Source of the DNA: an uncultured Actinomycetota bacterium
GTDB lineage: Bacteria > Actinomycetota > Humimicrobiia > Humimicrobiales > Humimicrobiaceae
Assembly (NCBI GenBank): GCA_964595565.1
Contig: CAZQQX010000001.1
Location: 8,074 to 72,073, forward strand
Reading direction: 5' to 3'
DNA length: 64,000 nucleotides
Shown: in pieces, positions 1 to 64,000 of the stretch
How positions within the stretch are numbered: position 1 is the stretch's first letter
How the letters are laid out: the number at the start of each line of letters is the position of its first letter
Notes under the pieces: model-generated
What the model was told of the DNA's origin: nothing
What the model saw: the letters and a program-made list of their open reading frames with translations, nothing else
Databases searched by the model: none
Program-made: the position numbers and the translations under genes

Positions 1-2
1 AA

Positions 3-251
3 AATCCCGGGCCCGTGTTTTTAACCAGGGACTGTGTTATATATAATTTTTCTTACCTGTCAGAGGGAAAGCATATCAGGTTAAAACTCAAGCAAGATGG
101 GATAATAATAGATGCAATGTTATTCGGAGCGGATGAAAGGATAAAAGAAAAAATATTAAAAAACAATAAAATCAGTATTTTATATAGAATTGAGGAAAAT
201 AACCGGGGGAATTTTGGAACTATAAGGCTTGTTATTATTGACTTATTTTAG
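3..251 (+). CDS. recJ: ssDNA-specific exonuclease RecJ, C-terminal fragment (5' end outside window)
   Basis: The frame is open from the window edge: NPGPVF...EGKHIRLKL...DAMLFG...YRIEEN...IRLVIIDL, typical of the RecJ C-terminal OB region. It lies directly upstream of relA. Confidence 0.7.
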   Translation, partial: NPGPVFLTRDCVIYNFSYLSEGKHIRLKLKQDGIIIDAMLFGADERIKEKILKNNKISILYRIEENNRGNFGTIRLVIIDLF

Positions 252-310
252 AGAATTAGAAAATGTTTTATAATAATGTTTATAAATTTAAATAATTAAT
301 AAAAATTTCG

Positions 311-2527
311 GTGAAAATGGGCTTAAAAGTAAATAGCAAATCAAAAAATATAAATACGGACCTCATATATAAGAAATTAATAAACAGGATAAAATCTTAT
401 AATCCTGATGTGGATGAGGAGCTGCTGAATAAGGCCTACCAGACGTCAAAGAAATATCATAAGAACCAGTACAGGAAATCAGGTGAACCTTACATAGTTC
501 ATCCGCTTGAGGTTGCGGGAATACTTGCTGATATTGAACTGGACCAGGTTTCTATTGTTTCAGCAATTTTACACGATGTTATAGAGGATACGGATTACAG
601 CCTGGAAATGGCCAGAAAGGAATTTGGACAGAAAATTGCCAATATCATAAACGGGGTAACAAAATTAGATAAAATTGTTTTTGACAGCAAGGAAGAACAG
701 CAGGTAAACAATATAAGAAAAATGATAATTGCTATGTCTGAAGATGTCAGGATAATACTTGTAAAGCTTGCCGACCGCCTTCACAATATGAGAACACTGC
801 ATTTTCTGGATGAAGAGAAGAGAAAGAAAAATTCTATAGAAACCCTTGAAGTCTATGCTCCTATCGCTCACAGGCTTGGTATTTACCAGATAAAATCAGA
901 GCTGGAGGATTTGAGTTTTGAATATCTTTATCCAAGGGAATATTTAAAAATAAAAAATATGTTTGATGAAAAGCTGGAAGAGAGAAAGCTGCTTATAAAA
1001 GAGGCCATAAAGATAGTAAATAAAAAGTTAAAAGAGGTAAATATCTCTGTGGACATAAGCGGAAGAATAAAAACTTATTACAGCGTATATAATAAAATTA
1101 CCAGGCAGAATAGAAAGTTTGAAGATATATACGATATAATAGCAATAAGGATTATAGTTAATGATGTAAAGAGCTGCTATGCAGTGCTGGGAATAATACA
1201 CTCATTGTGGAAACCGGTTCCGGGAAGGTTCAAAGATTTTATCGCAAATCCCAAGTTTAACATGTACCAATCTCTTCATACCACAGTCATGGGTTTAAAG
1301 GGTAAACCTATTGAGATACAGATAAGAACTTTTGAAATGCATAAATTTGCAGAGTATGGTATTGCGGCCCATTATAAGTATAAGGAAGGCAATATAAAAA
1401 AGTTGAGCGATTTTGATAAAAGGGTTGCATGGATAAGGCAACTGCTGGACTGGCAGAAAGAGCTGAAGGACCCCCGTGACTATATGGAGTCTCTGAAACT
1501 TGATTTATTTGAAGAAGAAGTTTTTGTGTTTACCCCTAAGGGAAAAGTTATAAATCTACCGAGGGGAGCCACTACTATAGACTTTGCCTATCAGATACAT
1601 ACCGATATCGGGCATAATATCATAGGTGCAAAGATAAATGGCAGGATGGTTCCCATAGAAACCATTCTTGAGAATGGTGATATAGTGGAAATAATTGTAT
1701 CAAGAAATAAGAAAGGTCCCAGCAGGGACTGGCTTAATATAGTAAAAACTTCCCGGGCGCGAAATAAAATAAAACAATGGTTCAGCAAAGAGCAAAGACA
1801 GGAAACATATAATGCAGGCAGAGATATAATGTTGAAGGTTTTAAGGAAGAACAGCCTTTCTTTCAAGAGTGTCCCCATGGAAGTTTTTGATGAAGTTGCG
1901 GGGGAAATGAACTTCGAAAAGGTGGACAGTCTTTTCAGGAACATTGGTTCACGCAGAGTGTCGGCACATCAGGTTTTTACCAGAATAGTAAAGAAACTGA
2001 ATCAGAAAGAAACAGAGAAAGAATTAACCATTGAAGACATTCACAGGAAAGAACTGCAGGGAAAGGAAAGTACAGGGATAAGGGTCAGGGGAATGGAAAA
2101 AGTACTGGTGACCATAGCAAAATGCTGTAATCCTGTGCCGGGAGATAAGATAGTAGGATACATAACAAGAGGAAAGGGTATCTCTGTCCACAGGGCTGAC
2201 TGCACAAATATAAGCACCCTGATGAATATCGAAAAGCAAAGATTTATAGAAGTTGAATGGGATAAGAAAGCTCCATATAAATTTAATTCCGAAATACAGA
2301 TTGAAGCGCTTGACAGGACTAAATTGCTTCGTGACATAACAAATGTTATTAGTGAATATGATTTAAATATAGTAAGTGCCAACACTCTGAGGGTTAATAA
2401 AAGCGGACATATCAAATTCAGGTTTTTAATAGAGATTAATAATAAATATATATTAAAAGATGTTATTAATAACCTGAAACAGGTAGATTCAGTTTATGAC
2501 GCTTACAGGGTTTTGCCCAGAAAGTAG
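311..2527 (+). CDS. relA: Bifunctional (p)ppGpp synthetase/hydrolase (long RSH)
   Basis: RKSGEPYIVHP, LHDVIEDT (HD hydrolase), KLADRLHNMRTL, GRFKDFIANPKFNMYQSLHT, TGS domain (VFVFTPKG) and a C-terminal ACT/RRM region. Confidence 0.97.
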   Translation: MKMGLKVNSKSKNINTDLIYKKLINRIKSYNPDVDEELLNKAYQTSKKYHKNQYRKSGEPYIVHPLEVAGILADIELDQVSIVSAILHDVIEDTDYSLEMARKEFGQKIANIINGVTKLDKIVFDSKEEQQVNNIRKMIIAMSEDVRIILVKLADRLHNMRTLHFLDEEKRKKNSIETLEVYAPIAHRLGIYQIKSELEDLSFEYLYPREYLKIKNMFDEKLEERKLLIKEAIKIVNKKLKEVNISVDISGRIKTYYSVYNKITRQNRKFEDIYDIIAIRIIVNDVKSCYAVLGIIHSLWKPVPGRFKDFIANPKFNMYQSLHTTVMGLKGKPIEIQIRTFEMHKFAEYGIAAHYKYKEGNIKKLSDFDKRVAWIRQLLDWQKELKDPRDYMESLKLDLFEEEVFVFTPKGKVINLPRGATTIDFAYQIHTDIGHNIIGAKINGRMVPIETILENGDIVEIIVSRNKKGPSRDWLNIVKTSRARNKIKQWFSKEQRQETYNAGRDIMLKVLRKNSLSFKSVPMEVFDEVAGEMNFEKVDSLFRNIGSRRVSAHQVFTRIVKKLNQKETEKELTIEDIHRKELQGKESTGIRVRGMEKVLVTIAKCCNPVPGDKIVGYITRGKGISVHRADCTNISTLMNIEKQRFIEVEWDKKAPYKFNSEIQIEALDRTKLLRDITNVISEYDLNIVSANTLRVNKSGHIKFRFLIEINNKYILKDVINNLKQVDSVYDAYRVLPRK

Positions 2528-2536
2528 AAAGTTGCA

Positions 2537-3172
2537 TTGATTTTAAAAAGATTGGAGTTAGGGGTTTTAAAAGCTAACTGTTATATTTTATCACTGGATT
2601 CTGCAAATGTGATAGTAGACCCGGGCGGAGATTTTGAAACTATAAAAAAAAATCTTAACTATTACAATATAAAACCTGATTTTATATTAAATACCCACGG
2701 TCATTGCGATCATATTGGAGCCGTTGATGATATAATTGGATATTACAATATTCCTTTTTACATACATGAGTTTGAGGAACAAATTATAACAGACCCCGGG
2801 AAGAATCTTTCTTCATTTTTTGGAAGAAATGAATTATCATTAAAAACTTATGATTTAATAAAAGATTCGGATTATAAGTATTTTAAGAATCTGGGTATTG
2901 AAATTATAAATGTCCCGGGTCATACGCCCGGAAGTGTAATGTTTAAAATAGATAATTTTCTTTTAACCGGAGATTTAATTTTTAGAGGCGCAGTGGGAAG
3001 GATAGATTTACCGGGAGGAGATATACGGCAGATAAGAGATTCACTAAGAAAATTAAAAAAAATGGACGGGAGTCTGACAATATATCCGGGTCATGGCGAA
3101 GAAAGTACTATTGAATACGAAATAAAAACAAATTATTATCTTAAGGATAAGTTTTTAGGTGAAAAAAATTAA
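2537..3172 (+). CDS. MBL-fold metallo-hydrolase (glyoxalase II/YcbL-like)
   Basis: THGHCDHIG (HxHxDH), PGHTPGS, TGDLIF and PGHG motifs. It occupies the usual position between relA and hisS. Confidence 0.9.
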   Translation: MILKRLELGVLKANCYILSLDSANVIVDPGGDFETIKKNLNYYNIKPDFILNTHGHCDHIGAVDDIIGYYNIPFYIHEFEEQIITDPGKNLSSFFGRNELSLKTYDLIKDSDYKYFKNLGIEIINVPGHTPGSVMFKIDNFLLTGDLIFRGAVGRIDLPGGDIRQIRDSLRKLKKMDGSLTIYPGHGEESTIEYEIKTNYYLKDKFLGEKN

Positions 3173-3203
3173 AAATGAAATATTATTAAAAAGGTGATTT
3201 ATT

Positions 3204-4475
3204 TTGAAAATAAATTCTCCAAGAGGAACGGCAGATTTATATGGTGAGGATATAGATTACAGAAACTTTGTTATAGATACTGCCCGCCGGGTATTTAAGG
3301 TTTTTAACTATAAAGAAATAATAACTCCTGCTTTTGAATATACCTGGGTATTCAGTAGAAGCATAGGAGAAGTTACCGACATTGTTCAGAAGGAAATGTA
3401 TACGTTCCAGGATAAGAAGGGAAGGTCACTGACTCTGAGACCTGAAGGGACGGCATCTATAGCCAGAGCTGTAATAGAAAATAAAATGTTATTTGAAAAT
3501 CTTCCGTTAAAGGTCTTTTATATAGGTAATATGTTCAGGTATGAAAGGCCCCAGAAGGGCAGAATGAGAGAATTCTGGCAGCTGGGAGTAGAATCTATTG
3601 GAACCGATGACCCGCTTATAGATGCAGAGGTTATATGGATTTTGAATTCTTTTTTTGAGAAACTGGGATTTAAGAAGCTGGTACTCAAAATAAATAGTAT
3701 AGGATGCAGTGAATGCAGGGAAAAATTTCTTTTTGAGTTCAGAAAATATCTGAAGCCGGAGGTAGGTAAACTGTGCGCTGACTGTCAGAAGAGGTTTGGA
3801 AAGAATGCCCTCAGGATATTTGATTGTAAGAAAAGTGGCTGCAGGAGCGTATTAAAGAAAGCACCTTCAATTTTTTCTTATTTATGTCCTGGATGCAGGA
3901 AGAATTTTGAGGAGGTTTTAAAATATCTGGAAGCTCTTGATATAAATTACAGGATTGACCAGAGCCTTGTCCGGGGTTTTGACTATTACACAAGAACAAT
4001 TTTTGAAATAATATCAGAGGACCTCAAGAGTGCCCAGAATGCCCTGGGCGGTGGAGGAAGATATGATAATCTACTGAAACAGCTGGGTGGGCCGGATTTA
4101 CCGGCAACAGGGTTTGCAGTTGGAATTGACCGGACAATTATGCTGATGAAACAGCTAAATTTAAAGATTAAGAAAAATGAAGAAAAGGCAAGAATTTATT
4201 TAATAGCCATGGATAAGAATTGCAAACTTTATTCTTTAGATATTTTAAGGTATCTGAGGGAAGAGAAATTTCTATGCGATATAAATTTTAATAAACGAAG
4301 TTTGAAGAAAGAGATAAAATGGGCTGGCGAGAATGATTATGATTTTATTCTCATAATTGGAGAAGATGAAATTAAAAACGGCTCTATTACTATAAAAGAT
4401 ATTAAAAAATACAGGCAATACCAGGTTAACTGGGAGAATGAAAAGGAAAAAATAAAAAAGATTATAGGAGCTTGA
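3204..4475 (+). CDS. hisS: Histidine--tRNA ligase
   Basis: PRGT, LTLRPEGTAS, FRYERPQKGRMREFWQLG, LVRGFDYYT and GGGRYDNL motifs; TTG start. Confidence 0.97.
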   Translation: MKINSPRGTADLYGEDIDYRNFVIDTARRVFKVFNYKEIITPAFEYTWVFSRSIGEVTDIVQKEMYTFQDKKGRSLTLRPEGTASIARAVIENKMLFENLPLKVFYIGNMFRYERPQKGRMREFWQLGVESIGTDDPLIDAEVIWILNSFFEKLGFKKLVLKINSIGCSECREKFLFEFRKYLKPEVGKLCADCQKRFGKNALRIFDCKKSGCRSVLKKAPSIFSYLCPGCRKNFEEVLKYLEALDINYRIDQSLVRGFDYYTRTIFEIISEDLKSAQNALGGGGRYDNLLKQLGGPDLPATGFAVGIDRTIMLMKQLNLKIKKNEEKARIYLIAMDKNCKLYSLDILRYLREEKFLCDINFNKRSLKKEIKWAGENDYDFILIIGEDEIKNGSITIKDIKKYRQYQVNWENEKEKIKKIIGA

Positions 4476-6274
4476 TTATGGTTAATTCTGTATTCAGTAC
4501 AGGCATGAGAACAGACCTGTGCGGAGAAATAGATAAAGAGTATGAAGGTGGAAAAGTTACTTTAAGCGGCTGGGTTAATAAAAGAAGGGACCACGGAAAG
4601 TTAATATTTGTAGACTTAAGAGATTTTTCAGGAGTGGTTCAGCTGATTTTTGATTCTAAAATAAATAATAATTCTTATTTGATGGCTAGGGAAATAAGGA
4701 ATGAGTATGTCATTAAAGTAACCGGTAAAGTTAGAATGAGGTCAAAAGATACGGTTAACATTTCTATATCAACAGGTGAAATAGAAATAGTTGTAGAGGA
4801 TGTAACTATTTTTAGCAGGTCAAAAACACCTCCCTTTATGATTGAAGATAGGAATAAAGTAGAAGAAAATGTCAGGCTGGAGTACAGATATATTGATTTA
4901 AGAGCAAAAAAAATGCAGGAGAATATAAGACTGAGGCACAAAATAACTGCTGCTACACGTGATTATTTTAATTCCAGGGGATTTTTGGAAATAGAAACCC
5001 CTGTACTGGGAAAAAGCACTCCTGAAGGAGCGCGGGATTTTCTGGTACCTTCGAGATTGAATCCCGGCAAGTTTTATGCTTTACCCCAGTCCCCGCAGCT
5101 ATTTAAACAGATACTTATGTTTTCTGGTTTTGACAGGTGTTACCAGATTGCAAGATGTTTCAGGGATGAAGATTTAAGGGCGGACAGGCAGCCTGAATTC
5201 ACGCAGATAGATTTAGAGATGACTTTTGTAGAGGTGGAAGACGTAATAAGGATGATAGAAGGTTTATTTAATTATTTATTCAAAACGGTATTTGGAAAAG
5301 AAATAGAACCTTATTTTAAAAGAATAACATGGAAAAATAGTATGGAAATTTATGGGACAGATAAGCCCGATTTAAGATTTGGCCTTAATATAAAAGATAT
5401 CTCAGAAATATTTAAAAAAAGTGGCCTGAAGATTTTCAGTAAAACGTTAAAAAATAATGACGGCTTCATAAAAGGTATAGTAATTGATGACTGTTCTGCT
5501 CTTACCAGAAAGGATATTGATGATATTGTAGAGATGGCAAAAAAGAGCGGGGCAGGAGGGCTGATATGGATTAAAATTGGCAAAAATCTGGATTTCCAGT
5601 CACCGATAGCAAAGTTTCTTTCTGAAAAAGAAAAAAAAGATTTAATTAAAACTTTAAGCTTAAAGGAAAATAATCTACTACTGATAGTCGCTGATAAATA
5701 CATGGTTACATGCAGGAGTCTCGGTATTATAAGAAATCATGTTGCACATAAGCTAAAATTAGTGGATGAAGACAGGTTCAATTTTATATGGGTTTATGAC
5801 TTTCCACTATTTGAATGGGACGATAGAGAGAATAGGATAAGTCCCGTTCATCATCCATTTACAAAACCCGATGATAATACAGCAGGTTATCTTGATAAAG
5901 ACCCTTTAAAAGTGAAATCGGAAGCCTATGATATCGTATTAAACGGGGAAGAAATAGGAGGGGGCTCTATAAGAATAAATGATACGAATTTACAGAAAAA
6001 GATTTTTAAAATACTTCAGATAGATGAAAACAGAGTGGAGGAGAATTTCGGGTTTTTTGTCAGGGCAATGGAACACGGTATTCCGCCACATGGAGGTATT
6101 GCCCTGGGAATGGACAGGCTGGTTATGCTTTTGGGAAAACTTGACAGCATCAGGGAGGTTATAGCGTTTCCCAAGACGCAGTCAGCAGTATGCATGCTTA
6201 CAGGTTCACCTTCTGTTGTCAGCGAGGAACAGCTAAGAGAAGTTCATATTAACATTATGGAGGAAGAAAAATAA
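4472..6274 (+). CDS. aspS: Aspartate--tRNA ligase (bacterial type, GAD domain; possibly Asp/Asn non-discriminating)
   Basis: RRDHGKLIFVDLRD, STPEGARDFLVPSR, LPQSPQLFKQ, CFRDEDLRADRQPEFTQID and PPHGGIALG motifs. Confidence 0.97.
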   Translation: MIMVNSVFSTGMRTDLCGEIDKEYEGGKVTLSGWVNKRRDHGKLIFVDLRDFSGVVQLIFDSKINNNSYLMAREIRNEYVIKVTGKVRMRSKDTVNISISTGEIEIVVEDVTIFSRSKTPPFMIEDRNKVEENVRLEYRYIDLRAKKMQENIRLRHKITAATRDYFNSRGFLEIETPVLGKSTPEGARDFLVPSRLNPGKFYALPQSPQLFKQILMFSGFDRCYQIARCFRDEDLRADRQPEFTQIDLEMTFVEVEDVIRMIEGLFNYLFKTVFGKEIEPYFKRITWKNSMEIYGTDKPDLRFGLNIKDISEIFKKSGLKIFSKTLKNNDGFIKGIVIDDCSALTRKDIDDIVEMAKKSGAGGLIWIKIGKNLDFQSPIAKFLSEKEKKDLIKTLSLKENNLLLIVADKYMVTCRSLGIIRNHVAHKLKLVDEDRFNFIWVYDFPLFEWDDRENRISPVHHPFTKPDDNTAGYLDKDPLKVKSEAYDIVLNGEEIGGGSIRINDTNLQKKIFKILQIDENRVEENFGFFVRAMEHGIPPHGGIALGMDRLVMLLGKLDSIREVIAFPKTQSAVCMLTGSPSVVSEEQLREVHINIMEEEK

Positions 6275-6312
6275 AGAAAATAAGTATAGCTGTAGTGTTA
6301 ATTTGTGATTTA

Positions 6313-6341
6313 TTGAATAAACTTTTTAATTATGATAACAT
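6313..6341 (+). promoter_or_regulatory. sigma70/sigmaA-type promoter of the 6S RNA
   Basis: TTGAAT (6313-6318), 17-nt spacer, then TGn-TAACAT (6333-6341). The predicted start at ~6347 coincides with the 5' end of the 6S stem. Confidence 0.7.
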
Positions 6342-6346
6342 CATGC

Positions 6347-6535
6347 CGGGTACTCTGTTTATTTCGTAACTAAAGTTTAATTTTTGTGCCAACAAATTTA
6401 CATTGGAAGCCCGGGCTTTGATTGTAGCATAAATGCCCGCTTTAAGCGGGACTTATAAAACAGTCAGGAGGGCATCCACCTGCAGAGCGCAGGGCGCAAA
6501 AAACTTCCTGTAGTTACGAGTAAATGGAGTATCCG
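6347..6535 (+). ncRNA. ssrS: 6S RNA
   Basis: 189-nt rod. The 5' CGGGTACTC pairs with 3' GAGTATCCG, TTTATTTCGTAACTA with TAGTTACGAGTAAA, AAGTTT with AAACTT, and TTTTTGTGCC with GGCGCAAAAA. There is a central A-rich bubble and the GAGGGCATCCACCTG motif typical of Firmicutes-type 6S. The position downstream of aspS is a known 6S locus. Confidence 0.85.
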
Positions 6536-6582
6536 TTTTGTTTAAAATATTGATAGTTTCTGAGTTTTAAAATTTAATTCTT

Positions 6583-9267
6583 ATGGATGTAAGAGAAACT
6601 TTTATAGAATATTTTGAAAAAAAAGGCCATATGGTATTAGCATCCTCGGGCCTTATACCGCATAACGACAGGAGTGTACTCCTGACTACGGCAGGGATGC
6701 AGCAGTTTAAACCATACTTTCTTGGTATAAAAAACCCACCTTCAAAAAGAATTACCACAGTTCAGAAATGTTTCAGAACCAGTGATATAGACAGTGTTGG
6801 TTACACAGATAAACATCTTACTTTTTTTGAAATGCTGGGTAATTTTTCTTTTGGTGATTATTTTAAAAAGGAAGCGATAAATTATTCTCTTGATTTTCTT
6901 TTAAATGAATTAAAAATTCCTGCAGACAGGTTAAAAGTAGCAGTTTTTAAGGGGAACAAAGATATACCTGCTGATTTAGAATCGGTTAAATACTGGAAAG
7001 AGTCCGGAATAACCGGTGATAAAATATACAGGTTCGGTAAGGATGACAACTTCTGGGGTCCTGCAGGAGATACCGGACCCTGTGGTCCCTGTTCAGAGAT
7101 ATATTATGATTTCGGGGAGGAATATGGCTGTGGTAAAAAAACCTGCAGTCCTAAATGTGACTGTAATAGATTTCTTGAAATCTGGAATCTTGTTTTTACA
7201 CAGTATAATTATGACGGTAAAAATTATAAAGAGCTCCCGCAAAAAAATATAGATACCGGCATGGGACTGGAAAGAATTATGGCTGTTCTTGAGGGAGTTC
7301 CTTCTGTTTTTAAAACATCTTTATTTGTAGAAATAATAAGAAAAATAGAAGAATTATCTGATAAAAACAGCAGGGTAAACAAACCGGAATTTGATAGAAG
7401 CCTGAGAATAATAGCGGATCACATAAGGGCCATATATTTCTTAATTTCTGATGGAGTGGTACCTTCAAATGAGAAGAGAGGCTATATTCTGAGGAGGATA
7501 ATAAGAAGATGTATCAGGTTCGGCAGATTGATAGGAATAAATGATTATTTTTTAAATGATATAGGTGAAGTAGTTATAAATAAGTATTCAAAATGGTATC
7601 CGGAACTTCTGGAGAAAAAAAATTTTTCTTTTAAAATGGTAAGTGATGAAGAAAAGAGATTTACAAGAACCTTAAAGGAGGGTAATAAGGTTTTAATCCA
7701 GAAAGTTAAGGAAATAAAGAAAGCCAAAGGAAAATACATCAATCCCGGTGATGCGTTCAGGTTATATGATACATACGGGTTTCCGGTTGAGCTTACAGGA
7801 GAAATATTATCTGAGAATAAAATAAAAATTGATTTAAATAAATTTAACCGGTATTTAAAAGAGCATACAAAAAAATCAAAGAGTAAGGGTTCGTCCGGCG
7901 TTAAATTGAATAAAGACATAGAGCTATATGGCCCTTTAAGTAAAGAGATGAAAGTAGAATTTTTAGGATATAACAGGAGTAACCTCAGTACCGTAATTGA
8001 AAAAATAATAAAAACTGACGGTGACGGCAACAAAAAATTTGCTTCACAGCTAATTGAGGCCGAGGAAGGTGAAATAATTTTAAGGGAGACTCCCTTTTAC
8101 GGAGAAATGGGGGGGCAGGTCGGTGATAGGGGCAGTATAAGAAAAGATAATAATATATTTAAGGTTACAGGCTGTTTTATACCTGTAGAGGGGATTTATA
8201 CTCATAAAGGTAGTATTAAAAAAGGTAAATTGAAAGTGGGAGATGGAATAATAGCAGAGGTTGATAGTAAATTCAAAAAAAATGTAAGCAGAAACCATAC
8301 CGCAACCCATATTCTTCACTGGGCCCTGAAAAGCATATATGGTAATGAAGTAAAACAGGCCGGTTCTTTTGTTGGAGAAGATAGATTTAGATTTGATTAT
8401 TCCATCTACAATGCCCCATCAGAAAGCGATATTAAAAAAATAGAAGCCATGGTAAATGAAAAGATACAGAAAGATGAACCTGTAAGGTGTTATGAGACTA
8501 CCAGGGAATATGCAGGGGAGATAGGCGCGATAGCCTTATTTGATGAAAAATATGGAAGGTTTGTAAGGGTGGTTGAAATAAATAATTACAGCAGGGAGCT
8601 CTGCGGGGGCATTCATGTAGGAAGGACCGGTGAAATCGGTTTATTTAAGATTATTTCTGATTCAGGTACGGGGGCCAATTTAAGAAGAATAGAGGCACTG
8701 ACCGGCATACACGCTTACAGATATCTTGAGAAAAAAGACGAGATACTGAATAAAATTTCGGCCGGTCTTGAAGTTAAAGATAGCCGGATACCGGAAGCTA
8801 TTGAAAAGTTGAAAGATAACATAAAGAAAAGGGAAAATGAGTTATTATTGCTTAAAATGAAAGTTGCAAAAAGGGAAATAATAAAAAAGTCAGGATTCAA
8901 GCCTTCGGATACCGGTTTAAAGATAATTGATTATGATTTTTCAGACTCTGATTTATTATACGATATGGAGATAAGTGGTATAGGAAAAGTAGGAGACTGG
9001 ATCATAGATTATTTCAAGGGATTAAATACTTTTTTAATTTTTGGAAGCAGAGTGGATAATAAATCTGTTTTAATACTAAATTCAACAGCAGATCTGTCAG
9101 CCAGAGGAGTAGACTGCGGTAAAATTGCCGGCGAGATTGGTAAACAGTTGGAAGGTGGCGGAGGAGGAAAGCCTAAGTATGCACAGATGGGTTTTTCCGA
9201 TAGGAATACAGGAAAAGCCATCAAGCTGGTAAGGGACAGAGTTCTGGGCATATTAAAAGATAAATAA
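6583..9267 (+). CDS. alaS: Alanine--tRNA ligase
   Basis: LLTTAGMQQFK, HLTFFEMLGNFSFGDYFK, IDTGMGLERI, editing domain HTATH...ELCGGIH and C-terminal GGGGGKP. Confidence 0.97.
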   Translation: MDVRETFIEYFEKKGHMVLASSGLIPHNDRSVLLTTAGMQQFKPYFLGIKNPPSKRITTVQKCFRTSDIDSVGYTDKHLTFFEMLGNFSFGDYFKKEAINYSLDFLLNELKIPADRLKVAVFKGNKDIPADLESVKYWKESGITGDKIYRFGKDDNFWGPAGDTGPCGPCSEIYYDFGEEYGCGKKTCSPKCDCNRFLEIWNLVFTQYNYDGKNYKELPQKNIDTGMGLERIMAVLEGVPSVFKTSLFVEIIRKIEELSDKNSRVNKPEFDRSLRIIADHIRAIYFLISDGVVPSNEKRGYILRRIIRRCIRFGRLIGINDYFLNDIGEVVINKYSKWYPELLEKKNFSFKMVSDEEKRFTRTLKEGNKVLIQKVKEIKKAKGKYINPGDAFRLYDTYGFPVELTGEILSENKIKIDLNKFNRYLKEHTKKSKSKGSSGVKLNKDIELYGPLSKEMKVEFLGYNRSNLSTVIEKIIKTDGDGNKKFASQLIEAEEGEIILRETPFYGEMGGQVGDRGSIRKDNNIFKVTGCFIPVEGIYTHKGSIKKGKLKVGDGIIAEVDSKFKKNVSRNHTATHILHWALKSIYGNEVKQAGSFVGEDRFRFDYSIYNAPSESDIKKIEAMVNEKIQKDEPVRCYETTREYAGEIGAIALFDEKYGRFVRVVEINNYSRELCGGIHVGRTGEIGLFKIISDSGTGANLRRIEALTGIHAYRYLEKKDEILNKISAGLEVKDSRIPEAIEKLKDNIKKRENELLLLKMKVAKREIIKKSGFKPSDTGLKIIDYDFSDSDLLYDMEISGIGKVGDWIIDYFKGLNTFLIFGSRVDNKSVLILNSTADLSARGVDCGKIAGEIGKQLEGGGGGKPKYAQMGFSDRNTGKAIKLVRDRVLGILKDK

Positions 9268-9272
9268 AAAAT

Positions 9273-9671
9273 ATGAGAATCCTTGGACTGGATATTGGAG
9301 ATAAGAGAATAGGTGTTGCCGTATCAGATGAAATGGAGATTCTATCAACACCCCTTGAAGTGATAGAAAATGATGAAAAAATAGAAGAAGAGCTTAAAGA
9401 AGTTATAAATAAATACAATATAAAGAAAATAATTGTGGGGATACCGTATACACTTAAAGGTGAAGTCGGGAGCCAGGCTAAAAAGGTTATTAGTTTTATT
9501 GAAAATGTAGTGGTAAAAATGGGAATTGAAATTGATTATATTGATGAGAGGTACACCACAAAAATACCGTTAAGAAATTTTAATAAATATAATAAAAATA
9601 ATAAAAAAAAACAGATTGATAAATACTCGGCGTGTATAATACTTGAGGATTATCTGAGCAGAAATAAATAG
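9273..9671 (+). CDS. ruvX: Pre-16S rRNA nuclease / Holliday junction resolvase-like YqgF
   Basis: ILGLDIGDKRIGVAVSD, DERYTT and IDKYSACIILEDYL; alaS-ruvX-mltG synteny. Confidence 0.93.
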   Translation: MRILGLDIGDKRIGVAVSDEMEILSTPLEVIENDEKIEEELKEVINKYNIKKIIVGIPYTLKGEVGSQAKKVISFIENVVVKMGIEIDYIDERYTTKIPLRNFNKYNKNNKKKQIDKYSACIILEDYLSRNK

Positions 9672-9725
9672 GATAACAGGTAAAAAATATTAAGTGCAGT
9701 GAATAAAAGTGGGATTAAATAAAAA

Positions 9726-10751
9726 ATGGATATAAAAAACAGAAATAAGAAAATTTTTATATTTATTCCGGTGGTTATATTTTTATTTATATTATCAGTT
9801 ATGGCTGTGTCCTGTAATTTTTTTAATACCGTGGAAGATAGTGAGCCACCGTCTGGGGTAGATGTTGAATTTGAGATAAAGGAAGGAATGACCTTAAAGG
9901 AAATAGCTTCACTTCTGGAAGAAAAAAATATAGTAGACAATGCTTTCTTATTTAGATTATTTGTTGAACAGAGGGGAGAGGAGAAAAGCCTGATACCGGG
10001 AATTTATGTGATGAAGACAGGTTCTGAATATGAAGAAGTGCTAAACGGGATAACCGCAGGTACGCCGGTAGTAACTTATAAGTTAACCATTCCGGAAGGT
10101 TATATGGTAGAGCAAATAATAGACAGAGTAGCCGGGGAAATACCCTTTATAGAATATGAAGAACTGGAACGGGTAAAAGATATAAGCAATTATAATTATG
10201 ATTATTTGAAAGAAGCCACCAGCCTGGAGGGGTTTCTGTTTCCCAAGACATACGAAATAACTCTAGATTATTCTGCAAAGGATGTTATTGAAATGATGCT
10301 CGCCCAGTATCAGGTGGAGACGGTTAGCCTTGATTACACTTATGCGGCAGAGAAGGGCCTATCAAATTATGACGTTTTGAAGATAGCTTCGATGATTGAA
10401 AGAGAAGCTTATGTTCCCGAAGAAAGAGCTTTAATTTCTGCGGTTATTCATAACAGGCTTGACATAGATATGAAACTGGATATAGATGCTATTCTCTGTT
10501 ATTACCTTGATAAATGGGATGAAGGTTTAACCGAGGAGGATAAAAAAGTTGACTCGCCCTATAATACATATATGTATTCCGGCCTACCGCCCACTCCCAT
10601 CTGTAATCCGGGTGTTGCATCAATTGAAGCGGCATTAAATCCTGCTGATGTTGACTACTTATATTTTGTGGTGACTGACAGCGAAAAGCATATTCATTCC
10701 TTTGCATCAACCCTACAGGAACATGAAAAAAATAGAAGCAACGCAAAATAA
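9726..10751 (+). CDS. mltG: Endolytic transglycosylase MltG
   Basis: TIPEG, LEGFLFPKTY, IASMIERE (catalytic Glu), SPYNTY, GLPPTPICNPG and YLYFV motifs. Confidence 0.93.
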   Translation: MDIKNRNKKIFIFIPVVIFLFILSVMAVSCNFFNTVEDSEPPSGVDVEFEIKEGMTLKEIASLLEEKNIVDNAFLFRLFVEQRGEEKSLIPGIYVMKTGSEYEEVLNGITAGTPVVTYKLTIPEGYMVEQIIDRVAGEIPFIEYEELERVKDISNYNYDYLKEATSLEGFLFPKTYEITLDYSAKDVIEMMLAQYQVETVSLDYTYAAEKGLSNYDVLKIASMIEREAYVPEERALISAVIHNRLDIDMKLDIDAILCYYLDKWDEGLTEEDKKVDSPYNTYMYSGLPPTPICNPGVASIEAALNPADVDYLYFVVTDSEKHIHSFASTLQEHEKNRSNAK

Positions 10752-11370
10752 TTTATTAAAGCCCTGTCTGAAAGAAATAAAATTATTAGATAGCCTGTTT
10801 AAAAAAGCTCAACAGGAAAAAATCCCCGTAGTTGATAAGGATGCGGGAAGGTTTCTGGAAATAATCTGCCTGATTGGAAAACCGGAAAATATCCTTGAAA
10901 TTGGCTGCGGTATTGGATTTTCATCCTACTTTATAATAAAAAATTTAAAGGGAGGAAATTACACCGGCATAGACCTTAATAAGGAAAGATTAGAAAAAGC
11001 CGAGAAATTCATAAAAGGCAAATTTCCTGAAAAAAAATGCAAATTTTTGGCAGGCAATGCATTAAAGATTATTCCGGAAATTAAACATAAATTTGATATG
11101 GTTTTTATAGATGGGGCAAAATATGAATATCTTTCTTATCTTAAAGTTGTGGAGGGTAAACTTAATTCAGGAGCATTGATTATTGCAGATAATATATTTT
11201 ACGGGGGCCGGATATTTAAAAGAAAGGTAAACGGTCATGACTATAATAGTGTTAATGGCATAAAGGAATATATAAAATATATAAACGGAAACAAATATTT
11301 TGAAAGCTATTTTTTTGATACAGGTGATGGTATATCAGTTACAAAATTTCTGAGGGATTATTTTAAATAA
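10723..11370 (+). CDS. SAM-dependent O-methyltransferase (TrmR/YrrM-like, tRNA 5-hydroxyuridine methyltransferase)
   Basis: ILEIGCGIGFS, FDMVFIDGAK, IIADN and GDGISV motifs. It follows mltG and precedes a U32 protein, as in the Bacillus yrrL-yrrM-yrrN/O order. The start was moved from 10702 to the ATG at 10723, which has an AGGA upstream. Confidence 0.75.
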   Translation: MKKIEATQNNLLKPCLKEIKLLDSLFKKAQQEKIPVVDKDAGRFLEIICLIGKPENILEIGCGIGFSSYFIIKNLKGGNYTGIDLNKERLEKAEKFIKGKFPEKKCKFLAGNALKIIPEIKHKFDMVFIDGAKYEYLSYLKVVEGKLNSGALIIADNIFYGGRIFKRKVNGHDYNSVNGIKEYIKYINGNKYFESYFFDTGDGISVTKFLRDYFK

Positions 11371-11373
11371 AAA

Positions 11374-12603
11374 ATGTTAAGAGATAAAAAAATACCCGAA
11401 CTTCTGGTTCCCGCCAATAATTTAAATATATTAAAATATGCGGTTAATTATGGTGCCGATGCTGTTTATGTTGGGGGTAAGAAGTTAAATTTAAGAAGCA
11501 TCAGAGGGAATTTTACAGTTGAGGAATTAAAAAGGGGAGTAAGTTATGCCCACGAGCATGGAGTAAAAGTATATTTTACTCTTAATTCAATAATAAGTGA
11601 AAGTGAAATTACCGGGGCCGAAAAGTATTTGAAAAGAATAAAGGATATTGATATTGACGGAATTATAGTAGCTGATTTTGGAGCTCTGGAGCTTGTGCGT
11701 AAAATTTTACCCGGGAAAAAGATACATATGAGCACCCAGGTTAATTTAAATAACCGCCTGGCAGTAAAATTTTTTGAAAAAATAGGGGTGGAAAGAGTAA
11801 ATCTTGCAAGAGAAATAAGTTTTTCGGATTTAAATAAAATTATAAAAGAAACAAATATTGAGCTGGAGATATTCATACACGGAGCATTGTGCATATCCTA
11901 TTCAGGTAGATGCATGCTTAGCAAGTATATGACAGGTCGGGATGCAAATAAGGGAAGATGTGCCCAGAGCTGCAGGTGGAAATATTATTTAATGGAAGAA
12001 GAAAGACCAAATATGCTTTTTCCCATAGAACAGTATAAAGAAGGGACGTTTATTTATAATTCAAGGGATCTGTGCCTTCTGGGCAGATTAAAGGAGCTTG
12101 TGGATACCGGAGTCAGCGCATTTAAGATAGAGGGAAGGATGAAAACAGAAAACTATGTAAGTGTGACAACATGGGTGTACAGAAAGGCGCTTGATTATGT
12201 AAAACAGGGAATTCTTGATAATGATAAAATATCTTATTTAAAAAATGAGCTTGAAAAGTGCTCCCACAGGAATTTTACCCAGGGATTCATGTTCCTGAAA
12301 GAAAGAAGTGAACTTGAAGATAATGATAATGTTGGCTATATAAAAAAATATAGATTTATAGGTGTATACCATGATTATAGTGAAAAGTATGATGGGCCAA
12401 TCATAAAGGTAAAAAATCAGTTTGTTAAGGGCGAAACAATTGATGTGCTGCAACCCTGCAGGGAACCTTTAAAATTCAGTGTAAAAAAAATATTATTGGT
12501 GGCCGATGAAAGGGAAGTAAAATGCGCGAATCCTAATGACCTGGTAATAATTTGCGGGCCTGGAAGGTTGCATCCCTTTTCAATTTTTAGAATTAAAGCA
12601 TGA
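11374..12603 (+). CDS. Peptidase U32 family Fe-S protein (TrhP-like tRNA hydroxylation protein)
   Basis: PELLVPA, GADAVYVG, HGALCISYSGRCMLS, NKGRCAQSCRWKY, RDLCL and FKIEGRMK motifs. Confidence 0.85.
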   Translation: MLRDKKIPELLVPANNLNILKYAVNYGADAVYVGGKKLNLRSIRGNFTVEELKRGVSYAHEHGVKVYFTLNSIISESEITGAEKYLKRIKDIDIDGIIVADFGALELVRKILPGKKIHMSTQVNLNNRLAVKFFEKIGVERVNLAREISFSDLNKIIKETNIELEIFIHGALCISYSGRCMLSKYMTGRDANKGRCAQSCRWKYYLMEEERPNMLFPIEQYKEGTFIYNSRDLCLLGRLKELVDTGVSAFKIEGRMKTENYVSVTTWVYRKALDYVKQGILDNDKISYLKNELEKCSHRNFTQGFMFLKERSELEDNDNVGYIKKYRFIGVYHDYSEKYDGPIIKVKNQFVKGETIDVLQPCREPLKFSVKKILLVADEREVKCANPNDLVIICGPGRLHPFSIFRIKA

Positions 12604-12674
12604 ATTATTTTTATTTTTGTTTTTACAGGTTTCATGTTTTAAAAATACAATAAAATTAATATAAATCTAAGAAG

Positions 12675-12703
12675 TTGAAAATATAAAAATTTTTTAGTAT
12701 TAT
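12675..12703 (+). promoter_or_regulatory. sigmaA-type promoter upstream of acyP-aroE-pilT-pilC
   Basis: TTGAAA-N17-TATTAT, 25 nt upstream of the acyP ATG. The AT-rich context raises the chance of a random match. Confidence 0.5.
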
Positions 12704-12727
12704 TATTATAAATAAATTAAAAGATAT

Positions 12728-13012
12728 ATGACTGAAAATATTAAAACATATAGGGCGGTACTGTCAGGAAGGGTTCAGGGTGTGGGATTCAGGTTCTATG
12801 TGGAGTCAGCAGCAGAAAGATATAATATTAAGGGTTATGTAAAAAATACAATTGAGGGTAGAGTGGAAACGGTATGCCAGGGAAGAGAAAAAGACCTGAA
12901 GATATTCATGGATAAAATAAAAAATGGGCCTTCTTTATCTTATGTAAATGAAGTAAAAATTGAAGAAATTAATGATAGCAGGGAATATAGTATATTTGAA
13001 ATAAAATATTAG
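12728..13012 (+). CDS. acyP: Acylphosphatase
   Basis: SGRVQGVGFRF and GYVKN motifs; 94 aa. Confidence 0.93.
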   Translation: MTENIKTYRAVLSGRVQGVGFRFYVESAAERYNIKGYVKNTIEGRVETVCQGREKDLKIFMDKIKNGPSLSYVNEVKIEEINDSREYSIFEIKY

Positions 13013-13057
13013 AACAGTAAATGTAACAATTTAACATAGTAAAAATGTGGTTTAAAA

Positions 13058-13942
13058 ATGATTGGTGCTAAAACAAGTGTGGTAGCTTTAATAGGGAACC
13101 CGGTGGGGCACAGCCACTCTCCGGCAATACAGAATTTTTTTATAAAAAAATATTCTATGGATGCTGTCTATCTTGCATTTGAATTTAGTGAAAAAAATTT
13201 AAAAAAAGCATTTAATGGTGCAGAGAAGCTGGGGTTTGCGGGCTTAAATGTAACCATGCCCTATAAGGAAAAAATATCGGGCATGGTTGATAAAAAAGAC
13301 AGTATAGCCCGGGTAACAAATTCGGTTAACACGGTAAAGTTTGATAAAAAAAAAGAAATTTCAAACGGCTTTAATACTGATGTGATGGGGTTTTTAAAAC
13401 CGCTGGATAAAAAGAATTTTAACTGGACAGAAAGCCGTTGCCTTGTGATAGGGGCAGGTGGTGCCGCAAGGAGTGTCATATATGGTATGGTGTTAAAGAA
13501 AGTAAAGAAAATATGGGTGCATAACAGAACAAAAGAAAAGGTAAGAAAAATAATAAAAGATTTTAAAACCCATCCTGATAATTTGATAGAGCCTCTTGAT
13601 AGCATTAATGAGCCGGGGGGGAAAGTTGATGACGCTGACTTAATTGTTAACTGCACGCCTATTGGAATGAATATAGAATCTTACCGGAATTTTATGCCGG
13701 TACCAGAAAAGTGTAATTTAAAAGATAAATTTATCTTTGATATGGTTTATGACCCTGTGGAAACGCTTTTAATAAAAAAAGCCATAAGGGAAGGGGCAGA
13801 GGTTATAAGTGGAATTGATTTATTGGTGAACCAGGCTGGGTTATCTTTTGAAATATGGTTCGGGATATTACCTGAAGATAACTGTATAGAGGATATAAAA
13901 AACAGGATTTTAATGGACATATCAAAAAAAAGATTAAAATAA
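13058..13942 (+). CDS. aroE: Shikimate dehydrogenase
   Basis: GNPVGHSHSP, GLNVTMPYK, SVNTV, NTDVMG, GAGGAARS, NCTPIGM and DMVYDP motifs. Confidence 0.95.
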   Translation: MIGAKTSVVALIGNPVGHSHSPAIQNFFIKKYSMDAVYLAFEFSEKNLKKAFNGAEKLGFAGLNVTMPYKEKISGMVDKKDSIARVTNSVNTVKFDKKKEISNGFNTDVMGFLKPLDKKNFNWTESRCLVIGAGGAARSVIYGMVLKKVKKIWVHNRTKEKVRKIIKDFKTHPDNLIEPLDSINEPGGKVDDADLIVNCTPIGMNIESYRNFMPVPEKCNLKDKFIFDMVYDPVETLLIKKAIREGAEVISGIDLLVNQAGLSFEIWFGILPEDNCIEDIKNRILMDISKKRLK

Positions 13943-14016
13943 TAAGATATTAACAAATTAAAAAAATAATATAAAATAAATAGAACACAATAAAAAGAAA
14001 AATAGATGGAGATAAG

Positions 14017-15075
14017 ATGAACATCAATGATATTTTACTTGAGGCCATAAATGTAAATGCATCGGATGTACATATTGTATGTGTCCTCCCCCCTATATTC
14101 AGGGTACATGGAAATCTGGTAAAGTTAGAAAAATTTGGAGATATTACTCCTGAACTGGCAGAAAAAATGTTAATCAGGATATTAAATGAAGAACAAATTA
14201 AAAGGTTAAGGGAAGGGCTGTCTGTTGATTTCTCTCATACTATATCGGGCTATGGGAGATTCAGATGCAGTTATTATTATCAGAGAAACACACTTGCAGC
14301 TGCTTTTAGATACATATCAAGAGTAATTCCATCTGTTGAAGAACTCGGTTTACCCCTTCAGATTAAAGAATTTGCAAAATATCCGCGGGGTCTCGTGCTG
14401 GTTACGGGCCCCACCGGTTGCGGTAAGTCAACGACACTTGCGTCCATAATTGAGATAATAAATCAAAACAGGTCTGAAAATATAATAACCGTTGAAGACC
14501 CTATAGAGTATCTGTTTACACATAAAAAAAGTATAATATCCCAGAGAGAAATATTGGCGGATGCTCATTCATTCGCAGATGCCCTTAAATATGTTTTGAG
14601 GGAAGACCCGGATGTTATAATGGTGGGAGAGATGAGGGACCTGGAGACAATATCAAGCACTCTTACTGCTGCAGAAACCGGGCACCTTGTTTTTTCTACC
14701 CTTCATACCCAGGACGCGCCCCAGACCATTGATAGGATAATAGATGTATTTCCAACTCATCAGCAAAGGCAGGTAAGGGCACAGCTTGCCGGAACTTTAA
14801 AGGCAGTACTGGTGCAACAGTTATTAACTACAAGAGAAGGTGATGGAAGGGTGCCTGCAACAGAGCTTATGTTCGTTAACGATGCCATAAAAAATATGAT
14901 AAGAGAAGTAAAGGTGCATCAGATTTATTCATCAATACAGGCGAGCGGCAGGAGGGGTATGATGACCATGGATATGTCGCTGGTGAACCTCTATAAGGCA
15001 GGAAAGATTTCAGAGGAAACGGCGCTGGAAAAGGCACACAGCGTAGAAGAGGTAAGAAGAATGATTAATGGCTGA
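14017..15075 (+). CDS. pilT: Type IV pilus retraction ATPase PilT
   Basis: Walker A GPTGCGKSTT, TVEDPIEY, LREDPDVIMVGEMRD, TGHLVFSTLHT and the PilT signature AIKNMIRE. It lacks the long N-terminal domains of PilB. Confidence 0.93.
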   Translation: MNINDILLEAINVNASDVHIVCVLPPIFRVHGNLVKLEKFGDITPELAEKMLIRILNEEQIKRLREGLSVDFSHTISGYGRFRCSYYYQRNTLAAAFRYISRVIPSVEELGLPLQIKEFAKYPRGLVLVTGPTGCGKSTTLASIIEIINQNRSENIITVEDPIEYLFTHKKSIISQREILADAHSFADALKYVLREDPDVIMVGEMRDLETISSTLTAAETGHLVFSTLHTQDAPQTIDRIIDVFPTHQQRQVRAQLAGTLKAVLVQQLLTTREGDGRVPATELMFVNDAIKNMIREVKVHQIYSSIQASGRRGMMTMDMSLVNLYKAGKISEETALEKAHSVEEVRRMING

Positions 15076-15110
15076 TTGTTTTTGAGAGTCAATAAAAGAG
15101 GGTTTTAATT

Positions 15111-16340
15111 ATGACAGTATACAATTATACGGTTAGGGATTTAAAAGGTGAGTCAATTAAGGGTTTTATAGATGCCGAAACACAGGATGTTGTTGAATCA
15201 AAGCTAAAGGACATGGGCTATTTTATAATCAATATTGATAAAGCAAAAGAAGAGAAAAAGCTCAAATTAAAAGGCTCTTCAGAAGGTTTTAGTTTTTTTA
15301 ATCGTATAAAAATAAGAGATATGGTTATTTTCACCAGGCAGTTTTCTACTCTTATTTCTTCGGGGATGTCCTTGCTTGAATCGCTTATTGTTCTTGAAAG
15401 GCAAACCGCGAATCTTAAGTTAAAAAAAATAATTTCAGAAATAAGGGTATACGTGGAATCGGGCCATTCACTATCAGAATCAATGGAAAACCACCCTAAA
15501 GTTTTTAGCAGGTTATATGTAAGTCTGATAAGGGCAGGCGAGGCGGGAGGCGTGCTTGATAGGACCATGAATGACCTGGCAAATTTCCTTGAAAGAGAAG
15601 AGGAATTGAGATTAACCATAAGAAATAAAACAGCTTATCCAAAATTTATTCTGGTTTTTGCTGCAATTATATCTATTGTGATGATAGTATTTCTGGTTCC
15701 TACTTTTGAAGGTATATATGAAGAGCTGGGAGCAGAGCTTCCGGGAATTACAAAAGCGGTTATGGCAGTAGGCGGGTTATTTAAAAATATATATTTTTAC
15801 CTTATTCTGGTAGTTGTTGTATTTGGTGGAAGATATTTATTTAAAAAATTCGTAAGTTCAAAAAAGGGAAGACACATAATGGATAGTGTAAAAATTAATT
15901 TGCCGAAATTTGGTGACCTCTTTAGAAAAATGTCGCTGGCAAGATTTGCGAGACATTTTGGGATATTGCTTGCCACCGGGGTTCCAATATTAAATTCACT
16001 GGAAATTGCCAAGGGAGTTGCGGACAATGTTATTATTGATGAAGCACTTGAAGAAATAAGGACCAGTATAAGAGAAGGGGAAAATATTTCTGATCCCATG
16101 TCAGGCATATCTATTTTCCCTGATATGATGGTACAGATGATAGGGGTGGGGGAAAGGACCGGTACGCTGGATAGCATTTCAAGTAAAATTGCGGATTTTT
16201 ATGATAACGAAGTGGCAAATACCATAGATATGCTGGTAACAGTGCTGGAACCCCTGATGCTTTTGTTTGTAGCGGGGTTTATAGGTATAATTGTAATATC
16301 AATGTATCTTCCGATGTTTAATATATACCAGGCAATGTAA
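15111..16340 (+). CDS. pilC: Type IV pilus platform protein PilC (GspF family)
   Basis: FTRQFSTLISSG, AGEAGG and GERTG...LEP motifs; two GspF repeats and three TM segments. Confidence 0.93.
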   Translation: MTVYNYTVRDLKGESIKGFIDAETQDVVESKLKDMGYFIINIDKAKEEKKLKLKGSSEGFSFFNRIKIRDMVIFTRQFSTLISSGMSLLESLIVLERQTANLKLKKIISEIRVYVESGHSLSESMENHPKVFSRLYVSLIRAGEAGGVLDRTMNDLANFLEREEELRLTIRNKTAYPKFILVFAAIISIVMIVFLVPTFEGIYEELGAELPGITKAVMAVGGLFKNIYFYLILVVVVFGGRYLFKKFVSSKKGRHIMDSVKINLPKFGDLFRKMSLARFARHFGILLATGVPILNSLEIAKGVADNVIIDEALEEIRTSIREGENISDPMSGISIFPDMMVQMIGVGERTGTLDSISSKIADFYDNEVANTIDMLVTVLEPLMLLFVAGFIGIIVISMYLPMFNIYQAM

Positions 16341-16383
16341 AATTAATAAAACATTTTTTTAATGGCATTATTCAGATTTAATC

Positions 16384-17193
16384 ATGGAAAAATTAAAATC
16401 AAAAAATTATGATACGGACAATATATTAAGGTTAAGAAATCTTACTGTGGAAGAATTAATAAAGATATATAAAAATACAGGCAGTTCTGAAATATTGAAT
16501 ATAATACTTGAAAAAACAAAGAAGCTTGCCTATAAGGTTGTTTCTGATTTTAAAATTAATTACTGTGATAGGAAAGACATAAGGCAGGTTGCGCTAACCG
16601 GTCTTGTAATAGCCATAAACAGGTTCAATACAGGTGTGGATACCAGGTTCTCCACTTTTGCCGTTAACTATATAAAAGGCGAAATACTTCACTTCATAAG
16701 AGATAACCGCCTGGTAAAAAGCCCACGGTGGTTGTGGAAGCTAAATAAAATATTCACCGAATATGTTAAAAAATATGAAAATCAAAATAATAGTTACCCT
16801 ACCATAGAGGAAATTTCAGAAGGAATAAATATACCGGTAGAAGGAGTAAATGAATTCTTAAAAGCCAGAGAGGCAGCCTTTTACAATAACAGGAAAATAA
16901 ATGATTGCGCCGGGGGTAACGGTAATAAAGCAGAAGATAATTTAAGTTATGATAGGAGCCTTATAAGGTCAAAGGAGTATAAAAGTTTTGACCTGGTAAT
17001 GGAAGATAAAATAATATTATGGGATGCCATAGACAGGCTGCATAAATTAAACAAAAAAATACTGGTTCTAAGTTATTTCCTGGGATTCAGCCAGGAGGAA
17101 ATAGGTAAGAAAATAGGAATTTCGCAGAAATCGGTTTCCAGAAAACTAAAAGAGAGTATAAAGCAGCTAAAAGAATACTTCGCGTGCAACTAA
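16384..17193 (+). CDS. Group 3 sigma factor, SigB/SigF/SigG-like
   Basis: Region 2: DIRQVALTGLVIAINRFN...RFSTFAVNYIKGEILHFIRD. Region 3: YPTIEEISEGINI. Region 4: SQEEIGKKIGISQKSVSR. Confidence 0.85.
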   Translation: MEKLKSKNYDTDNILRLRNLTVEELIKIYKNTGSSEILNIILEKTKKLAYKVVSDFKINYCDRKDIRQVALTGLVIAINRFNTGVDTRFSTFAVNYIKGEILHFIRDNRLVKSPRWLWKLNKIFTEYVKKYENQNNSYPTIEEISEGINIPVEGVNEFLKAREAAFYNNRKINDCAGGNGNKAEDNLSYDRSLIRSKEYKSFDLVMEDKIILWDAIDRLHKLNKKILVLSYFLGFSQEEIGKKIGISQKSVSRKLKESIKQLKEYFACN

Positions 17194-17249
17194 TTTTTTT
17201 GCCCCGAATTTAAAGATTTACCGGATACCCGATAAATATTTAATTATTA

Positions 17250-17278
17250 TTGACAAATATGTATGAAATAAATATTAT
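17250..17278 (+). promoter_or_regulatory. sigmaA-type promoter upstream of the major pilin
   Basis: TTGACA (17250-17255)-N17-TATTAT (17273-17278). Confidence 0.6.
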
Positions 17279-17385
17279 TGTATAATAAATAATTTTATAA
17301 TTTTATATTTTATTATATAATAATTAAATATAATTTTTAATTAATATATAATTTTCTATATTTAGGAATATAAATATAAATAAAT

Positions 17386-17410
17386 GTCTAAAAATTTTAT
17401 TTAAGGGTAT
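17386..17410 (+). promoter_or_regulatory. SigB-type promoter upstream of the major pilin
   Basis: GTCTAA (17386-17391)-N13-GGGTAT (17405-17410), one mismatch from the Bacillus SigB consensus GTTTAA-N12-14-GGGWAW, 55 nt before the pilin ATG. Confidence 0.55.
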
Positions 17411-17465
17411 AATAATATAATGAATAATAAAAAAATAATTTTCTATCAAATAAAGGAGGTAAGAA

Positions 17466-17876
17466 ATGAAGTGGTTATACAGGCATATGCATAAGGATGA
17501 GAAAGGATTCACACTTGTTGAACTTATGATAGTAATCATAATACTGGCAATCCTTACTGCAATTGCTGTACCGAGCTACATGGTATTAAGAAACAGGGCA
17601 AGGATAGCAGCAGCTCAGAGCGAATTAAAGAATATCGCCACTGCTCTGGAGATGCACTACGCGGATAAGGAAGCTTATCCGGCAACTACCTTTGCGGCAC
17701 TGGTGACAGCACTTGAAGGTGGTGCATATATGGATCCGGTACCTCCAACCGACCCATGGGATACTGGCTATGTATACACATTAGCTGCTGGTTCTTATAC
17801 CCTGGAAAGCTATGGACCGGATAAAGCGGACGCCGGTGATGACGATATAGAAATAATAGATGGGCAGCTGCAATAA
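17466..17876 (+). CDS. pilA: Major type IV pilin with GspG-like C-terminus
   Basis: Class III signal KDEKG/FTLVELMIV with Glu5; C-terminal DPWDTGYVY...SYGPDK..GDDDI as in the T2SS GspG family. Strong SD (GGAGGT), with its own promoter and terminator. Confidence 0.85.
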   Translation: MKWLYRHMHKDEKGFTLVELMIVIIILAILTAIAVPSYMVLRNRARIAAAQSELKNIATALEMHYADKEAYPATTFAALVTALEGGAYMDPVPPTDPWDTGYVYTLAAGSYTLESYGPDKADAGDDDIEIIDGQLQ

Positions 17877-17926
17877 TAGTGGCGATATAATACAAATTAT
17901 ATCGGAGTAAAAATAATATAAAAAAA

Positions 17927-17970
17927 TAAATTAAGAGGTAGTTATTAAGACTGCCTCTTAATTTATTTAA
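17927..17970 (+). terminator. Intrinsic terminator after the major pilin
   Basis: TAAATTAAGAGGTAG / CTGCCTCTTAATTTA stem followed by a T-rich tract. An A-tract upstream means it could be bidirectional. Confidence 0.8.
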
Positions 17971-17993
17971 ATTTCAGGTCAATATTTTAATTT

Positions 17994-18022
17994 TTGACTA
18001 AAGAAAAATACCATGTTATTAT
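17994..18022 (+). promoter_or_regulatory. sigmaA-type promoter for pilD-pilMNOP-aroCKB
   Basis: TTGACT-N17-TATTAT with an extended -10 TG at 18014-18015, just downstream of the pilin terminator. Confidence 0.6.
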
Positions 18023-18187
18023 TAAAAGATAAAAAAAATTATATAAATTTATATTATTAAAATATTAAAGTTATACAGGAAAAATAATTTTTTAAAATTA
18101 TTATTCAATTATAATAAATATAGCAATATAATAGAAAAAATATAAATTTACCGATTGTAAAAAAACTGTAATAAAGTAATAAGCAAA

Positions 18188-18949
18188 ATGGAAATATATA
18201 AAGTATTTTTATATATAATATTTATTACATGCGGCCTTACTGCAGGCAGCTTTCTTGGAGTTGTTGCATACAGGCTTCCCCGTAAAATATCTATAATAAA
18301 GCCGCGTTCATTTTGCCCCCATTGCAGAAAAGAGATTCCTTTTTATGATAATATTCCTGTAATTTCCTATATTATGCTCAGGGGAAGATGCAGGTTCTGT
18401 AAGAATAAGATACCGGTAAATACACTATTAATAGAATTAATAACCGCAATAGTATTTGTATTAAATTATATTTTTTTTGGTTTATCCGTAAAAACAATAA
18501 GCGGGATTATTCTATGCATCGTTCTGATAGTAATATCTTTTATTGACATTGAATTTCAAATAATACCAAATGCGATAATACTTCCATTTACCATTGTGGG
18601 GCTGGCATTAAGCGTTTTTTTAAATTTAGAAAGATGGTGGATGCCTCTTGCATTCGGTGCCGGGGCTTTTTTGTTTATGCTTATAATTCACCTTATAATT
18701 CCCCGGGGAATGGGAATGGGTGATGTCAAGTTAAGTCTTATGGCAGGAGTGTTTCTGGTAAGGGATGTGATACCGGCACTGTTTCTGGGGTTTCTGACAG
18801 GTGCATTGTATGGTGTATTGCTGGTTATCGCAAGAAAAAGGAAATTAAAACAGCTAGTAGCATTCGGGCCCTTTATTTCACTGGGAAGTATAATTGCTTT
18901 ATTTTGGGGTAATAATATTTTAAAATGGTATGTAAGTTTTTTAAAATAA
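18188..18949 (+). CDS. pilD: Prepilin peptidase / N-methyltransferase
   Basis: PRSFCPHC...GRCRFC zinc motifs, FIDIE and GMGMGDVKL catalytic Asp residues, and AFGPF. Confidence 0.95.
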   Translation: MEIYKVFLYIIFITCGLTAGSFLGVVAYRLPRKISIIKPRSFCPHCRKEIPFYDNIPVISYIMLRGRCRFCKNKIPVNTLLIELITAIVFVLNYIFFGLSVKTISGIILCIVLIVISFIDIEFQIIPNAIILPFTIVGLALSVFLNLERWWMPLAFGAGAFLFMLIIHLIIPRGMGMGDVKLSLMAGVFLVRDVIPALFLGFLTGALYGVLLVIARKRKLKQLVAFGPFISLGSIIALFWGNNILKWYVSFLK

Positions 18950-18956
18950 AAAGAGA

Positions 18957-20126
18957 GTGATTAAAATGCTGGCAGTAGGATTAAATTTAAGTTCATCAAG
19001 ATTAAGTATTGTTGAGCTTTTAAAATCAAGAAATGGCTTTACTATTGCGAATATGGCAAGAGAAGAGATACCACCGGACTGTATGGTCAAAGGGGAAGTT
19101 CAGGATGCACAAATTCTTTCAAACAGTTTAAAGGAAGTCTGGAGAAAAAATAAGATTTCTGACAGGAAAGTCTTCATCGGAATTGCAAACCAGAAAGTGA
19201 TTGCAAAAGAAATCCGGATACCGGTTATAAATGACGATGAAATAAAGAATTCCATACAATACCAGATCAGTGATTTTATTCCCATACCCAGGAATAATAT
19301 TTTATATGATTATTACGTGGTTGAAAAAGGAGAGGACCATTCAAGAATAATGCTGGTAGGGGCGATGAAGAGCATGATAAATGATGTGGTTTCAAGTTTT
19401 AAAAAGGCCGGTCTGCTCGCACAGGCTATTGATTTAAACTGCTTTGCATTATACAGGACGGTAAACTATATAAAAGGAATTGAAAAAGATAAAGATGTAA
19501 AGAACAAGCATACAGCTTTTTGTGTCGCGAACCTTGGAGTGGAAATTTCAATAATAGAGATGATACAGGACTATAACTTAAAATATCCGAGATTTACGTC
19601 TACTTCTATAGGAAGCTTTACTAATGAGATTTCAAAGGAAACAAAAAAAGATGATAAATATTGCGGGGAAGTATTATCAAAATTTGATTTCAAATCCCTG
19701 CTGTTAAAGAAAAACGAACCAGAAAAGAAGAAGAAAGAAACCGGAGATTCTTTCATTAAACCTGAAGAAAAAGAGAGTAAAAATTCCGGTAAAGATAAAG
19801 TTAAAGATGAGCCTGACAGCGATAAAGTGAAAGAAATAATAAAAAGCACCACGGATAGGTTTATAGGGGAAATTAAATTATCGGTGGAACACTTCTTACA
19901 GGAAAATCCCAAATCAAGTGTGGGGAAAATTATTTTAACCGGTGAATATATAAGAAATATTGATAAATATATAGAACAGGAAATAGAATATAAAGTTGAA
20001 ATGTTAAATATAAACGATTATTTTCCATTAAAAAATATTAAAATAGCTGCGGGTTATAGTGAAGACGGGGGTTACATGCTTGACCCGGTAGCTATAGGCA
20101 TGGCATTAAGGGGCTTAAATCAATGA
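18957..20126 (+). CDS. pilM: Type IV pilus assembly protein PilM
   Basis: Actin-like N-terminus (VGLNLSSSRLSIVE), IQYQISDFIPIP, IILTG and C-terminal VAIGMALRG; first gene of an M-N-O series. Confidence 0.85.
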   Translation: MIKMLAVGLNLSSSRLSIVELLKSRNGFTIANMAREEIPPDCMVKGEVQDAQILSNSLKEVWRKNKISDRKVFIGIANQKVIAKEIRIPVINDDEIKNSIQYQISDFIPIPRNNILYDYYVVEKGEDHSRIMLVGAMKSMINDVVSSFKKAGLLAQAIDLNCFALYRTVNYIKGIEKDKDVKNKHTAFCVANLGVEISIIEMIQDYNLKYPRFTSTSIGSFTNEISKETKKDDKYCGEVLSKFDFKSLLLKKNEPEKKKKETGDSFIKPEEKESKNSGKDKVKDEPDSDKVKEIIKSTTDRFIGEIKLSVEHFLQENPKSSVGKIILTGEYIRNIDKYIEQEIEYKVEMLNINDYFPLKNIKIAAGYSEDGGYMLDPVAIGMALRGLNQ

Positions 20127-20824
20127 AAACTATAAACCTCCTTCCAAAGGAAGAGAGAGTTAGAGATGTAAAAAGTATAATGCTTGGCGCGGTGATGGTA
20201 ATATTAATAATATTATTAATAGCAGCGGCCGGCTTTTCCTTTATAATTTACAACGTTAACCGCGGTCTAACACCGGAGCTGGAAAATTACGAAAGAGTAA
20301 ATATGCAGCTAAATAATTATATAAATAAATTACAGGCCTATACCAGTTTTAAAGAAGAAGTAAACAAGAAAGCTAAAGTTATAGAATATTTAAAGGCCAG
20401 GGAAATATTATGGTCGGACATACTTTATGATTTTGGAGAAAATATGCCGGAAAATGCTTATATTGATTATATGGAGGGTGACAGTGAGAGGTTTTATTCG
20501 TTAATTTCCAGCCTTGAAGAGGGTGAAGTTGAAGAGATAAATAAAGTATTATTATTTACAATTTCGGGAAATGCGCTTGATTACAAAGATGTTACGAGAT
20601 TACTGGTTTATTTAAGAAATATGGAAAATATAGGAGAAGTATGGATTAACAATATCAGTAAGGATTATGTAACAAGCTCCAATTTGGATGTATTATCTTT
20701 TAATATCAGCGCATATCTTGACATAGGGCCATATATAGAAGAACTGGGTCTGGATGAAGTTGAAAAAGAAGAGACCGGCGACGAAGAAATACTGGACCAG
20801 GAACTGGAGATGCTGAATCAGTAA
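20123..20824 (+). CDS. pilN: Type IV pilus assembly protein PilN
   Basis: N-terminal INLLP motif, a TM helix, a coiled coil and WSDIL. Confidence 0.85.
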   Translation: MKTINLLPKEERVRDVKSIMLGAVMVILIILLIAAAGFSFIIYNVNRGLTPELENYERVNMQLNNYINKLQAYTSFKEEVNKKAKVIEYLKAREILWSDILYDFGENMPENAYIDYMEGDSERFYSLISSLEEGEVEEINKVLLFTISGNALDYKDVTRLLVYLRNMENIGEVWINNISKDYVTSSNLDVLSFNISAYLDIGPYIEELGLDEVEKEETGDEEILDQELEMLNQ

Positions 20825-20860
20825 ATGTAGATAAATTAATAAATATTTTTTTATATTAAT

Positions 20861-21400
20861 ATGAATATTAAAATTAAAATAATTATAATAATAGCAATTT
20901 TTCTGGTGATTGTTTTACTTACGGTACTGGTTCTTGTTCCCAATCTGACTGCAAGTATTAAAAACAATGCTTCTATTGAAAGAGAAAAAGAAGAAAATAA
21001 AGCATTGATGGAGAATTTGAACAATCTTATTCTGGTAAGGGATGAATATCATTTAATGAATGCAGAATACCAGAAGTATTCATTACAACTCCCGACAGGC
21101 GGCGATAACAGTATTTTTACCAATGAGATTTATGATATTGCCAGTTACTCAGATGTGGATATTTACTCTATTAATTATTCAGAAAAAACTGTAAGTGAGG
21201 AAGAAGAAAAAATGGGCCTGGTTATAACTGAGGCCGATTTAATTATAGATGGTTCTTATTATGATATATTAAACTTCATAAACACGGTTGAAAAAATTCC
21301 GAGGATAGCAAAGGTCAATAAAATAATAATTCAATCTACGGGTAGCGAGTATGAATATTTGAGCGCCAATATAAGAATTGAATTGTATTATAAAAAATAA
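20861..21400 (+). CDS. pilO: Type IV pilus assembly protein PilO
   Basis: N-terminal TM, coiled coil, QLP and GSYYDILNFINTVEKIPRI motifs. Confidence 0.85.
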   Translation: MNIKIKIIIIIAIFLVIVLLTVLVLVPNLTASIKNNASIEREKEENKALMENLNNLILVRDEYHLMNAEYQKYSLQLPTGGDNSIFTNEIYDIASYSDVDIYSINYSEKTVSEEEEKMGLVITEADLIIDGSYYDILNFINTVEKIPRIAKVNKIIIQSTGSEYEYLSANIRIELYYKK

Positions 21401-21411
21401 ATTAAAAAAAT

Positions 21412-21951
21412 ATGATATTTAAAAAAAGTAAAAAAATAATTCCATCAAAGAGTTTTAACGTTAAGGATATTATAATTGCAGCCGGCTTTATAACGGTCTT
21501 TATTATTATGTCCATATCTGTTTATGGATGTTCTGTCATTAATCTCATGAGTAAAGACTATAGCGACGCAAAAGAGGAACCGGTTCTGCCAGAAGTTGAA
21601 ATAGATGAAAGCGAAGTTGAAGAAATTAAAAAGGGGGAAGAAGATATAAAGAAAGGCTATGTTATTGAAAGCGAAATCAAACTAATTGATGATTCAATAA
21701 GAGACCCATTTAAACCATTTTATATAGTAGAAGAAGAGGAAAAAGAAAATATTATTACACTGGAGAGAATCTTTAGCAAAGATGGGGTTGAATATGCCGA
21801 AATAAATTTTAATGAATATATTTATAATTTGAAAGAGTCTGATACTCTATCAGATGTTTATTTAATCAAGGCAATAAATATAAACTCGTTGGTATTATTA
21901 AAGGGAGACGAAATAATAACCCTGTATATCGGAATTCCGGTATACGACTGA
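21412..21951 (+). CDS. PilP-like putative lipoprotein
   Basis: Lipobox-like SVYGC after a hydrophobic stretch, acidic linker, RDPFKPF motif and beta-rich C-terminus. It sits immediately after pilO. Confidence 0.55.
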   Translation: MIFKKSKKIIPSKSFNVKDIIIAAGFITVFIIMSISVYGCSVINLMSKDYSDAKEEPVLPEVEIDESEVEEIKKGEEDIKKGYVIESEIKLIDDSIRDPFKPFYIVEEEEKENIITLERIFSKDGVEYAEINFNEYIYNLKESDTLSDVYLIKAININSLVLLKGDEIITLYIGIPVYD

Positions 21952-21967
21952 AAAAGGTGTTTAAAAT

Positions 21968-23143
21968 TTGAGATTTCTAACAGCCGGTGAGTCTCACGGA
22001 AAATATCTTACAGGAATTATAGATGAATATCCTTCAGGTGTTGAAATTGATGTAGATTTATTAAACAGAGAGCTTCACAGAAGACAGAGCGGTTTTGGAA
22101 GAGGCGGAAGGATGTCCATAGAAGATGACACCATAGAGATAATTTCCGGAGTAAGGAAAGGTAAAACTACTGGTTCCCCGGTATCTTTTATTATAGCAAA
22201 CAGGGACTGGGATAACTGGAAAGAGATAATGGATACAGGTCCACGGGGTAAAGAAAGGGACAGGGGTGGAGATAAATTATTGAATCCCAGGCCGGGACAT
22301 GCAGATTTAAATGGTTATATAAAATACAGGCTTGATGATATAAGAGATGTAATAGAGAGAAGCAGTGCAAGAGAGACAGCGGCAAGAGTGGCCGTGGGTT
22401 GTTTTGCCAGGATAATCTTAAAATTGCTTGGAATAAGTATATTCAGTTATGTATATCAGATAGGAAATATTGTATTGGGGAACAGAGTAAAAGAAGGAAG
22501 AATAAATGAGAGCACGCTAAAAGAAATTGAATCATCAGAAGTCAGGTGCCCCGATAAAGAAATTAGTTTAAAAATGAAGGAAGAAATAACCAGAGTAATC
22601 AAAAATGGCGACAGCATTGGAGGAAAATTCAGGGTCATTGCCACAGGGATACCTCCGGGTCTTGGCTCATATGAGCAATGGGATAAAAGGATTGACTCAA
22701 GGATAGCGGGTTTGTTTATGAGCATACCTGCAGTAAAAGCTATTGAAATCGGGGACGGGTTTATGGCACCATATATAACCGGGATTAATTTCCATGATAA
22801 AATTTACTATAAAAAAGGTACCGGTTTTTATAGAAAAACAAACAGAGCCGGAGGGATAGAGGGAGGAATAACAAACGGGGAATCGGTTGTTATAGGGGTA
22901 AGTATGAAGCCGGTACCCACCACATCTAAAGGTCCTGGCACGGTTAATATAAAAACAAAAAAAGCCTCAGCAAGCCTTAAAGAAAGGTCGGATGTCTGTG
23001 TGGTTCCGGCTGCTTCAGTGATTGGCGAATCAATGTTATCCATAGTGATTTTAAATGAAATACAGGAAAAGTTTGGTAAGGATAATATAGATGAAATTTT
23101 AGAAAATTATAAAAACTATAAAAAATATATTGGAAAAATTTAA
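21968..23143 (+). CDS. aroC: Chorismate synthase
   Basis: TAGESHG, PRPGHAD, ERSSARETAARVA, GGIEGGITNG and MKPVPT motifs. Confidence 0.97.
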   Translation: MRFLTAGESHGKYLTGIIDEYPSGVEIDVDLLNRELHRRQSGFGRGGRMSIEDDTIEIISGVRKGKTTGSPVSFIIANRDWDNWKEIMDTGPRGKERDRGGDKLLNPRPGHADLNGYIKYRLDDIRDVIERSSARETAARVAVGCFARIILKLLGISIFSYVYQIGNIVLGNRVKEGRINESTLKEIESSEVRCPDKEISLKMKEEITRVIKNGDSIGGKFRVIATGIPPGLGSYEQWDKRIDSRIAGLFMSIPAVKAIEIGDGFMAPYITGINFHDKIYYKKGTGFYRKTNRAGGIEGGITNGESVVIGVSMKPVPTTSKGPGTVNIKTKKASASLKERSDVCVVPAASVIGESMLSIVILNEIQEKFGKDNIDEILENYKNYKKYIGKI

Positions 23144-23149
23144 CATGAT

Positions 23150-23662
23150 ATGGATTACAAGAACATATCTCTTATAGGTTTTATGGGTTCCGGTAAAACT
23201 ACGCTGGGAAGAATACTGGCAGCGGAAAAAAATTTTTTGTTTATTGACCTGGATAGAATAATTGAGTTAGAGGAAAATAAAAGAATAAAAGATATATTTA
23301 AAATATATGGAGAGGATTATTTCAGAAATTTAGAGTCAGAAGTAATAAAAAAAATATATATAAACAAAAATTGCATTTTTGCCTGTGGGGGCGGAGTTGT
23401 AAACAGAAGCAAAAATATGGGAATAATAAGGAGGAACAGCCTGGTAATTTATTTAAGCGTTTCTCCTGAAAATGTTTTTAAGCGTTTAAAAAATACAGGA
23501 GATAGACCTCTTATTGAAGTAGAAAACAGGGAAGAGGCTATAAGAAATCTGGCCGGTAAAAGAGATAAGCTTTACAGAAAATATGCAGATATAATTATAA
23601 ATAATGACCGGGATGAACCTGCCGGGGCTTCGGGGCGAATATTAAACCTGCTTAACTCCTGA
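23150..23662 (+). CDS. aroK: Shikimate kinase
   Basis: GFMGSGKTT, FRNLE, CGGGVV and RPL motifs. Confidence 0.95.
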   Translation: MDYKNISLIGFMGSGKTTLGRILAAEKNFLFIDLDRIIELEENKRIKDIFKIYGEDYFRNLESEVIKKIYINKNCIFACGGGVVNRSKNMGIIRRNSLVIYLSVSPENVFKRLKNTGDRPLIEVENREEAIRNLAGKRDKLYRKYADIIINNDRDEPAGASGRILNLLNS

Positions 23663-23700
23663 GTAACCTTAAAATAAATATGTGGATAACCAAAAAGTAA

Positions 23701-24810
23701 ATGAAAATAGTTAAAGTTAAAACAATTTTAAAAAAGTACCCTGTATATACAGACACTGTTTTTAAAGATTTTTTACCGGAACTGATAAAAAAAAGGTTTG
23801 AAGATTGCGAAAAAATCCTCCTTGTAACCAACGATAAAATATATGGAATTTATAAAAAAACCATAAAAGATTCTCTCGGAGGATGCGGGCTTCCGAGTGA
23901 GATTGCAATAATAAGGGATGGCGAAGAATTTAAAAGCCAGGAAAGTGTTGATTACCTGTATGGAAGCCTTATCGACTTTAATGTACACAGAAATGATGTT
24001 GTCGTTTCATTTGGAGGAGGAGTAATAGGTGATATAGCGGGATTTGCAGCTGCTACATTTCACAGGGGAATTAAGTTTATCCAGTGCCCCACAACTATAA
24101 TAGGGCAGGTTGACAGTAGCATAGGCGGAAAAGTGGGTGTTAATTATAGTAATATAAAAAATATAATCGGAAGTTTCTATCAACCTGATGCAGTTGTTAT
24201 TGACCCGGAATTCATATATACACTTGATGAAGACCAGATAATAAACGGGCTGGGTGAAATAGTAAAATACGGGATAGTATTTGATAAAGAAATACTGGAA
24301 AAACTGGAAGGAAATGTATGCAGTGATGATAGAGATAGATTATTTAAACTTGTTAAGAAAAAAGTATTCAGGGATATTATATACAGGTGCTGTTATATAA
24401 AAGCAAAGGTAATTGAGAAAGATGAATTTGATACCGGCTACAGAAATTTATTAAATTTTGGGCATACAATAGGTCACAGTATAGAAAATGTCTTCAATCT
24501 TAAAGATATAAACCATGGTAAGGCTGTTAGTATCGGAATGATAATAGCAATGGATATATCAATTTCACTTGGTCTGTTAAAAAAAGAATTTAAAGACAGA
24601 ATAATAGAATTGTATAAAAAGCTAAAACTACCCTTCAGATTGCCGGAGATAAATCTGGCTAAAATTATTGATGTAATAAAATATGATAAGAAATTTAAGT
24701 CTTCCAAGAATAAATTTGTTCTTCTTAAAGGTCTAAACAAACCTGTTTTCTATTATAACCTCAGTAAGGGTACAATTGTTGATAATATAAAAAAAAGTAT
24801 GTATAATTAA
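23701..24810 (+). CDS. aroB: 3-dehydroquinate synthase
   Basis: GGGVIGD, PTTIIGQVDSSIGGKVGVN, LNFGHTIGHSIE and HGKAV motifs. Confidence 0.95.
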   Translation: MKIVKVKTILKKYPVYTDTVFKDFLPELIKKRFEDCEKILLVTNDKIYGIYKKTIKDSLGGCGLPSEIAIIRDGEEFKSQESVDYLYGSLIDFNVHRNDVVVSFGGGVIGDIAGFAAATFHRGIKFIQCPTTIIGQVDSSIGGKVGVNYSNIKNIIGSFYQPDAVVIDPEFIYTLDEDQIINGLGEIVKYGIVFDKEILEKLEGNVCSDDRDRLFKLVKKKVFRDIIYRCCYIKAKVIEKDEFDTGYRNLLNFGHTIGHSIENVFNLKDINHGKAVSIGMIIAMDISISLGLLKKEFKDRIIELYKKLKLPFRLPEINLAKIIDVIKYDKKFKSSKNKFVLLKGLNKPVFYYNLSKGTIVDNIKKSMYN

Positions 24811-24930
24811 ATAGAAATATATATAAGGAATATATCAAATATATTATTAATAGTTGAGCAGAGACTGAATTTTATACTAATTTTATTAATATACCGGGTT
24901 TGTAAATTTTTATTATAGGAAAAAGAAAAA

Positions 24931-25362
24931 ATGAAAAGAATTATTATAATTAACGGACCTAATTTAAATTTGCTGGGTGAAAGAGAAGAAGAAATATATG
25001 GAGAAAAAAGTTTCAATGATGTAGAAAGAGAGCTTGACGAAGTTGTAAAAGGAAAAGCAGAACTCCTGTATTTCCAGTCCAATCATGAAGGAGAGATTAT
25101 AGATAAAATTCATGAGTGTATGGGTAGTATAGACTGTATTATTATAAACCCCGGAGCATTAACCCACTATAGCTATGGTATTTATGATGCCATAGTGGCG
25201 AGTAAAATCAGAACCATAGAAGTGCATATATCAAATATATTCAGAAGAGAAGATTGGAGAGGAAAGTCTGTTGTATCTCCTGCTGCATCGGGTATTATAA
25301 TCGGGCTGGGTATGGATGTATACAGAATAGCGGTTGAATATATAATTAATTATAATGATTGA
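24931..25362 (+). CDS. aroQ: Type II 3-dehydroquinate dehydratase
   Basis: NGPNLNLLGERE..IYG, QSNHEG, NPGALTHYS and EVHISN motifs. Confidence 0.95.
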   Translation: MKRIIIINGPNLNLLGEREEEIYGEKSFNDVERELDEVVKGKAELLYFQSNHEGEIIDKIHECMGSIDCIIINPGALTHYSYGIYDAIVASKIRTIEVHISNIFRREDWRGKSVVSPAASGIIIGLGMDVYRIAVEYIINYND

Positions 25363-25374
25363 TAAAAAAGTAAA

Positions 25375-26697
25375 ATGTTAAGCAGATATTTAAAGGTTAT
25401 TAAAAAATATATAAATAAGGAATTAAATTTAAAACAGGAAGATGGCTTTAGCCTTGTGGAGGTGATAGTAGCTTTTTTTATAATGTCTATTATAACTGTC
25501 GTGCTGGTAAGGGGAACTATGATCGCGGTTGATACTATAAAAGTAAATAAAGCAAAAACTAAAGCTTTAGCGGTTGCCAGTGAAAAAATGGAGCTCATAA
25601 GGGCAATGGATTATGAAGGCATTGAGCTTACATCCGTAAATCCTGACTGGGGTGAGGATAACCCTGCGCTTATTGAAGATGGTTATGGTATAAGCTATGA
25701 AGTCAGTGAAGTTTATGTAAGTGGAAGTAGCTATAAGCAGATAAAGTTATCTATCTCAAAAGATCCGATGAATACAGCGATAAATGTAATTACACAGATT
25801 TATCCCCTGGCAGGGGGCGGGGAAGGAACAAACCCGGGCGACACTACACCGCCTGAGGCACCGACCGGGCTGGTAGCTACAGCAACCGGCTCATACAGTA
25901 TAGACCTTGACTGGGATGACAACACAGAGCCAGACCTGGCAGGATATAAAGTATACAGGGATACTGTAAGCGGATTTACACCCGATGGCGGTAATTTTGT
26001 AGCAGATGCGACTTCAAGTTTGTATTCTGATACTGGACTAACTGCCACAACAACGTATTATTACAGAGTAACAGCAGTGGATAACAGCAGTAATGAGTCA
26101 GACCCATCTATTCAGGCAGACGCTACGACATTATCAGGAAGTGACACTACACCGCCTGAGGCACCGACCGGGCTGGTAGCTACAGCAACCGGCTCATACA
26201 GTATAGACCTTGACTGGGATGACAACACAGAGCCAGACCTGGCAGGATATAAAGTATACAGGGATACTGTAAGCGGATTTACACCCGATGGCGGTAATTT
26301 TGTAGCAGATGCGACTTCAAGTTTGTATTCTGATACTGGACTAACTGCCACAACAACGTATTATTACAGAGTAACAGCAGTGGATAACAGCAGTAATGAG
26401 TCAGACCCATCTATTCAGGCAGACGCTACGACATTATTAGAATATACTTATATAAGTTTACCGTTTGAGCATGATGGGGCAGGAGAATATTATTGGAAAT
26501 CAGACGGGTTTTCAACTGACCCGGGGGATTGGGCAAGCTATGTGAACTCATGGAGCCTAGACATTCTTGAGATTAACGGGGTAAATTATACCAATAAGTG
26601 GAAGGCACAACATGATATACCGCCAGAAAGTGACGGTTACTGGTATATTTATTATAAAGCAAGTTCTAAGAATGGTCATATAGAAATTGGTCCATAG
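25375..26697 (+). CDS. Minor pilin (PilV/GspI-like) with two Fn3 domains and a C-terminal CBM64-like module
   Basis: Class III signal QEDG/FSLVEVIV; PilV-like helix KAKTKALAVASEKMELIR; two DTTPPEAPTGL...WDDNTEPDLAGYKVYR...YYYRVTAVD Fn3 repeats; C-terminal LPFEHDGAGEYYWK...DW..YVNSW...DGYWYI module. Confidence 0.8.
   Translation: MLSRYLKVIKKYINKELNLKQEDGFSLVEVIVAFFIMSIITVVLVRGTMIAVDTIKVNKAKTKALAVASEKMELIRAMDYEGIELTSVNPDWGEDNPALIEDGYGISYEVSEVYVSGSSYKQIKLSISKDPMNTAINVITQIYPLAGGGEGTNPGDTTPPEAPTGLVATATGSYSIDLDWDDNTEPDLAGYKVYRDTVSGFTPDGGNFVADATSSLYSDTGLTATTTYYYRVTAVDNSSNESDPSIQADATTLSGSDTTPPEAPTGLVATATGSYSIDLDWDDNTEPDLAGYKVYRDTVSGFTPDGGNFVADATSSLYSDTGLTATTTYYYRVTAVDNSSNESDPSIQADATTLLEYTYISLPFEHDGAGEYYWKSDGFSTDPGDWASYVNSWSLDILEINGVNYTNKWKAQHDIPPESDGYWYIYYKASSKNGHIEIGP
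25840..26437 (+). repeat. Perfect tandem duplication, 2 x 295 bp (period 303 bp = 101 codons)
   Basis: 25840-26134 and 26143-26437 read identical base for base by eye; each encodes one Fn3 domain. Confidence 0.9.
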
Positions 26698-26806
26698 GGT
26701 AATGGTATTTAAATTAATTTATATAAGAATTATTTTTGGAGTTTGGGTAAATGAAAGAAGTTATAATTATATAAATAGTTTAATAAAAATATAAGAGATA
26801 AACTAA

Positions 26807-27388
26807 ATGATTAAGTTACGAGGAAAAATTTTTAAAAAGATAACAGATAATAAGGGTTTTACAATGATTGAGATGCTTCTGGTAGTTCTTCTTATTGTCG
26901 TTATTGTAAGCATGGTTTCGGCTACATATCTCCTATCGGGAAATACATCAAGAGATATTGTTGATATAACCACTTCAATGATAGACTCAAGGGTTGTTAT
27001 ATACAGATTGACCAAAGACTTAAGGGAATCATCTGATATAACTCAGGCATATGCAGACAGTATAATTTTTACAAGCAACGTTGATGATGATGGGGATGAT
27101 GAGGTAGTAAATTACTATTTAACAGCTGTAGGTAGTTATTATGAACTTTACAGGAAAATAGATACAGAGCCTGCTAAATTTGTAGCCACCAATATAATTG
27201 ATAATAACCTATTTACTTATTATACAGATATAGGAACTCCAGAAGGAGGAGTTGTCACTCCTGTTAGTGCAGAAGAGTTAGGAAATATAAAATTAATTGG
27301 AATTGAACTGAAAATTGACCAGAGCGGAGGAGATACCCAGAGAAAAATGGAACTTGAAACTGTTGTTTCTCTGAGAAATAGAATATAA
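26807..27388 (+). CDS. Minor pilin (PilW/GspJ-like)
   Basis: Class III signal DNKG/FTMIEMLLVV with Glu5; RLTKDLRES helix; C-terminal TVVSLRN. Confidence 0.8.
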   Translation: MIKLRGKIFKKITDNKGFTMIEMLLVVLLIVVIVSMVSATYLLSGNTSRDIVDITTSMIDSRVVIYRLTKDLRESSDITQAYADSIIFTSNVDDDGDDEVVNYYLTAVGSYYELYRKIDTEPAKFVATNIIDNNLFTYYTDIGTPEGGVVTPVSAEELGNIKLIGIELKIDQSGGDTQRKMELETVVSLRNRI

Positions 27389-27414
27389 ATTATTTTTTAT
27401 ATAATATTTTTAAA

Positions 27415-29040
27415 GTGATTAAAATGATAAAAGTAATATTAAATTTAAAAAAAGAAAAAAGAGGCAATATAACCATACTTATTTTAATAATGGGTTTTGC
27501 AGTAATATTGCTGACCACTGCTATGGTTGGATATATTTTTCGTGACATTAACTATGTTGAACTTGACAGGAAAAAATTAAGGGCACTAAATATCGCAGAG
27601 GCAGGCATATCAAACATGTTTTTGAATATTGAAAAACATTATACCGAAGAAGATGTTACTTTACCCTCAAGTCCCTATACCGGAGAAATAATTGATAATG
27701 GTAATTCAGAGGGAACTTTTACTGTTGAATATGACTCACAGTCTGATGGGGACTTGACTATATACAATGTTACTTCTACAGGTGTTGACAAAGATGGTAT
27801 GGAAAGAATGGTAAGAGTAAAAATAAATGTTTTAAATCCAGGTCCCGCTCTTGACATTTATGACTATGTATATACAGCGACATCAGCTACTACCAGCGGG
27901 GACTTCAAGACTGTAGATGGGCCTTTTTATACTGATGGAGATCTAAATATTACCGCAGGTTCCGGTATATCCCAGGACCAGAGCGAAGGGCCAATAATTG
28001 TAAAAGGTGACTTATATATAAGTGGAGATGCAGTTAGTGTAAAGCAGGAATTTCTATCAGTAGGTGGAAATGTGGTAATGGGAGGCAGCGGAAAGATACT
28101 GGGTGGCCAGGTTAACATAGCAGGCAGCCTTACCATGTCCGGAGGGACTTATATAGACGAGGGGCTGGTAAGCCCGATGATTGTAATGGGTGATATTGAT
28201 ATGAGCAGCGGCAGCCCCCGTATAGGAGAATCGGGGGAAGACCTTATTCTATCATGTAACGGGACAATAAACCCCTGGCCTCCAAATTCATGGGCCCCGA
28301 TATACGCCACCAGGGATGACAGTCTGACATATACATTTGTTGACCCTCAGTATGATGTTAGTAGTCTTATTGATGAATACTATTCTGAAGTTCAGGACTC
28401 TGCAGATCCTATTAATGGAAATCTTACACTGAGTGATGAAAACGTACCTTATAACTATGAAGATACATATGGAAACAGTCTCAGTTTTGAGAAAGAGGGA
28501 GATGACTATGTACTGGAAATTAATGGAAATATAATTGTAGATGGTAATTTACAGATTGGAATTGAAGAGTGGTGGATTCCTGAATTAAGCGGTCCCAGCA
28601 CCAATGAAATATATTACAGGGGTAAAGGAATTATATATACCACCGGAAATATCAAGACAGTTACCACGCTCTGGCCCGACCCCCTGGAAGATTTTCCTGA
28701 AAGTACTCTCCTGGTGCTGGTATCAAATGGGACTATTGAATCATATGTATGGAGAGAATATGATTATATTGTCGCAAGTAATATTAATGACCAGCCCCCG
28801 CTTATGTATATGGTAGGGATTGCAAAAGGCAATATAAAAATAGCGGGAGGGGGAGGAAATGCAGCCATTGTAAAGGGTACGTTGATTACTGGTGGCCTTC
28901 TTGATGCTGATTATTATAATGCCAAAATTTATTACCAGCAGGGAATTAAAGATAGTTTACCTCCCGAGCTTCCCAGCAGTGATCCGGGTGGAGGGGAAAT
29001 AGTCATTACCAGAGCAGAATGGCAGGAAGCAATTAATTAA
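27415..29040 (+). CDS. Minor pilin (PilX/GspK-like) with glycine-rich beta-solenoid-like region
   Basis: KKEKRG/NITILILIMG (no Glu5, as in PilX/GspK); ALNIAEAGI PilX-N motif; VTSTG; repeated xxxxGDLxIxG units; C-terminal WQE. Confidence 0.75.
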   Translation: MIKMIKVILNLKKEKRGNITILILIMGFAVILLTTAMVGYIFRDINYVELDRKKLRALNIAEAGISNMFLNIEKHYTEEDVTLPSSPYTGEIIDNGNSEGTFTVEYDSQSDGDLTIYNVTSTGVDKDGMERMVRVKINVLNPGPALDIYDYVYTATSATTSGDFKTVDGPFYTDGDLNITAGSGISQDQSEGPIIVKGDLYISGDAVSVKQEFLSVGGNVVMGGSGKILGGQVNIAGSLTMSGGTYIDEGLVSPMIVMGDIDMSSGSPRIGESGEDLILSCNGTINPWPPNSWAPIYATRDDSLTYTFVDPQYDVSSLIDEYYSEVQDSADPINGNLTLSDENVPYNYEDTYGNSLSFEKEGDDYVLEINGNIIVDGNLQIGIEEWWIPELSGPSTNEIYYRGKGIIYTTGNIKTVTTLWPDPLEDFPESTLLVLVSNGTIESYVWREYDYIVASNINDQPPLMYMVGIAKGNIKIAGGGGNAAIVKGTLITGGLLDADYYNAKIYYQQGIKDSLPPELPSSDPGGGEIVITRAEWQEAIN

Positions 29041-29082
29041 AATATTAAACAGGTTTGGTTTTACGGGAAATTTCGGTATAAA

Positions 29083-30201
29083 TTGACTGATTTATTTAAA
29101 TCAAGAATTGAAAACATAAAAAATATCTTAAGCAGTGAAAATCTTTCAAATCTTCTTATTTTAAGTGATGAAAACATTTATTATTTGACCGGGTTTTATG
29201 GAAAAAACTCGGGTAGTTTATTACTTATAACTGATAATAAATTACACCTTATTACTAATTTCCTTTATCTTGAACAGGCAAAAAAATCCATTGATAACGA
29301 CAGTTTAAATATTGTGTTTTACCGCAGGGATAGATTTAAAAAGCTTTTAGAAATACTTGAAGGTTATAATTTTGAGTCTGTTAACCTGGAGGGCAAAAAT
29401 ATCAGTTTTAAAGACGGATTGAATCTCGGAAAGATGTTATCCCGGCAGAATAAGGAATTCAAAATTAAAGACGGTCTGGTTGAGAAATTAAGAATTATTA
29501 AAGATGAAGTAGAGATTTCTAAAATAAAAAATGCCTGCAAAATTACCGATAATGCCTTTAATAAAATACTGGATTATGGCGCTAAAAAGGTTGAGAGCCT
29601 TTCCGAAGTCGAACTATCCTTTAGTCTGGAAGAATTAATGGTAAAAAATAATTCAATAGGAAAGTCATTTGATATAATTGTTGCCTATGATAAAAATTCT
29701 TCAATGCCTCATTACTCACCACAAAAAATAAAGGTAAAAGACGGTATCGTGCTGATGGATTTTGGCTGCAGGTATACAAATTACTGTTCGGATATGACAA
29801 GAACTATTTTTACCAGAAATAATAAAATTTGTAATGAATTTAAAAAAATATATGATATAGTTTTAGAGGCGCAGTATAAGGCAATAAAATTTTGCAGGGA
29901 AGGAATTACCTGCAGGGAGCTTGACAGCACGGCAAGGAACTTTATAAGCTCAAAGGGTTATGGTAATAATTTTGGTCACGGCCTGGGACATGGCGTTGGT
30001 CTTGAAATACATGAAGAGCCGATAGTAAATCCGGAAAGCAATACAGTCTTAAAAGAAAATATGATTATAACCGTAGAGCCGGGCATCTATATAGAAGATT
30101 TTGGCGGTGTGAGGATAGAAGACATGTTGCTTGTAAAAAAGAACGCTTGCGAAGTTTTATATGGTTCAACAAAAGAGTTTTTTATAATGGCTGATTTTTA
30201 A
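29083..30201 (+). CDS. Xaa-Pro aminopeptidase (M24B)
   Basis: DFGCRYTNYCSDMTRT, FGHGLGHGVGLEIHE, TVEPGIY and GVRIED motifs; aroQ-pepP-efp-nusB synteny. Confidence 0.92.
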   Translation: MTDLFKSRIENIKNILSSENLSNLLILSDENIYYLTGFYGKNSGSLLLITDNKLHLITNFLYLEQAKKSIDNDSLNIVFYRRDRFKKLLEILEGYNFESVNLEGKNISFKDGLNLGKMLSRQNKEFKIKDGLVEKLRIIKDEVEISKIKNACKITDNAFNKILDYGAKKVESLSEVELSFSLEELMVKNNSIGKSFDIIVAYDKNSSMPHYSPQKIKVKDGIVLMDFGCRYTNYCSDMTRTIFTRNNKICNEFKKIYDIVLEAQYKAIKFCREGITCRELDSTARNFISSKGYGNNFGHGLGHGVGLEIHEEPIVNPESNTVLKENMIITVEPGIYIEDFGGVRIEDMLLVKKNACEVLYGSTKEFFIMADF

Positions 30202-30295
30202 ATGTTCCGGAGTATAGGAAATAACAAATAGGGTGTTATCAAAATAAAAGAAGGAAACATTTAAAAAAATAAGAAATTTGTAAGGATGCTGATTA

Positions 30296-30856
30296 ATGAT
30301 AAGTACCGGTGACTTTAAGAATGGAATGACAATACTGTATGAAGAACAGCTGTACAAAATATTGTATTTCCAGCATGTAAAACCCGGCAAAGGCGGTGCT
30401 TTTGTCAGGACAAAATTAAAGGACTTAAACACCGGTGCTATTATAGATAAGACATTCAGAGCCGGGGAGAAAATGGAGCAGGCCATACTGGAAAACAAAA
30501 AAATGCAGTATCTCTACAGGGATGAATTCTATAATTTTATGGACACCAGAAACTATGAGCAGGCCCAGCTGGGAGAAAAATTGCTGGAAGAACAAAAAGA
30601 TTATTTACTTGAAAATATGGAAATCACGGTCGTATTTTACAGGGGCAAACCCATTTCAGTTGAACTTCCAATTTCTATAGAAGCAAGAGTTATAAGAACG
30701 GAGGCAGGTGTAAAAGGGGATACAGTAAGTACAACCTTTAAACCTGCAGAAATTGAAACCGGAGCGAAAGTTATGGTCCCGCTCTTTATAAATAACGGAG
30801 ACATAATAAAGATTGATACCAGAACAGGAGAATATATAATCAGGGTAAGTGGATAA
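30296..30856 (+). CDS. efp: Elongation factor P
   Basis: HVKPGKGGAFVRTKL, GVKGDT and VPLFINNGD..KIDTRTGEY motifs. Confidence 0.97.
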   Translation: MISTGDFKNGMTILYEEQLYKILYFQHVKPGKGGAFVRTKLKDLNTGAIIDKTFRAGEKMEQAILENKKMQYLYRDEFYNFMDTRNYEQAQLGEKLLEEQKDYLLENMEITVVFYRGKPISVELPISIEARVIRTEAGVKGDTVSTTFKPAEIETGAKVMVPLFINNGDIIKIDTRTGEYIIRVSG

Positions 30857-31307
30857 AAACCAGAATATTTTTTATGATATGCTTAAAATACCAAGAAGAA
30901 AAAGCAGAATTAACGCCGTAATATTATTATATCAGAGGGATTTACTGGGAAAAGATATAGATAAAATAATAGAAAATAATTTAATTTCAGGCAGAAAATA
31001 TGATAATTTTACTTTAAAACTTTCAAGGGGAGTAGAAAAAAATAAAAAGAATATAGATAACATGATTAAAAAAGTTGTAGAGAACTGGACTCTTGAAAGG
31101 ATAGCAATAATTGATAGGAATATTTTAAGAGTGGCCATATATGAAATGTTTTATGAAGAGGATATTCCTCTGAAAGTTTCGGTAGACGAAGCAATTGAAA
31201 TTGCTAAAACTATGGGCCAAAAAGAGGATACTCCTAAATTTGTAAATGGTGTTCTTGGAAAGATTTTAAGCAATATAAACAAAACCGGAATTAAGCCCGC
31301 AGATTAA
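30849..31307 (+). CDS. nusB: Transcription antitermination factor NusB
   Basis: RRKSR, WTLERIAIIDRNILR, EAIEIAK and FVNGVL motifs. Confidence 0.93.
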   Translation: MDKNQNIFYDMLKIPRRKSRINAVILLYQRDLLGKDIDKIIENNLISGRKYDNFTLKLSRGVEKNKKNIDNMIKKVVENWTLERIAIIDRNILRVAIYEMFYEEDIPLKVSVDEAIEIAKTMGQKEDTPKFVNGVLGKILSNINKTGIKPAD

Positions 31308-31350
31308 TTATATTTTATTTTTTTTATACTTTATTATACTTTATAAATAT

Positions 31351-32265
31351 ATGTTTTCACCCGGTAAAAATAATAATTCTTATGATAATGATATGGTTTA
31401 TCCTGAATTTTTATTAAAGGAGATAAACGATAGCTTAAAATACTATGCAGGTAAATACAGGAAAATACCCTATATTTTAAGAAGAGCAATTGAATACAGC
31501 ATAAAGAATGGAGGGAAAAGGCTAAGGCCAATTCTGTGCCTGATGGTTGCAAAAAGTCTGGGTAAGGATTATAGGATGCTGCTCCCAACAGCCTGCGCCA
31601 TTGAATTTATACATACTTATTCGTTAATCCACGATGATTTGCCTTCTATAGACAACGATGATTTTAGAAGGGGCAAACCTTCATGCCATAAAAAATTTGG
31701 TGAAGACATAGCTATACTTACCGGGGACACTTTGTTTGCGGAAGCATTCAACATTATTTTAAAATATCAGCTGGCTGATGACAGGATAAAAATGAGAGTT
31801 TTAAAAGAAATATCGGATGCCACGGGTGCTGATGGAATGGCCGGGGGTCAGGTAGTGGATGTTTATTTTACAGGGAAGAAAATAAGTAAGAAAAAGCTTG
31901 AATATATGCACAGGAATAAAACAGGAAAACTAATAACAGCCTCGGTCCGGTGCGGGGCTATTCTATGTGGAGTTAGCGAAAATTATCTTAATAAATTTAC
32001 CGAGTATTCAGATAATCTGGGGCTTGCTTTTCAGATAACCGATGACCTTATTGATGTAACTTCCAATAAAAATTTAGCCGGAAAGACAGTTGGAAAGGAT
32101 AAATTACAGGAAAAAAATACTTTTCCTGCTATATGGGGCATTGAAAAATCAAAGAAAATCGCACAGGAAAAAATAAATAAAGCTATTTCTATAGTAGAAA
32201 GTATGAGCATAGATTATGAATGGCTGGTCAGGATAGCAAACTTTATAATTTCAAGAAAGGCATAA
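31351..32265 (+). CDS. ispA: Farnesyl/geranylgeranyl diphosphate synthase
   Basis: GGKRLRP, IHTYSLIHDDLPSIDNDDFRRGKP, GQVVD and FQITDDL motifs. Confidence 0.93.
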   Translation: MFSPGKNNNSYDNDMVYPEFLLKEINDSLKYYAGKYRKIPYILRRAIEYSIKNGGKRLRPILCLMVAKSLGKDYRMLLPTACAIEFIHTYSLIHDDLPSIDNDDFRRGKPSCHKKFGEDIAILTGDTLFAEAFNIILKYQLADDRIKMRVLKEISDATGADGMAGGQVVDVYFTGKKISKKKLEYMHRNKTGKLITASVRCGAILCGVSENYLNKFTEYSDNLGLAFQITDDLIDVTSNKNLAGKTVGKDKLQEKNTFPAIWGIEKSKKIAQEKINKAISIVESMSIDYEWLVRIANFIISRKA

Positions 32266-33089
32266 AGAATATAAAGAAAAACGATAAGAAAGAAATAATA
32301 AAAATTTTGCTGGATAAAAAATTAGTTCTTTCCGAGAAAAAAGCCCGGGCACTAATAATGGCTGGAAAGGTAAAGGTTAATGGGAGTATTATTGAAAAGC
32401 CCGGAACACTTGTAGAAAAAGATTCTGCCGTAGAGATAATACCGGAAGATTTATATGTATCCAGGGGAGGTATAAAGTTAGAGGGCGCCTTTAAGGATTT
32501 TGGTCTTGATGCAAAAGGTAAAAAAGCTGTTGACATAGGTTCTTCAACCGGTGGATTTACTGATTTTTTATTAAAAAGCGGAGCTGAAAAAGTAACCTGC
32601 ATTGATGTTGGATACGGCCAGCTATCCTGGAAACTTAGAAAATCTCCTGATGTAATTGTTTATGAAAGAACAAATATAAGAAATCTTAATATAGAAAAAC
32701 TACCCTATAGATCGGACATTACTGTTGTTGATGTTTCTTTTATTTCCATAAAGAATATTTTTAAAAAAATTCTTGATTTAACCATACCCGGTGGAGAAAT
32801 ATTGCTTCTTGTGAAACCGCAATTTGAATTAAAAAGAGAAGAAGTTGAAAATAAGGGTGTTATAAAAGATAAAAATCTGCATTTTAAAGCATTGAAAGAA
32901 GTAACGGAATATATTAAAAAATTACCCGTTAAAGTAAAAAACTTTTCTTTTTCTAAAATAAAAGGTACAAAAGGCAACATAGAATTCTGGATTTTTTTAA
33001 TAAAATTACATAAAGAAACTAAATATATTCCAAATTATGATAAAATAATTAGGTGTGTGGTTGGAGAAGCGCATTTTTATTATAATTAA
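32220..33089 (+). CDS. tlyA: TlyA family rRNA 2'-O-methyltransferase (S4 + FtsJ domains)
   Basis: YVSRGGIKL, DIGSSTGGFTD, DVGYGQL, LVKPQFE and GNIEF motifs. The exact start is uncertain because it overlaps ispA. Confidence 0.92.
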   Translation: MAGQDSKLYNFKKGIKNIKKNDKKEIIKILLDKKLVLSEKKARALIMAGKVKVNGSIIEKPGTLVEKDSAVEIIPEDLYVSRGGIKLEGAFKDFGLDAKGKKAVDIGSSTGGFTDFLLKSGAEKVTCIDVGYGQLSWKLRKSPDVIVYERTNIRNLNIEKLPYRSDITVVDVSFISIKNIFKKILDLTIPGGEILLLVKPQFELKREEVENKGVIKDKNLHFKALKEVTEYIKKLPVKVKNFSFSKIKGTKGNIEFWIFLIKLHKETKYIPNYDKIIRCVVGEAHFYYN

Positions 33090-33120
33090 CTTTAACTTAA
33101 CCAAAAAAATATAAAATTGA

Positions 33121-34005
33121 TTGGAAAAAATGAAAAATATTGGCATAGTTTCTAATAACGAAAGTACAGAAGCAGCAGAAGTAGCTAAAAAAATATACGA
33201 TTATATAAATAAAAAAGGAAAGGGAATAACCCCTCTTTTGATAGAAGGGGACAGGGTATCCAGTAAATATTCGCTGCCGTCAGTTTCAGGGGAAAATTTT
33301 ATTGATAAAAGTGAACTAATAATATCGGTCGGTGGAGATGGAACTTTTCTAAGAGCTTCAAGGTATGCAATCAGGAGAGGGACCCCCGTGTTAGGAGTTA
33401 ATGCAGGGAACCTGGGTTTTTTGACTGTAGTGGATACCTGCAATATGTATAATGCCATAAATAAAGTATTAAAGAATGAATATGAAATAGAAGAAAGAAT
33501 GCTCCTTGAGGGAAGGTTTTACAGGAACAAAAAAGCGGTTAGAAACACAGGACTTCCGGAACTAGCAATAAATGAATTTGCAATAAACAGGTCTATTCTG
33601 GGTAAAATAATAAGATTTGAAATTATGGTAAATGAAATATCAATAAAAGAATTCGGGTCTGATGGATTGATTATTTCTACGCCTACGGGCTCTACAGGAT
33701 ATTCGCTTTCAGCAGGAGGCCCTATAGTTGAACCAAAAAGCGAGATTTTAATTATTACCCCTATATGTCCTCACACTCTGTTAAATAGAAGCATCATTTT
33801 AAACCCTGAAAATAAAATAGAAATAATAACCAGTTCAAGGAACCCGGAAGATAGTGTAAGCGTAGACGGAAGAACAATACCTTTTAAAATAGAATCTGAT
33901 TATATATTTGAGGTAAAAAAGTCAAAGTTGAAATTAAAATCTATAACATTTAACAGAAATATTTTCTTTAAAGTTTTCAGGGAAAAGTTTATTGAGAGAA
34001 TTTAA
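33121..34005 (+). CDS. nadK: NAD(+) kinase
   Basis: GGDGTFL, GNLGFL, NE, DGLIISTPTGSTGYSLSAGGP and PICPH motifs. Confidence 0.95.
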   Translation: MEKMKNIGIVSNNESTEAAEVAKKIYDYINKKGKGITPLLIEGDRVSSKYSLPSVSGENFIDKSELIISVGGDGTFLRASRYAIRRGTPVLGVNAGNLGFLTVVDTCNMYNAINKVLKNEYEIEERMLLEGRFYRNKKAVRNTGLPELAINEFAINRSILGKIIRFEIMVNEISIKEFGSDGLIISTPTGSTGYSLSAGGPIVEPKSEILIITPICPHTLLNRSIILNPENKIEIITSSRNPEDSVSVDGRTIPFKIESDYIFEVKKSKLKLKSITFNRNIFFKVFREKFIERI

Positions 34006-34028
34006 TCAGGGGATACTTGTATTAAAAT

Positions 34029-35798
34029 ATGCTTAAGGAATTACAGGTAAGAAACTTCGCCATAATAGACGATGTCAGAATAAGGTTTCAAAAAGGTTTA
34101 AATGTTTTGACCGGTGAAACCGGTGCCGGTAAAACTCTAATAATTGAAGCAATTAATCTATTGATTGGTGAGCGTTCGGATGCTGATTTAATACGGGATG
34201 GCGAGGATAGACTGATGGTTCAGGGGTATTTTGACTTTAAAAGCAGCATTCTGGCTGCAAATTTCTTGTTATCGGAAAAATTTATTGAAAATGAAAAGGA
34301 ATGTGATGATGTAGTTATAACCAGGGAAGTGAACAGGGATGGGAAAAATAGAGCGTTTATCAATGGAATCTTTACCAGAGTTGGTAATTTAAAAAAATTG
34401 GGTGAATTTTTTATTGATATTCATGGACAGCACGACCACCAGTATTTGCTTGATTATAGTACGCATCTGGAAATAATTGACAGTTTCGGAGGTGACAGAA
34501 TATCGGTTGCAAAAAAAAATTATTCTAAAAGCCTGGAAGAATATTCTCTAAGAGAAAATGAATTAAAAAAACTCAAGGAACTAAATAAAGTTAAAGAAGA
34601 GAGTTTAAAAGATTTAAATTACAAATATGAAGAGATTACAAAATTAAATATTAAACAGGATGAAGAAAAGATTTTAGAAAATGAAGCAAGGGTTTTAAAA
34701 AATTATGAAAAAATTTATCTTTTAGCTTCGGATATAAAAAAAATTATAGATGGTGAAAATTCTGATGCGTCTTCCCTGAGTGGAAATTTAGCTGTTATAA
34801 ACAGGAATATAGAAGAACTTTCTGAAATAGATAATAAATTCAAAGATTTTAACCATAATTTGTTATCCATAATAGACACTATTGATGAGATTAACCATTT
34901 TATCGGAAGTTATATTGCAGAGTTTAATTTTAGCAACGATAAACTGGACAGCATACAGGAAAGGCTGTTTAAATTATCGGAAATAAAGAAAAAATATAAT
35001 ATGGACTTAAATTCTATAAATGAATATGCGAAAAAATTAAAGGATGAGATTGATAGTTATGAGAACCTGGATGCGGAGATTGATAAAAAGCAGATAGATT
35101 ATAATGAAGCTAAAGATTCTATGGTAAAAAATGCTCTTAAATTAAGTGAATTAAGAAAAGAAATAATGATGGATTTAAAAGATAATATAAGCTATGAAAT
35201 GGCCGGTCTTGGTTTTAAATCCGTGTCTTTTGTTCCACAGCACAGGTATATTGAAATCAGTGATGGGATTGAAATAGAAAACAAAAAAATAAAATTTACC
35301 AGAAGTGGAATAGATTATATAGAATTTTTGATATCACTTAATGTTGGCGAAACTGAAAAACCACTAAAGAAAATAGCTTCCGGCGGAGAGATATCAAGAA
35401 TCATGCTTGCCCTTAAGTCGGTAATCAGCTCTATTGACAGGATAACAACCATGATATTTGATGAAATAGATGCAGGTATAGGAGGTACAATATCACTGGT
35501 GGTGGGTGAAAAATTATTCAGAATTTCCAGAAATTGCCAGGTAATAGTAATTACTCATCTTGCACAGATTGCATGTTTTTCGGATGTACATTATTTTATT
35601 GATAAATTTATAAAAAATGACAGAACCGGGATAAAAATAAGAAAATTAGATTTAGATTCCAGGGTAAAAGAAATCTCGCGTATGATGAGCGGATTAAGCG
35701 ATAGCAATATAGCGGCAATGCATGCAGAAGAGCTGATAGAGAAATGTAATTCTATAAAGAATGAACTTATAGAAAGAAAGATAAAGATTGAAAACTAA
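34029..35798 (+). CDS. recN: DNA repair protein RecN
   Basis: [32 protein letters not shown] and THLAQIA motifs. Confidence 0.96.
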
Positions 35799-37392
35799 AT
35801 TTATTTTTATTACAGGAGGAGTTTTATCATCACTCGGGAAAGGCATCTGCGCTGCCTCTCTCGGGAGGTTGCTAAAATCAAGGGGTTACAGTGTCACAAT
35901 ACAGAAATTTGACCCTTATATAAATATAGACCCCGGAACAATGAACCCGGTGCAGCACGGCGAAGTATTCGTAACCGGCGATGGTGGAGAAACCGACCTT
36001 GACCTTGGCCATTATGAAAGATTTATTGATGAAGATTTATCAAAGTATAATAATTTTACATCAGGGAAAATTTATAAGAATGTACTTGATAATGAAAGAA
36101 AGGGAAAATTTTTAGGAGCCACCGTTCAGGTTATTCCTCATGTAACGGATGAAATAAAAGAATGTGTAAGAAAAACATTATTACGGAGAAAAACTGATAT
36201 AGTTATTACAGAAATAGGCGGTACCGTTGGCGACATAGAGAGTTTACCTTTTCTTGAAGCAATAAGACAGTTTAAAAAAGATGTGGGTAAGGAAAATGTT
36301 CTCTATATTCATGTTACTTACATACCATATTTAAAAACAACAGAAGAATTAAAATCAAAGCCCACACAGCATAGCGTAAAAGAGCTGAGGAGCATAGGAA
36401 TTCAGCCCGATATAATAATCTGTAGAAGTGAAAAAAATTTATCCAGTGATATAAAAAAGAAAATAAGCCTTTTTTGTGATATAGAGGTAGAAGACACAAT
36501 CCAGGCAATTGATGTAAAGCATCTTTATGACGTACCGCTGATGCTCCAGGAAGAAAAGCTTGATTCAAGGGTTCTTGCCAAATTGAACTTAAAAGAAAAA
36601 ACATCCGACCTTGACGGATGGAAAAAAATAGTGGACACAATCCATCATCTAAAAGGAAAAGTAGAAATAGGAATAGTGGGTAAATATATAAATTTGAAAG
36701 ATGCTTATATAAGTATTGTGGAGTCTCTAAATCACGGTGGGTACTATTTTAAGAAAAATGTTAATTTAAACTGGATAAGTTCTGAATCAATAGAAAAAGG
36801 TGAACCGGAGAAAAACATTTTATTTAATATGGACGGGATACTGGTTCCCTATGGTTTTGGTCTGAGGGGAATAAATGGTAAGATTAATGCTATAAAATAT
36901 GCCAGAGAAGGTGGGGTTCCCTTTTTTGGGATATGCCTTGGAATGCAATGTGCGGTTATTGAATTTGCAAGGAATGTACTGGGTTTGAAAGATGCAGATA
37001 GTACCGAGTTTAACCTTGATACTGCCGATCCGGTAATTGACATGATGGATAACCAGAAGAAGATAAAAGATATTGGCGGAACCATGAGGCTCGGAAACTA
37101 CAGGTGCAGGTTGAAGGCCGGCTCGAAAGCTTACAGTGCTTATAAAGAGAAGGTAATTTGTGAAAGGCACAGGCACAGATATGAATTTAATAATGCCTAC
37201 AGGGAGGCAATTGAACAGGCCGGAATGGTAGTAACCGGGGTAAATCCGGATTCAAACTTAGTAGAAATTGTTGAAATAAAAGACCACCCGTGGTTCGTTG
37301 CGGTTCAATTTCATCCAGAATTCAGGTCAAGACCGGATAAACCACATCCTTTGTTCCGTGATTTCATAGGTGCTTCAATAAAACACCGATAA
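35788..37392 (+). CDS. pyrG: CTP synthase
   Basis: [48 protein letters not shown] and QFHPEF motifs. Confidence 0.97.
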
Positions 37393-37448
37393 CTCTAATT
37401 AATCATTTTAAGTTTATAAAAAAATGCCGGGAAGATAGAAACAGGGTT

Positions 37449-38177
37449 ATGTTTATTAAAAATACAAAAATCAGAAGATTGCTTATTTTAATTAATGGAA
37501 TTTTATTGCTGATAATTATTTTATTTTCACCACTCGCATACTATATTTTTAATTTAAATTATTATAAAGAATTGTATAAGAAGAATGGCGTATTTAATAT
37601 TTTAAATAACAGAGATGTAATGGATATCTCGGTAGAAATCTTTGATTTTTTTAAATACAAAAGAGAATTAGATTATAAGGACCATAACCCCGGGGTAATG
37701 TACGCAGATGAAGGCAGGGAAGAAATACTTTTATTCACAGAGAATGAAATAAGCCATTTATATGATGTAAGAAAGTTGCTAAAAAAAATTTTTATTTTAT
37801 ATTATTCAAGCCTGGCTTTATTTATTATTTTTTTATTGTTACTTATAAGAAAGAATATGGCTGATTTCATACATGACATCGGTCTTATTTTTACAGTATC
37901 ATCCATTTTAATTTTTACATCCATTATCTTTTTTTATCTATCTTCAAAAAACTTTCCTGCATTGTTTGATGTTTTCCATAAGATTTTTTTCCCTGAAGGG
38001 AATTACTCTTTCTATGAAGGGTCTCTTTTGATAACTATTTTCCCATCGGGATTCTTTTACGATTTTTTTATAAGGCTTGTATGGTGTTCTGGTATAATAT
38101 CTTCTATAGTTTTAATTACGGGTATATTAATTATTTTTATTTACAGGTTTATAAAAAAAAAGAAATTTTCTGATTGA
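37449..38177 (+). CDS. DUF1461/TIGR01906 membrane protein, lipoprotein intramolecular transacylase (Lit)-like
   Basis: Four TM segments; EISHLYDVRKL and FDVFHKIFF..N (two conserved His); SLLITIFPSGFF. Confidence 0.75.
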   Translation: MFIKNTKIRRLLILINGILLLIIILFSPLAYYIFNLNYYKELYKKNGVFNILNNRDVMDISVEIFDFFKYKRELDYKDHNPGVMYADEGREEILLFTENEISHLYDVRKLLKKIFILYYSSLALFIIFLLLLIRKNMADFIHDIGLIFTVSSILIFTSIIFFYLSSKNFPALFDVFHKIFFPEGNYSFYEGSLLITIFPSGFFYDFFIRLVWCSGIISSIVLITGILIIFIYRFIKKKKFSD

Positions 38178-38220
38178 ATTTCTTGAAAAAAATTAATTTT
38201 TTAAAAAAAAGCAGGTTATT

Positions 38221-39354
38221 ATGGTTAATAAAGAAAGACTGTTTAAGATTTTTTTCGAGCTTTTGAGAATAAAAAGCCCATCAAAGAATGAAAAAGAAGT
38301 TCTTGAGTATATAAAGAATAAGCTGACAGGTCTGGGTCTGGAAATTACTATTGATGATTGCGGTAAAAAGTTCGGAAGTAACGCGGGCAATATAATTGCA
38401 TTATACAGGTCAAAAAATCCCTCTGGAAGTGTTCCTGTATTCCTTGCAGGGCATATTGATACTGTAGGTGTAAATGGTGACATTATTCCTTCGATAATGG
38501 ATGGGAAAGTTTTTAATAAAAATAAGGATTGCATACTTGGAGGCGATGACAAAGTCGCTGCAGCTGCAATAATTGAAGCCCTTTATCTTATAGAAGAAAA
38601 TAACATAGCAACAGGTGATATTTATGTTGTTTTTACTATTTCGGAAGAAATAGGGCTTCTTGGCTCCAAAAATATGAATATAAACCTTGTCAGAGCAAAG
38701 TACGGGTTTTCTTTTGATGGTGACGGAGATATAGGGACAATAATAAATAGCGGGCCATACCAGAATTCAATTAATGTAAGCTACAGAGGTAAATCAGCTC
38801 ATGCCGGAGTTGAACCGGAAAAGGGGATTAATTCCATTAAAGCTGCTTCCATAGCAATCTGTAATATGGATTTAGGGAGGATTGATAAACATAGCACATC
38901 CAATGTAGGTAAAATAGAAGGAGGAACAGCACGGAATATTGTAGCTGAAAATACAAGTCTGGAGATAGAAGCAAGGAGTTTAGAATTATCCAGACTGGAA
39001 AAAATAACCGGCGGGATTGTTGAAAGCCTGGAAAAAGGCTCACGGGAAACCCGGGCTGATTTGAACTATGAGGTTTTGAGAGAATATGATGGGTTCGTAG
39101 TTTCAGAAAATGAAGTTCCGGTTGTAGTCTCAAAAAAAGTAATAAAAGAAATGGGGATTAAACCAGAGATAGTGTCCTCAGGCGGGGGTAGTGATGTAAA
39201 CATTTTCAACTCTAAAGGCAGGATATCGATAAATTTGAGCAGCGGAATGGAAAATATACATACTAATAAAGAATTTGTAAAAGTTGATGAATTAATAAAA
39301 CTGGTAAATTTAATTGTGGGAATCTGTAAATTTCCCATAAAAGAACAGGATTAA
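38221..39354 (+). CDS. M20 family peptidase (peptidase T-like, YqjE type)
   Basis: AGHIDTV, LGGDDK, SEEIGL, AHAGVEPEKGINSI, GGGSD and HT motifs. Confidence 0.88.
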   Translation: MVNKERLFKIFFELLRIKSPSKNEKEVLEYIKNKLTGLGLEITIDDCGKKFGSNAGNIIALYRSKNPSGSVPVFLAGHIDTVGVNGDIIPSIMDGKVFNKNKDCILGGDDKVAAAAIIEALYLIEENNIATGDIYVVFTISEEIGLLGSKNMNINLVRAKYGFSFDGDGDIGTIINSGPYQNSINVSYRGKSAHAGVEPEKGINSIKAASIAICNMDLGRIDKHSTSNVGKIEGGTARNIVAENTSLEIEARSLELSRLEKITGGIVESLEKGSRETRADLNYEVLREYDGFVVSENEVPVVVSKKVIKEMGIKPEIVSSGGGSDVNIFNSKGRISINLSSGMENIHTNKEFVKVDELIKLVNLIVGICKFPIKEQD

Positions 39355-39358
39355 TAAA

Positions 39359-39931
39359 ATGGAAAAAGAACTTTACGAACATAAGATAAGCTCTGAATTA
39401 ATATTTAAAGGAGAGATATTAAATCTATACCTTGATAAAGTAATACTTCCCAACAAAAAGATTGCTACCAGGGAGAAGGTCTCACATCCGGGAGCAGTCG
39501 GGGTGGTGCCATTTGATAGTGAAGGTAAAATAATGCTTGTAAAACAATACAGGTACCCGGTTGAAGAAGTTTTGATGGAGATACCTGCAGGTAAGATAGA
39601 TGAAGATGAAGCTCCGGTTGAATGTGCAAAAAGGGAATTAAAAGAAGAAATAGGTGCTACAGGAGGAGAGCTGATACACCTGATATCATTCTATTCTTCG
39701 CCCGGTTTCTGTGATGAAAATATGCACCTGTATCTGGCCATAAACTTTAGCAGGGGGAAGAATCATCTTGATGATGATGAATTTTTGAAGGTTATTGAAT
39801 TAAAAATGAGAGATGCAATATCCTTTATAAAAAGCGGGGAGCTAAAGGATGCAAAAACAATAATAGGGATACTGACGGCTCAAAACTATTTAATAAAAAA
39901 TAGAATAAGTTATGGAAAAAACAGAAAATAG
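39359..39931 (+). CDS. nudF: ADP-ribose pyrophosphatase (Nudix)
   Basis: HPGAV, KQYRYP, Nudix box EIPAGKID...AKRELKEEIG, SPGF and DAKT. Confidence 0.88.
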   Translation: MEKELYEHKISSELIFKGEILNLYLDKVILPNKKIATREKVSHPGAVGVVPFDSEGKIMLVKQYRYPVEEVLMEIPAGKIDEDEAPVECAKRELKEEIGATGGELIHLISFYSSPGFCDENMHLYLAINFSRGKNHLDDDEFLKVIELKMRDAISFIKSGELKDAKTIIGILTAQNYLIKNRISYGKNRK

Positions 39932-40832
39932 AGAACTGGATAGTTATATATTTAAGTTTAAGGATTATCTCAAGTTTGAAAAGCTGATGTTGCCCAATAC
40001 GATAGATTCTTATTTAAGAGACCTGGATAAATTTTTAATCTTCTTAAAAAAAAATCATATTGATAATTTTTGTAGATTATCTAAAGACCAGATACTTGAT
40101 TTTATGCAGGGATTGTATGAAAGTCAGTCAGAGTCATCTATCTCAAGGATACTGTCAACACTCAGGAATTTCTATAAATTTTTACTAATAGAGAAAGTGT
40201 GCAGTAAAAATTTCTGGACCGAGATAAGCAATCCACTTAAGCCAAGAAAAATCCCCGAAGTTTTAAATATTGAAGAAGTAGAAAAATTTCTTGAAAGTAT
40301 ATCCTATAATACAAAATTGGGTTTAAGAGACAGAGCAATGTTTGAGCTTCTTTATTCATGCGGTCTCAGGGTAAGCGAGATTATAAACCTGAAAATGCAG
40401 AATATTGACTTTGAAGAGGAGTTACTATTTTTTAAAGGAAAGGGTAACAAAGAAAGAATAGTGCCCGTGGGGGAAAAAGCCATAAAATTTTTAAAAAGAT
40501 ATATAACCACGGATAGTAATTTATCAGATTATAAAATAAGAATAGATTATATTTTTACAAACAGGAGTGGCAGGAAATTAACCAGACAGGGTTTCTGGAA
40601 GATATTAAAAAAGTATGCCAGGAAAATAAATATTAAAAAAAATTTATACCCGCATATCTTCAGGCACAGTTTTGCAACCCATATGATTCAGAGAGGTGCT
40701 GATTTGAGAATTGTGCAGGAGTTACTGGGCCACAGCAGTATTTCCACAACCGAGATATATACGAATCTTGACAGAGAATATATAAAAGAGGTTTATTTTA
40801 AGTATCATCCGAGAGAAAAGAGCTTAAAATAA
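39912..40832 (+). CDS. xerD: Site-specific tyrosine recombinase XerD
   Basis: RDRAMFELLYSCGLRVSE, KGKGNKERIVP, LTRQGFWK, HIFRHSFATH, LLGHSSISTTEIY; nudF-xerD synteny. Confidence 0.9.
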   Translation: MEKTENRELDSYIFKFKDYLKFEKLMLPNTIDSYLRDLDKFLIFLKKNHIDNFCRLSKDQILDFMQGLYESQSESSISRILSTLRNFYKFLLIEKVCSKNFWTEISNPLKPRKIPEVLNIEEVEKFLESISYNTKLGLRDRAMFELLYSCGLRVSEIINLKMQNIDFEEELLFFKGKGNKERIVPVGEKAIKFLKRYITTDSNLSDYKIRIDYIFTNRSGRKLTRQGFWKILKKYARKINIKKNLYPHIFRHSFATHMIQRGADLRIVQELLGHSSISTTEIYTNLDREYIKEVYFKYHPREKSLK

Positions 40833-40916
40833 TATTTTTATAATTAAATATTATAAGTTATTCATATATAACAGAAAAGCAGCATATATATTTTGCAAAT
40901 TTGATATTTTCTGATA

Positions 40917-40925
40917 TGGTATAAT
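40917..40925 (+). promoter_or_regulatory. Extended -10 promoter for the M50-trpS-scpA-scpB unit
   Basis: Perfect TGnTATAAT 24 nt upstream of the ATG at 40950. Confidence 0.55.
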
Positions 40926-40949
40926 GTCAAAAATTAGAAGAATTTTTGT

Positions 40950-41666
40950 ATGGAAAATTTAGGCCAATCAATAATAAATTTTTTAAGGCAGCTGGTTGTC
41001 TGGGCTCCGGGACTGATAATGGGTGTAGTTTTTCATGAATATGCGCATGGATTTATAGCATATAAAAGCGGTGACCCCACTGCTAAAAATATGGGGAGGC
41101 TCACTTTAAATCCCGTTGCCCATATTGATCTATTCGGAAGCATATTGCTACCATTGTTATTAATTCTTTTTAATTCAAGTATAATATTCGGGTATGCAAA
41201 GCCTGTGCCCATAAACCCGTCATACTTCAGGAACTACAGAAAAGGATTACGCTATACATCACTTGCGGGACCTGCATCAAATTTGATTTTCGCATTTGCA
41301 GTGGGTCTTATATATGGACTTTTTTTTTACATATTTTATAAATTTAGCGGTGCCGTCGTAAATCCGGAAAGCATTGGATACAGGGCTTTTGACCTTGTGA
41401 ATTCAATTTTTCAAAGTGCTATCTATATAAATGTATTCCTGGCTATTTTTAACTTTATACCCATACCGCCGCTTGATGGTTCAAAAATACTCGCTTCATT
41501 TTTGCCCGGTGAAGCAATGTATAAGTACCTGAGTATCGGAAGGTTTGGATTTATTTTTATATTTATATTAATATTTCTTGGTGGAAGAATATTCTGGACT
41601 ATTATATCCCCTGTATTTAATTTTATTTATAATATTTGTGTATGGTGGCAGTATTTTATTTATTAG
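40950..41666 (+). CDS. Site-2 protease family (M50) membrane metalloprotease
   Basis: HEYAH, GDPTAK..GRLTLNP..HID, AGPASN and FNFIPIPPLDGS motifs. Confidence 0.93.
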   Translation: MENLGQSIINFLRQLVVWAPGLIMGVVFHEYAHGFIAYKSGDPTAKNMGRLTLNPVAHIDLFGSILLPLLLILFNSSIIFGYAKPVPINPSYFRNYRKGLRYTSLAGPASNLIFAFAVGLIYGLFFYIFYKFSGAVVNPESIGYRAFDLVNSIFQSAIYINVFLAIFNFIPIPPLDGSKILASFLPGEAMYKYLSIGRFGFIFIFILIFLGGRIFWTIISPVFNFIYNICVWWQYFIY

Positions 41667-41698
41667 ATTATTGGTATTTCAAGAAACAGGAGTTTTAA

Positions 41699-42679
41699 AT
41701 GAAAAAGAAAATGCTTACAGGTTTCAGGCCGACTGGAAAGTTACATCTCGGTCATCTGCATGGAAATATCAGCAATATGATTAAACATCAAAAGGATTAT
41801 GAAAATTTTTTCTTTCTGGTAGACTGGCATGCTTTATCCACCGAATATCACGATCCCAGAAACATTAAATCAGATTTAATTGAATGCGTAGTTGACCTTG
41901 TTTCCCTGGGAATAGACCCCGGACATACCCATATTTACAGACAGTCAGATATACCGCAGATAGCAGAACTGACTCTTTATTTTTCAATGATTTCCCCTTT
42001 ATCATGGCTTGAACGCTGCCCCACTTATAAGGAACAGATGAATGAATTAAAATCCAGAGATATATCAACTCTTGGTTTCCTGTCATATCCGGTTCTTATG
42101 GCTGCAGATATTCTTATAGTAAATTCTGATATAATCCCTGTTGGAGAAGACCAGCTGCCCCATCTTGAAATTACAAGGGAAATTGCACGCAGATTTAATC
42201 ATCTATATGGAAAATATTTCACAGAACCGAGAGAGATGTTATCAAGAGCTGCAAGGGTTCCAGGAACAGATGGAAGGAAAATGTCCAAGAGCTATAACAA
42301 TGCAATATTTTTATCCGATGATTTTAATACTATAAAGCGTAAAATTAATATGATGATAACTGACCCCGAAAGAGTGCACCGTAATGACCCCGGGCATCCT
42401 GAAGTCTGTAACATATTTAGCTTTTATAAAATATATATGGGGGAGAAAATAAAAGAAATTGAGGACAGATGTAAAAATGGAGAAATAGGATGTACTGATT
42501 GTAAGAAGGAAATTTCTGAAATTATATATGAGTCCCTTGGAAATTATCGCGAAAAAAGAAATAAAATAAAAAAGGATATGAATTATATATATAATATACT
42601 GGAAGAAGGCAAGAAATACGTTGGAGAAATTGCTGAAAAAACTATTTCTGATGTAAGAAAAAAGATGGGTATAGATTAG
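41699..42679 (+). CDS. trpS: Tryptophan--tRNA ligase
   Basis: TGFRPTGKLHLGH (HIGH-like), YPVLMAADIL, PVGEDQ..HLE and KMSKS motifs. Confidence 0.96.
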   Translation: MKKKMLTGFRPTGKLHLGHLHGNISNMIKHQKDYENFFFLVDWHALSTEYHDPRNIKSDLIECVVDLVSLGIDPGHTHIYRQSDIPQIAELTLYFSMISPLSWLERCPTYKEQMNELKSRDISTLGFLSYPVLMAADILIVNSDIIPVGEDQLPHLEITREIARRFNHLYGKYFTEPREMLSRAARVPGTDGRKMSKSYNNAIFLSDDFNTIKRKINMMITDPERVHRNDPGHPEVCNIFSFYKIYMGEKIKEIEDRCKNGEIGCTDCKKEISEIIYESLGNYREKRNKIKKDMNYIYNILEEGKKYVGEIAEKTISDVRKKMGID

Positions 42680-42680
42680 A

Positions 42681-43427
42681 TTGGAAGATTGCATAGAAAG
42701 TAAGGAATATTTAATAGAATATAATAAGTTCAGGGGCCCCATATCACTTCTTCTGGAAATGGTCCAGAAGAAAAAGGAAAATATTTATGAAATCAGTTTA
42801 AGTGACGTTATAAAAGATTTTATAAATTATATTAAAACAAATAATAATATACTTATTGACACTCTCTCAGGGTTTATTTATATAGCATCTATTTTAATTG
42901 AAATAAAGTCAAGGTCCCTGATACCCTCCAAAAGGAAGACTTCCGGTGAAGAGGAAGATAAATTAAAGACGGATATTTTAAAGAGCAGAGAGGAAGAGTA
43001 TAGAGTATTTAAAAAAATATCAAATTATTTTAGAAGTCTTTACGAAAAAGAGTCCCTGTATTATATAAGAGAAGCTCCTTTAGAAGAAAAGTTTTTAAAA
43101 ATATTGCCCGATTTTACCGGAGATATAAGTCTGGATAAAATAATAGGGACTGCTTCAACAGTTATAAAATACAGCGAGGAGAAATTAAGACTGGAGGATT
43201 ATTACAATCACAGTTCTAATATGAGTATATTTGATGAAATGAATAGAATAAGAGAAATGCTGCATGAGAAGGAAAATATAACCTTCAGGGAGATTTCATC
43301 TAAATATAAGAGAGTTATTGAAAAGATAATAAGTTTTCTTTCAATACTTGAACTCTATAAAAAGGGAGTAATCGACATTATACAATTTGAAAATTTTGGA
43401 AGTATCATAATAAAAAGATTAAAATAA
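42681..43427 (+). CDS. scpA: Segregation and condensation protein A
   Basis: FRGPISLLLEMV, IEIKSRSLIP, FLSILEL and Q.ENFG motifs; followed by scpB. Confidence 0.88.
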   Translation: MEDCIESKEYLIEYNKFRGPISLLLEMVQKKKENIYEISLSDVIKDFINYIKTNNNILIDTLSGFIYIASILIEIKSRSLIPSKRKTSGEEEDKLKTDILKSREEEYRVFKKISNYFRSLYEKESLYYIREAPLEEKFLKILPDFTGDISLDKIIGTASTVIKYSEEKLRLEDYYNHSSNMSIFDEMNRIREMLHEKENITFREISSKYKRVIEKIISFLSILELYKKGVIDIIQFENFGSIIIKRLK

Positions 43428-43456
43428 TTAAGGAAGATTAAGATACATTAATATTA

Positions 43457-44029
43457 TTGTTTTTAAAATATGAAATGAATAATTACATAAAAAATAAAAA
43501 TAAAGACCGGAGCAAAGACAATTTGTGGCTGAAAACATGCGTGGAAGGAATATTGTTTATTTCTGAAGGAATTGTAAAACCGGGGGAAATAACTTCAATA
43601 ATGGGCATAACTGAAAAAAAATTGAACGAAATAGTGGACCTGCTGGAGTCTGAATATATAAATGAAAATAGAGGATTTATAATCAAAAGAGTTTCAGGTG
43701 GTTTCAGATTATATTCCAATCCTTCAATAAGTGAGGTACTGAAAAATTTTGTAAAATCAAATATAAGAACATATCTATCGCAGGCTGCTCTTGAGACACT
43801 CTCCATTATTTGTTATAAACAGCCTGTTACGAGAACCCAGATTGCAGAAATAAGAGGAGTCAGGGCGGACAGTGTCATATTAACTCTTCTGGATAAAGGT
43901 CTCATAAAGGAAGCAGGAAGGCTCAAGGAGCCGGGCAATCCAATAACCTATAAGATAACTGATAGATTTTTAGAACTTATTGGACTTGAAAGTATAAAGG
44001 AACTCCCCCCATTAAAAGATTTCAGTTAA
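43457..44029 (+). CDS. scpB: Segregation and condensation protein B
   Basis: EGILFIS, LSQAALETLSIICYKQPVTR, IRGV, YKITDRFL and ELP motifs. The real start may be the ATG at 43472. Confidence 0.92.
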   Translation: MFLKYEMNNYIKNKNKDRSKDNLWLKTCVEGILFISEGIVKPGEITSIMGITEKKLNEIVDLLESEYINENRGFIIKRVSGGFRLYSNPSISEVLKNFVKSNIRTYLSQAALETLSIICYKQPVTRTQIAEIRGVRADSVILTLLDKGLIKEAGRLKEPGNPITYKITDRFLELIGLESIKELPPLKDFS

Positions 44030-44058
44030 TTTGAATTAATTTTAAGGTAAGATTAATA

Positions 44059-46527
44059 ATGTCTGTGTTTAAAAAGATAAACCACCCGGCAATCCTGTCA
44101 GTGGTGTTATTATTTAGTTTATTCTTCATCACATTAAATTCCTGTAAAATCAACAGCCGGAATGTTAATAATAAAATAGATGAAAAGATTGACGGGGATT
44201 TTTTAGAAGAAGAAATATTTTCAGGAACCCCACAAGCAACCCCTGTGAGCACCCTTAAAATATCGGGTCAGGCAATAGATGTTGATGTAAGCGGGAATTA
44301 TGCTTATCTTACAAATGACCTTGGATATTTATATGTTATTGATATAAAAAGTAAAAACAACCCTGTAATAACCGGAATATGCAGGGACGTAGATTCTGCA
44401 AATATCGTTATTGTAAGGGGCGATTATGCTTATATTTCGTTTACAAAAATAGTTTTTGATGATGATAATAATTACTCCAGCGAATGCGGCTTTTATATAG
44501 TAGATATAAGCGATAAAGAAAATCCCTTACCTGCAGGTAGATATACTGAAGAAGATAAACATAAAAAATCAGCATACGGGTTATTTATTGAAAGAGATTA
44601 TGCCTATATGGTAACTTCATCTGAAGATGAAAAAAAGAATTCAGGCAGCCTTGAAATAGTAGATATCTCAATAAAAGAAAATCCGGAATTAGTAAGCAAA
44701 TATGATATAGATGGGTTACCCGTGAACTTATGGGTAAAAGATAATGTGGCCTTTTTAAATGTTAATTATTATGATTATGATAAACAGGATTATACAGGTG
44801 AAAGTAAAATTCTGGCAGTTAATTTAAAGGATAAAGAAAGTCCCGGGCTTTCCGGTTCCTGCAAAGTTTCTTCCAACTCATGGGGTATGTATGTAATCGG
44901 GGATTATGCCTGCGTCTCAAGCTGGAAATGGGATAAAAATACTGAAAAATATGATAATAGCATATTCCAGATTGTTGACATAAAAAATCCTTCCAGCCCG
45001 GAACTTCTCGGAAAATGTGAAGTTCCCGGTGGGGCATGGGAGATGGACTCCGTAAGTAATTACATTTATGTGTCAGACCTATCGGGTGGGGTATATATTA
45101 TAGATATAAGTGATAAAGAAAATCCTGTTATTATTCATGATTTAGGTACCGGCGGTACTTCATATGACATTACTATAAAAGGAAATTATGGTTATATCGC
45201 TGGCGGTTTTGAGGGTATGGAAATAGTAAGGCTTTCAGGGCAATCCGGAGTGACAGAAGAAGATAAATTTTATACTGGCAATGAACGGGATATAAATTTA
45301 CATCCTGTTCCTGTTATTGAAGTTTTCGGAGACACTTTTGAGGGAGAATATTTTCAGGTAAGAAATCCTGTATATTTTTCTGCAGTTAAGACCGCTGACA
45401 CTGAGGGAGATAACTTATCTTACAGCTGGATGATTGATAACGATGAATGTTCAAAAGAAGAGTCATTTTATTATTATTTTGACGAGCCGGGAGAATATGA
45501 AATAAAACTTGTTGTATCCGACGGGTCAGAGAGTGTCGAGACATCGGAGACCATAATGATTACCGGGATAAATGTACCTGTAATCCGTAGTATAAAACAT
45601 AACTTTGAAGTTGAGGTTGAATATAATTTGATAAACATGAGTGCTAAAAATCTAAATGATATTGAGTGCTTTATGAGAATTCCACAAACATATTATCCTT
45701 TTCAGATAATAAATGATTATATACCCGATTATTCCGGTACCGGTGAATTGCTTGATAACAACTGGAATTTATTATTACATTTTAAATATGAAGATAGTCT
45801 TGCTCAAAATGAGAGCCTGACTGCATCCACAATAATAGACATAACTTCTTATGAATTTAAATATGAAAATATCAGGGGCAGTGTTCTGTCCTATGATAAT
45901 GAAGACGAAGATTTCAAAAAATATACAATTGATGACTTATTTATAGATTCATACAGTACTGAAATCAGGCATGCTGCAGAATCATTAACCGCGAATGAAA
46001 CAGATCAGGTTAAAAAAGCTGAAATTATTTATAATTTTGTAACTGGAACTTTAAGTTATAATTACGATAGAGCCGAAAATGAAGATTACCAGTTCTTTTA
46101 CGCGTCTGAAATACTAAAAAGAAAAACTGGTGTATGTTCTGATTACGCGATTCTTTTTACAGCACTGCTGAGGGCGTCAGGTATACCTTCAAGGCTTGTT
46201 GCCGGGATTCCTGTATATACAGCCTTATACGAGAGAGAAAAAGAAATAAATATGGGCCATGCATGGGTTGAAATTAAGTTCCCCGGTTACGGATGGATTC
46301 CGGTTGATATCACGCCTGAAGCAAAATTTATGCACCCGAATTATTATTTGAATATTGCAATGGAAAAAGGCTCGGGTTACTTATACGAAAACAAAACAAT
46401 GGACCCGGGAAGTTATTATTACGATGGATTTCTGTTTTCCTGGGATGGCGATAAAATGCCCCTTACGGAACAGCAATTTAATTTCAGGGTAAGGGAACTT
46501 GATGTTGAAGATATAAAACTTGATTAA
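44059..46527 (+). CDS. Putative lipoprotein: LVIVD repeats + PKD domain + transglutaminase-like catalytic domain
   Basis: Lipobox-like TLNSC; repeated VxGNYAY...LxIVDISDxENP units; YSWMID...YYFDEPGEYEIKLVVSDG (PKD); GVCSDYA...HAWVE...WIPVDIT (Cys-His-Asp triad). Confidence 0.8.
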   Translation: MSVFKKINHPAILSVVLLFSLFFITLNSCKINSRNVNNKIDEKIDGDFLEEEIFSGTPQATPVSTLKISGQAIDVDVSGNYAYLTNDLGYLYVIDIKSKNNPVITGICRDVDSANIVIVRGDYAYISFTKIVFDDDNNYSSECGFYIVDISDKENPLPAGRYTEEDKHKKSAYGLFIERDYAYMVTSSEDEKKNSGSLEIVDISIKENPELVSKYDIDGLPVNLWVKDNVAFLNVNYYDYDKQDYTGESKILAVNLKDKESPGLSGSCKVSSNSWGMYVIGDYACVSSWKWDKNTEKYDNSIFQIVDIKNPSSPELLGKCEVPGGAWEMDSVSNYIYVSDLSGGVYIIDISDKENPVIIHDLGTGGTSYDITIKGNYGYIAGGFEGMEIVRLSGQSGVTEEDKFYTGNERDINLHPVPVIEVFGDTFEGEYFQVRNPVYFSAVKTADTEGDNLSYSWMIDNDECSKEESFYYYFDEPGEYEIKLVVSDGSESVETSETIMITGINVPVIRSIKHNFEVEVEYNLINMSAKNLNDIECFMRIPQTYYPFQIINDYIPDYSGTGELLDNNWNLLLHFKYEDSLAQNESLTASTIIDITSYEFKYENIRGSVLSYDNEDEDFKKYTIDDLFIDSYSTEIRHAAESLTANETDQVKKAEIIYNFVTGTLSYNYDRAENEDYQFFYASEILKRKTGVCSDYAILFTALLRASGIPSRLVAGIPVYTALYEREKEINMGHAWVEIKFPGYGWIPVDITPEAKFMHPNYYLNIAMEKGSGYLYENKTMDPGSYYYDGFLFSWDGDKMPLTEQQFNFRVRELDVEDIKLD

Positions 46528-46658
46528 CTAAATTCCGGATAGATAAAATCTGGCAGAAAAATGGGGCTTTATATTAATCTAAATTATTAAAAAGATTTAT
46601 TTATAATTTTAATTTGTTATTATTAAAATAAGATTTTTAAAAAAATAAAATATAAATT

Positions 46659-48509
46659 ATGATTGGGGGAAAATTGGAAAAAAAGAATAATCTTGAAAAA
46701 ATAGCAAAACTCATAAGATACTTTATTTTAACTTCAACCACCAGGGCCGGATCCGGGCACCCGTCTTCTTCTCTGTCCGCTGTGGAGTTAATGACAGCCT
46801 TATTTTTTGATGATTTCTTTAAATTCAGGGTAAATGAACCGGACTATGTGAATAATGACAGGTTAATTTTTTCTAAAGGTCATGCATCCCCTCTATTGTA
46901 TTCTTTATGGGCAGCTGCCGGTGCTGTAACCGAGGATGAAATTCTTACCCTCAGGAAATTTGGAAGCAAGTTTGAAGGGCACCCCACGCCTTTTTTCCCG
47001 TATTCTGAGGCAGCAACGGGTTCACTCGGCCAGGGTCTTTCTGTTGGGGTTGGCGTTTCAATAAATGCTAAATACATAGACAAATTACCTTATTATACAT
47101 ATGTACTGGTAGGGGACAGCGAGATGGCCGAAGGTTCACAGTGGGAAGCAATTCAGATTGCATCCTATTATAAACTTGACAATCTTGTGGGTATTTTAGA
47201 TGTAAATAGATTGGGGCAGAGAGGCCAGACCATGTATGGATGGGATACGGTGGCTTATGAAAAAAGGATTTCTTCTTTCGGATGGGAAACTATAAGAATA
47301 GATGGGCATGATTTTAAAGAGATTTCAGCTGCTTATAAGTATGCCCTTAAAGTTAAAGGAAAACCCACTATGATAATAGCAAAAACAATAAAGGGTAAAG
47401 GAGTAAGCCTTATTGAAGATAAAGATGGATGGCATGGTAGACCACTCCCCCAGGATAAACTTGAAAAAACATTAAATGAGTTAGGGAGCATTGACAGGGA
47501 TGTAAAGGGTATTATAGCAGAACCGGCACAATGTGAAGGGAACAGAGAAAAAATAAAAAATTACACCGGAATTGATATAGGCAGGGACAGTATGTCAACC
47601 AGGAAAGCTTACGGAATCGGTCTGGTAAATATTTTTAAAAAGTTCTCCGATATAGTTGTTCTGGATGCTGAAGTTAGTAACTCAACTTATTCTGAAATAT
47701 TTAAAGAAAAATTTCCGGATAGATTTTTTGAAATGTATATAGCCGAACAGAATATGATAGGTACTGCAATTGGGCTATCAACAAGGGGTAAAATCCCATT
47801 TGTATCAACATTTGCAGCCTTTTTGACCAGAGCCGCTGACCAGATAAGAATGAGCGGGTACTCAAATACCAATATAAAATTTATTGGCTCACATTCAGGG
47901 GTATCAATTGGTGAAGACGGACCATCACAGATGGGTCTGGAAGATATTGCACTATTCAGGGCTCAACTTAATAGCGTTGTGCTGTATCCGGCAGATGCAG
48001 TATCCACAGAAAAATTATTAGAAAGAGCGGCAGAACACTATGGTAACGTATATATAAGAACAACCAGAATGGATACCCCTGTTATTTATAACAGCACAGA
48101 GGATTTTAAAATTGGTGGAAGTAAAGTATTAAAAGAAAGCAGAAATGACGTTGCCACTATATGTGCCGGGGGAATAACACTGCACGAGGCACTTAAAGCT
48201 TATGAGGAATTAAAAAAAGAGAATATATTAATAAGAGTGATTGATATTTACAGTATTAAACCAATAGATGAGAAGGTGATTATAAAAGCGCAGGAAGAAA
48301 CAGGGTTGATAATAACTGTTGAAGACCATTACCAGGGAGGAGGTCTGGGTGAAGCGGTAAAAAGCGCTTCATCAGAAAAGAGCCCGGTTCATATTCTTGC
48401 TGTAAGAAAAATACCAAGAAGTGGAAAGCCATATGAATTACTTGATTTTGAAGAAATATCAAGCAAGGCAATAATAAATAAAGTAAAAGAAATAAAATTT
48501 AAAAAATAA
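46659..48509 (+). CDS. tkt: Transketolase (short, ~615 aa single-chain type)
   Basis: GHPSSSLS, SKGHAS, EGHP, ATGSLGQG, TPP motif GDSE...N, EMYIAEQNM and GEDGPSQMGLED. The start may be the TTG at 46674. Confidence 0.92.
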   Translation: MIGGKLEKKNNLEKIAKLIRYFILTSTTRAGSGHPSSSLSAVELMTALFFDDFFKFRVNEPDYVNNDRLIFSKGHASPLLYSLWAAAGAVTEDEILTLRKFGSKFEGHPTPFFPYSEAATGSLGQGLSVGVGVSINAKYIDKLPYYTYVLVGDSEMAEGSQWEAIQIASYYKLDNLVGILDVNRLGQRGQTMYGWDTVAYEKRISSFGWETIRIDGHDFKEISAAYKYALKVKGKPTMIIAKTIKGKGVSLIEDKDGWHGRPLPQDKLEKTLNELGSIDRDVKGIIAEPAQCEGNREKIKNYTGIDIGRDSMSTRKAYGIGLVNIFKKFSDIVVLDAEVSNSTYSEIFKEKFPDRFFEMYIAEQNMIGTAIGLSTRGKIPFVSTFAAFLTRAADQIRMSGYSNTNIKFIGSHSGVSIGEDGPSQMGLEDIALFRAQLNSVVLYPADAVSTEKLLERAAEHYGNVYIRTTRMDTPVIYNSTEDFKIGGSKVLKESRNDVATICAGGITLHEALKAYEELKKENILIRVIDIYSIKPIDEKVIIKAQEETGLIITVEDHYQGGGLGEAVKSASSEKSPVHILAVRKIPRSGKPYELLDFEEISSKAIINKVKEIKFKK

Positions 48510-48536
48510 AAATAATTTAGTAGGAGGTATGTTAAG

Positions 48537-49370
48537 ATTAAAATTTTCATTGATTCGGGAAAAATTGAAGAAATAAAGAGAGCTAAATCTTATGGATTGC
48601 TGGATGGAGTCACAACTAACCCATCATTAATAAAAAAAGCTGTAGAGGCCGAAAAAACCAGTGGCAATGCTGTTAATATGGAAAATTATATTAAAGAAAT
48701 GCTGACAGTTGCACGTGGACTTCCGGTAAGTCTTGAGGTAATAAGTACAGGTTTTAAAGAAATGGTTGAGGAAGGTAAGAAAATTTATAAAATCTTTAAC
48801 CCTGTGGGTGGGAATGTATACGTAAAAATTCCTGTAAGTCCTTCTTTTGAAGAAGGCAGTGAAAACAGTTTTGATGGGATAAAGGCAATAAAAGAATTAT
48901 CAGAGTCCGGAATTCCTGTAAATTGCACCCTTGTTTTTACTCCCGAGCAGGCAATGTTAGCTGCAAAAGCAGGTGCTAAATTTGTAAGCCCATTTGCTGG
49001 CAGAGTTGATGATTTTATCAGGTCCCGGAATAATATTCAATTCACAAAGTCAGATTATTTCTTTTATTACGGCATGGAAAAAAATGAAAGACTTCTGGAA
49101 GATAATGGTATTGTTTCAGGTATTGATCTTGTTGAACAGATAGTAACAGTTTTTAGAAATTATGACATAAAAGATACAAAAGTCCTGGCAGCAAGTATCC
49201 GGAACCCGAGACAGCTTAGGGAAGCTGCGCTTGTTGGAGCAGATATAGCCACTATTCCCATGGATGTAATGGAAAAAACAGTTACACATTATAAAACCAT
49301 GGAAGGAATGAAAAAATTTGTTGAGGACGTAATTACAGAATATTCAGGACTGTTAAAAAATAGCCTGTGA
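48537..49370 (+). CDS. tal: Transaldolase (small TalC/FSA-like subfamily), probable ATT start
   Basis: IKIFIDSG...GLLDGVTTNPSLI, Schiff-base VYVKIP, TAL-type SLEV and SPFAGR, LAASIR. The conserved N-terminal strand lies upstream of the ORF-track start (48597). AGGAGG lies 9 nt before the ATT at 48537, and there is an in-frame TAA at 48513. Confidence 0.85.
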   Translation: MKIFIDSGKIEEIKRAKSYGLLDGVTTNPSLIKKAVEAEKTSGNAVNMENYIKEMLTVARGLPVSLEVISTGFKEMVEEGKKIYKIFNPVGGNVYVKIPVSPSFEEGSENSFDGIKAIKELSESGIPVNCTLVFTPEQAMLAAKAGAKFVSPFAGRVDDFIRSRNNIQFTKSDYFFYYGMEKNERLLEDNGIVSGIDLVEQIVTVFRNYDIKDTKVLAASIRNPRQLREAALVGADIATIPMDVMEKTVTHYKTMEGMKKFVEDVITEYSGLLKNSL

Positions 49371-49522
49371 GCCGCAGTAAAATATTTATAAAAATATTGC
49401 AATAATTGTTAAAGTTATGGTAGCATAATATATTAATATTTTTATAATAATAATAAGCAATAATTAAAATAATATTATAAGCATAAAATTATGTAATAAT
49501 ATAGTAAGTAAATTATATAGTA

Positions 49523-52117
49523 ATGAGTTTAGATTATTCTTTATACATAATATTGCTAGCTGCGGGAATTATAGTATCAGTTTTATTTTCTGTTTTACTG
49601 ATAAGAAATAGGAATATAGATACCTTAAGTTACGAATTACTGGTAATTACTGGTTGCATATTATGGATTATTGCAGAAATTCATATTGTTTTAAATCCTT
49701 CATTTTATCCGAAATCTATATGGAATATACTAAAATATTCTACTGTAACTATTATCCCTGTATCTTATTTATTGACCATAATAAATAAGACAAATTACAG
49801 GAGCTGGATTACACTTAAAAGAACTATAATATTATTTACAATACCTGTTTTAACTATTTTTTTTATAGCGACCAATAACTTTCACTATTTATTCTGGAGA
49901 AATTTAGCATTGCAGGAAACCAGCAGAGTTAACTTACTGGTATGTGAGGCCGGTATTTTATTCCCAGTGTGGGTAATTTTTTTGTATATAATTATGTTTT
50001 TGACTTACTTTTTTATACTCCGGATAATGATAAAAAAAATGGGCTTTCTGAACCTGAACACATTGAGGGTAGCACTCGTACTGTTAATCCCGTTTGCTAC
50101 CCATTTACTTTATATTATGAGAGTAAAGCCTTTTGATGTTTTTGATATAACATCAGTGGCACTAACCGCAAGTATATTATTAATAATATTTAGATTTACA
50201 AGGTGGGGGATATTTGATTTTTTACCAATTGCTAAGGATATAATAATAGATGACATAAAAGATAACATTGTTGTTATTGATAATAAAAATTGTATTTTAT
50301 ACCTCAATAAATCAGCAATAGACCTGTTTAAATTAAAGAATAAAAATAACAGAGGAAAAAATATAAATAGAATGCTTCCTGCTTATTCTAAATATTTTGA
50401 TAATATTGATTATTCTGATTCCAGAATAAATAAAAATATAATTATTTTTAAAAATAAAATTAAGCGGTATTTTAAAATGACCGTTTATAATATTAACTGC
50501 AGCATTTCAAAAACGCCGTGCAGGATAATCATACTTTATGATATTACAGAACAGAAAAGAATCAATAAATCATTAAACCACAGAATAAAGTTTGAAAACC
50601 TTATAACGAAATTATCAACAAATTTTATAAAAATTCTATCATCTGAAATTGATAATGAAATCAGAAACACTCTTAAAAAAGTAGGGGAATTTACGGGGGC
50701 CGACAGAAGTTATATCTATATTTTTAATGACAGAAAAAGCAGGGCTTTTAGAACTTATGAATGGTGCGGCAAAAATACCGTGCCAAAACCCGGTGTGATA
50801 GAAATAAAAATATTTAAAAAATACTCATTATGGTGGATGGAAAAAATAAATAATTTTGACAGTGTAAACATACAGGATACTTCAGAAGTTAAGCTTAAAA
50901 TAAAAGAAGAAAAAGAGATAATAAAACCTTCCGGGGTTAAATCGATATTAATTCTTCCTCTTATTCACAACAGTAATATTAAAGGATTTCTTGGATTTGA
51001 ATCAATAAAAAATATAAAAAGGTGGACGAACAATGATATAACTCTTCTGAAACTGCTGGCAGAAATTCTGGCAAGTGTTCTGGAACACGAAAAAACAGAA
51101 GAAGAAATTAAAATATTATCCCTGAGGGATAAGTTGACCGGTCTGTACAGTAGGAGTTATTTTGAGGAAGAGCTGAAAAGGCTCGATACAAAAAGGCAGC
51201 TCCCTTTAAGTTTTATAATAGGAGATGTTAATGGGTTAAAACTCATAAATGATGCATTCGGTCCAAAGGAAGGTGACAGGCTATTGATAAAAATGGCCGG
51301 TACAATAAAGAAATGCTGCAGAAAAGAAGATATAATATCCAGGTGGGGAGGTGATGAGTTTTCAATTTTACTTCCCAAAACCAGTGATAAGGATTCCGAG
51401 GAAATATTAAATAGAATAAGAAAGACATGCGCTGGAACAAAAAATAAAAAAGTACCGGTGAGTATCTCCCTCGGAACGGCTACCAAAAAAACTTATAAAA
51501 CCAGTATAGTGCCTGTAATAAAAGAAGCAGAAGATAGCATGTACCGGAGAAAACTGCTTGAAAGAAATAGTATTTCAAGTTCAATAATTTCATCACTTGA
51601 AAGAACCCTCCGGGAAAAAAGTTATGAAACTGAAGAGCATGCCTTAAGAATGAAAGACCTGGCAATAAGATTGGGCCGTTCAATTAATCTAAAGGAAAAT
51701 AAATTGACTGAGCTATCTTTACTCTCAACTCTACATGATATTGGAAAAATTGCTATAACTGACGAAATTTTATTAAAAAAAGGAAAACTAAATGATGAAG
51801 AGTGGAAAATAATAAAAAAACACCCTGAAATAGGGTATAATATCTGTAAATCTTCACCACAGCTTATTTCTGTGGCAGAAGCGGTATTGTGCCATCATGA
51901 ATGGTGGAACGGAACAGGTTATCCCAAAGGGTTAAAAGAGAAAGAAATTCCTCTTAATTCAAGAATAATTTCAATAGTGGACGCTTATGATGTAATGACA
52001 CACGACAGGTCATATAAAAAAGCCATAAGCAGAGATGACGCTATAGCAGAATTGAAAAGATGTGTCGGGACTCAGTTTGACCCTGAACTGGTAGAAATGT
52101 TTATAAATGTTTTATAA
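49523..52117 (+). CDS. Membrane-bound c-di-GMP enzyme: HisKA_7TM-like + PAS + GAF + GGDEF + HD-GYP
   Basis: About seven N-terminal TM helices; IVVID...YLNKSA (PAS); GADRSYIY...YEWC...GFLGF (GAF); DKLTGL, DVNGLKLIND, RWGGDEF; LHDIGK, HHEWWNGTGYP and IVDAYDVM. Confidence 0.88.
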   Translation: MSLDYSLYIILLAAGIIVSVLFSVLLIRNRNIDTLSYELLVITGCILWIIAEIHIVLNPSFYPKSIWNILKYSTVTIIPVSYLLTIINKTNYRSWITLKRTIILFTIPVLTIFFIATNNFHYLFWRNLALQETSRVNLLVCEAGILFPVWVIFLYIIMFLTYFFILRIMIKKMGFLNLNTLRVALVLLIPFATHLLYIMRVKPFDVFDITSVALTASILLIIFRFTRWGIFDFLPIAKDIIIDDIKDNIVVIDNKNCILYLNKSAIDLFKLKNKNNRGKNINRMLPAYSKYFDNIDYSDSRINKNIIIFKNKIKRYFKMTVYNINCSISKTPCRIIILYDITEQKRINKSLNHRIKFENLITKLSTNFIKILSSEIDNEIRNTLKKVGEFTGADRSYIYIFNDRKSRAFRTYEWCGKNTVPKPGVIEIKIFKKYSLWWMEKINNFDSVNIQDTSEVKLKIKEEKEIIKPSGVKSILILPLIHNSNIKGFLGFESIKNIKRWTNNDITLLKLLAEILASVLEHEKTEEEIKILSLRDKLTGLYSRSYFEEELKRLDTKRQLPLSFIIGDVNGLKLINDAFGPKEGDRLLIKMAGTIKKCCRKEDIISRWGGDEFSILLPKTSDKDSEEILNRIRKTCAGTKNKKVPVSISLGTATKKTYKTSIVPVIKEAEDSMYRRKLLERNSISSSIISSLERTLREKSYETEEHALRMKDLAIRLGRSINLKENKLTELSLLSTLHDIGKIAITDEILLKKGKLNDEEWKIIKKHPEIGYNICKSSPQLISVAEAVLCHHEWWNGTGYPKGLKEKEIPLNSRIISIVDAYDVMTHDRSYKKAISRDDAIAELKRCVGTQFDPELVEMFINVL

Positions 52118-52159
52118 TAATTATTATCAAATATAAACATTTAAATAAAAAAAATTTAT

Positions 52160-52897
52160 ATGAATAATATACTCCTGGATGTTTCTTACATAATATCAAT
52201 TATAATAGAAGTAGTATTACCTTTTGTTCTTGGCTTTTTTATCTGGAAGAAATACAGGGTTTCATGGTCAATATTTTTTCTGGGAATGGTATTCTTTTTA
52301 ATATCTCTTACAAGATTGCCTCTAAACAATTATATTAATTCATTAATCCTGGATAATTTTGTAGGAGACACGGCTGTAATGCTTGCAGGTCTATTTATGT
52401 CATTAACCGCAGGTTTATTTGAAGAAGGGGTAAGAATAATAGTATTTGGTTTGATTATAAAACAAAAAAATTACCAGAAAGGAATCATGTACGGAATTGG
52501 TCATGGTGGGGGTGAATCAGCAATCCTGGTCGGTATGTCACTTCTGGCGAGCTTTTTAGCCTATAAATTTTTTCCTGGTTCCCTGCCCGGTTCTACACTG
52601 GCACAACTTACAAATATTGACTGGTATATGCCTTTAATTGGAGCTCTGGAAAGAATCTTTGCTATTTTTATCCAGATTTCATTATCAGTCCTGGTTATAA
52701 ACGCTTTTATAAGAAGAAAAAAATACTTTATATTGATAGCAATATCATATCATGTACTGGTGGATTTTGTTTCTGTTTACACCAATTATATATACGGGGT
52801 TATAACGGCTGAAATATTGATACTTATTTTTGCAGTTATAAGTATAATAATAATTTATGTTCTAAAACCAAAAAAAGAAAAACAGACAACAGGCTAA
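52160..52897 (+). CDS. YhfC family intramembrane glutamic-type protease
   Basis: AGLFEEGVR, GIGHGGGE, ERIFA and a C-terminal His; multi-TM. Confidence 0.82.
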   Translation: MNNILLDVSYIISIIIEVVLPFVLGFFIWKKYRVSWSIFFLGMVFFLISLTRLPLNNYINSLILDNFVGDTAVMLAGLFMSLTAGLFEEGVRIIVFGLIIKQKNYQKGIMYGIGHGGGESAILVGMSLLASFLAYKFFPGSLPGSTLAQLTNIDWYMPLIGALERIFAIFIQISLSVLVINAFIRRKKYFILIAISYHVLVDFVSVYTNYIYGVITAEILILIFAVISIIIIYVLKPKKEKQTTG

Positions 52898-52936
52898 TAA
52901 CAGCTCATTAATTATCAGGTATTTCATTAAACAGGT

Positions 52937-53000
52937 AAATAAAAACCCCGAGTTATCTTTCATCATAGCAAGCGCCTTAGACTACTTAACATCTCGGGGT
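52937..53000 (-). terminator. Terminator-like 3' hairpin of the ncRNA
   Basis: 8-bp GC-rich stem (52945-52952 / 52993-53000), extended by G-U pairs and followed by a U-tract on the minus strand only. Confidence 0.6.
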
Positions 53001-53106
53001 CATCCTCAGAACTTTTCTCAGGGACTTTTCAAATTATTAACCTGTAATTAAATTCTTTCAAATTTAATCTCAAGTTATTTCTGAAAGTTGCCTCCTGTTC
53101 TGAGAT
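52937..53106 (-). ncRNA. Unassigned structured small RNA (~170 nt)
   Basis: It has its own promoter. It folds as a long rod (CUCAGAAC/GUUCUGAG, CAGG/CCUG, ACUUUCAGA/UUUGAAAAGU, UAACUUG/CAGGUUA, GAUUAAAUUU-GAAA-GAAUUUAAUU), followed by ACCCCGAG...CUCGGGGU-UUUUUAUUU. There is no credible ORF. Confidence 0.65.
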
Positions 53107-53112
53107 ATAAAA

Positions 53113-53141
53113 AAGATACCAAAATAAAAAAATGTTGTCAA
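53113..53141 (-). promoter_or_regulatory. sigmaA-type promoter of the minus-strand ncRNA
   Basis: On the minus strand: TTGACA (53141-53136)-N17-TATCTT (53118-53113), with an extended -10 TG. Confidence 0.7.
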
Positions 53142-53374
53142 TAGATTGGATATAAAATTTTATAAAATTTTGAAAAAATATTTTATTTTATAAATATATT
53201 TAATTTTTATGCTTAATAAATTTGAAATCTATAGTAAAATAATAAAAATAACTAAAAATAAAATTTTAATTTTTAAGTTATTATTCACAAATTGTATTAA
53301 TTTTAATATATTATTGGGATATTTTTAAATAATTTATGTAAACATCAGTATTATAATTTTAATAACGTTTAAAA

Positions 53375-54496
53375 ATGAAAAATATTAAAAAAATAGCAGT
53401 AATAGGACTCGGCCTCATAGGTGGCTCACTGGCCTTATCTTTAAAAAGCGTCAATAAAGATTTTGTTATAAGCGGTTATGACATTAAAGGGGAGTCAATG
53501 AATATAGCCAGATATAGAAATATAATTGATATTATCGCCGGAAGCTATAAAGAAGCAGTCAATAATGCAGAACTTATAATAATAGCAACACCTATCAGTA
53601 ATATAGTTGAAGTGATGAATAATATAAAAAATTATTTGAAAAAGGGAGCAATTGTTACTGATGTCGGGAGCGCAAAAGAAAAGATAGTAAGTAAAGCCAG
53701 TGAGATATTGCCGGAAGACGTGGTTTTTATAGGTGGTCATCCAATGGCCGGTTCGGAAAATGAAGGCATTCTGAGTGCCACCGGGGATTTATTTAAAAAT
53801 GTATTTTATATCCTTACTCCTACGGATACTACCATATCAGAGGCTCTGGTTACATTGCATTCAATCCTTACTAAAATCGGTGCAAAAGTAATCTCTATAG
53901 ACCCGAAAGAGCACGATGAAAATGTTGCTTTGATCAGCCACCTCCCACATGTCCTTTCAACAAACCTGGTTAATATGATAGATGATAAACAGGAAAACAT
54001 GAAAAATCTGTTTAAATTATGTGCCGGTGGTTTTAGAGATATGACAAGAATCGCAGCGGCAAATATAAAGATGTGGCTCGATATAAGCCTGGAAAATAAA
54101 GACAAACTTATAAAATCTATAGAAGACTATACAGAATATTTAAAGGAATTCAGAGATTACCTTAAGAATAATGATTCAGAATCAATAAAAAATCATTATC
54201 TTAAAGCTCAAAAAGCGAGGATCAACCTGCCAAAATATATAGAAAAAGACATATCAAATCTCTATGAGCTAAGAGTGTCCATAGCTGACAAAGCGGGAGT
54301 TTTAAGTGAAATAACAAGAGCTATAAGTTCACACGGTATTAATATCGAGGATATTTCCATTTTTCATTCAACAGAATTTAGCAGCGGTGGAATACTTAAA
54401 ATTCTGGTTCAGGGTGAAGATGCGGGGCAGATATCTAAAGATGCAATAGAAAAAGAAGGTTATGAAGTTAGTGTAAAAAAGGTTCTTGGCGAGTAA
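53375..54496 (+). CDS. tyrA: Prephenate dehydrogenase with C-terminal ACT domain
   Basis: GLGLIGGSLA, TDVGSAK, GGHPMAGSE, EHD..VALISHLPH, GGFRDMTRIA and ACT (DKAGVL..I...GINIEDI). Confidence 0.93.
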   Translation: MKNIKKIAVIGLGLIGGSLALSLKSVNKDFVISGYDIKGESMNIARYRNIIDIIAGSYKEAVNNAELIIIATPISNIVEVMNNIKNYLKKGAIVTDVGSAKEKIVSKASEILPEDVVFIGGHPMAGSENEGILSATGDLFKNVFYILTPTDTTISEALVTLHSILTKIGAKVISIDPKEHDENVALISHLPHVLSTNLVNMIDDKQENMKNLFKLCAGGFRDMTRIAAANIKMWLDISLENKDKLIKSIEDYTEYLKEFRDYLKNNDSESIKNHYLKAQKARINLPKYIEKDISNLYELRVSIADKAGVLSEITRAISSHGINIEDISIFHSTEFSSGGILKILVQGEDAGQISKDAIEKEGYEVSVKKVLGE

Positions 54497-54498
54497 AA

Positions 54499-55785
54499 AT
54501 GGAAATACGCAGAGCGAACAGCCTTAAAGGTGAAATAAAAATTCCCGGAGATAAATCGATTTCTCACAGAAGCATAATTATATCTTCTATGATAAATGAT
54601 ACGGTTGTAATTGAAAATTTTCTTTTCTGTGATGACTGCATAAGAACCCTGGATATTTTAAAAATAATAGGTGTAAGAATCGAAAAAATAAATGGCAATT
54701 TAATAGTTTATGGAAAAGGGATTAAAAGCTTCAGGGAGCCTGACCGGATACTGGATGTCGGGAACTCGGGAACAACCATAAGATTGATGAGCGGTGTTTT
54801 ATCAGCAACTAATTTTATGTCCATATTAAACGGAGATAAATCAATAAATAACAGGCCCATGGATAGAATAATAGAGCCACTTTCCGAAATGCGCGCAAAA
54901 ATTTATGGGAGAGAGAACAATTCTAAGGCTCCTCTGGTAATATTCGGGAGCACTCATTTAGAAGGAAAAAGATTTGAACTCCAGGTTCCAAGCGCCCAGG
55001 TTAAATCATGTATATTGCTTGCTGCTCTTAATGCAGAAGGCGCTACAGAAATAATCTCGCCCCATATATCAAGGGACCATACAGAAAAGATGCTCGATTA
55101 TCTGGGTGCAAATATAAATTACAATAGCAATTATGTAAAATTAATACCTGGCAATAAGCTAAGTGGAAGGAGAATATATATACCCGGGGACATTTCTTCA
55201 GCTGCTTATTTTATAGTTGCCACAATGATATTAAAAAATTCGCATACATTAATAAGGGATGTGGGTATAAACCCCACAAGAAGCTGTATACTAGAAGTGC
55301 TCGGAAGGATGGGCGGTAAAGTAATAATGACCAATAAAAGAATATTAAATAATGAACCTGTGGCAGATATTGAAACTTTTTCCAGTAAATTAAAATCAAT
55401 AAAAATAGAAAAAGGAAAAATACCGCTCCTGATTGACGAAATACCGATATTATGTGTCGCTGCGGCTTTTGCTGACGGGAAAACAGTTATAAGGGGAGCA
55501 CAGGAGTTAAGATATAAAGAGAGTGACAGGATAAAATCTATAGTATCCCAGTTTAACAGGTTAGGGGTCAACATAAGGGAAGAAAAAGATGGGATGATAA
55601 TAGATGGAAACAATGATTTTCAGGCAGGTGAGGGGACTGTTAATAGCTATGGTGACCATAGAATTGCCATGTCTCTTTCAATACTAGGTTTACGCTCAAA
55701 AGGTAGTGTGTCTATACTTGGTTCAGATTGCATAAATACATCTTTCCCCGGTTTCAAGTATAATATAAAAAAAATAATTAGTTAA
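54499..55785 (+). CDS. aroA: 3-phosphoshikimate 1-carboxyvinyltransferase (EPSP synthase)
   Basis: PGDKSISHR, GNSGTTIRL, SAQVKS, SRDHTE, PGDISSAAY, LRYKESDRI and GDHRIAM motifs. Confidence 0.97.
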   Translation: MEIRRANSLKGEIKIPGDKSISHRSIIISSMINDTVVIENFLFCDDCIRTLDILKIIGVRIEKINGNLIVYGKGIKSFREPDRILDVGNSGTTIRLMSGVLSATNFMSILNGDKSINNRPMDRIIEPLSEMRAKIYGRENNSKAPLVIFGSTHLEGKRFELQVPSAQVKSCILLAALNAEGATEIISPHISRDHTEKMLDYLGANINYNSNYVKLIPGNKLSGRRIYIPGDISSAAYFIVATMILKNSHTLIRDVGINPTRSCILEVLGRMGGKVIMTNKRILNNEPVADIETFSSKLKSIKIEKGKIPLLIDEIPILCVAAAFADGKTVIRGAQELRYKESDRIKSIVSQFNRLGVNIREEKDGMIIDGNNDFQAGEGTVNSYGDHRIAMSLSILGLRSKGSVSILGSDCINTSFPGFKYNIKKIIS

Positions 55786-55829
55786 AATCTTCAATTATTA
55801 AAAAATTTTAGTTTAAATGATAATTACTG

Positions 55830-56528
55830 ATGTGTAAAAATGTTATCACAATTGATGGCCCGGCCGGATGCGGGAAGAGTACGGTTTCCAAGATTTTAGC
55901 ACGGGAGTTAAAATTTAAATATATTGATACAGGTGCGATGTATAGAGCCATAACTCTTATTGCTATTAAGAATAAAGTGGATTACAACGATGAAAAATCT
56001 ATCCTTGAACTTGCAAAAAGCTTAAATCTTGAAATAGACAGTAATCCATCTGATGAGTATAAATATACAGTGGTAAGGATAAACGGAAAGGATTTTACAG
56101 GTGAAATCAGAAGCAGGGAAGTAGGCGAGAATGTTTCAATCGTATCAAAACTTTCAGGAGTAAGAAAATATCTTGTAAGCCTGCAGAGGAAATTTATAAA
56201 GGGAGGCAGAGCTGTACTTGAAGGAAGAGACACCGGGAGTGTTGTCTGCCCGGATGCAATATTAAAAATATTCCTCACAGCCAGTCTTGAAGAGAGGATA
56301 AAAAGAAGGGACCTTCAGATAAAAAAGGGCGGGCAGAAAATAAAAAAGAATACGATAAAGAAAGAAATTACAGCAAGGGATAAAATTGACAGCAGCAGAA
56401 AGGACAGCCCGCTTGTAATGCCGAAAAATGGAATTCTTATTGATACTACAAATTTATCAATAAGGGAGGTTGTAGATAAAATCAAGGAATTGTATTATGA
56501 GAGGTCAAAAGTTAAAATTAAGCCATAA
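55830..56528 (+). CDS. cmk: Cytidylate kinase
   Basis: IDGPAGCGKST, DTGAMYRA, EGRDTG, RDKIDSSR and IDTT motifs. Confidence 0.96.
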   Translation: MCKNVITIDGPAGCGKSTVSKILARELKFKYIDTGAMYRAITLIAIKNKVDYNDEKSILELAKSLNLEIDSNPSDEYKYTVVRINGKDFTGEIRSREVGENVSIVSKLSGVRKYLVSLQRKFIKGGRAVLEGRDTGSVVCPDAILKIFLTASLEERIKRRDLQIKKGGQKIKKNTIKKEITARDKIDSSRKDSPLVMPKNGILIDTTNLSIREVVDKIKELYYERSKVKIKP

Positions 56529-57156
56529 TAAATTTTATTTATTTTTTTATGACATATTAAGATTTACCATAAGGGTAATATTTAAAATACTCTACAGAGT
56601 TGAAGCAATAGACATAAACAAAGCGCCGAAAAAGGGAAGAATTATAATATGCTCAAATCATATTAGTTATGTCGACCCGCTGATAATCGGTGGTTTTATA
56701 CCAAGATGTATATATTTTATGGCAAAAAATGAATTATACGGCAACAGGCTTATATCTTCTCTTGTGACTTACCTGAATGCTTTTCCTGTAAAACGCAATA
56801 CCTTTGACAGAAATGCATTCAAAACTTCTTTAGAGATTTTAAAAAACGATAATGCCCTGGGTTTGTTCCCTGAGGGTACCAGGTCAACAGACGGCATTTT
56901 AAGAAAGGGCAAAAAAGGAATAGGCTTTATTTCCGTAAACAGCAGGACTTCCATTTTGCCTGTAGCTCTGAGTGGAACAAATATGATAATTCAAAAACCA
57001 CATAAAAGATTATTTTTTCCTAAAATAAAAATAATTGTTGGAGATTTAATAAATATAGACGAAATACTAAAAAATTACAGCAAGAAAGAAGCTATGCATG
57101 TTGTTGTAAATAAATTAATGGAGGAAATAGGAAGAATTTACAGCAAAATAAAATAA
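56497..57156 (+). CDS. plsC: 1-acyl-sn-glycerol-3-phosphate acyltransferase
   Basis: NHISYVD (HxxxxD), FMAK and FPEGTRS motifs. Confidence 0.92.
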   Translation: MRGQKLKLSHNKFYLFFYDILRFTIRVIFKILYRVEAIDINKAPKKGRIIICSNHISYVDPLIIGGFIPRCIYFMAKNELYGNRLISSLVTYLNAFPVKRNTFDRNAFKTSLEILKNDNALGLFPEGTRSTDGILRKGKKGIGFISVNSRTSILPVALSGTNMIIQKPHKRLFFPKIKIIVGDLINIDEILKNYSKKEAMHVVVNKLMEEIGRIYSKIK

Positions 57157-57190
57157 AAAATTATTATTACTAAAAAAGTTACAGGTAAAT

Positions 57191-58069
57191 ATGGAAATAA
57201 AAATTGCAGAGTATTCGGGTTATTGTTTTGGGGTGAAGAGAGCTCTAAAATTAACCATGGAAGCAATTGAAAAAAACGGTAATAAAAATAAAAAAATTTT
57301 TACTATTGGCTCAATCATACATAACCCAGGAGTAAAAGAAGAACTGTCAAAGAAAGGCCTTATATCGGTCAATAAAGTTGAAGAAATAGGTAATAAAAGC
57401 ATTTTTATTATAAGGTCCCATGGAATGGCTCCTTATTTAATAAATAAAATAAGAAAAGAGAAGGAAGCAGAAATTGTTGATACCACATGTCCCTTTGTAA
57501 AAAAAGTACAATCAAAGGCCGGGCTGCTTTCAAAGAATGGTTATTTTGTAGTTATTATTGGTAATAAAGACCACCCGGAAGTTCTGGGAATAAAAGGTTG
57601 TATACTAAATAAAAAATATGCTGTAATAGAAAGTGAGGAAGATGCTGAAAAATTGAGGTGCAGAAAAAAAATTGGAGTGGTTATTCAAACAACCCAAACA
57701 AAGGAAAAACTTTTTGTTATCGTCAATAAATTACTTGATAAAACAGGAGAGTTGTTAATAAACAATACCATCTGTGACACAACAGGAAAGATGCAGCTAT
57801 CTACAAGAAAACTTGCTGGAGAAGTTGATATAATGATTATAGTAGGCGGGAGGCAGAGTGCCAATACCAGGCACCTAAAGGAAATATCAGAAAAAATTAA
57901 TGAATCCACCTATCATATTGAAAACTACAGGGAGGTTAAACCGGAATGGTTCATTAATAAAAAAAGAGCCGGTATAAGTGGTGGTGCGTCCACACCAATA
58001 AAAGATATAATTGATGTAAAAAAAGCTATTGAAGAGTTACAATATATCCAAAAAAATAAAAACCTGTAA
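57191..58069 (+). CDS. ispH: 4-hydroxy-3-methylbut-2-enyl diphosphate reductase
   Basis: GYCFGVKRA, IIHN, RSHG, DTTCPFV, HPEV, QTT, TICDTT, SANT and GASTP motifs. Confidence 0.95.
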   Translation: MEIKIAEYSGYCFGVKRALKLTMEAIEKNGNKNKKIFTIGSIIHNPGVKEELSKKGLISVNKVEEIGNKSIFIIRSHGMAPYLINKIRKEKEAEIVDTTCPFVKKVQSKAGLLSKNGYFVVIIGNKDHPEVLGIKGCILNKKYAVIESEEDAEKLRCRKKIGVVIQTTQTKEKLFVIVNKLLDKTGELLINNTICDTTGKMQLSTRKLAGEVDIMIIVGGRQSANTRHLKEISEKINESTYHIENYREVKPEWFINKKRAGISGGASTPIKDIIDVKKAIEELQYIQKNKNL

Positions 58070-59129
58070 AAATAACTGTATTTTTTGCTTCATCAGGCAA
58101 CTGCCCCCTGGCTTAAGAGATTCACTGTATATAAAAGATGATGATTATCTTCTTTCCTATATATACGGAAATTTTATAACCCTCACCAATTTAAACCAGG
58201 AAGATTTAAAAAGAATTGTTAAATACAGACTGGAGCCGCTCTATATCTCTGTACACAGCCTTGACGGGAATATAAGAGAAAACATTTTTGGAAATAAAAG
58301 AACCATGCGTGGTATTGAAAATCTCATATTCCTTGATAAAAACGGCATTAAAACAAATATTCAAATAGTTCTATGTCCGGGTATAAATGACGGTAAAGAC
58401 CTGGAAAATACACTTTTAGCACTTAATAATGATTATAAAAATATATTATCTACAGGTATAGTGCCAGTCGGGGTTACAAAGTATAATAAAAATAATAATT
58501 TGATATCCTATAATAAAAAAACTGCAGTTGAAATTATAAATTTTGTAAATAACATTAAAAAATATTATAAGTCATTTAAAAAAAATGATAATATCTATCT
58601 TTCTGATGAATTTTATATTATTAGTGAAATTGATTTTCCTCCGTACAATTATTATAAAAATTTTTATCAGATAGAAAACGGTATTGGAAAATCTACCTGC
58701 TTCTTGAAGCAGGTAGATGAATATATTAATAATAGAGGTTATACTTATGAAAAAAAATATAAAAAAGTATTAATAGTAACCTCAGAGTATGGCAAAGTAG
58801 TAATAAAAAAAGCTATTGATAAGCTGGAAGAAAGATATGGGACACTAAGACAGGATATGAAATTATTCTTAAAAATATTGGAAGTTAAAAATAAATTTCT
58901 CGGAGGTAATATTAAAGTAACGGGCATACTCAGCGGGGAAGATATAAAGACAAATTTGAAAAAAGAAGATATCAAAAAATATGACAGGGTGCTTATTCCA
59001 AAAAGCATTTTTAATCAGGACAATCTGACTATAGATAATTATAAAAAACTGGATCTGGAAAAAATTAACAAAAATATAAAAATAATACCCGAAGATGGAT
59101 ATAATTTTATAAAAGAAATATATTCTTAA
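58029..59129 (+). CDS. DUF512 family putative radical-SAM-like Fe-S protein (no PDZ domain)
   Basis: CKNNCIFCFIRQLP..LR.SLYIKDDDY.LS...GNFITLTN, QIVLCPGINDG, LSDEFY, QIENGIG and VTGIL motifs. Confidence 0.85.
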   Translation: MKSYNISKKIKTCKNNCIFCFIRQLPPGLRDSLYIKDDDYLLSYIYGNFITLTNLNQEDLKRIVKYRLEPLYISVHSLDGNIRENIFGNKRTMRGIENLIFLDKNGIKTNIQIVLCPGINDGKDLENTLLALNNDYKNILSTGIVPVGVTKYNKNNNLISYNKKTAVEIINFVNNIKKYYKSFKKNDNIYLSDEFYIISEIDFPPYNYYKNFYQIENGIGKSTCFLKQVDEYINNRGYTYEKKYKKVLIVTSEYGKVVIKKAIDKLEERYGTLRQDMKLFLKILEVKNKFLGGNIKVTGILSGEDIKTNLKKEDIKKYDRVLIPKSIFNQDNLTIDNYKKLDLEKINKNIKIIPEDGYNFIKEIYS

Positions 59130-59141
59130 GCCAGTAATGTT

Positions 59142-60491
59142 ATGAAGAAATTAAATGATAAAAATTTTATTGACCGCGATGCTAATAGTCCTAAAGTCGC
59201 AGTTGTGGGAAAACCAAATGCCGGAAAATCAACTTTGATAAACCGAATATGCAATAAAAGTGACGCTATCGTTGATAAGGAACCAATGATTACGAGGGAT
59301 AGAAAATATTATAAAACAGACTGGAATGGTAAAACATTCATCCTGTCAGATACAGGAGGGATTAATTTAAAATTAAAAGAGAATATAAATATACAGGTAT
59401 TTTTACAAACAAAAAAAGCTATAGATGAATCAAATATAATTATTTTTATGGTGGATTTAAAACAGCCTGTCTCTCCAGTTGATGAAGAAATAGCAGATAT
59501 GTTAAGGAAAACAAACAAAAAAATAATTTTTGTCGGAAATAAATACGATGATGAAAAAGAAGAGTTATTTATTGAAGATTATCTGAAATTCGGCTTTGGG
59601 TATCCTTTTAAGATATCGGCCCTACACGGTAAAAACATAGGGGACCTTTTAGATGAAGTGGTAAAAGAGCTTGGTTCAAATACGGAAAGCTCTAATAATT
59701 ATGATATAAATGATGTACCTGCTATTTCTATTCTGGGGAGGCCAAATGCAGGCAAATCAACACTATTTAATGTTATAATCAAAGACCAGAGAGCAATAGT
59801 AGATGAGGTTGGGGGAACTACCAGGGACAGTATTGACAGCATAGTAAAAATAGATGGGAAAAATTATAAATTTATAGATACAGCGGGCATAAGAAGAAAA
59901 AAGGGGAAATTAAAAAGTCTGGATTACTATAGCGATATAAGAACCAGAAAAGCAATAGAATATTCTGATATAAGTCTTATATTAATTGACTGTAGCAGAG
60001 AAATAGCAAATCAGGATGTAAAAATAGTTGATATGTGCATTCAAAAAGGGGTCAGCATATGTATTATTTTTAATAAAATTGACAGAGTTGATAGTGAAAC
60101 TCTGGACAGTATTATAAAAATGTTTGAGCTCAAACTGAGATTTGCAAGTTATATACCCTTTTTGAAAGTAAGCGCATTAAAAGAAAAGGGCATAAAAGAT
60201 ATTATTAAAATGGTAGATTTACTAGTTGCTGAAAGAAATAAAATAATATCCGATAATGAGCTAACAAATTATTTCAAAAAAATAGAGAGGGAAAATGAAG
60301 GTATTCACTTTAAAGGTAAAAAGTTTAAGATTAAATTTCTAAAACAAATCAAGGCGTCCCCTCCCTTTTTTCTGGTTTTCTCAAATATGGATGCAAGAAA
60401 AAGGGTTAATTTAATAAGATATATAGAAAACAACATACGAAGAGAATTTGGATTTAAGGGTACACCTTTATATTTTAAATTTAAATATTAA
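59142..60491 (+). CDS. der: Ribosome biogenesis GTPase Der (EngA)
   Basis: Two G domains (GKPNAGKS...TRD...DTGG; GRPNAGKS...TTRD...DTAG) and a KH-like C-terminus (FGFKGTP). Confidence 0.96.
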   Translation: MKKLNDKNFIDRDANSPKVAVVGKPNAGKSTLINRICNKSDAIVDKEPMITRDRKYYKTDWNGKTFILSDTGGINLKLKENINIQVFLQTKKAIDESNIIIFMVDLKQPVSPVDEEIADMLRKTNKKIIFVGNKYDDEKEELFIEDYLKFGFGYPFKISALHGKNIGDLLDEVVKELGSNTESSNNYDINDVPAISILGRPNAGKSTLFNVIIKDQRAIVDEVGGTTRDSIDSIVKIDGKNYKFIDTAGIRRKKGKLKSLDYYSDIRTRKAIEYSDISLILIDCSREIANQDVKIVDMCIQKGVSICIIFNKIDRVDSETLDSIIKMFELKLRFASYIPFLKVSALKEKGIKDIIKMVDLLVAERNKIISDNELTNYFKKIERENEGIHFKGKKFKIKFLKQIKASPPFFLVFSNMDARKRVNLIRYIENNIRREFGFKGTPLYFKFKY

Positions 60492-60531
60492 ATACTGGCT
60501 AAAGGGAATAAAGTAAAAACTTACAAATAAT

Positions 60532-61566
60532 ATGAAAAGAAAGATAAATATAACAGTAATAGGAGCAGGAAGCTGGGGTACAACTTTTTCGGTTATGCTT
60601 GCCAGAAAAGGATACAGAATTAATTTGTGGACAAGACGCAATATAACTTGTAATGAAATAAAAAATTCCAGAAAAAACACCGGGTATACGGGTGAATTAT
60701 ATATACACGAAAATGTAGTTCCGTTTACCGGCTATAAAAATGGGCCCGGTAGCCCGGATATAGTAGTTTTTGCGGTCCCATCGCATGTCCTGAGAGAAAC
60801 TATCATTAGATTTAATAATTATTTGAAAGAGAATATAAAAAATATAAAATGTATTCTTAATCTGGCAAAGGGACTGGAAATTGTTACAAATCTCAGGTTG
60901 TCGCTGACAATGGAAGAATGTCTGCCAGAAAATTTAAAATACAGAATTTGTGTTTTATCGGGTCCCAATATCGCCTCAGAAATAGCAATGGGACTGCCGG
61001 GCGTGTCGGCAATCGCATCAAATAATAAAGAATTACTTAAATATATGCAGCCGATATTATCAAGTGATAAATTCCGGATATACACAAATAACGATGTGAC
61101 TGGTGTAGAAATTGGTGGTGCGGTTAAAAATATAATAGCAATAGCTGCCGGTATTTCAGATGGTCTGGGTTACGGGGCGAATACCAAAGCTTCGATTATA
61201 ACCAGAGGATTACATGAGCTTACCAAATTTGGTGTTAAGCTTGGTGCAAATCCAGTAACTTTTTCAGGAGTAGCCGGAATGGGTGACCTTATAGCAACCT
61301 GTATAAGTAAAAAAAGTAGAAATAGAAACGTGGGTGAAAGGATAGCAGGGGGCGAGAAAGTTAGTGATATTTTAAAAAGCATGCATATGGTTGCTGAGGG
61401 AATAAATACCACAAAGGTAGTTTATGATATTGCTAAAAAAATAGACATAGAAGTTCCAATTACTGAATGTATCTATGAAATTATCTATAAAGGTCTTGAC
61501 CCGCTTAAATCAGTAAAAAAATTGATGACCAGAAAGTTTAAATCTGAGATTGAAGAAATTAATTAA
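60532..61566 (+). CDS. gpsA: NAD(P)H-dependent glycerol-3-phosphate dehydrogenase
   Basis: GAGSWGT, AKGLE, LSGPN.A.E, GGAVKNIIAIAAG, GDLIATC..SRN and AEG motifs. Confidence 0.96.
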   Translation: MKRKINITVIGAGSWGTTFSVMLARKGYRINLWTRRNITCNEIKNSRKNTGYTGELYIHENVVPFTGYKNGPGSPDIVVFAVPSHVLRETIIRFNNYLKENIKNIKCILNLAKGLEIVTNLRLSLTMEECLPENLKYRICVLSGPNIASEIAMGLPGVSAIASNNKELLKYMQPILSSDKFRIYTNNDVTGVEIGGAVKNIIAIAAGISDGLGYGANTKASIITRGLHELTKFGVKLGANPVTFSGVAGMGDLIATCISKKSRNRNVGERIAGGEKVSDILKSMHMVAEGINTTKVVYDIAKKIDIEVPITECIYEIIYKGLDPLKSVKKLMTRKFKSEIEEIN

Positions 61567-61575
61567 ACCTATAGC

Positions 61576-61604
61576 TTTACTATTTATTTGTATTATTTTA
61601 GAAT
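61576..61604 (+). promoter_or_regulatory. sigmaA-type promoter for tRNA-Pro
   Basis: TTTACT-N17-TAGAAT, with an alternative TATAAT at 61604-61609, just before the tRNA. Confidence 0.45.
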
Positions 61605-61617
61605 ATAATCAATAATA

Positions 61618-61695
61618 CGGGACGTGGCGCAGTTTGGCTAGCGCACCAGTATGGGGTACTGGGGGTCGGAGGTTCAAATCCTCTCGTCCCGACCA
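61618..61695 (+). tRNA. tRNA-Pro(GGG)
   Basis: Acceptor CGGGACG/CGTCCCG, D arm GCGC/GCGC, anticodon stem CCAGT/ACTGG with loop ATGGGGT, T arm GGAGG-TTCAAAT-CCTCT and encoded CCA. Confidence 0.97.
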
Positions 61696-61769
61696 TAAAA
61701 TTGAAAAAAATGATATAATAATTTAGTTAAATGGTTATCTGAAGAATCCAGTTATTTAAAATTAAAATT

Positions 61770-62180
61770 ATGGAATCAGAACATAAGAATAAAACAGAAT
61801 CTATAAGAGACAAAATAGTTGAGTATATTGAGGATATATCCAGCGACATACTTGAAGATATAAAAAAAATTCCTCCAGGAAAAAGCGTTTTAGTAATAAT
61901 AAAAGGGCCTAATATTGGAGACAGATTTTTTATAAATAAACCCCAGATTACAATTGGAAGAAACCCGGAATCTGATATATTTCTTGATGATGTGACAGTT
62001 TCCAGAAAACACGCCGTTATTTTTAGAACAGGGAATGATTTTAAAATAAAAGACTCCGGAAGTTTAAATGGAAGTTACATAAACGGTAAAATAATCGAGA
62101 GTTCGGTTTTAGAAAAAATGGACAGGATACAGATCGGAAAGTATGTATTTTTATTCTTTCAGACAGGTACTGAAAATTAA
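61770..62180 (+). CDS. FHA domain protein (GarA/OdhI-like)
   Basis: GPNIG.RF, TIGRNPESDIFLDDVTVSRKHA, DSGSLNGSYIN and IQIGKY motifs; followed by a MerR gene as in actinobacterial garA loci. Confidence 0.88.
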   Translation: MESEHKNKTESIRDKIVEYIEDISSDILEDIKKIPPGKSVLVIIKGPNIGDRFFINKPQITIGRNPESDIFLDDVTVSRKHAVIFRTGNDFKIKDSGSLNGSYINGKIIESSVLEKMDRIQIGKYVFLFFQTGTEN

Positions 62181-62192
62181 AATAAAAAATAA

Positions 62193-62933
62193 ATGAAAAC
62201 AGAATCTTCAAAAAAAAATACAGAAAAAAACTACCTTACAATAGGCAAGGTGGTTAAAAACTTAAAAAAAATATACCCAGATTTAAGCAATAGCAAGCTC
62301 AGATTTCTGGAATCAGAAGGTCTCATATCACCGGGAAGAGCACAGAACAAATACAGAATTTACCTTAAGGAAGATATAGAGAAAATAAATTATATTTTAA
62401 AAATGCAGAAAGACTACTACATGCCGCTTGATGTAATAAAGGAAAAGTTAAATTCAAGAGATTTTAAAAAGTTTATAAGTGAGAATGAACACTCAATAGA
62501 AAATCTCCAGCTTAAATTAGGAGAAGGTTATAGAGCTGATTATGAGTTCAAATCATACTCCGCAGGGGAAATGGGCAAGAAATTTAAATTGCCGGGAGGT
62601 TACATAGATGACCTGATAAATAATGATATCGTTGATTGGAAGGAAGAAAATGGTAAATATTTATTGAATGCCAATGACGCTGAAATTTTAAAACTGGTAA
62701 GTGACCTTTTAAAATACGGGATATACGTCAAGCACTTAAGATTGTTTGAAAACTTTGCAAATCGCCAATCTGCGTTTATACAGCAAATTATTTTACCTTT
62801 AATCATGTCCGGTAAAAAGGATTTACATAATAGAGCAAAAAAAACTGTCAGCAGGCTTGAAAGAATGCTCTGTGATTTTCAAGAACTTTTAGTAAAAGAC
62901 AAAAATAAGAAGTTTCTGGAAAAACATAAATGA
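62193..62933 (+). CDS. MerR family transcriptional regulator (Rv1828/FtsR-like)
   Basis: LTIGKV...YPDLSNSKLRFLESEGLISP.R...YRIY...YILKMQKDYYMPL.VIKE; second degenerate HTH; RHLR-like HLRLF. Confidence 0.85.
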   Translation: MKTESSKKNTEKNYLTIGKVVKNLKKIYPDLSNSKLRFLESEGLISPGRAQNKYRIYLKEDIEKINYILKMQKDYYMPLDVIKEKLNSRDFKKFISENEHSIENLQLKLGEGYRADYEFKSYSAGEMGKKFKLPGGYIDDLINNDIVDWKEENGKYLLNANDAEILKLVSDLLKYGIYVKHLRLFENFANRQSAFIQQIILPLIMSGKKDLHNRAKKTVSRLERMLCDFQELLVKDKNKKFLEKHK

Positions 62934-64000
62934 TAAATGTGGATAATCCGGTTTCATACCATAGAAAATCAGGCAATATATGCAAAAGGGTATTAGTATT
63001 TATTCTCTTCTTTTTAATCGGTTCTTTTTTTATTTTTTTAAATCCACCTGAAATTTACTGTAATCCTGATAGCGCAGCTTACGATACTGATATAAATATT
63101 AATGCCGAGTCAGCAGTTGTTGTTAACTATGATACAGGAGATATATTATGGGAAAAGAATTCTTCTCGCAGCTTATACCCCGCCAGTCTGACCAAAATGC
63201 TATCTTCAATCATTGCGATTGAAAATATTAAGGACTTTGACGAAATTACCAGAATATCAAAAAATGCTTCTGGCAGAAATCATTCTTCGTTTACATTTAA
63301 GACCGGGGACACTATAAGTCTAATGGACTTGCTTAAAGCTTCGCTTATAAGTTCCCACAACAACGCTATAATTGAACTGGCAGAATATTTATCGGGAAAT
63401 ACGGAAGATTTTGTTAGTTTAATGAATATTAAAGCCAGGGAGATTGGCGCATATAACTCAACATTTGAAAATACAAATGGTCTGGACGATACATTTCCAT
63501 ATCACAGGTCAACTGCCCTTGACCTGGCAAGAATAGCCTCATACTGCATGGATAATGATCTTTTCCGCGAGATAGTAAGCACCAGAGAAGATATCATTAA
63601 GAAAAATAATGAAGAAATTGGAATTACCAATACAAACACTCTTCTTAAAAATGATTATATAAAGGGAATTAAAACAGGTTACACGAATAATGCCGGATTC
63701 TGTGAGGCAATTTATTCAGATAAAGAAGACCTGAATCTTATAACTGTGGTTTTAAACAGCGAGACCGCGGAACAGAGGGATAATGATGTCTTAAAATTAT
63801 TAAACTGGGCCTACAATAATTTAGAATATACTAAAGTTGTTGACTCAAAAACCCCTTTTATATCAATAAGTACAGGCAAACCCACCAGTATTGATATAAA
63901 TCTTTACCCGGAAACTGACAGGGTATATCTTTTAAACATAAATAGCGATAAAGTAGATTTTAAAAATAGTATAAGTGAAAATATAACCGTACCCATTAAA
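62930..64000 (+). CDS. D-alanyl-D-alanine carboxypeptidase (peptidase S11), 3' end outside window
   Basis: Absent from the ORF track because it runs off the end. The ATG at 62930 overlaps the MerR stop (ATGA). It has a signal/TM segment, AESAVV...TG.ILWEKN, PASLTK (SxxK), SHN (SxN), NTNGL and IKTGYT (KTG). Confidence 0.9.
   Translation, partial: MINVDNPVSYHRKSGNICKRVLVFILFFLIGSFFIFLNPPEIYCNPDSAAYDTDININAESAVVVNYDTGDILWEKNSSRSLYPASLTKMLSSIIAIENIKDFDEITRISKNASGRNHSSFTFKTGDTISLMDLLKASLISSHNNAIIELAEYLSGNTEDFVSLMNIKAREIGAYNSTFENTNGLDDTFPYHRSTALDLARIASYCMDNDLFREIVSTREDIIKKNNEEIGITNTNTLLKNDYIKGIKTGYTNNAGFCEAIYSDKEDLNLITVVLNSETAEQRDNDVLKLLNWAYNNLEYTKVVDSKTPFISISTGKPTSIDINLYPETDRVYLLNINSDKVDFKNSISENITVPIK

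Follow-up and report, generated by a model that had tools for sequence, protein, structure and literature searches.

In the 64 kb window, the whole stretch of DNA analysed here, shikimate and housekeeping genes are interspersed with those of a retractile, type IVa-like pilus, whose gene set is nearly complete. According to the open reading frame listing and Pfam and NCBIfam scans, the order, with every gene on the + strand, is aroE-pilT-pilC-sigma-pilA-pilD-pilMNO-lipoprotein-aroCKBQ-three minor pilins-pepP-efp-nusB (Table 1). The interleaving, described beforehand as a pilus system woven into the shikimate operon, is confirmed. None of the 13 pil-related reading frames is disrupted, and the gaps between genes are mostly 4-45 bp, the exceptions being the two that flank pilA (272 and 311 bp).

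The organism is an uncultured low-GC actinobacterium (Ca. Humimicrobiaceae). Its lineage, rightly taken for a poorly known one, is a class of Actinomycetota with Ca. Humimicrobiaceae and Ca. Hydromicrobium as named relatives; we assume the host to be monoderm because of its phylum and because the locus has no secretin gene.

Table 1. Features of the pilus/shikimate locus (positions in the window).
Feature	Position	Strand	Basis
aroE (shikimate dehydrogenase), left anchor	13058-13942	+	Pfam Shikimate_dh_N, Shikimate_DH
PilT-type retraction ATPase (T2SSE)	14017-15075	+	TIGR01420 pilT_fam 446 bits, cut-off 319
PilC platform protein	15111-16340	+	Pfam T2SSF x2, 208 bits
Group 3 sigma factor, SigB/F/G-like, behind pilC	16384-17193	+	Sigma70 r2, r3 (weak), r4
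SigB/F-type promoter GTCTAA-N13-GGGTAT upstream of pilA	17386-17410	+	21-locus alignment, conserved
Major pilin pilA	17466-17876	+	N_methyl, T2SSG
Terminator hairpin behind pilA, 20-bp stem, U-rich tail	17924-17975	+	RNA fold
Sigma-70-like promoter TTGACT-17-TATTAT, TG-extended, before pilD	17994-18022	+	
PilD prepilin peptidase/N-methyltransferase	18188-18949	+	A24_N_bact 108 bits, Peptidase_A24
pilM-pilN-pilO alignment subcomplex genes	18957-21400	+	Pfam/NCBIfam
PilM	18957-20126	+	PilM_2 113 bits; TIGR01175 134 bits, cut-off 133
PilN	20123-20824	+	Weak match, E 0.0023, below cut-off
PilO	20861-21400	+	PilO model 43 bits
179-aa conserved lipoprotein, candidate PilP analogue	21412-21951	+	No family match
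aroC-aroK-aroB-aroQ	21968-25362	+	Pfam Chorismate_synt, SKI, DHQ_synthase, DHquinase_II
aroC	21968-23143	+	
aroK	23150-23662	+	
aroB	23701-24810	+	
aroQ	24931-25362	+	
Modular PilV/GspI-like minor pilin, 440 aa	25375-26697	+	N_methyl, fn3 x2, CBM64 101 bits
Tandem duplication of 303 bp, perfect, spanning one fn3 module, within modular minor pilin gene	25840-26437	+	TRF
PilW/GspJ-like minor pilin, 193 aa	26807-27388	+	N_methyl; conserved in 17 loci
PilX/GspK-like large minor pilin, 541 aa, without Glu5	27415-29040	+	Hydrophobic prepilin-like N-terminus
pepP-efp-nusB, right anchor	29083-31307	+	Pfam Peptidase_M24, EFP domains, NusB
pepP	29083-30201	+	
efp	30296-30856	+	
nusB	30849-31307	+	

Machinery proteins and minor pilins

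The T2SSE ATPase falls far short of the PilB model (148 bits, cut-off 676; NCBIfam scan), and its translation shows a legible Walker A motif, GPTGCGKST, and the motif AIKNMIRE. It is the most conserved of the pil gene products, with identities of 65-97% within the class. The best NCBIfam match of PilC is a Thermus-type PilC model, PilD shows the motifs CxxC...CxxC and GMGDVK, and PilM comprises 386 aa from its database start. The lipoprotein encoded after PilO had been named PilP-like, a name that no family model in the Pfam and NCBIfam scans backs: neither a Pfam PilP match nor a PDB sequence match was found, and hhalign against PilP gave a probability of only 11%. Across 24 aligned sequences of this protein, the lipobox Cys40 is invariant, as is PF.P within R[DN]PFxPF; an acidic linker is present, and the C-terminal domain is beta-rich.

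The minor pilin genes start 12 bp downstream of aroQ. Their names pilV, pilW and pilX have no family model behind them and draw only on a weak, order-preserving similarity to I/J/K-like minor pilins of Rubrobacter xylanophilus. The N-terminus of the modular pilin resembles a 141-aa minor pilin of that species, the 193-aa protein is weakly similar over its full length to a 190-aa one (E 4e-5), and the 541-aa protein is alike in the N-terminal 80 aa to a 487-aa one (E 0.007). The last also matches DUF7305 weakly; its N-terminus reads KRG/NITILILIMG, and in an alignment of this protein Gly17 and Asn18 hardly vary. In relatives, the modular pilin always has an N_methyl domain (20/20), often fn3 modules (13/20) and in four of 20 cases CBM64, a type A cellulose binder in the literature. 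CBM64 is thus a genus-level module and not a feature of the pilus system; in the window the first minor pilin does carry it, in line with the carbohydrate-binding tip proposed earlier. The 303-bp duplication in this gene is perfect (2.0 copies, 100% match); a conspecific contig, L002, encodes a 339-aa version with a single copy.

pilA and the sigma factor

PilA has the prepilin leader MKWLYRHMHKDEKG/FTLVE, with cleavage after Gly14, Phe at +1 and Glu at +5, and its gene is preceded by a Shine-Dalgarno sequence, AAAGGAGG, conserved in the 21-locus alignment. The hairpin behind it folds at -24.5 kcal/mol (z = -8.7); most relative loci have a G+C-rich hairpin 3' of pilA, usually followed by a T-rich tail, although the sequences differ, and TTTTGACTA recurs 3' of the terminator in many of them.

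Mature PilA is short (122 aa), with best matches to GspG/T2SSG models and weak ones to ComGC and ComP_DUS. Together with the DNA uptake by PilT-dependent type IVa pili in several phyla (PMC6668835), this could indicate a pilus mainly for DNA uptake (competence), or a protein-export pseudopilus, instead of an adhesion or motility pilus. We regard such a role as distinctly unlikely: comEA, comEC and dprA were not found among the window genes scanned, the window has PilT and a complete PilMNO set, as type IVa pili typically do, and the fn3 and, in this genus, CBM64 modules of the adhesin-type minor pilin point to substrate binding.

The sigma factor scores 136 bits against TIGR02980, below the cut-off of 234, and 120 bits (cut-off 261) against the SigF-named model NF005644, which is among its stronger NCBIfam matches. 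No anti-sigma factor or other sensor is linked to its gene. Within the 64 kb window, the only GTCTAA-N13-GGGTAT motif lies upstream of pilA; the sigma gene itself has no copy in front of it. Among the relatives, the sigma gene is found in 17 loci and missing in L018, L025 and L042-L044; the strict motif has one copy per locus, invariably before pilA, and the sigma-less loci lack it. Of the 19 aligned sigma-bearing loci, 18 retain the GGGTAT element, whereas all five sigma-less loci have sigma-70-like elements in its place. The suggestion that the pilus system has its own sigma factor is strengthened by this cognate-looking promoter, which co-varies with the presence of the sigma gene, and the sigma factor of the window probably recognises it.

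Inheritance and assembly of the pilus

Among 37 species-level genome loci and three deeper lineages, all loci that are long enough show the same gene order; these come from about 30 species-level Actinomycetota MAGs and the three deeper lineages. Recent transfer has left no sign: outside the clade, the closest PilC representative reaches only 41% identity, and the divergence of Pil proteins follows that of housekeeping proteins (Spearman rho 0.87, n = 29). In Rubrobacteria, alaS-ruvX-mltG is followed by aroE-pilB-pilT-pilC, with pilB between aroE and pilT, by pilT-pilC or by a lone pilC; L048 is a Rubrobacteria locus in which pil genes come after aroE. Pil genes at this site indicate that the chromosomal linkage is old and that relic states exist, which fits the earlier notion that an ancestral pilus locus was linked to aro genes and later left relics.

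The stepwise loss at the same site in Rubrobacteria, together with the missing pilB, could also mean that the pil genes of the window are a functionless, decaying remnant, retained only through their embedding in essential operons. This is highly improbable, since the frames of the window are intact and the genes are detected in the same order wherever a relative locus is long enough, bar the sigma gene deleted in five. Moreover, prepilin and ATPase motifs, lipobox, promoter and terminator are conserved, and the modular pilin is still evolving through new modules and duplication.

The preliminary description had called the locus intact. This is wrong for the locus, as pilB is absent from it, from the rest of the 64 kb window, where the PilT-type copy is the sole T2SSE ATPase, and from all of about 33 relative loci, inspected to 10 kb on both sides of the matched pilM, pilT or pilC. 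That description made no remark on the missing PilB. Without PilB, the locus alone would be unable to build a filament by the canonical model. The class may have lost its assembly ATPase, with a PilT-family ATPase or an unrelated motor both extending and retracting the pilus, much as one bifunctional ATPase serves the Tad pilus of Caulobacter. The absence across relatives spanning PilT identities of 65-97%, when Rubrobacteria keep pilB, and the rank of PilT in conservation would suit such a pilus, and overlapping PilB/PilT functions and PilT-independent retraction have been noted (PMC6668835). We nevertheless think it unlikely, because model score and motifs mark the ATPase of the window as a canonical PilT, and no PilT is known to assemble pili. 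The inspection, moreover, covered 21-64 kb per genome, and many bacteria, such as Pseudomonas and Thermus, encode pilB away from pilT or pilMNO.

We consider it probable, judging from the sequence, that the locus encodes a vertically inherited, functional type IVa-like pilus at an ancient aro position, with a sigma-switched pilA and with PilB, lost from the locus, most likely encoded elsewhere in the genome. Such a system of a monoderm actinobacterial class would be seated inside the aroE...aroCKBQ-pepP-efp-nusB housekeeping cluster. Given their tight packing with the aro genes, pilT, pilC, sigma, pilD, pilMNO, the lipoprotein gene and the minor pilin genes are probably transcribed together with these, at a basal level of expression. 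pilA would form a separate cassette, its SigB/F-type promoter served by the sigma factor whose gene lies just upstream, its transcript ended by its own terminator, so that filament production would be switched by sigma activity. The I/J/K-like minor pilins may form a complex at the tip, or one that primes assembly, of which, in this genus, the I-like subunit bears fn3 spacers and the CBM64 module. The pilus might then attach the cell to crystalline cellulose or to particles of a similar kind, with PilT retracting it.

Comparison with known systems

The monoderm type IVa pili of Streptococcus sanguinis, Clostridium perfringens and C. difficile (PMC6916266) likewise have PilT, PilC, PilD, PilM, PilN and PilO in one cluster, one major pilin, three or four minor pilins and no secretin; large modular minor pilins with C-terminal adhesion domains are also common to both, so that modular adhesive minor pilins have a precedent there. 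The cluster of the window differs in its phylum, in lacking PilB/PilF, in being cut into two blocks by aroCKBQ among housekeeping genes, and in adding a sigma factor inside the cluster and a conserved lipoprotein after PilO. In Actinobacteria, only Tad-type pili have been studied (PMC6916266).

The term "undescribed", used at first for the surface-attachment machine, holds in part only, as pilMNOPQ followed by aroK-aroB is known from Proteobacteria (PMC7545093) and type IVa pili have been predicted in Actinobacteria (PMC6668835). In Proteobacteria, alignment-complex genes precede shikimate genes just as pilMNO and the lipoprotein gene precede aroC-aroK-aroB here; the window lacks the secretin PilQ, includes aroE, aroC and aroQ, and also holds pilT, pilC, pilA, pilD and the minor pilins in the same run.

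Passages of PMC3244431 (citing R. albus) and PMC3672088 on Ruminococcus implicate type IV pilus proteins in cellulose binding by anaerobic fibre degraders. There, binding is ascribed to the pilin itself, whereas in the window it is predicted from CBM64 fused to a minor pilin.

In Synechocystis, the group 3 factor SigF drives pilA1, specifically recognising the major pilin promoter (PMC2532724). Its G-rich -12 element, GGTAA, resembles the GGGTAT of the window, where recognition is predicted only, and the -35 elements differ (TAGGC against GTCTAA). The window sigma gene lies within the pilus locus, downstream of pilC, and has no motif copy in front of it, in contrast to SigF, which autoregulates.

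The R. xylanophilus cluster pilB-pilT-pilC-sigma-minor pilins-pilin (AP019791, L046) differs from the window in having PilB and a fourth, GspH-like minor pilin, in that aro genes and pilMNO are not adjacent and pilD is separate, and in that fn3 or CBM modules are not recorded. It comes from the same phylum and shares the order pilT-pilC-sigma and that of the I/J/K-like minor pilins. The two sigma factors are 27% identical (E 2e-34) and have the stretch LV[KR]xPRW in common, and R. xylanophilus has a single GTCTAG-N13-GGGCAT, 87 nt ahead of its pilin gene, giving a common motif GTCTA[AG]-N13-GGG[TC]AT.

Composition of the locus and its lack of pilB

Pfam and NCBIfam scans bore out the gene list of the preliminary description, from aroE through to nusB, in a window with a G+C content of 33% whose plus strand holds almost all of the genes. 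Gaps within the run are mostly 4–45 bp, the only long ones being those on both sides of pilA, and just 12 bp separate the end of aroQ from the start of the first minor pilin gene. Because tyrA and aroA sit 24 kb further downstream of the aro block, the interleaved cluster does not comprise all of the shikimate genes. The match to PilN was weak (18 bits vs 22.8), with the size, position and single N-terminal transmembrane segment of the protein all as expected. The database version of PilM is three codons shorter than that read from the GTG start, and an exact look-up from the GTG returned nothing. For the O-methyltransferase ORF, reading from the first TTG produces a 50-bp overlap with mltG; a 215-aa version with a later start is given in the database, and the mechanical TTG start is therefore probably wrong.

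Features of the locus and its surroundings, in window coordinates
Feature	Size (aa)	Position	Strand	Remarks
relA, hisS, aspS, alaS, ruvX, mltG, O-methyltransferase, U32 peptidase, acylphosphatase genes				5' flank, housekeeping
6S RNA		6349-6534	+	Rfam RF00013, 97 bits; between aspS and alaS
mltG		9726-10751		
O-methyltransferase ORF (first TTG)		10702-11370		
aroE		from 13058	+	Left end of run
PilT-type ATPase	352		+	After aroE
PilC			+	After the ATPase; two T2SSF domains, 208 bits (Pfam)
Sigma-70 family protein	269		+	After PilC
pilA prepilin	136	17466-17876	+	After sigma gene; ...DEKG/FTLVE
PilD			+	After pilA; A24_N_bact and Peptidase_A24, both above cut-offs
PilM, PilN, PilO			+	After PilD; PilM and PilO above cut-offs, PilN weak
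Lipoprotein ORF	179		+	After PilO; no family match
aroC, aroK, aroB, aroQ			+	After lipoprotein ORF
First prepilin-like protein	440		+	After aroQ; ...QEDG/FSLVE
Perfect 303-bp tandem repeat		25840-26437		In the 440-aa protein gene
Second prepilin-like protein	193		+	...DNKG/FTMIE
Third prepilin-like protein	541		+	...KRG/NITIL, no Glu5
pepP, efp, nusB		to 31307	+	Right end of run
ispA, tlyA, nadK, recN, pyrG, nudix gene, xerD				3' flank, housekeeping
Lit homologue		37449-38177	+	Lipoprotein intramolecular transacylase
LVIVD/PKD/transglutaminase protein	822	44059-46527	+	LVIVD repeats, PKD domain, transglutaminase core; probably a surface protein
7TM-GAF-GGDEF-HD-GYP protein	864	49523-52117	+	20 kb downstream; candidate for c-di-GMP turnover
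tyrA (prephenate dehydrogenase), aroA (EPSP synthase)		53375-55785	+	
tRNA		61618-61692		

Among T4aP components, the locus encodes PilT, PilC, PilD, PilM-PilN-PilO and major and minor pilins; PilB is absent. The only T2SSE ATPase scores 446 bits against the PilT/PilU model TIGR01420 (NCBIfam; cut-off 319), fails the PilB model TIGR02538 (148 bits, cut-off 676), and carries the PilT-type AIKNMIRE motif. No second T2SSE gene was found in the 64 kb window, nor, in sequence extending at most 10 kb to either side of the pil gene matched, did any relative locus show one besides PilT; the 74-bp spacing between aroE and pilT leaves no space for pilB there. The present gene set of the locus is insufficient for pilus assembly by the canonical mechanism, and it is this missing PilB that could make an ordinary system mechanistically surprising.

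A sigma factor and a probable pilA cassette

The sigma protein belongs to group 3, its best family being SigB/SigF/SigG (TIGR02980; 136 bits, under the cut-off of 234), and Pfam identified no partner-switching regulators (anti-sigma kinase or anti-anti-sigma) among the locus and window genes scanned. The promoters read by SigB of Bacillus subtilis and SigF of Mycobacterium tuberculosis have the consensus GTTTaa-N12-15-GGGTAT. In an alignment of the regions upstream of pilA from 21 loci, TGTCTAAA-N-GGGTATAAT stands out as a conserved element. It ends ~55 nt 5' of the pilA start codon and corresponds to GTCTAA-N13-GGGTAT, which, going by the consensus from those two species, we take to be a promoter of the SigB/SigF type. 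It is the single such site in the window, and a search with the strict pattern returned one site per relative locus, every time 5' of pilA. The two genomes within the clade that lack the sigma gene (L018 and L025) have GTTTGA...AAGTATAAT in place of this element; in the three deeper lineages without the sigma gene, pilA is preceded by plain TTGACA/TTGAT-N17-TAnAAT promoters. This co-occurrence of promoter and sigma gene is the pattern expected if the sigma factor reads the pilA promoter; L018 and L025 are probably sisters, and the pattern therefore reflects few independent events.

At the other end of pilA, RNA folding gives a 20-bp hairpin (−24.5 kcal/mol, z = −8.7) followed by a U-rich tail; most relative loci also have a G+C-rich hairpin 3' of pilA, of differing sequence and usually with a T-rich tail. 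Between the hairpin and pilD lies a sigma-70-like promoter. With its own promoter, its hairpin and the new promoter beyond it, pilA thus resembles a separate cassette, one that looks to be switched and terminated independently within a housekeeping operon. Rfam matched only the 6S RNA and one tRNA in the window and nothing in the locus, riboswitches included; we therefore reject control of pilA by a c-di-GMP riboswitch of the kind found in Clostridium difficile.

At another site, away from the aro genes, the cultured Rubrobacter xylanophilus (L046, AP019791) has the order pilB-pilT-pilC-sigma-four minor pilins-pilin. Its sigma factor is 27% identical to that of the window (E 2e-34), and both contain an LV[KR]xPRW stretch that is absent from an ordinary SigB-like sigma factor. 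In this 21-kb locus of 69% G+C, GTCTAG-N13-GGGCAT occurs once, 87 nt 5' of the pilin gene; a GGDEF-EAL gene adjoins that pilin gene. The module of sigma factor and pilin thus appears to predate Humimicrobiia. The three deeper lineages without the sigma gene had raised the possibility that it was a recent insertion, but with a pilC-adjacent sigma gene and the same promoter present in R. xylanophilus we dropped this explanation, and for the sigma-less lineages loss now looks as likely as gain. The sigma factor and promoter, apparently dedicated as a pair to the major pilin, are shared with a cultured species, and their role in regulation can therefore be tested in a cultivable organism.

Minor pilins and the lipoprotein

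N_methyl domains were found in PilA and in the 440-aa and 193-aa proteins, each with a class III signal; the 541-aa protein is without Glu5, like subunits of the GspK/PilX type. The three minor pilins match, weakly and in the same order, the last three of the four in R. xylanophilus, and thus represent an I/J/K-like (PilV/W/X-like) set, which by analogy with GspIJK would presumably form the tip of the filament. In one relative locus (L023, 17805-20822), the PilX/GspK-like minor pilin is 1005 aa long, compared with ~530 aa elsewhere, and the ORF of the first minor pilin was not found there under the ORF rule used.

The 440-aa, I-like subunit contains two fn3 domains and a CBM64 domain (Pfam PF18666; residues 357–438, 101 bits vs a cut-off of 25). 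CBM64 is described as a type A cellulose-binding module, and the pilin is a predicted cellulose binder through this domain. The carbohydrate-binding tip proposed in the preliminary description suits the window copy but is not a system-wide property: of 20 relatives, whose I-like pilins are 239–515 aa long, every one has the prepilin N-terminus and 13 have fn3, with CBM64 in only 4. The fn3 unit of the window is duplicated in a perfect tandem repeat. A conspecific contig (L002, 12972-13991) carries a one-copy version of 339 aa and three further conspecific contigs (L001, L003 and L004) end within the gene, indicating either fn3 copy-number variation or assembly collapse. The G+C content of the module region is 40–59%, against a background of 33%. 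Rather than a fixed part of the system, the I-like subunit is thus a modular pilin that changes fast, of the type reviewed for monoderms. Its swapping of fn3 and CBM modules suggests a way in which uncultured actinobacteria of sediments could attach to particulate polysaccharide. The major pilin evolves much faster than the machinery; in the closest relative (L005, 8503-8892) it is only 69% identical to PilA of the window, versus 88–97% for the neighbouring proteins.

The 179-aa protein is kept directly after pilO in 31 loci. Across its family the lipobox cysteine (Cys40, in [IV]SGC) is invariant, as is PF.P within R[DN]PFxPF; the proteins also share an acidic linker and a small C-terminal domain rich in β-structure. 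The Pfam PilP model matched none of 24 family members, a PDB profile search with the family returned no match, and hhalign against PilP of Pseudomonas aeruginosa and Neisseria meningitidis aligned 44 columns at a probability of 11%; the AlphaFold model, predicted from a single sequence, was poor (pLDDT 42). The protein recalls PilP in its sequence features and is a candidate analogue. The Lit homologue downstream, relevant to this lipoprotein, is in keeping with a monoderm envelope whose lipoproteins are modified.

Conservation, ancestry and comparison with known systems

A PilM profile scan of one genome per species recovered 37 loci, all from this group. Gene order is identical in all loci of sufficient length, with PilM identities of 44–95% (tblastn with window proteins), and three deeper lineages share this order without the sigma gene (PilT 65%, PilM ~33% identical). 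Some relatives also possess an orphan second PilM paralogue far from the pil genes (L009:9992-11155, L011 and L029:9992-11137), 46–66% identical to the window PilM; that of L009 has a radical-SAM/UPF0004 gene on one side and rhodanese, sortase, ligA and gatAB genes on the other. Mean identity varies in parallel between the Pil proteins and the housekeeping proteins on the flanks (Spearman 0.87, n = 29), and comparison of PilC with 1.8 billion representatives yielded one relative cluster at 55% and then none above 41% identity. Nothing in these comparisons suggests that the genes were recently acquired from another phylum. The nearest named relatives of PilM and PilT are Actinomycetota MAGs, including Ca. 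Humimicrobiaceae and Ca. Hydromicrobium, which identifies the lineage as an uncultured actinobacterial class of low G+C content, as had been guessed at first reading. A PilT 81% identical to that of the window (P0142) is labelled 'Candidatus Atribacteria bacterium RBG_16_35_8' and one PilM (P0086) is labelled Chloroflexi; because the other labels are uniformly Actinomycetota, both probably come from mis-binned contigs.

Among the PilC representatives at greater distance is that of the cultured Rubrobacter radiotolerans, and with this protein as the query we read the gene contexts of its matches. A Rubrobacter-like MAG (L048), whose PilC is 50% identical to the query, has sigma-alaS-ruvX-mltG-aroE-pilB-pilT-pilC; another, L050, has alaS-ruvX-mltG-pilT-pilC; and in R. 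radiotolerans itself (L045) alaS-ruvX-mltG is followed by a lone pilC. The position next to aroE or mltG is therefore common to two classes; the place of pilB is between aroE and pilT, and relic states occur. In three genomes of Rubrobacteria (L045, L049 and L050), the pilC remnant is followed by the same rpe-ribD-ribE-ribBA-ribH-rpmB-fakA-degV-recG run, with a fragmented pilB on the opposite strand in L049. These states look like steps in the decay of a pilus locus. Thus, of the intact ancestral T4aP locus initially envisaged, the ancestral position is supported by the Rubrobacteria and their relics, but intactness is not, with pilB missing from the locus, the window and the relative loci alike. 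We think it improbable, though worth stating, that the whole class makes a retractile T4P without any PilB, in which a PilT-family ATPase would act as the sole bidirectional motor and an ancient, phylum-wide, pilus-dedicated sigma factor, encoded after pilC and reading GTCTA-N13-GGGYAT on the pilin gene, would gate the filament.

In conclusion, the preliminary description was sound as an observation and only partly supported as an interpretation. The locus is a clean class-wide case of pilus genes fixed within an essential biosynthetic operon, and it ties the proteobacterial pilMNOPQ-aroKB linkage to the actinobacterial alaS-ruvX-mltG-aroE...aroCKBQ-pepP-efp-nusB backbone. The evidence points to a very old arrangement, and lone pil genes of other actinobacteria may be readable as relics. 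We found no useful report in the literature of pilus-shikimate synteny in Gram-positives, or of a prepilin peptidase beside aroE, and aro genes, efp and a sigma factor all go unmentioned in the survey of Imam 2011. T4aP have been predicted in Actinobacteria (PMC6668835), where the pili studied are of the Tad type only (PMC6916266). In Proteobacteria, the pilMNOPQ-aroK-aroB neighbourhood has been described (PMC7545093), a group 3 sigma factor drives the major pilin gene of Synechocystis (PMC2532724), Streptococcus sanguinis has modular adhesive minor pilins (PMC6916266), and two papers describe cellulose-binding type IV pili in Ruminococcus (PMC3244431, citing R. albus; PMC3672088). Each single element therefore has a precedent; what is new is their combination, their fixation in the shikimate operon throughout a class, a locus-encoded sigma factor with a matching promoter that is common to Rubrobacter, and the class-wide absence of pilB from the locus.

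Follow-up and report, generated by a model that had tools for sequence, protein, structure and literature searches.

Control by sigma-54 and PilR is the textbook arrangement for type IV pilin genes, and sigma factors of the SigB/SigF type are normally paired with RsbW/SpoIIAB partners. The C. difficile pilin gene pilA1 reportedly lies under a c-di-GMP riboswitch. Cyanobacterial sigF is not known to be encoded inside a pil cluster.

SigF of cyanobacteria (Synechocystis slr1564, S. elongatus SigF1 and Nostoc SigF being the cases compared here) is stringent at the major pilin promoter, with TAGGC at -32 and GGTAA at -12, and is autoregulated (PMC2532724); in its absence pilA1 transcripts and pili are abolished (PMC11345509). 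In Rubrobacter, Actinoplanes and other Actinomycetota, WhiG together with the RsiG-c-di-GMP switch controls the type IV pilus genes (PMC8325347, PMC12871210). This WhiG-dependent control in Actinobacteria was missing from the background on pilin control given in the first-pass annotation of this locus (PMC8325347). SigB of S. aureus reads a consensus of GTTTWW, a spacer of ~14 nt and GGGWAW, and contacts the DNA through R74, F86, R97, R100, R110, S235, Q236, M237 and R241 (PMC11156646).

The DNA analysed here, termed the window, is a stretch of 64,000 nucleotides from an uncultured low-GC actinobacterium. Its pil cluster encodes a sigma factor with no visible partner-switching module, and this is what is new in comparison with the known control by SigF or WhiG. 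In open-access text we found no relevant paper on a SigB/F-like sigma factor encoded in a pil cluster, on Atribacter pili and sigma factors, or on DUF6982.

A divergent sigma factor of the SigB/F/G type

The sigma factor ORF (16384..17193, + strand) begins with ATG and encodes a SigB/SigF-like group-3 protein of 269 aa. Pfam matched Sigma70_r2 and Sigma70_r4 above their cut-offs (34.5 and 37.8 bits) and Sigma70_r3 weakly, at 21.1 bits against a cut-off of 25.3. The highest-scoring NCBIfam model was TIGR02980 (SigB/SigF/SigG) with 136.3 bits, which does not reach the family cut-off of 234.35, followed by NF005644 SigF (120.1), spore SigF (109), SigB (94) and FliA/WhiG (82). The protein is far below the cut-off of every SigB, SigF and SigG equivalog model in NCBIfam, and the sigma factors of the pil-linked relatives likewise score below these and below that of TIGR02980. 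NF005644, which we take to be the cyanobacterial SigF model, comes second among the models for the window sigma, and the same holds for each pil-linked relative; membership of that subfamily was nevertheless rejected, the cut-off being 261 bits. The FliA/WhiG models gave 82 and 69 bits, well under the SigB/F/G model, and membership of the sigma-28 family TIGR02479 was rejected too (81.9 bits against 189.6).

Compared with profiles of known structures, positions 17-262 of the 266 in the family profile, region 3 included, align to S. aureus SigB (8x6g_H, 119 bits) and to G. stearothermophilus SigF (1l0o_C, 113 bits), with SigA at 63 and FliA at 57 bits. The domains sigma2, sigma3 and sigma4 are all present, as in the SigB/SigF/SigG layout of ~250 aa that lacks region 1.1. 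Given the Pfam and NCBIfam scores and the full-length profile alignment, the gene encodes a complete, if divergent, group-3 sigma factor of the SigB/F/G type. In a neighbour-joining tree the pil-linked sigma factors form a clade of their own, defined by a sequence signature, adjoining a clade that scores best on NF005644; as a rough single tree with no bootstrap, in which two PDB fragments and a SigA fragment are the only labelled sequences, it is no more than indicative. The model scores, the structural profile match and the tree agree in placing the protein with SigB, SigF and SigG and not with FliA/WhiG.

The residues conserved in the family include those expected to contact DNA. Arg80, Phe92, His103, Arg106 and Arg115 in region 2.4/3.0 and Ser247, Gln248, Lys/Arg249 and Arg253 in region 4.2 are invariant and fall on the DNA-contact positions of S. 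aureus SigB; against the nine SigB contacts listed above the family has, in order, R, F, H, R, R, S, Q, K/R and R. Eleven SigB contact positions were compared in all: seven are invariantly identical, R97H and M237K/R are invariantly changed, R244 is variable (K/R/Q) and F79 is not conserved. The contact residues are among 57 columns that are invariant in an alignment of 23 sigma factors with identity down to 50%, which indicates purifying selection. The window sigma thus resembles SigB of S. aureus and B. subtilis and the sporulation factor SigF in its domain layout, its full-length alignment and most of its DNA contacts, and differs from them in the substitutions of R97 by His and M237 by Lys/Arg and in a PRW motif. 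This motif forms part of the clade signature GEIxH[FY][IL]RD...PRW...SQ[KR]xVSR, whose proposed cognate promoter is GTCTA-N13/14-GGGTA. Contigs bearing the signature are labelled Actinomycetota/Ca. Humimicrobiaceae, Thermoleophilia, Atribacterota or Armatimonadota, or belong to unnamed lineages.

The window sigma also differs from SigB and SigF in having no RsbV/RsbW or SpoIIAA/AB module adjoining it. A Pfam search of all + strand ORFs of at least 94 aa in the 64 kb found no kinase of the RsbW/SpoIIAB type, no STAS domain and no anti-sigma domain of a known kind, which bears out the earlier statement that the window holds neither anti-sigma nor anti-anti-sigma genes. Eleven genes of the window, from up341 to aroC, were also sought by tblastn in relatives, in loci of 12 kb, and none of the eleven has a partner-switching domain.

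The pil cluster and its conservation

The genes flanking the sigma factor correspond to part of a type IVa set (PilT, PilC, PilD, PilM, PilN, PilO and prepilins with a G/FTLxE-type motif). The retraction ATPase gene pilT (14017..15075, + strand; Pfam T2SSE), which also exceeds the cut-off of the NCBIfam model TIGR01420 pilT_fam (446 bits against 319) and keeps its position in relatives, would be the first gene of a putative pilT-pilC-sigma operon. It is followed after 35 nt by pilC for the platform protein (15111..16340, + strand; two T2SSF domains, 208 bits), and the sigma gene follows pilC after 43 nt, with no obvious Shine-Dalgarno sequence before its start codon at 16384 on inspection. Across loci the gap between pilC and the sigma gene has a median of 35 nt and lies between 2 and 80 nt in 36 of 38. 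Such short gaps fit the co-transcription with pilT-pilC that had been proposed for the sigma gene.

The sigma stop codon and the pilA start are separated by 272 nt. Immediately after the stop lies a weak hairpin (17216..17237, + strand; an inverted repeat of -7 kcal/mol, z -2.6), confined to the window and to its near-identical relative L001; it is possibly a leaky operon terminator, its role being uncertain. In the terminator scan the sole match 3' of the sigma gene was a weak hairpin reported on the - strand, which leaves room for read-through into pilA. The major prepilin PilA (17466..17876, + strand; 136 aa) has the Pfam domains N_methyl and T2SSG, the processing motif KG/FTLVELM and a strong Shine-Dalgarno sequence, AAGGAGG. 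An intrinsic terminator follows (17925..17967, + strand), with a 19-bp stem of -22.7 kcal/mol (z -8.1) and then a U-rich tract, which makes pilA a monocistronic unit. The contigs of two salt-marsh metatranscriptomes represent pilA as the only gene of the region, the matches being two short contigs that both lie inside it. In salt-marsh runs (X1-X12) the organism attains full k-mer coverage.

Downstream on the + strand are pilD, pilM, pilN and pilO, each with its Pfam match, and a conserved membrane protein of 179 aa (18188..21951 together). The latter has no Pfam match and is PilP-like by its RDPF motif, and it is syntenic with pilD, pilM, pilN and pilO in relatives. After aroQ come three more pilin-like or minor-pilin genes (25375..29040, + strand) with N_methyl motifs and a weak DUF7305 match, the first of which bears two Fn3 domains and a CBM64. 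No PilB extension ATPase is encoded within the 64-kb window; in the pil clusters of more distant relatives pilB lies directly upstream.

The ORF, its Pfam domains and its flanks confirm that a complete group-3 sigma gene sits inside the pilus cluster between pilC and the major pilin. All 24 species-level genomes of relatives that were found share the order aroE-pilT-pilC-sigma-pilA-pilD-pilMNO, with sigma factors that are 49-95% identical, and pilC-sigma-pilA also occurs on about 36 metagenome contigs of the clade. Even sigma factors with merely 34-37% identity follow pilC, on contigs labelled Atribacterota, Thermoleophilia or nothing at all. The gene order expected in relatives holds in all of these; an exception is the 2.2-kb contig L046, where pilC is followed by the promoter and directly by pilA with no sigma gene in between.

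A candidate promoter before pilA

The sequence upstream of pilA contains a conserved motif, ATGTCTAA-N13-GGGTATAAT (17384..17413, + strand), which is the predicted cognate promoter of the sigma factor. Its -35 box GTCTAA (17386-17391) and -10 box GGGTAT (17405-17410) lie 56 nt ahead of the start codon of pilA, and this GGGTAT is the only intergenic + strand copy in 64 kb. In all 20 readable loci the motif recurs with fixed spacing 40-100 nt upstream of pilA, and each locus has a single copy, at this place; in the window clade, pilT, pilC, pilD and the sigma gene have no copy before them. The GT-rich -35, the short spacer and the GGGWAW-like -10 of this candidate are those of SigB promoters, and the -35 box differs from the GTTTWW of SigB in having C for T at -33. 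This is the base that the SigB methionine reads, and in the sigma family Lys/Arg replaces that methionine while the other -35 contacts are kept; one altered contact (M to K/R) thus coincides with one altered base (T to C). The residue-to-base assignments are carried over from one cryo-EM structure at ~30% identity. A SigB-type promoter altered in step with its contact residue, found before pilA in every relative, supports the proposal that the sigma factor switches on pilin expression, and by this comparison the predicted regulation of pilA by the sigma is well supported.

The sigma factor is probably not the sole driver of pilA, given a sigma-70-like promoter candidate further upstream (17250..17278, + strand; TTGACA-17-TATTAT). 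This matches the consensus at 11 of 12 positions and is the best sigma-70-type match within 12500-18300; in relatives TTGCAA/TTGACA-N17-TATACT is found ~60-70 nt upstream of the GTCTAA box. The description of the factor as a dedicated pilus sigma is supported only within the DNA available.

Promoters of other types were also sought. No WhiG/sigma-28 promoter (TAAA-N15-GCCGATAA, up to 2 mismatches) lies at a promoter position before any pil gene of the window, in which it differs from the WhiG system. The only match in the sigma-pilA spacer, at 17210, overlaps the hairpin after the sigma stop and is not retained in relatives beyond the near-identical L001. A search for sigma-54 promoters likewise gave no meaningful match ahead of these genes. 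An Rfam scan of 12000-27000 (E <= 1) found neither a riboswitch nor an RNA of another family, and the pilA leader is predicted by folding to be unstructured. A promoter before the CBM64 pilin-like gene was considered and rejected, as there are two GGGTAT inside aroQ and neither has a correctly spaced GTCT box; in the relative L083 the homologue of this gene does have the same motif, 31 nt ahead of it.

With cyanobacterial SigF the window sigma shares its group-3 type, the SigB/F/G branch and, as predicted here, a pilin promoter with a G-rich -12/-10 box. The two differ in the -35 sequence, GTCTAA as against TAGGC, and in autoregulation, the window lineage having no autoregulatory motif.

The pilin gene as the likely target, and the alternatives

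The predicted target is a pilin gene rather than the stress and sporulation genes of SigB and SigF. A general stress or stationary-phase sigma of SigB-like type, with a broad regulon in which pilA is one target of many and the pil neighbourhood a matter of chance, would have the precedent that the closest named families, SigB and SigF, are global regulators; and the DNA inspected is about 2-3% of the genome, assuming roughly 2-3 Mb. An unbiased scan for exact motif sites in public metagenomes bears on this. Of the 71 sites, 35 are followed at 40-104 nt by the start of a prepilin gene and contig ends truncate 2 more (37 in total), 2 are found 82 nt ahead of the sigma gene and 1 precedes a minor pilin; the remainder are mostly inside long ORFs, with about ten other intergenic sites. 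The sites outside long ORFs are therefore mostly those of the pil cluster (37 + 2 + 1 against about ten), although one, on the similarly AT-rich contig L052, stands before the gene of a small protein, secreted or in the membrane, that cannot be recognised as a pilin. The restriction of the motif to pilA throughout the 64 kb and every 12-kb locus, the retention of the pilC-sigma-pilin order over phylum-level distances, which would be unusual for a global regulator, and the lack of partner-switching genes nearby also speak against a general regulator, and we regard it as unlikely.

It is also conceivable, though very improbable, that SigA uses the element before pilA as a housekeeping promoter by way of its perfect TATAAT, that GTCTAA is the operator of another regulator and that the sigma targets something else. 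In every AT-rich member TATAAT is part of GGGTATAAT, so there SigA might use this -10 too, and the AT-rich sigma-pilA spacer contains many sigma-70-type matches. No TTGACA-like hexamer is found 17±1 nt upstream of the TATAAT, however (TGTCTA matches at 2 of 6 positions), an extended -10 TG is out of register, and the 13-nt spacing is of the SigB and not the sigma-70 type (PMC11156646). The relatives of higher GC content have a box of GGGTAG, GGGTAC or GGGCAT and thus lack TATAAT, but keep GTCTA and GGG. The pilin genes of the distant sigma relatives, in genomes of 34-55% GC, are preceded by GACTAA, GTCTAA or GTCTAG, N13 and GGGTAG or GGGTAT (L026, L033, L071, L103 and L105), so that the conserved part is GTCTA...GGGTA and not TATAAT. 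In an Atribacterota-like lineage the equivalent of R110 is Glu or His and the first G of the -10 is missing (GGAATAAT), a second co-variation of protein and promoter. The element moreover travels with the sigma family, even before the sigma gene itself.

This last position is found in some relatives (L059, L084, L104 and L027, comprising two contigs and the Armatimonadota-like and P0079 loci), and implies autoregulation in those lineages. That the sigma mainly serves the pilus machinery or its own operon, or is a decaying passenger with no function, could draw on these loci and on the lack of an obvious Shine-Dalgarno sequence before the window gene, and is scarcely credible for an intact protein with 57 invariant columns in 23 sequences and a clade in which neither pilT, pilC and pilD nor the sigma gene is preceded by the motif.

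Some of the distant relatives have a further layer of control. A c-di-GMP-I riboswitch often accompanies their pilin promoters, in some cases standing before the sigma gene instead; in L026, L103 and L031 the aptamer is between the promoter and the pilin gene, resembling C. difficile pilA1. The window has no riboswitch, and its lineage lacks both this and an autoregulatory copy of the motif. Among the known cases we found none in which a promoter for a dedicated sigma is combined with a riboswitch. As predicted here, the system shares with that of WhiG an alternative sigma for type IV pilus genes, an occurrence in deep-branching Actinobacteria and, in the relatives of the window system, a link to c-di-GMP. 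The input differs, being the protein anti-sigma RsiG for WhiG, riboswitch RNA in these relatives and none in the window lineage.

We consider it likely that the alternative sigma of the pilus cluster directs pilA transcription from GTCTAA-N13-GGGTAT. The sigma gene would most likely be transcribed together with pilT and pilC, and its product would join the core RNA polymerase and bind this promoter. Modelled on S. aureus SigB, region 4.2 would recognise the -35 box, with the Arg253 equivalent reading G, Ser247 T and Gln248 the fourth T, and Lys/Arg249, in place of Met237, would suit the C that is peculiar to the family at position three. In the -10 box the GGG may be read as duplex DNA by residues where region 2 ends and region 3 begins (Arg106, Arg115 and His103), which we propose as an explanation of the short 13-nt spacer. 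The output would be a monocistronic, terminator-bounded pilin mRNA with a short unstructured leader. Bulk pilin synthesis would in this way be coupled to expression of the machinery operon, while the separate upstream sigma-70-like promoter may provide basal pilA expression, and in related lineages c-di-GMP-I riboswitches would gate the module.

A wider reading, on which we are evenly divided, is that the window sigma belongs to an uncharacterised, ancient subfamily of pilus-cluster sigma factors that spans several phyla and forms, with c-di-GMP-I riboswitches, a self-contained pilin module. The cyanobacterial SigF-pilA1 pair would then be its dispersed descendant or sister, and the choice of Met or Lys/Arg, and with it of T or C at -33, would insulate it from the regulons of SigB and SigF. 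Pilus clusters that contain a sigma factor of their own, with a promoter code specific to it, would represent one more solution to pilin control, apparently a widespread one, in poorly studied and mostly uncultured phyla. The sigma-promoter pair is compact, a single protein with a predicted specificity-switching residue and a single element of 30 bp, and offers a natural orthogonal expression module. The motif and the riboswitch together would allow piliation and its control by c-di-GMP to be predicted in metagenome-assembled genomes. An evolutionary link between SigB/SigF-type sigma factors and pilus expression is suggested, and this may predate their roles in stress and sporulation.

The sigma factor and its place in the pil cluster

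The window has a GC content of about 33% and its called genes are all on the + strand. From Pfam and NCBIfam scans, aroE (13058–13942) is followed by pilT (14017–15075; 446 bits with the PilT model TIGR01420, cut-off 319), pilC (15111–16340), the sigma gene (16384–17193), an AT-rich spacer of 272 nt and pilA (17466–17876), which encodes a prepilin with the motif KG/FTLVELM. A strong terminator (17925–17967; −22.7 kcal/mol, z −8.1) separates pilA from pilD, pilM, pilN, pilO and the gene for a conserved 179-aa membrane protein, after which come aroC, aroK, aroB, aroQ, three pilin-like genes, pepP, efp and nusB.

The sigma protein (269 aa) matches Sigma70 regions 2 and 4 above the Pfam cut-offs and region 3 weakly. 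Its top NCBIfam model is TIGR02980 (SigB/SigF/SigG; 136 bits, cut-off 234), followed by NF005644 (SigF, 120), sporulation SigF (109), SigB (94), SigG (92) and FliA/WhiG (82), and none of the SigBFG, SigF, SigB, SigG or FliA/WhiG models passes its cut-off. A profile of the sigma family scored 119 bits against S. aureus SigB (PDB 8x6g_H) and 113 bits against G. stearothermophilus SigF (1l0o_C), with positions 17–262 of 266 aligned to both, region 3 included; SigA and FliA scored 63 and 57 bits. Because of these matches the protein is classed, from its sequence, as a group-3 sigma of the SigB/F/G type, complete though divergent. Together with the gene order, this bears out the first-pass annotation, which had placed a complete group-3 sigma inside the pil cluster. 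It had also reported no anti-sigma or anti-anti-sigma gene, and a Pfam search of all + strand ORFs of at least 94 aa in the 64 kb likewise gave no RsbW/SpoIIAB-type kinase, STAS or other anti-sigma domain. Unlike SigB and SigF, therefore, the protein is without a partner-switching module in the 64 kb and, since it also falls below the cut-offs of SigBFG and of NF005644, which we take to be the cyanobacterial SigF model, we treat it as a sigma that would work like the SigB/SigF type yet belongs to no curated subfamily.

Homologues of the sigma (n = 75) are 51–99% identical to it, and the next match falls to 32%. When the library was clustered at 50% identity the family formed one cluster (384 bits), the next protein scoring 135 bits at 36% identity. 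Carriers, where named, are uncultured Actinomycetota or Candidatus Humimicrobiaceae, and salt-marsh metagenomes contain the window sequence in full. The pil-linked relatives all score highest with TIGR02980 and second with NF005644, under both cut-offs, and share a signature: histidine at the position of SigB R97, lysine or arginine at that of M237, and a PRW motif. The signature is found in all 75 family members, one of which is truncated before the region-4.2 motif. Amongst the 149 nearest 50%-identity representatives about 31 carry it in full or short of one readable part (22 in full), and they cluster near the top of the ranking. The histidine with Lys/Arg occurs in all but 2 of 118 outgroup-profile matches, only 46 having PRW as well; SigB-like sequences have R/M at these positions and sporulation SigF-like sequences R/V. 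In a rough neighbour-joining tree without bootstrap the signature sequences, every pil-linked one included, form one clade, separate from those containing S. aureus SigB and G. stearothermophilus SigF; for members of the adjoining H/M clade the top-scoring model is NF005644.

Several other features of the region were noted. Of the pilus ATPases the window has only the retraction type, PilT, with no PilB-type extension ATPase throughout the 64 kb; in more distant relatives pilB is directly upstream of pilT/pilC. A membrane segment at the N-terminus, an acidic linker and an RDPF motif mark the 179-aa protein (21412–21951), which has no Pfam match; we read it as a probable PilP-like component. 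A pilin-like protein (25375–26697) has a prepilin motif at its N-terminus, a CBM64 carbohydrate-binding module at its C-terminus and two Fn3 domains, and may be a carbohydrate-binding pilus adhesin. The DNA of the Fn3 pair is an exact tandem repeat of 303 bp (25840–26437, 100% identity), the duplication being either very recent or an assembly artefact. From 13058 to 30856 the pil genes are inserted in a conserved housekeeping backbone, alaS-ruvX-yceG...aroE before them and aroC-aroK-aroB-aroQ, the minor pilins and pepP-efp-nusB after. A probable surface protein of 822 aa (44059–46527) combines LVIVD repeats/beta-propeller with a PKD domain and a transglutaminase-like core; it has no evident link to the sigma.

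A conserved candidate promoter before pilA

One genome per species was scanned for synteny. In 24 related loci (sigma identity 49–95%) the order aroE-pilT-pilC-sigma-pilA-pilD-pilM-pilN-pilO-orf179-aroC is identical wherever the contig reaches. A median of 35 nt separates pilC from the sigma gene (2–80 nt in 36 of 38 loci), which fits an operon. The single exception seen is L046, a metagenome contig of 2.2 kb from the same clade: here (805–1120) pilC leads directly into the usual pilA upstream region and pilA, the sigma gene being missing. Natural deletion or relocation of the gene, or a misassembly, could account for this.

The sigma–pilA spacers have one sharply conserved element common to all, ATGTCTAA-N13-GGGTATAAT, with invariant spacing; each locus has exactly one copy, which invariably precedes pilA (20/20 loci). 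In the window this promoter candidate (17384–17413, +) has its GTCTAA at 17386–17391 and its GGGTAT at 17405–17410, 56 nt ahead of the pilA ATG. No other intergenic + strand GGGTAT exists in the 64 kb, nor did looser patterns find a further intergenic copy of the element there. S. aureus SigB promoters have the consensus GTTTWW, a spacer of ~14 nt and GGGWAW, the short spacer arising because the end of sigma2 and the beginning of sigma3 read the GGG in double-stranded form (PMC11156646). The pilA element is of the same type, save that its third −35 position is consistently C rather than T.

The contacts seen in the SigB cryo-EM structure can be compared with this element. R110, R100 and R97 read −15G, −14G and −13G, F79 and F86 make up the pocket for −11A and R74 touches the backbone; at −35, R241 contacts −35G, S235 −34T, M237 the A opposite −33T and Q236 the A opposite −32T (PMC11156646). 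Alignment with SigB and SigF places R80, F92, R106, R115, S247, Q248 and R253 of the window family at contact positions, all invariant in 23 sequences. Two contact positions are invariantly changed, to His103 for R97 and to Lys/Arg249 for M237, the reader of −33. From the structure, at ~30% identity, Lys/Arg here is what we would expect for reading the G opposite C, so that the single altered −35 contact would coincide with the single altered −35 base. The P0080/P0228 outgroup sigmas have E or H in place of R110, and their −10 box lacks its first G, a second co-variation, seen in a single lineage.

A search for the exact pattern in a public metagenome collection gave 71 sites on 69 contigs. 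A prepilin start codon lies 40–104 nt downstream at 35 of them and 2 more are cut by contig ends; all 37 of these pilin-type sites are within this pil cluster where flanks exist. L059 (1403–1432) and L084 (2832–2861) have a second exact copy that lies 82 nt before the sigma gene, where the gap to pilC is 332 nt rather than the usual ~35 nt, which implies putative sigma autoregulation in this sublineage. On another contig (L083) the motif is 31 nt ahead of a homologue of the CBM64 pilin-like gene. Of the other ~31 sites, ~21 are inside stop-free frames of >130 codons and look like chance matches, and ~10 are outside long ORFs, before assorted genes.

Most relatives also have a second conserved element, sigma-70-like (TTGCAA/TTGACA-N17-TATACT), ~60–70 nt upstream of the GTCTAA box. 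At the matching place in the window (17294–17330) it is degenerate, with TTGACA-17-TATTAT further upstream (17250–17278). This candidate may give basal or alternative pilA expression. That the downstream element is itself a housekeeping promoter is counted against by distant lineages, whose motifs place the conserved core at GTCTA...GGGTA and not at the TATAAT of AT-rich lineages.

The module in distant lineages

These motifs come from the contigs of the nearest outgroup sigmas (34–37% identical). P0078 (L026) lies between the pilC 3′ end and a prepilin gene and is followed by GACTAA-N13-GGGTAG, a c-di-GMP-I riboswitch (61 bits; 1342–1420), a terminator and the pilin gene. P0081 (L033) follows pilC and precedes ATGTCTAA-N13-GGGTATAAT, and L071 (34% GC) has pilC-sigma-motif-pilin. 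P0336, labelled Thermoleophilia (L103, 52% GC), is in aroE-pilB-pilT-pilC-sigma, followed by GTCTAG-N13-GGGTAG, a c-di-GMP-I-GGC riboswitch (7946–8025), two pilin genes and minor pilins. P0328 (L105, 55% GC), whose host is suggested by Lpt genes to be diderm, is in pilB-pilT-pilC-sigma with GTCTAA-N13-GGGTAT before two pilin genes. Two sigmas are not beside pilC and have the motif before the sigma gene itself: P0342, labelled Armatimonadota (L104, 70% GC; GTCTAA-N14-GGGTAC with a c-di-GMP-I-GGC riboswitch, and pilB and a further riboswitch nearby), and P0079 (L027, 70% GC; GTCTAC-N14-GGGCAT). The L104 riboswitches (6798–6875, 1929–2020 and 14069–14157) precede the sigma gene and pilB.

Relatives of P0080/P0228 are labelled Atribacteria or Caldatribacteriota, and the P0080/P0228 loci read alaS-ruvX-yceG-..-pilB-pilC-sigma-sigma-DUF6982-DUF6982-pilin-pilin. 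GTCTAA-N15-GGAATAAT precedes both pilin genes, with tandem c-di-GMP-I riboswitches before the second (L031, 13225–13311 and 13387–13479). In L031 (10001–12440; also L029, L030 and L032) the two sigma genes after pilC are tandem paralogues and the DUF6982 proteins are 140–150 aa. The two-plus-two layout suggests that the latter are cognate partners of the sigmas, perhaps anti-sigmas; open-access text yielded no literature on DUF6982. Since aroE is directly before pilB in the Thermoleophilia-labelled locus and alaS-ruvX-yceG is ahead of pilB in the Atribacterota-like L031, pil linkage to the alaS/aro housekeeping block is found in contigs attributed to different phyla.

Pilin expression and known pilus sigmas

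The first-pass annotation had proposed a dedicated sigma, co-transcribed with pilT-pilC, that switches on pilin expression, an interpretation supported by strong comparative evidence from synteny, promoter, residues and motif scan. As the gaps and synteny suggest, the sigma would be made from a pilT-pilC-sigma transcript and would steer RNA polymerase to GTCTAA-N13-GGGTAT, with pilA transcription predicted to begin at ~17420. The outcome would be a terminated monocistronic pilA mRNA with a short unstructured leader and a strong Shine-Dalgarno sequence. In two salt-marsh metatranscriptomes pilA is the one gene of the region with contigs, which is compatible with its being the region's most highly expressed gene and is uninformative on start sites.

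The functionally closest known case is cyanobacterial SigF, which recognises the pilA1 promoter stringently (TAGGC at −32, GGTAA at −12), autoregulates and is needed for pili (PMC2532724, PMC11345509). The window sigma is under the score cut-off of NF005644. The Actinomycetota pilus sigma WhiG (sigma-28 family) is controlled by RsiG and c-di-GMP and uses TAAA/GCCGATAA promoters (PMC8325347, PMC12871210). The window sigma belongs to another family (FliA/WhiG model 82 bits, under cut-off), and no TAAA/GCCGATAA promoter precedes the window pil genes. For a sigma gene housed between pilC and pilA, or for its promoter, no description was found in open-access text.

In relatives, where the module occurs with c-di-GMP riboswitches or with the motif before the sigma gene itself, it would be gated by the former or, as the latter implies, autoregulated. 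The window lineage has neither. The organism nonetheless has c-di-GMP signalling, as indicated by a large 7TM-PAS-GAF-GGDEF-HD-GYP protein encoded at 49523–52117, though its pilin leader is without the riboswitch of its relatives. Alternative-sigma control of pilin genes is already known in kind, and a sigma resident in the pil cluster with its promoter is a variant of it, one that would tie a high output of pilin to machinery-operon expression and that, judging from the outgroup loci, reaches well beyond the lineage of the window.

Follow-up and report, generated by a model that had tools for sequence, protein, structure and literature searches.

Organization of the pilus locus

The stretch of DNA that was analysed (64,000 nucleotides; hereafter the window) is derived from an AT-rich Actinomycetota bacterium whose relatives are metagenome-assembled genomes, one of them labelled Candidatus Humimicrobiaceae. 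All coordinates given below refer to the window and all features lie on its forward strand (+). The window carries a type IV pilus locus with co-oriented genes in the order pilT, pilC, sigma factor, prepilin, prepilin peptidase, pilM, an unnamed ORF and pilO. The machinery genes pilT (14017-15075; Pfam T2SSE, 4.8e-49) and pilC (15111-16340; Pfam T2SSF, 3.1e-62) are located 5' of a gene (16384-17193) which encodes a sigma factor of the SigB/SigF/SigG family (group 3) of 269 amino acids. The major pilin gene (17466-17876) encodes a prepilin of 136 amino acids with matches to the Pfam models N_methyl (5.7e-10) and T2SSG (8.6e-13) and with a TIGR02532 domain. A strong intrinsic terminator (17925-17975; 19-bp stem, -22.7 kcal/mol, z -8.1, U-rich tail) closes the pilin gene, which is a single-gene unit. 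A weak, imperfect hairpin is found 3' of the sigma factor gene (17210-17243; -7.0 kcal/mol, z -2.7). This possible leaky terminator was flagged by the scan on the minus strand alone and is poorly conserved in L001.

The pilC and sigma factor genes are separated by 44 nt, and this distance, from pilC stop to sigma factor start, shrinks to only 2 nt in relatives of genus g28. This close spacing suggests that the sigma factor gene is co-transcribed with pilT and pilC as one operon. No conserved promoter site was found in front of the sigma factor gene itself. A candidate autoregulatory site in the 3' end of pilC (GTTTGT-N12-AGGTATAAT) was rejected, as it lacks conservation and is found, too, in a genome without the sigma factor.

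A SigB-type promoter element in the sigma factor-pilin spacer

The spacer between the sigma factor and pilin genes (17194-17465) is 272 bp long with a GC content of 13%, which decreases to 7.5% within 17241-17452. The original prediction had placed two promoters here, a proximal GTCTAA-N13-GGGTAT overlapping a TATAAT and a distal TTGACA-N17-TATTAT, and all of these elements were confirmed by reading the sequence. The proximal -35 element ATGTCTAA (17384-17391) contains the hexamer GTCTAA (17386-17391) and is separated by a spacer of 13 bp (17392-17404), fixed in length and free in sequence, from the -10 element GGGTATAAT (17405-17413). The latter consists of the SigB-type hexamer GGGTAT (17405-17410), which overlaps a TATAAT (17408-17413). 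The GGG at 17405 is the sole G triplet of the intergenic spacer, and GGGTAT is located 55 nt from the pilin ATG (17466).

From the position of the SigB-type -10 element, transcription of the pilin gene is predicted to start at 17417-17420; a +1 near 17420 follows if the GGG is assigned positions -15 to -13, the numbering of the Staphylococcus aureus sigmaB open complex (PMC11156646). The predicted start is adjoined by a conserved block, TAATG(T/A)A(C/T)AATAA (17418-17430). The Shine-Dalgarno sequence AAGGAGG (17453-17459), of which GGAGG is conserved in the alignment, is part of an unstructured 5' leader; folding of 17417-17470 is no better than that of shuffled sequences (z 0.2).

Promoters recognized by sigmaB have the consensus GTTTWW, about 14 bp, GGGWAW, and SigF of Mycobacterium tuberculosis has been named a sigmaB orthologue (PMC11156646). 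The promoters of the nine SigB homologues of Streptomyces coelicolor follow G(N/T)(N/T)T-N12-15-GGG.A., which includes GGGTAT, and the GGG and the A at the fifth position are nearly invariant (PMC8346170). The window site agrees with this SigB/SigF class: GTCTAA matches five of the six positions of GTTTWW (with C at position 3) and fits GNNT, the 13-bp spacer falls within 12-15 bp, and GGGTAT fits GGGWAW.

The element is conserved in relatives that carry the sigma factor

In a footprint alignment of the window spacer with those of six relatives (sigma factors 66-95% identical), most of the spacer diverges. The conserved parts are ATGTCT.A followed, after 13 free bases, by GGGTATAATA, then TAATG.A..ATAA and the Shine-Dalgarno sequence. 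Within the intergenic spacer, conservation is highest in the SigB-type element.

This comparison was extended to a survey of 80 genomes of the family, in which every orthologous pilin gene with retrievable upstream DNA was tabulated. All 21 sigma-bearing genomes, representing five genera, contain the site with a spacer of exactly 13 bp and the consensus G(T/A)C(T/C)(A/G)A-N13-GGGTATAAT, with GGA in one of them. The -35 hexamer is GTCTAA in 17 genomes, GTCTGA in two, GACTAA in one and GTCCAA in one; the -10 element is GGGTATAAT in 20 genomes and GGATATAAT in the remaining one (G084, the genome with GGA). When the family was searched for this pattern with the spacer shortened to 12 bp, no pilin site was retrieved, indicating that the 13-bp spacing is strict. 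Of the 36 sigma factor loci on metagenome contigs that extend far enough downstream, 35 carry [AT]TGTCT[AG][AG]-N13-GGGTATAAT in front of a pilin gene. The GTCT of the -35 element is kept in the same proportion (35/36), and GGGTATAAT is present in all 36; the exceptional locus (L173) retains GGGTATAAT and has lost the -35 element by deletion. Conservation of the promoter exceeds that of the sigma factor protein (51-100% identity) or the pilin (50-77%).

Relatives without the sigma factor as a natural control

In genus g7, four genomes (G017, G064, G066 and G070; 82-98% complete) contain no orthologue of the sigma factor anywhere in their assemblies. They retain the gene order pilC-pilin-pilD, with pilC directly 5' of the pilin gene, and their spacer shows clear homology to the one found in sigma-bearing members of the genus (G067 and G069). 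At the same site they have ATGTTTGA-N13-AAGTATAAT, with the hexamer GTTTGA. Between sigma-bearing and sigma-less genomes there are eight fixed differences in 254 aligned columns, and the two hexamers, 12 bases in all, account for four of these; the others include one among the final bases of the spacer and another at the predicted start. Conservation of the GGG upstream of orthologous pilin genes had been set beforehand as the test on which the SigB-type assignment could fail, and the GGG was found to be kept with the sigma factor and lost without it.

More distant sigma-less relatives (G020, G054, G055, G057, G075 and G093) have unrelated pilin promoters, which belong to the sigmaA type and carry TGn as an extension of the -10 element, for example TTGACA...TGTTAAAT. 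The sigma-less clade with a homologous site probably represents a single evolutionary event, and the sigma factor gene and the promoter, being adjacent, could co-occur as one inherited block. The link between sigma factor and promoter is a comparative one throughout.

A SigB/SigF/SigG-like sigma factor without recognizable partner-switching proteins

The sigma factor contains regions 2, 3 and 4. Its best matching model is TIGR02980 (SigBFG; 1.2e-39), with a score of 136 bits which is below the cut-off of 234 bits, and the NCBIfam SigF subfamily model NF005644 gives 120 bits against a cut-off of 261 bits. No named SigB/SigF/SigG, FliA/WhiG, RpoS or RpoH model is matched above its cut-off, and the only model passed is the broad sigma-70 superfamily model TIGR02937. 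The closest solved structures are those of sigmaF (1L0O) and S. aureus sigmaB (8X6G). The genome encodes five proteins of the sigma70 family, consisting of SigA, two proteins of about 207 amino acids (ECF-like, judging solely by size), a SigI-like sigma factor whose gene is followed by an RsgI-like anti-sigma gene, and the sigma factor of the pilus locus, which is the only one of the SigB/F/G type.

A search of the genome for RsbW/SpoIIAB-type anti-sigma kinases (PF13581) returned just a sub-threshold match of 24 bits within an open frame of 643 amino acids, and no match to the STAS domain (PF01740) was obtained. Partner-switching control as in Bacillus therefore appears to be absent. Taken together with the apparent co-transcription with pilT and pilC, this makes stress-type control of the Bacillus SigB kind unlikely.

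Several distant homologues were set aside. P0076 and P0077 are sporulation sigF genes located beside spoVA (in a STAS-protein/sigF/spoVA context) and are not linked to pilus genes. Matches to the sigma factor within the same phylum at 26-32% identity, where a pilin match is listed as well, neither share its contig nor lie near it. A separate distant locus (L174; 35% identity) consists of pilC, a toxin-antitoxin-like pair and two tandem sigma factors of the SigB/F-like kind.

Residues that contact the promoter in S. aureus sigmaB

In the open complex of S. aureus sigmaB, -15G is contacted by R110, -14G by R100 and -13G by R97, and the flipped -11A is held by F79 and F86. In the -35 element, -35G is contacted by R241, -34T by S235, the partner of -33T by M237 and the partner of -32T by Q236 (PMC11156646). 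These residues were mapped onto the window sigma factor with a HMMER alignment and a MAFFT alignment against S. aureus sigmaB (8X6G). For the -10 element, R110, R100 and F86 are kept as R115, R106 and F92, respectively. R97 is changed to an invariant His (H103), and F79 in the -11A pocket corresponds to V85, a position that is variable among orthologues and not conserved. For the -35 element, R241, S235 and Q236 are kept as R253, S247 and Q248, and M237 is replaced by K249, which is Arg in some orthologues. S. aureus R74 is also kept. Residues R80, F92, H103, R106, R115, S247, Q248 and R253 are invariant in eleven orthologues with identities down to 50%.

The sole changed -35 contact (Met to Lys or Arg) faces the sole base that deviates from the sigmaB consensus (GTTTAA to GTCTAA). 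By analogy with the homologous structure, the guanine paired with this C could serve as a bonding partner of the Lys or Arg.

The predicted regulon and a second pilin paralogue

The strict motif is present as a single copy in the 1.66-Mb genome, and it is likewise single-copy in each sigma-bearing genome. A scan of this genome with a relaxed motif gave 106 matches, mostly in coding sequence, among which the only credible additional site is located in front of a second pilin paralogue. A looser pattern with 13-bp spacing, applied family-wide, retrieved the major pilin gene and this second paralogue (52 matches versus about 20 in the control). The paralogue (contig C14:124-498) is 52% identical to the pilin and is preceded by GTTTAA-N13-AGGTATAAT. 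Across relatives its site has GGG in five sigma-bearing genomes, AGG in three and other triplets in four, and the sigma-less G066 has a perfect GGG. This variability weakens the argument that a GGG implies the sigma factor. At the paralogue site TATAAT is kept although GGG varies, and TATAAT alone may be sufficient there. A third site in genus g4 (GTCTAA-N13-TGGTATAAT), located in front of a gene for a membrane protein, looks like an ordinary TGn sigmaA promoter and was not counted. The regulon of the sigma factor appears to be essentially the pilin gene, possibly together with the second pilin paralogue.

The candidate distal promoter

The distal sigmaA-like candidate (17250-17278) is composed of TTGACA (17250-17255) and TATTAT (17273-17278) with a spacing of 17 bp. 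Agreeing with the consensus at 11 of 12 positions, it ranks first among the sigmaA matches of the region 16300-18300, and TTGACA-N17-TATWAT occurs once in the window versus 0.06 times expected. Transcription from it is predicted to start near 17285. This site is common only to the window and G010/L001 (sigma factor 95% identical). Most other relatives, with or without the sigma factor, have a different distal sigmaA-like promoter, TTGCAA/TTGACA-N17-TATACT, about 50 nt 5' of the proximal -35 element, which is visible in sequences of genera g1, g4, g7 and g28. In the window, a TATAAT (17329-17334) is aligned with this family promoter (TTGCAA-N17-TATACT), with a degenerate -35 (alignment A1, columns 151-200).

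The predicted pair of promoters thus fared unequally: the proximal SigB-type half is conserved and linked to the sigma factor, and the distal TTGACA site is limited to the closest relative. A two-promoter layout does seem to recur in the family, and the site at 17250-17278 is possibly a lineage-specific sigmaA promoter. For the window, a dual promoter, which the original prediction took to give basal plus induced pilin output, is a plausible arrangement.

Proposed mechanism and alternative explanations

We propose that ATGTCTAA-N13-GGGTATAAT (17384-17413) is a dedicated pilin promoter which is read by the SigB/F/G-family sigma factor encoded in the locus, and we regard this assignment as probable. 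The machinery operon pilT-pilC-sigma would produce the sigma factor, which would then switch on the gene for the pilin, the abundant subunit of the filament, by initiating at the predicted start at about 17417-17420. The overlapping perfect TATAAT may be part of the extended -10 element of this sigma factor or may allow some initiation by sigmaA. The original proposal that the adjacent sigma factor reads the proximal promoter gains from the co-occurrence of element and sigma factor and from those contact residues that are kept, while sigmaA could still make use of the TATAAT.

The latter point leads to the alternative that the site is a housekeeping sigmaA promoter acting through TATAAT (17408-17413), with ATGTCTAA serving as the binding site of an activator or other protein and the GGG being incidental or part of that site. 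The caveat attached to the original prediction, that GGGTAT overlaps a TATAAT, stands in this respect: TATAAT is invariant not only in the sigma-bearing genomes but also in the four sigma-less genomes that keep the site, so sigmaA may use the same -10 element. The paralogue site, where TATAAT is held and GGG is not, points in the same direction, and the G at -14 supplies half of an extended -10 element. What argues against a sigmaA promoter is that the best -35 element at 16-17 bp from TATAAT matches only two of six positions, and that TATAAT is preceded by GGG instead of TGn. In oriented upstream regions of this genome TGn is enriched 2- to 3.4-fold as the triplet in front of TATAAT (67/611), marking it as a housekeeping feature, and sigma-less relatives use TGn promoters; GGG is not enriched at this position (5 seen versus 4.9 expected). 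GGGTATAAT could also be ruled out as a general -10 variant of the genome, since 31 of its 38 occurrences are inside coding sequence and it is not enriched upstream of genes. Moreover, GGG is retained by all but one of the 21 sigma-bearing genomes (the exception has GGA) and at all 36 metagenome loci and is lost in the sigma-less sister clade, and the invariant spacing of 13 bp is that of the sigmaB type. On balance we consider the sigmaA explanation unlikely.

The remaining explanations carry less weight still. Transcription from a distal start would place ATGTCTAA...GGGTATAAT...GTACAATAA in the 5' leader, where it could act as a riboswitch, a processing site or a small-RNA site. Distal sigmaA-like promoters are indeed present in the window and most relatives, and conservation extends downstream into TAATGTACAATAA; however, RNAalifold analysis of 12 diverse promoter-leader sequences predicted neither base pairing nor covariation, nothing in 16000-19000 matched Rfam with E up to 1, and the predicted structure of the leader is no more stable than that of shuffled sequences. 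Promoters typically show such a layout, in which two conserved blocks flank a stretch that is constant in length but variable in sequence, and an element acting at the RNA level is accordingly very unlikely. A reader other than the locus-encoded sigma factor, be it ECF-like, SigI-like or absent from the assembly, seems more improbable again. The assembly is 96.5% complete and not closed, and it contains four further sigma70-family genes, but these are SigA, the two that are ECF-like by size alone and the SigI-like one with its RsgI-like anti-sigma, and the motif tracks the presence of the adjacent sigma factor. We know of no member of the SigA, ECF-like or SigI-like types that reads GTTTWW/GGGWAW. 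As for a chance match of GTCTAA/GGGTAT in AT-rich DNA, looser sigma70-like matches in the AT-rich stretch do occur at chance level (14 found versus 13.2 +/- 3.7 expected). By contrast, GTYTAA-N13-GGGTAW occurs once in the 64-kb window versus 0.07 times expected, a relaxed consensus is expected 1.8e-4 times in the spacer given its own composition, and the motif is single-copy in the genome and conserved in more than 50 loci. Judged by this conservation between genomes, a chance origin is effectively refuted, and we give it next to no credence.

Comparison with known sigma factor systems

The proposed promoter resembles those of sigmaB in Staphylococcus and Bacillus in having two blocks, a short spacer and GGG-T-A-T at -15 to -10, and in the presence of a sigma factor apparently of the same family with the equivalents of R100, R110, R241, S235 and Q236. 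It differs in the third base of the -35 element (C instead of T) and in the replacement of M237 by Lys/Arg and of R97 by His. Unlike genomes with a Bacillus-type SigB, that of the window lacks genes for RsbV/RsbW partner switching. Furthermore, sigmaB of Staphylococcus and Bacillus controls a general stress regulon, whereas the apparent regulon of the window sigma factor comprises one or two pilin genes and its own gene is part of the pilus locus.

The closest known case is SigF and pilA1 of cyanobacteria. In Synechocystis PCC 6803 the autoregulated group 3 sigma factor SigF reads pilA1 stringently; the elements used are TAGGC at -32 and GGGTAAG, whose GGG occupies -15 to -13 (PMC2532724). Both cases combine an alternative group 3 sigma factor, a major type IV pilin, GGG at the (in the window, predicted) positions -15 to -13 and a regulon that in the window genome, too, appears to be very small. 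The -35 regions differ, TAGGC at -32 being situated in an AG-rich stretch and GTCTAA in AT-rich DNA, and in contrast to the autoregulated sigF of Synechocystis the window sigma factor gene is not preceded by a conserved site.

In Rubrobacter, type IV pilus genes are controlled by a sigmaWhiG-RsiG-c-di-GMP switch in which the FliA-type WhiG reads TAAA/GCCGATAA (PMC8325347). This is likewise an alternative sigma factor acting on pil genes in a deep-branching actinobacterium. WhiG, however, is held by the anti-sigma factor RsiG with c-di-GMP and drives several pil operons. In the window genome, the search for anti-sigma partners of the RsbW or STAS type found none. The FliA/WhiG-type TAAA and GCCGATAA motif is not present in 17194-17465. 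The SigB homologues of Streptomyces belong to the same phylum and recognize the same promoter class, but they function in stress response and differentiation, cross-recognize many promoters and have anti-sigma partners, whereas the window sigma factor looks like a single-target orphan.

In flagellar systems the sigma factor FliA (sigmaD) is encoded with machinery genes, turns on flagellin and is governed by the FlgM checkpoint. The logic proposed here is the same, with a different sigma subfamily, promoter and filament. Our literature search found no published description of a sigma factor gene within the type IV pilus locus of this lineage, or of such a sigma factor-pilin module.

Implications for pilus regulation

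A wider reading of these data is that the locus encodes an orphan SigB/F-like sigma factor without an anti-sigma partner whose whole regulon is the pilin promoter. Type IV pili would then have a self-contained switch of the kind 'machinery first, subunit second', analogous to FliA and flagellin, and this switch would be present throughout the Humimicrobiaceae and, as judged from the one distant pilC-linked locus (L174), also in other uncultured anaerobe lineages. We regard the odds for and against this wider reading as evenly balanced.

The control of pilin output in Gram-positive and uncultured bacteria is poorly known, and the site described here offers a compact case. It comprises one sigma factor gene, a promoter of ~30 bp, natural, presumably loss-of-function variants in sister genomes (GGG to AAG, C to T) and a prediction at the level of residue and base, namely that the third pair of the -35 element (C:G) is faced by Lys249. 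If the proposed assignment is true, the sigma factor and its promoter would form an orthogonal pair with apparently one target, and the principle of a sigma factor dedicated to a filament subunit, as in cyanobacterial SigF and FliA, would extend to the type IV pili of a deep actinobacterial lineage.

Promoter-like sites at pilin and other genes

Outside the window, contig C14 of the same genome encodes a second paralogue (C14:124-498) that shares 52% identity with the major pilin. The site in front of it, GTTTAA-N13-AGGTATAAT (C14:16-43), resembles the major pilin promoter. The same sequence as C14:16-43 is carried by the end of contig C19. The GGG position of the paralogue site is variable among relatives, and a perfect GGG is found in one genome (G066) which has no pilus-locus sigma factor. 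A further site, GTCTAA-N13-TGGTATAAT, is conserved in three genomes of genus g4 [G043, G044, and G045 (loci L130, L131, and L132)] and lies 65 nt upstream of an unnamed membrane protein gene. It was considered as a third target of the sigma factor and rejected, since with its TGG it resembles a common sigmaA promoter of the extended -10 type. In one metagenome variant (L173:423-720), a deletion fuses the TATACTTAA region of the distal, sigmaA-like promoter to the spacer; the -35 GTCTAA is lost by this deletion and GGGTATAAT is retained.

In the window, a very strong intrinsic terminator (17925-17975; 19-bp stem, -22.7 kcal/mol, z -8.1) is present 3' of the pilin gene. It is followed by TTGACT-N17-TATTAT (17994-18022), with a TG immediately before the -10, in front of the gene for the prepilin peptidase (18188). 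This element is likely a sigmaA promoter for pilD-pilM-pilO, distinct from the pilin unit.

Sigma factor genes and their neighbors

On contig C2 of the genome (L082:383-1782), a SigI-like sigma factor of 232 aa is followed by a 234-aa protein whose N-terminus was read as RsgI-like; no other pair resembling a sigma factor and its anti-sigma was noticed in this genome. A distant locus on metagenome contig Ga0315284_10096272 (L174:1-2840), with a sigma factor 35% identical to that of the pilus locus, consists, in this order, of the 3' end of pilC, two small ORFs and two tandem paralogous sigma factor genes of the pilus-locus kind, and the contig stops short of any pilin. Judged from their sequence alone, the two small ORFs are a putative toxin-antitoxin pair. 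In two relatives that belong to genus g28, G090 and G091 (L100 and L102), only 2 nt separate the pilC stop codon from the sigma factor start codon (ATGTGAtcATG), which suggests that the sigma factor is translationally coupled to pilC in these relatives.

Follow-up and report, generated by a model that had tools for sequence, protein, structure and literature searches.

A modular type IV pilin-like protein with a C-terminal CBM64 module

Here we describe a prepilin-like protein in which a pilin module is followed by two Fn3 domains and a C-terminal carbohydrate-binding module of family CBM64, which is usually borne by cellulases. The fusion is conserved under purifying selection. It is probably a modular minor pilin of a type IV pilus (T4P) that displays its CBM64 and sticks the pilus to plant fibre. 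The DNA analysed (the window, 64 kb in full) also encodes much of a pilus assembly apparatus, and the coordinates of the features are collected in Table 1. The host is an uncultured, AT-rich sediment bacterium.

Domain architecture

The ORF at 25375-26697 (+) starts with ATG and encodes 440 aa, according to a reading-frame check of the window. A preliminary description of this DNA had placed here a prepilin fused to two Fn3 domains and a CBM64-like module, and the frame, the layout and the module peptide quoted there all proved correct. The N terminus bears a class III signal peptide with Gly at -1, Phe at +1 and Glu at +5 (G/FSLVEV, where the slash marks the predicted cleavage site). The N-methylation motif, G24/F25...E29, occurs in the context QEDG/FSLVEVIVAFFIMSIITVVLV with its stretch of ~20 hydrophobic residues, and the leader peptide is kept among the orthologues. 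This region (residues 21-44) is matched by Pfam N_methyl PF07963 (25.4 bits, cut-off 21.2), while the NCBIfam model TIGR02532 reaches 14.1 bits, below its cut-off of 16.3. With PF07963, two copies of PF00041 and PF18666, the protein falls under the modular pilin definition of Raynaud et al. 2021 (PMC8179133).

In an AF2 model of residues 1-150 (mean pLDDT 88), helix 27-76 is followed by strands 105-115, 118-128 and 136-142, and the long alpha-1 helix packs against the antiparallel sheet that these strands form. The Fn3 domains (PF00041, two stretches, 56 bits) are encoded by two tandem copies of DNA that are 100% identical over 298 nt (25840-26137 and 26143-26440), with a spacing of 303 nt. 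The AF2 model of the full-length protein has a mean pLDDT of 54; the CBM64 region falls below 50 because the alignment is shallow, and platform geometry was not read from this model. The gene index has no entry with exactly this 440-aa sequence, and a promoter/terminator scan gave no signal above shuffled expectation.

Table 1. Features of the CBM64 pilin gene and of the surrounding pilus genes, in window coordinates
Feature	Position	Strand	Basis
Prepilin leader peptide, 24 aa, MLSRYLKVIKKYINKELNLKQEDG	25375..25446	+	predicted cleavage after G24
Pilin module, hydrophobic alpha-1 helix and small three-stranded beta-sheet, F25 to ~L145 (mature)	25447..25809	+	AF2 model, homologues
Gly-rich linker AGGGEGTNPG	25810..25839	+	sequence; pLDDT <50 in full-length model
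Fn3 domain 1, first copy of 303-nt tandem repeat	25840..26142	+	PF00041
Fn3 domain 2, second copy, joined to CBM64 without linker	26143..26439	+	PF00041
CBM64 module (aa 356-440) and stop codon	26440..26697	+	PF18666 101-106 bits; 5e9p_A E 4.6e-38
Platform residue W386	26530-26532	+	alignment to founder
Platform residue W393	26551-26553	+	alignment to founder
Platform residue W409	26599-26601	+	alignment to founder
Platform residue N433 (fourth position)	26671-26673	+	alignment to founder
Second prepilin-like minor pilin, 193 aa, G/FTMIEM	26807..27388	+	PF07963 and TIGR02532 above cut-off
541-aa protein, hydrophobic N-terminal helix, no Glu5; candidate PilX/GspK-like tip subunit	27415..29040	+	predicted from sequence
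PilT-family retraction ATPase	14017..15075	+	TIGR01420 446 bits, cut-off 319
PilC platform protein	15111..16340	+	PF00482, two stretches
Candidate major pilin, 136 aa	17466..17876	+	PF07963 38.8 bits, T2SSG 48.7 bits
Prepilin peptidase PilD	18188..18949	+	PF06750, PF01478
PilM, PilN-like protein, PilO (assembly subcomplex)	18957..21400	+	PF11104, PF04350; PilN by position only

The CBM64 module and its aromatic platform

The C-terminal module, previously called CBM64-like, is a CBM64 by family profile and by homology to founding members. PF18666 matches residues 357-438 in the whole protein (E 3.3e-29, 101.2 bits, cut-off 25) and the isolated 85-aa module (E 7.8e-31, 106.4 bits). With the module as query, a phmmer search of the PDB retrieved the solved Spirochaeta thermophila CBM64s, 5e9p_A from a GH5 enzyme (E 4.6e-38, 83 residues ungapped) and 5lu3_A (StCBM64C, E 1.2e-32). 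The founder platform consists of W488, W495, W511 and W535 (PMC7867066), which align with W386, W393, W409 and N433, in agreement with the three retained tryptophans and the Asn at the last position given in the preliminary description. Single Trp-to-Ala mutants of the S. thermophila CBM64 still bind, with affinity 5-16-fold lower and a faster off-rate (bioRxiv 10.1101/2020.07.02.183293).

Of 230 domains across the family, 128 lack the first platform position and 168 have an aromatic residue at the fourth. As the loop bearing the first Trp is absent from most CBM64 domains, their face has three aromatics as well, and by alignment three aromatics on the face are usual for the family, as PMC12330340 also reports. 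Platforms borne by pilins read WWW-N, WWW-G and WWY-D, so that three aromatics are kept in every copy and the fourth is lost. This loss is not specific to pilins, a possibility that we considered and rejected because the cellulase-borne cassettes of lineage L008 carry S or Y there.

Crystalline cellulose is the ligand of the founding CBM64 members (PMC7867066). CBM64 modules are promiscuous, with xyloglucan, starch and chitin bound in screens: StCBM64C prefers xyloglucan to beta-glucan, and in a screen of the family starch was often bound, and chitin by some modules (PMC12330340). This breadth favours an alternative that we consider unlikely but worth serious weight, namely that the protein is pilus-borne and its natural ligand is something other than plant cellulose, such as chitin, xyloglucan/hemicellulose, starch granules, or exopolysaccharide of the community or of the cell itself. 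On this view the altered three-Trp face would recognise such a glycan, and the protein would serve aggregation or biofilm formation, like T4P-EPS binding in Myxococcus. The loss of the fourth platform residue from all pilin copies, the mosaic exchange of the binding-face segment between strains and the lack of glycoside hydrolase genes among the scanned ORFs of the window are in keeping with such a ligand, whereas the cellulose binding of the founders and the cellulase hosts of the nearest cassette relatives (see below) argue for plant fibre.

The pilin module and the pilus gene cluster

Homologues of the pilin module are prepilins, one of which is named PilV by JGI. The PilV/GspI-type label of the preliminary description is not established. 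PilV TIGR02523 scores 12.9 bits (cut-off 52.2) and GspI TIGR01707 16.4 bits (cut-off 44.35), while a ComGE match lies far below its cut-off, and in all three of these NCBIfam comparisons the N-terminal helix alone aligns. A Foldseek search of the PDB with the pilin-domain model gave no significant match (best E 0.16), although the long free helix may hamper such a search; EpsI (2ret) was returned with E ~0.5 and probability 0.08-0.12. A search of PDB sequences with the pilin profile produced matches confined to the N-terminal helices of pilins. Since the tip location proposed earlier followed from the assumed PilV/GspI class, tip placement now rests on gene order and analogy. The protein is presumptively a minor pilin, gene context being the sole basis of this assignment.

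The CBM64 pilin gene is followed by the genes for the 193-aa prepilin and the 541-aa protein without E5. This order would suit a block with J-like and K-like (no Glu5) minor pilins set apart from the major pilin, but neither neighbour reaches the threshold of such a family. The 193-aa prepilin gene adjoins the CBM64 pilin also in lineages L003, L005 and L007. The 541-aa product matches no Pfam or NCBIfam family at its cut-off, and its synteny is conserved in relatives. A prepilin peptidase and assembly machinery are encoded nearby (14017-21400), including a platform protein for which the NCBIfam PilC and GspF models (E 4e-116 and E 1.7e-102) both score below their curated cut-offs. A PilB-type assembly ATPase and a secretin were not found in the 64-kb window.

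The same architecture could belong not to the tip of a long retractile pilus but to a membrane-anchored or short-pseudopilus subunit. Its N-terminal helix would remain in the membrane or in a stub spanning the wall, its Fn3 stalk would push the CBM64 through the wall, and it would act as a static surface adhesin. We regard this as fairly improbable. It would agree with the lack of PilB and secretin in the window, with the failure to establish the PilV/GspI class, with an Fn3 copy number of one or two, as expected of a spacer tuned to wall thickness, and with the analogy of archaeal sugar-binding proteins bearing class III signal peptides. It accords poorly with the setting of the gene in a pilus cluster that looks complete and includes a bona fide PilT as well as a major pilin, with the two additional minor-pilin-like genes that accompany the CBM64 pilin in every relative, and with the conservation of Glu5, a residue that mediates subunit-subunit contacts within filaments.

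Orthologues and origin of the Fn3-CBM64 cassette

Intact orthologous fusions occur in three other sequence lineages, from four independent assemblies/samples. All occupy the same syntenic slot, with aroQ upstream and two pilin-like genes downstream. The orthologue in L007 has 339 aa and one Fn3, that in L003 (from a MAG labelled Actinomycetota) 338 aa and one Fn3, and that in L005/L006 423 aa and two diverged Fn3 domains. The dN/dS ratio stays between 0.1 and 0.25 throughout the gene (pilin module 0.11-0.17, Fn3 0.10-0.25, CBM64 0.17-0.21). In a further relative, L001, a 10-nt deletion at the Fn3/CBM64 junction causes a frameshift. The binding-face segment shows mosaic exchange between strains, with an apparent mosaic patch of 84 nt.

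For the 85-aa module, a word-indexed homologue search returned one fragment only, and an exhaustive search of representatives was required. A scan of metagenome contigs with the pilin-domain profile gave 53 distant pilin loci, none with CBM64; it was swamped by the generic GF[ST]LVE motif and missed the known orthologues, and is thus uninformative on prevalence.

The perfect 303-nt repeat (which could be mis-assembled), the frameshifted L001 copy and the missing gene-index entry might suggest a chimeric assembly, or a pseudogene in decay, with a non-functional CBM64. This explanation is very unlikely and largely refuted by the intact in-frame fusions of the other lineages, by a CBM64 dN/dS well below 1 and by a GC3 like that of the host genome.

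The Fn3+CBM64 cassette is 64% identical over 190 aa to the cassette of a GH5 cellulase, and its nearest relatives (64-67% identity) are all on cellulases, comprising GH5, GH9, GH48 and CBM3-containing proteins. The sharing of one cassette by the pilin and the C-termini of GH5, GH9 and GH48 cellulases points to an origin of the pilin's Fn3-CBM64 part by domain capture, which would mean that domains have moved between secreted cellulases and the subunits of pili. GC content rises inside the gene (0.47 versus 0.30-0.33). The excess sits in codon positions 1-2 (GC12 0.52-0.53), and GC3 (0.36) is near that of the pilin domain and the neighbouring genes; horizontal transfer as the source of the rise is therefore unsupported.

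Proposed mechanism

In the favoured reading, a modular minor pilin that sticks the pilus to plant fibre, the 24-aa leader would be removed by the prepilin peptidase of the same cluster. The N-terminal helix would then insert the protein into the pilus, most likely in a priming/tip complex with the two downstream pilin-like proteins. The one or two Fn3 domains would serve as a spacer of ~4-8 nm presenting the type A CBM64, whose predicted flat W386/W393/W409 face may stack onto glucan chains, either of crystalline cellulose or of a related beta-glucan/xyloglucan surface. The pilus would thus bind plant-fibre particles directly, and the PilT ATPase could then draw the cell onto them by retracting it. 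The sequence analysis itself establishes the domain layout, the assignment to CBM64, purifying selection on the fusion and its setting among pilus genes. We infer the position at the tip, the nature of the ligand and the use of retraction, as well as the twitching along fibres proposed in the preliminary description.

A stronger version, which we put forward tentatively and think doubtful, is that the CBM64 at the tip makes the pilus a grappling hook for crystalline cellulose: after extension of the pilus the three-Trp face would settle on a fibre, and PilT retraction would move the cell along or onto it. The wild-type four-Trp CBM64 has been reported to hold cellulose irreversibly. On the grappling-hook account, three features would be adaptations for reversible binding under load: a platform without its fourth Trp, a binding face exchanged among strains and an Fn3 stalk of variable length. 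If true, pilus-driven motility on an insoluble polysaccharide would gain its first defined receptor-ligand pair. Because the module fused to the pilin is well understood, the grip of the pilus on cellulose can be tested directly with a small recombinant domain and known point mutants.

Comparison with known systems

Modular pilins with lectin or carbohydrate-binding modules are already documented (PMC8179133, PMC9934059). The earlier statement that no pilin-CBM64 fusion had been described stands in that none was found in the literature, and Fn3-plus-CBM64 is absent from the 264 modular-pilin architectures of the 2021 catalogue; the broader type is not new. Since glycan-binding modular pilins such as S. 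sanguinis PilC are known, the CBM64 pilin is best seen as a known type of protein with a new kind of module; it would bring a type A CBM into the modular-pilin repertoire and offers a design hint for the display of CBMs on filaments.

The minor pilins PilC and PilB of S. sanguinis are modular and have been modelled at the pilus tip, and for one of them a lectin module is proven (PMC8179133, PMC9934059). Like them, the present protein combines a carrier, made up of a small pilin module behind a class III signal peptide, with an Ig-like/Fn3-like spacer and a C-terminal glycan-binding module, and is encoded in a monoderm-type T4P cluster. PilC carries a ConA-like lectin for soluble sialylated host glycans and GAGs, whereas the module here is a type A CBM, predicted to meet insoluble crystalline polysaccharide through a flat aromatic face. 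The carrier is a different pilin and has no detectable sequence relationship to that of PilC/PilB. Closer relatives of the carrier also have C-terminal add-ons: in the sister pilins P0154-P0158 (~240 aa) the pilin module is 50-55% identical to that of the CBM64 pilin, and in the CPR pilins L004, P0165 and P0166 it is 25-30% identical. The add-on consists of either one divergent Fn3-like domain or a PF13620/PF13715 domain, and in none is it CBM64.

The binding module itself is ~70% identical, over 83 ungapped residues, to the CBM64s of S. thermophila (GH5 X-module 5E9P; StCBM64C 5LU3), with the same extended loop bearing the first Trp and W-W-W at platform positions 1-3. In S. thermophila the modules stand at the C-terminus of secreted glycoside hydrolases, with W535 as the fourth platform residue, whereas here the partner is a pilin and the fourth residue is Asn (Gly/Asp in orthologues). 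The same Fn3+CBM64 unit is found on cellulases of L008 (CBM3-, GH5- and GH5-CBM46-containing) and L063 (GH9-CBM3-), and platform position 4 is likewise variable in L008 (Y or S). These cassettes are attached to catalytic domains. Their Fn3 and CBM64 are separated by a Gly/Pro linker of 8 residues that the pilin lacks, and their host DNA has 40-42% GC versus 33% here.

In Caldicellulosiruptor, Ruminococcus and Fibrobacter, type IV pili have been implicated in attachment to plant polysaccharide. To our knowledge, no CBM can be recognised in the pilins implicated there, and it is not clear what in them does the binding. In the protein described here, by contrast, a catalogued CBM is covalently part of the pilin.

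Domain architecture and identity of the CBM64 module

The ORF encodes 440 residues, in which Pfam models recognize a prepilin N-methylation motif (residues 21-44, 25.4 bits, cut-off 21.2), two fibronectin type III (Fn3) domains and a C-terminal CBM64 domain (PF18666, residues 357-438, E 3.3e-29, 101 bits, cut-off 25). The cleavage site, QEDG/FSLVEV, is canonical at Gly-1, Phe+1 and Glu+5. The 85-residue module alone aligns without gaps to the solved structures of Spirochaeta thermophila CBM64 (5e9p_A, E 4.6e-38; 5lu3_A, E 1.2e-32). The preliminary description had matched the module to this protein and noted the loss of the last Trp, and all its factual statements on the module are borne out by Pfam, the structures and the alignment.

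With the CBM64 module as query, HMMER matches 465 proteins (E<=1e-3) in an exhaustive search of 1.84 billion representatives. Among the best 150, only P0005 (339 aa) and P0039 (423 aa) have a prepilin N-terminus; their contigs (L007 and L005/L006, respectively) come from three different JGI samples. A search with the pilin module alone adds the MAG contig L003 (CAZRML010000014.1, isolate SRP067234_co1_333), where an intact 338-aa orthologue with one Fn3 and CBM64 lies in synteny identical to the window. L003 is the only named relative, labelled 'uncultured Actinomycetota bacterium', yet its DNA has 33% GC.

Binding face and ligand

The coplanar binding face of S. thermophila CBM64, determined by NMR, consists of W488, W495, W511 and W535 (PMC7867066), which align to W386, W393, W409 and N433 of the window protein (platform positions 1-4). 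Across 230 domains of the family, taken from the best 150 of the 465 proteins, the loop of position 1 is missing in 128, position 2 is Trp in 187, and W, Y or F occupies position 3 in 205 and position 4 in 168. The majority of CBM64s thus present a face of three aromatics. Members of the S. thermophila subgroup carry an additional Trp on an extended loop (PMC12330340). The pilin-borne domains fall in this subgroup and have no aromatic at position 4 (window and L007, WWW-N; L003, WWW-G; P0039, WWY-D); as aligned, their face would again comprise three aromatics, displaced by one position. Such a loss is not unique to pilins, as Ser occupies position 4 in two of three cassettes from cellulase genes on contig L008.

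Versions of the S. thermophila module with one Trp changed to Ala still bind, with affinity reduced 5-16-fold, a lower on-rate and an off-rate raised 2-8-fold (10.1101/2020.07.02.183293), and cellulose binding by the wild type is reported to be irreversible (10.1101/2023.01.02.522519). By analogy with these data, binding by the pilin CBM64 is expected, probably weaker and more readily reversed than that of the S. thermophila wild type. Other CBM64 members bind xyloglucan and, in a screen, starch and chitin, so the ligand here is not certain. A ligand other than cellulose, including an exopolysaccharide of the cell itself or its community, is rather unlikely and would be compatible with the main mechanism.

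Pilus gene cluster and class of the pilin

The gene belongs to a type IV pilus cluster with interspersed shikimate-pathway genes (see table) and a total of three minor-pilin-like genes. The aroC-K-B-Q/pilin order is kept in L003, L006 and L007, and in L005 only aroQ is seen upstream. The scanned ORFs of the 64 kb include no secretin, consistent with a monoderm, and no PilB-size assembly ATPase; two further ORFs are taken, from synteny with L005, to be RecN and CTP synthase. The window also encodes a 7TM/GGDEF/HD-GYP protein, possibly a c-di-GMP surface-sensing regulator.

Features of the window and related contigs (window positions unless a contig is named)
Feature	Position	Remark
6S RNA	6349-6534	Rfam RF00013, 97 bits; between aspS and alaS
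Type IV pilus cluster	13000-29100	
aroE	13058-13942	first in cluster order
PilT-family ATPase		after aroE; TIGR01420 446 bits, cut-off 319
PilC		after PilT
SigB/F/G-type sigma factor	16384-17193	between pilC and major pilin gene
Major pilin candidate		136 aa; after sigma factor
PilD		after major pilin candidate
PilM, PilN-like protein, PilO		after PilD
179-aa ORF	21412-21951	directly after PilO
aroC, aroK, aroB, aroQ	21968-25362	upstream of pilin-CBM64 gene
Pilin-CBM64 gene	25375-26697	+ strand
Fn3 copy-number difference	25840-26440; L007 7319-8338	
84-nt patch	26520-26603; L007 8161-8244; L003 10840-10923	CBM64, W386 to W409
Prepilin		193 aa, G/FTMIEM; directly downstream of pilin-CBM64 gene
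541-aa protein		after 193-aa prepilin; hydrophobic N-terminus, no Glu5
pepP, efp, nusB		after 541-aa protein
Putative RecN, CTP synthase	34029-35798, 35788-37392	
822-aa protein	44059-46527	LVIVD repeats, PKD domain, transglutaminase-like domain
864-aa protein	49523-52117	7TM receptor domain, GGDEF, HD-GYP
tyrA, aroA	53375-55785	further aromatic amino-acid genes
tRNA	61618-61692	
10-nt deletion	L001 2980-3062	
Fn3-CBM64 cassette genes	L008 144-5478; L063 49-9929	
Distant pilin-module homologue	L004 9842-11928	Saccharibacteria MAG; long C-terminal extension

Residues 1-150, modelled with AF2 from 38 homologues, are confidently predicted (pLDDT 88) to form a helix of 50 residues and then a sheet of three strands, a minimal pilin fold. 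The gspI, PilV and ComGE models score far under their cut-offs and cover the helix alone, and Foldseek of the pilin model against the PDB gives no significant match (EpsI, E about 0.5). One pilin-module homologue is called PilV by JGI, which at 30% identity lends the class weak support, and the order of a small pilin, a J-like pilin and a large protein lacking Glu5 resembles the GspI-J-K/PilV-W-X block. From this gene context we infer a minor pilin of a priming or tip complex. In the preliminary description, the fusion and the reading of the module were sound, but the 'PilV/GspI-type' label is not established.

In the proposed mechanism, the leader would be cut after G24 by PilD, and the helix would place the subunit in the filament, probably as part of a capping complex with the two downstream proteins. 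The one or two Fn3 domains would form a stalk, the CBM64 face would stack onto glucan chains of an insoluble polysaccharide, and PilT retraction would then draw the cell to the particle. The same protein could instead be a static adhesin, spanning the wall or anchored in the membrane and not at a pilus tip, which we consider improbable.

Conservation and variant alleles

On L007 and L005/L006 the gene order is aroQ, the pilin-Fn3-CBM64 gene, two pilin-like genes, pepP and efp. L007 (one Fn3) is nearly identical to the window, the pilin module of L003 (one Fn3) shows 91% identity, and L005/L006 (two diverged Fn3) is about 60% identical. This gives three more sequence lineages with the fusion, from four independent assemblies or samples. 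All three parts are under purifying selection, with Nei-Gojobori dN/dS values of 0.11-0.17 (pilin module), 0.10-0.25 (Fn3) and 0.17-0.21 (CBM64). Since intact syntenic orthologues occur in three further lineages, the fusion is real, and an artefact or pseudogene is scarcely credible.

Several variant alleles were observed. In L001, a short contig that shares its species-level type with L003, a 10-nt deletion (TAGAATATAC) with TTAT direct repeats on either side falls exactly at the Fn3/CBM64 junction and puts CBM64 out of frame. The L003 allele, nearly identical elsewhere, is intact; the frameshift reflects either an error of sequencing or a naturally occurring null allele. The window and L007 genes are 100% identical in DNA save for one Fn3 copy fewer in L007 and an 84-nt patch, which has 23 differences from L007 and is 83/84 identical to L003, though the L003 flanks differ by about 8-10%. 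The patch suggests a local recombination or gene-conversion event within the strands of the binding face, or else chimerism between strains in a metagenome assembly. The Fn3 pair of the window is a perfect DNA tandem duplication (298 nt, 100% identity, spacing 303), and the two diverged copies of the more distant L005/L006 orthologue are 64/99 identical to each other. The difference between two perfect copies (window) and one (L007) is either a true stalk-length polymorphism or short-read repeat collapse.

Origin of the module

Among the best 150 of the 465 matches, the nearest non-pilin CBM64 domains sit on cellulases: GH5-CBM64 (P0012, 67%), GH12-CBM64 (P0016) and CBM3-Fn3-CBM64 (P0007). Three consecutive genes of L008 (CBM3-, GH5- and GH5-CBM_X2-CBM46-) end in the same Fn3-CBM64 cassette, as do GH9, CBM3 and GH48 genes of L063; these adjacent cellulase genes lie on unrelated contigs of 40-42% GC. 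Within cellulolytic gene clusters the cassette seems to behave as a mobile unit of two domains. Over 190 residues the Fn3 and CBM64 of the window share 64% identity with the GH5 cassette of L008; the main difference is that the Gly/Pro linker of 8 residues which separates the two domains there is absent from the window.

Sister pilins (P0154-P0158, about 240 aa, pilin module 50-55% identical) lack CBM64 and have just a single divergent Fn3-like domain, and more distant candidate-phyla relatives, including P0165 and P0166, carry PF13620/PF13715 domains. As a family, these pilins seem to serve generally as carriers for add-on domains, and the simplest history would be that a pilin already serving as carrier captured the Fn3-CBM64 cassette of a cellulase gene. 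The GC content of the Fn3 region (47%, window 33.5%) is raised at codon positions 1 and 2, while its GC3 (0.36) is similar to that of the pilin domain (0.33) and neighbours, so there is no sign of recent foreign origin.

Relation to known systems

Modular pilins were defined by Raynaud et al. 2021 (PMC8179133), who catalogued about 1,200 in 264 architectures, including pilin-Fn3, pilin-lectin (PF13385), pilin-PF13620 and pilin-PA14; with Shahin et al. (PMC9934059), the principle is already established. An entry with Fn3 followed by CBM64 is absent from the 264-architecture catalogue (PMC8179133), and full-text searches on CBM64, on modular pilins, on minor pilins bearing carbohydrate-binding modules and on pili and cellulose yielded no description of a pilin-CBM64 fusion. 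The view of the preliminary description that none had been described agrees with both sources. Several InterPro numbers in the catalogue are presumably other CBM families (e.g. CBM2, CBM4/9, CBM5/12); if so, pilin fusions with other CBM families are already present, unremarked, in databases.

Published work ties pili to cellulose or xylan adhesion in Caldicellulosiruptor, Ruminococcus and Fibrobacter, and we know of no recognisable CBM in the pilins concerned. The protein described here is, as judged from sequence, a real modular pilin in which an Fn3 stalk carries a putative type A cellulose-binding module, and it is kept in a small uncultured lineage. The finding is useful because, with a defined domain, pilus-cellulose adhesion becomes testable.
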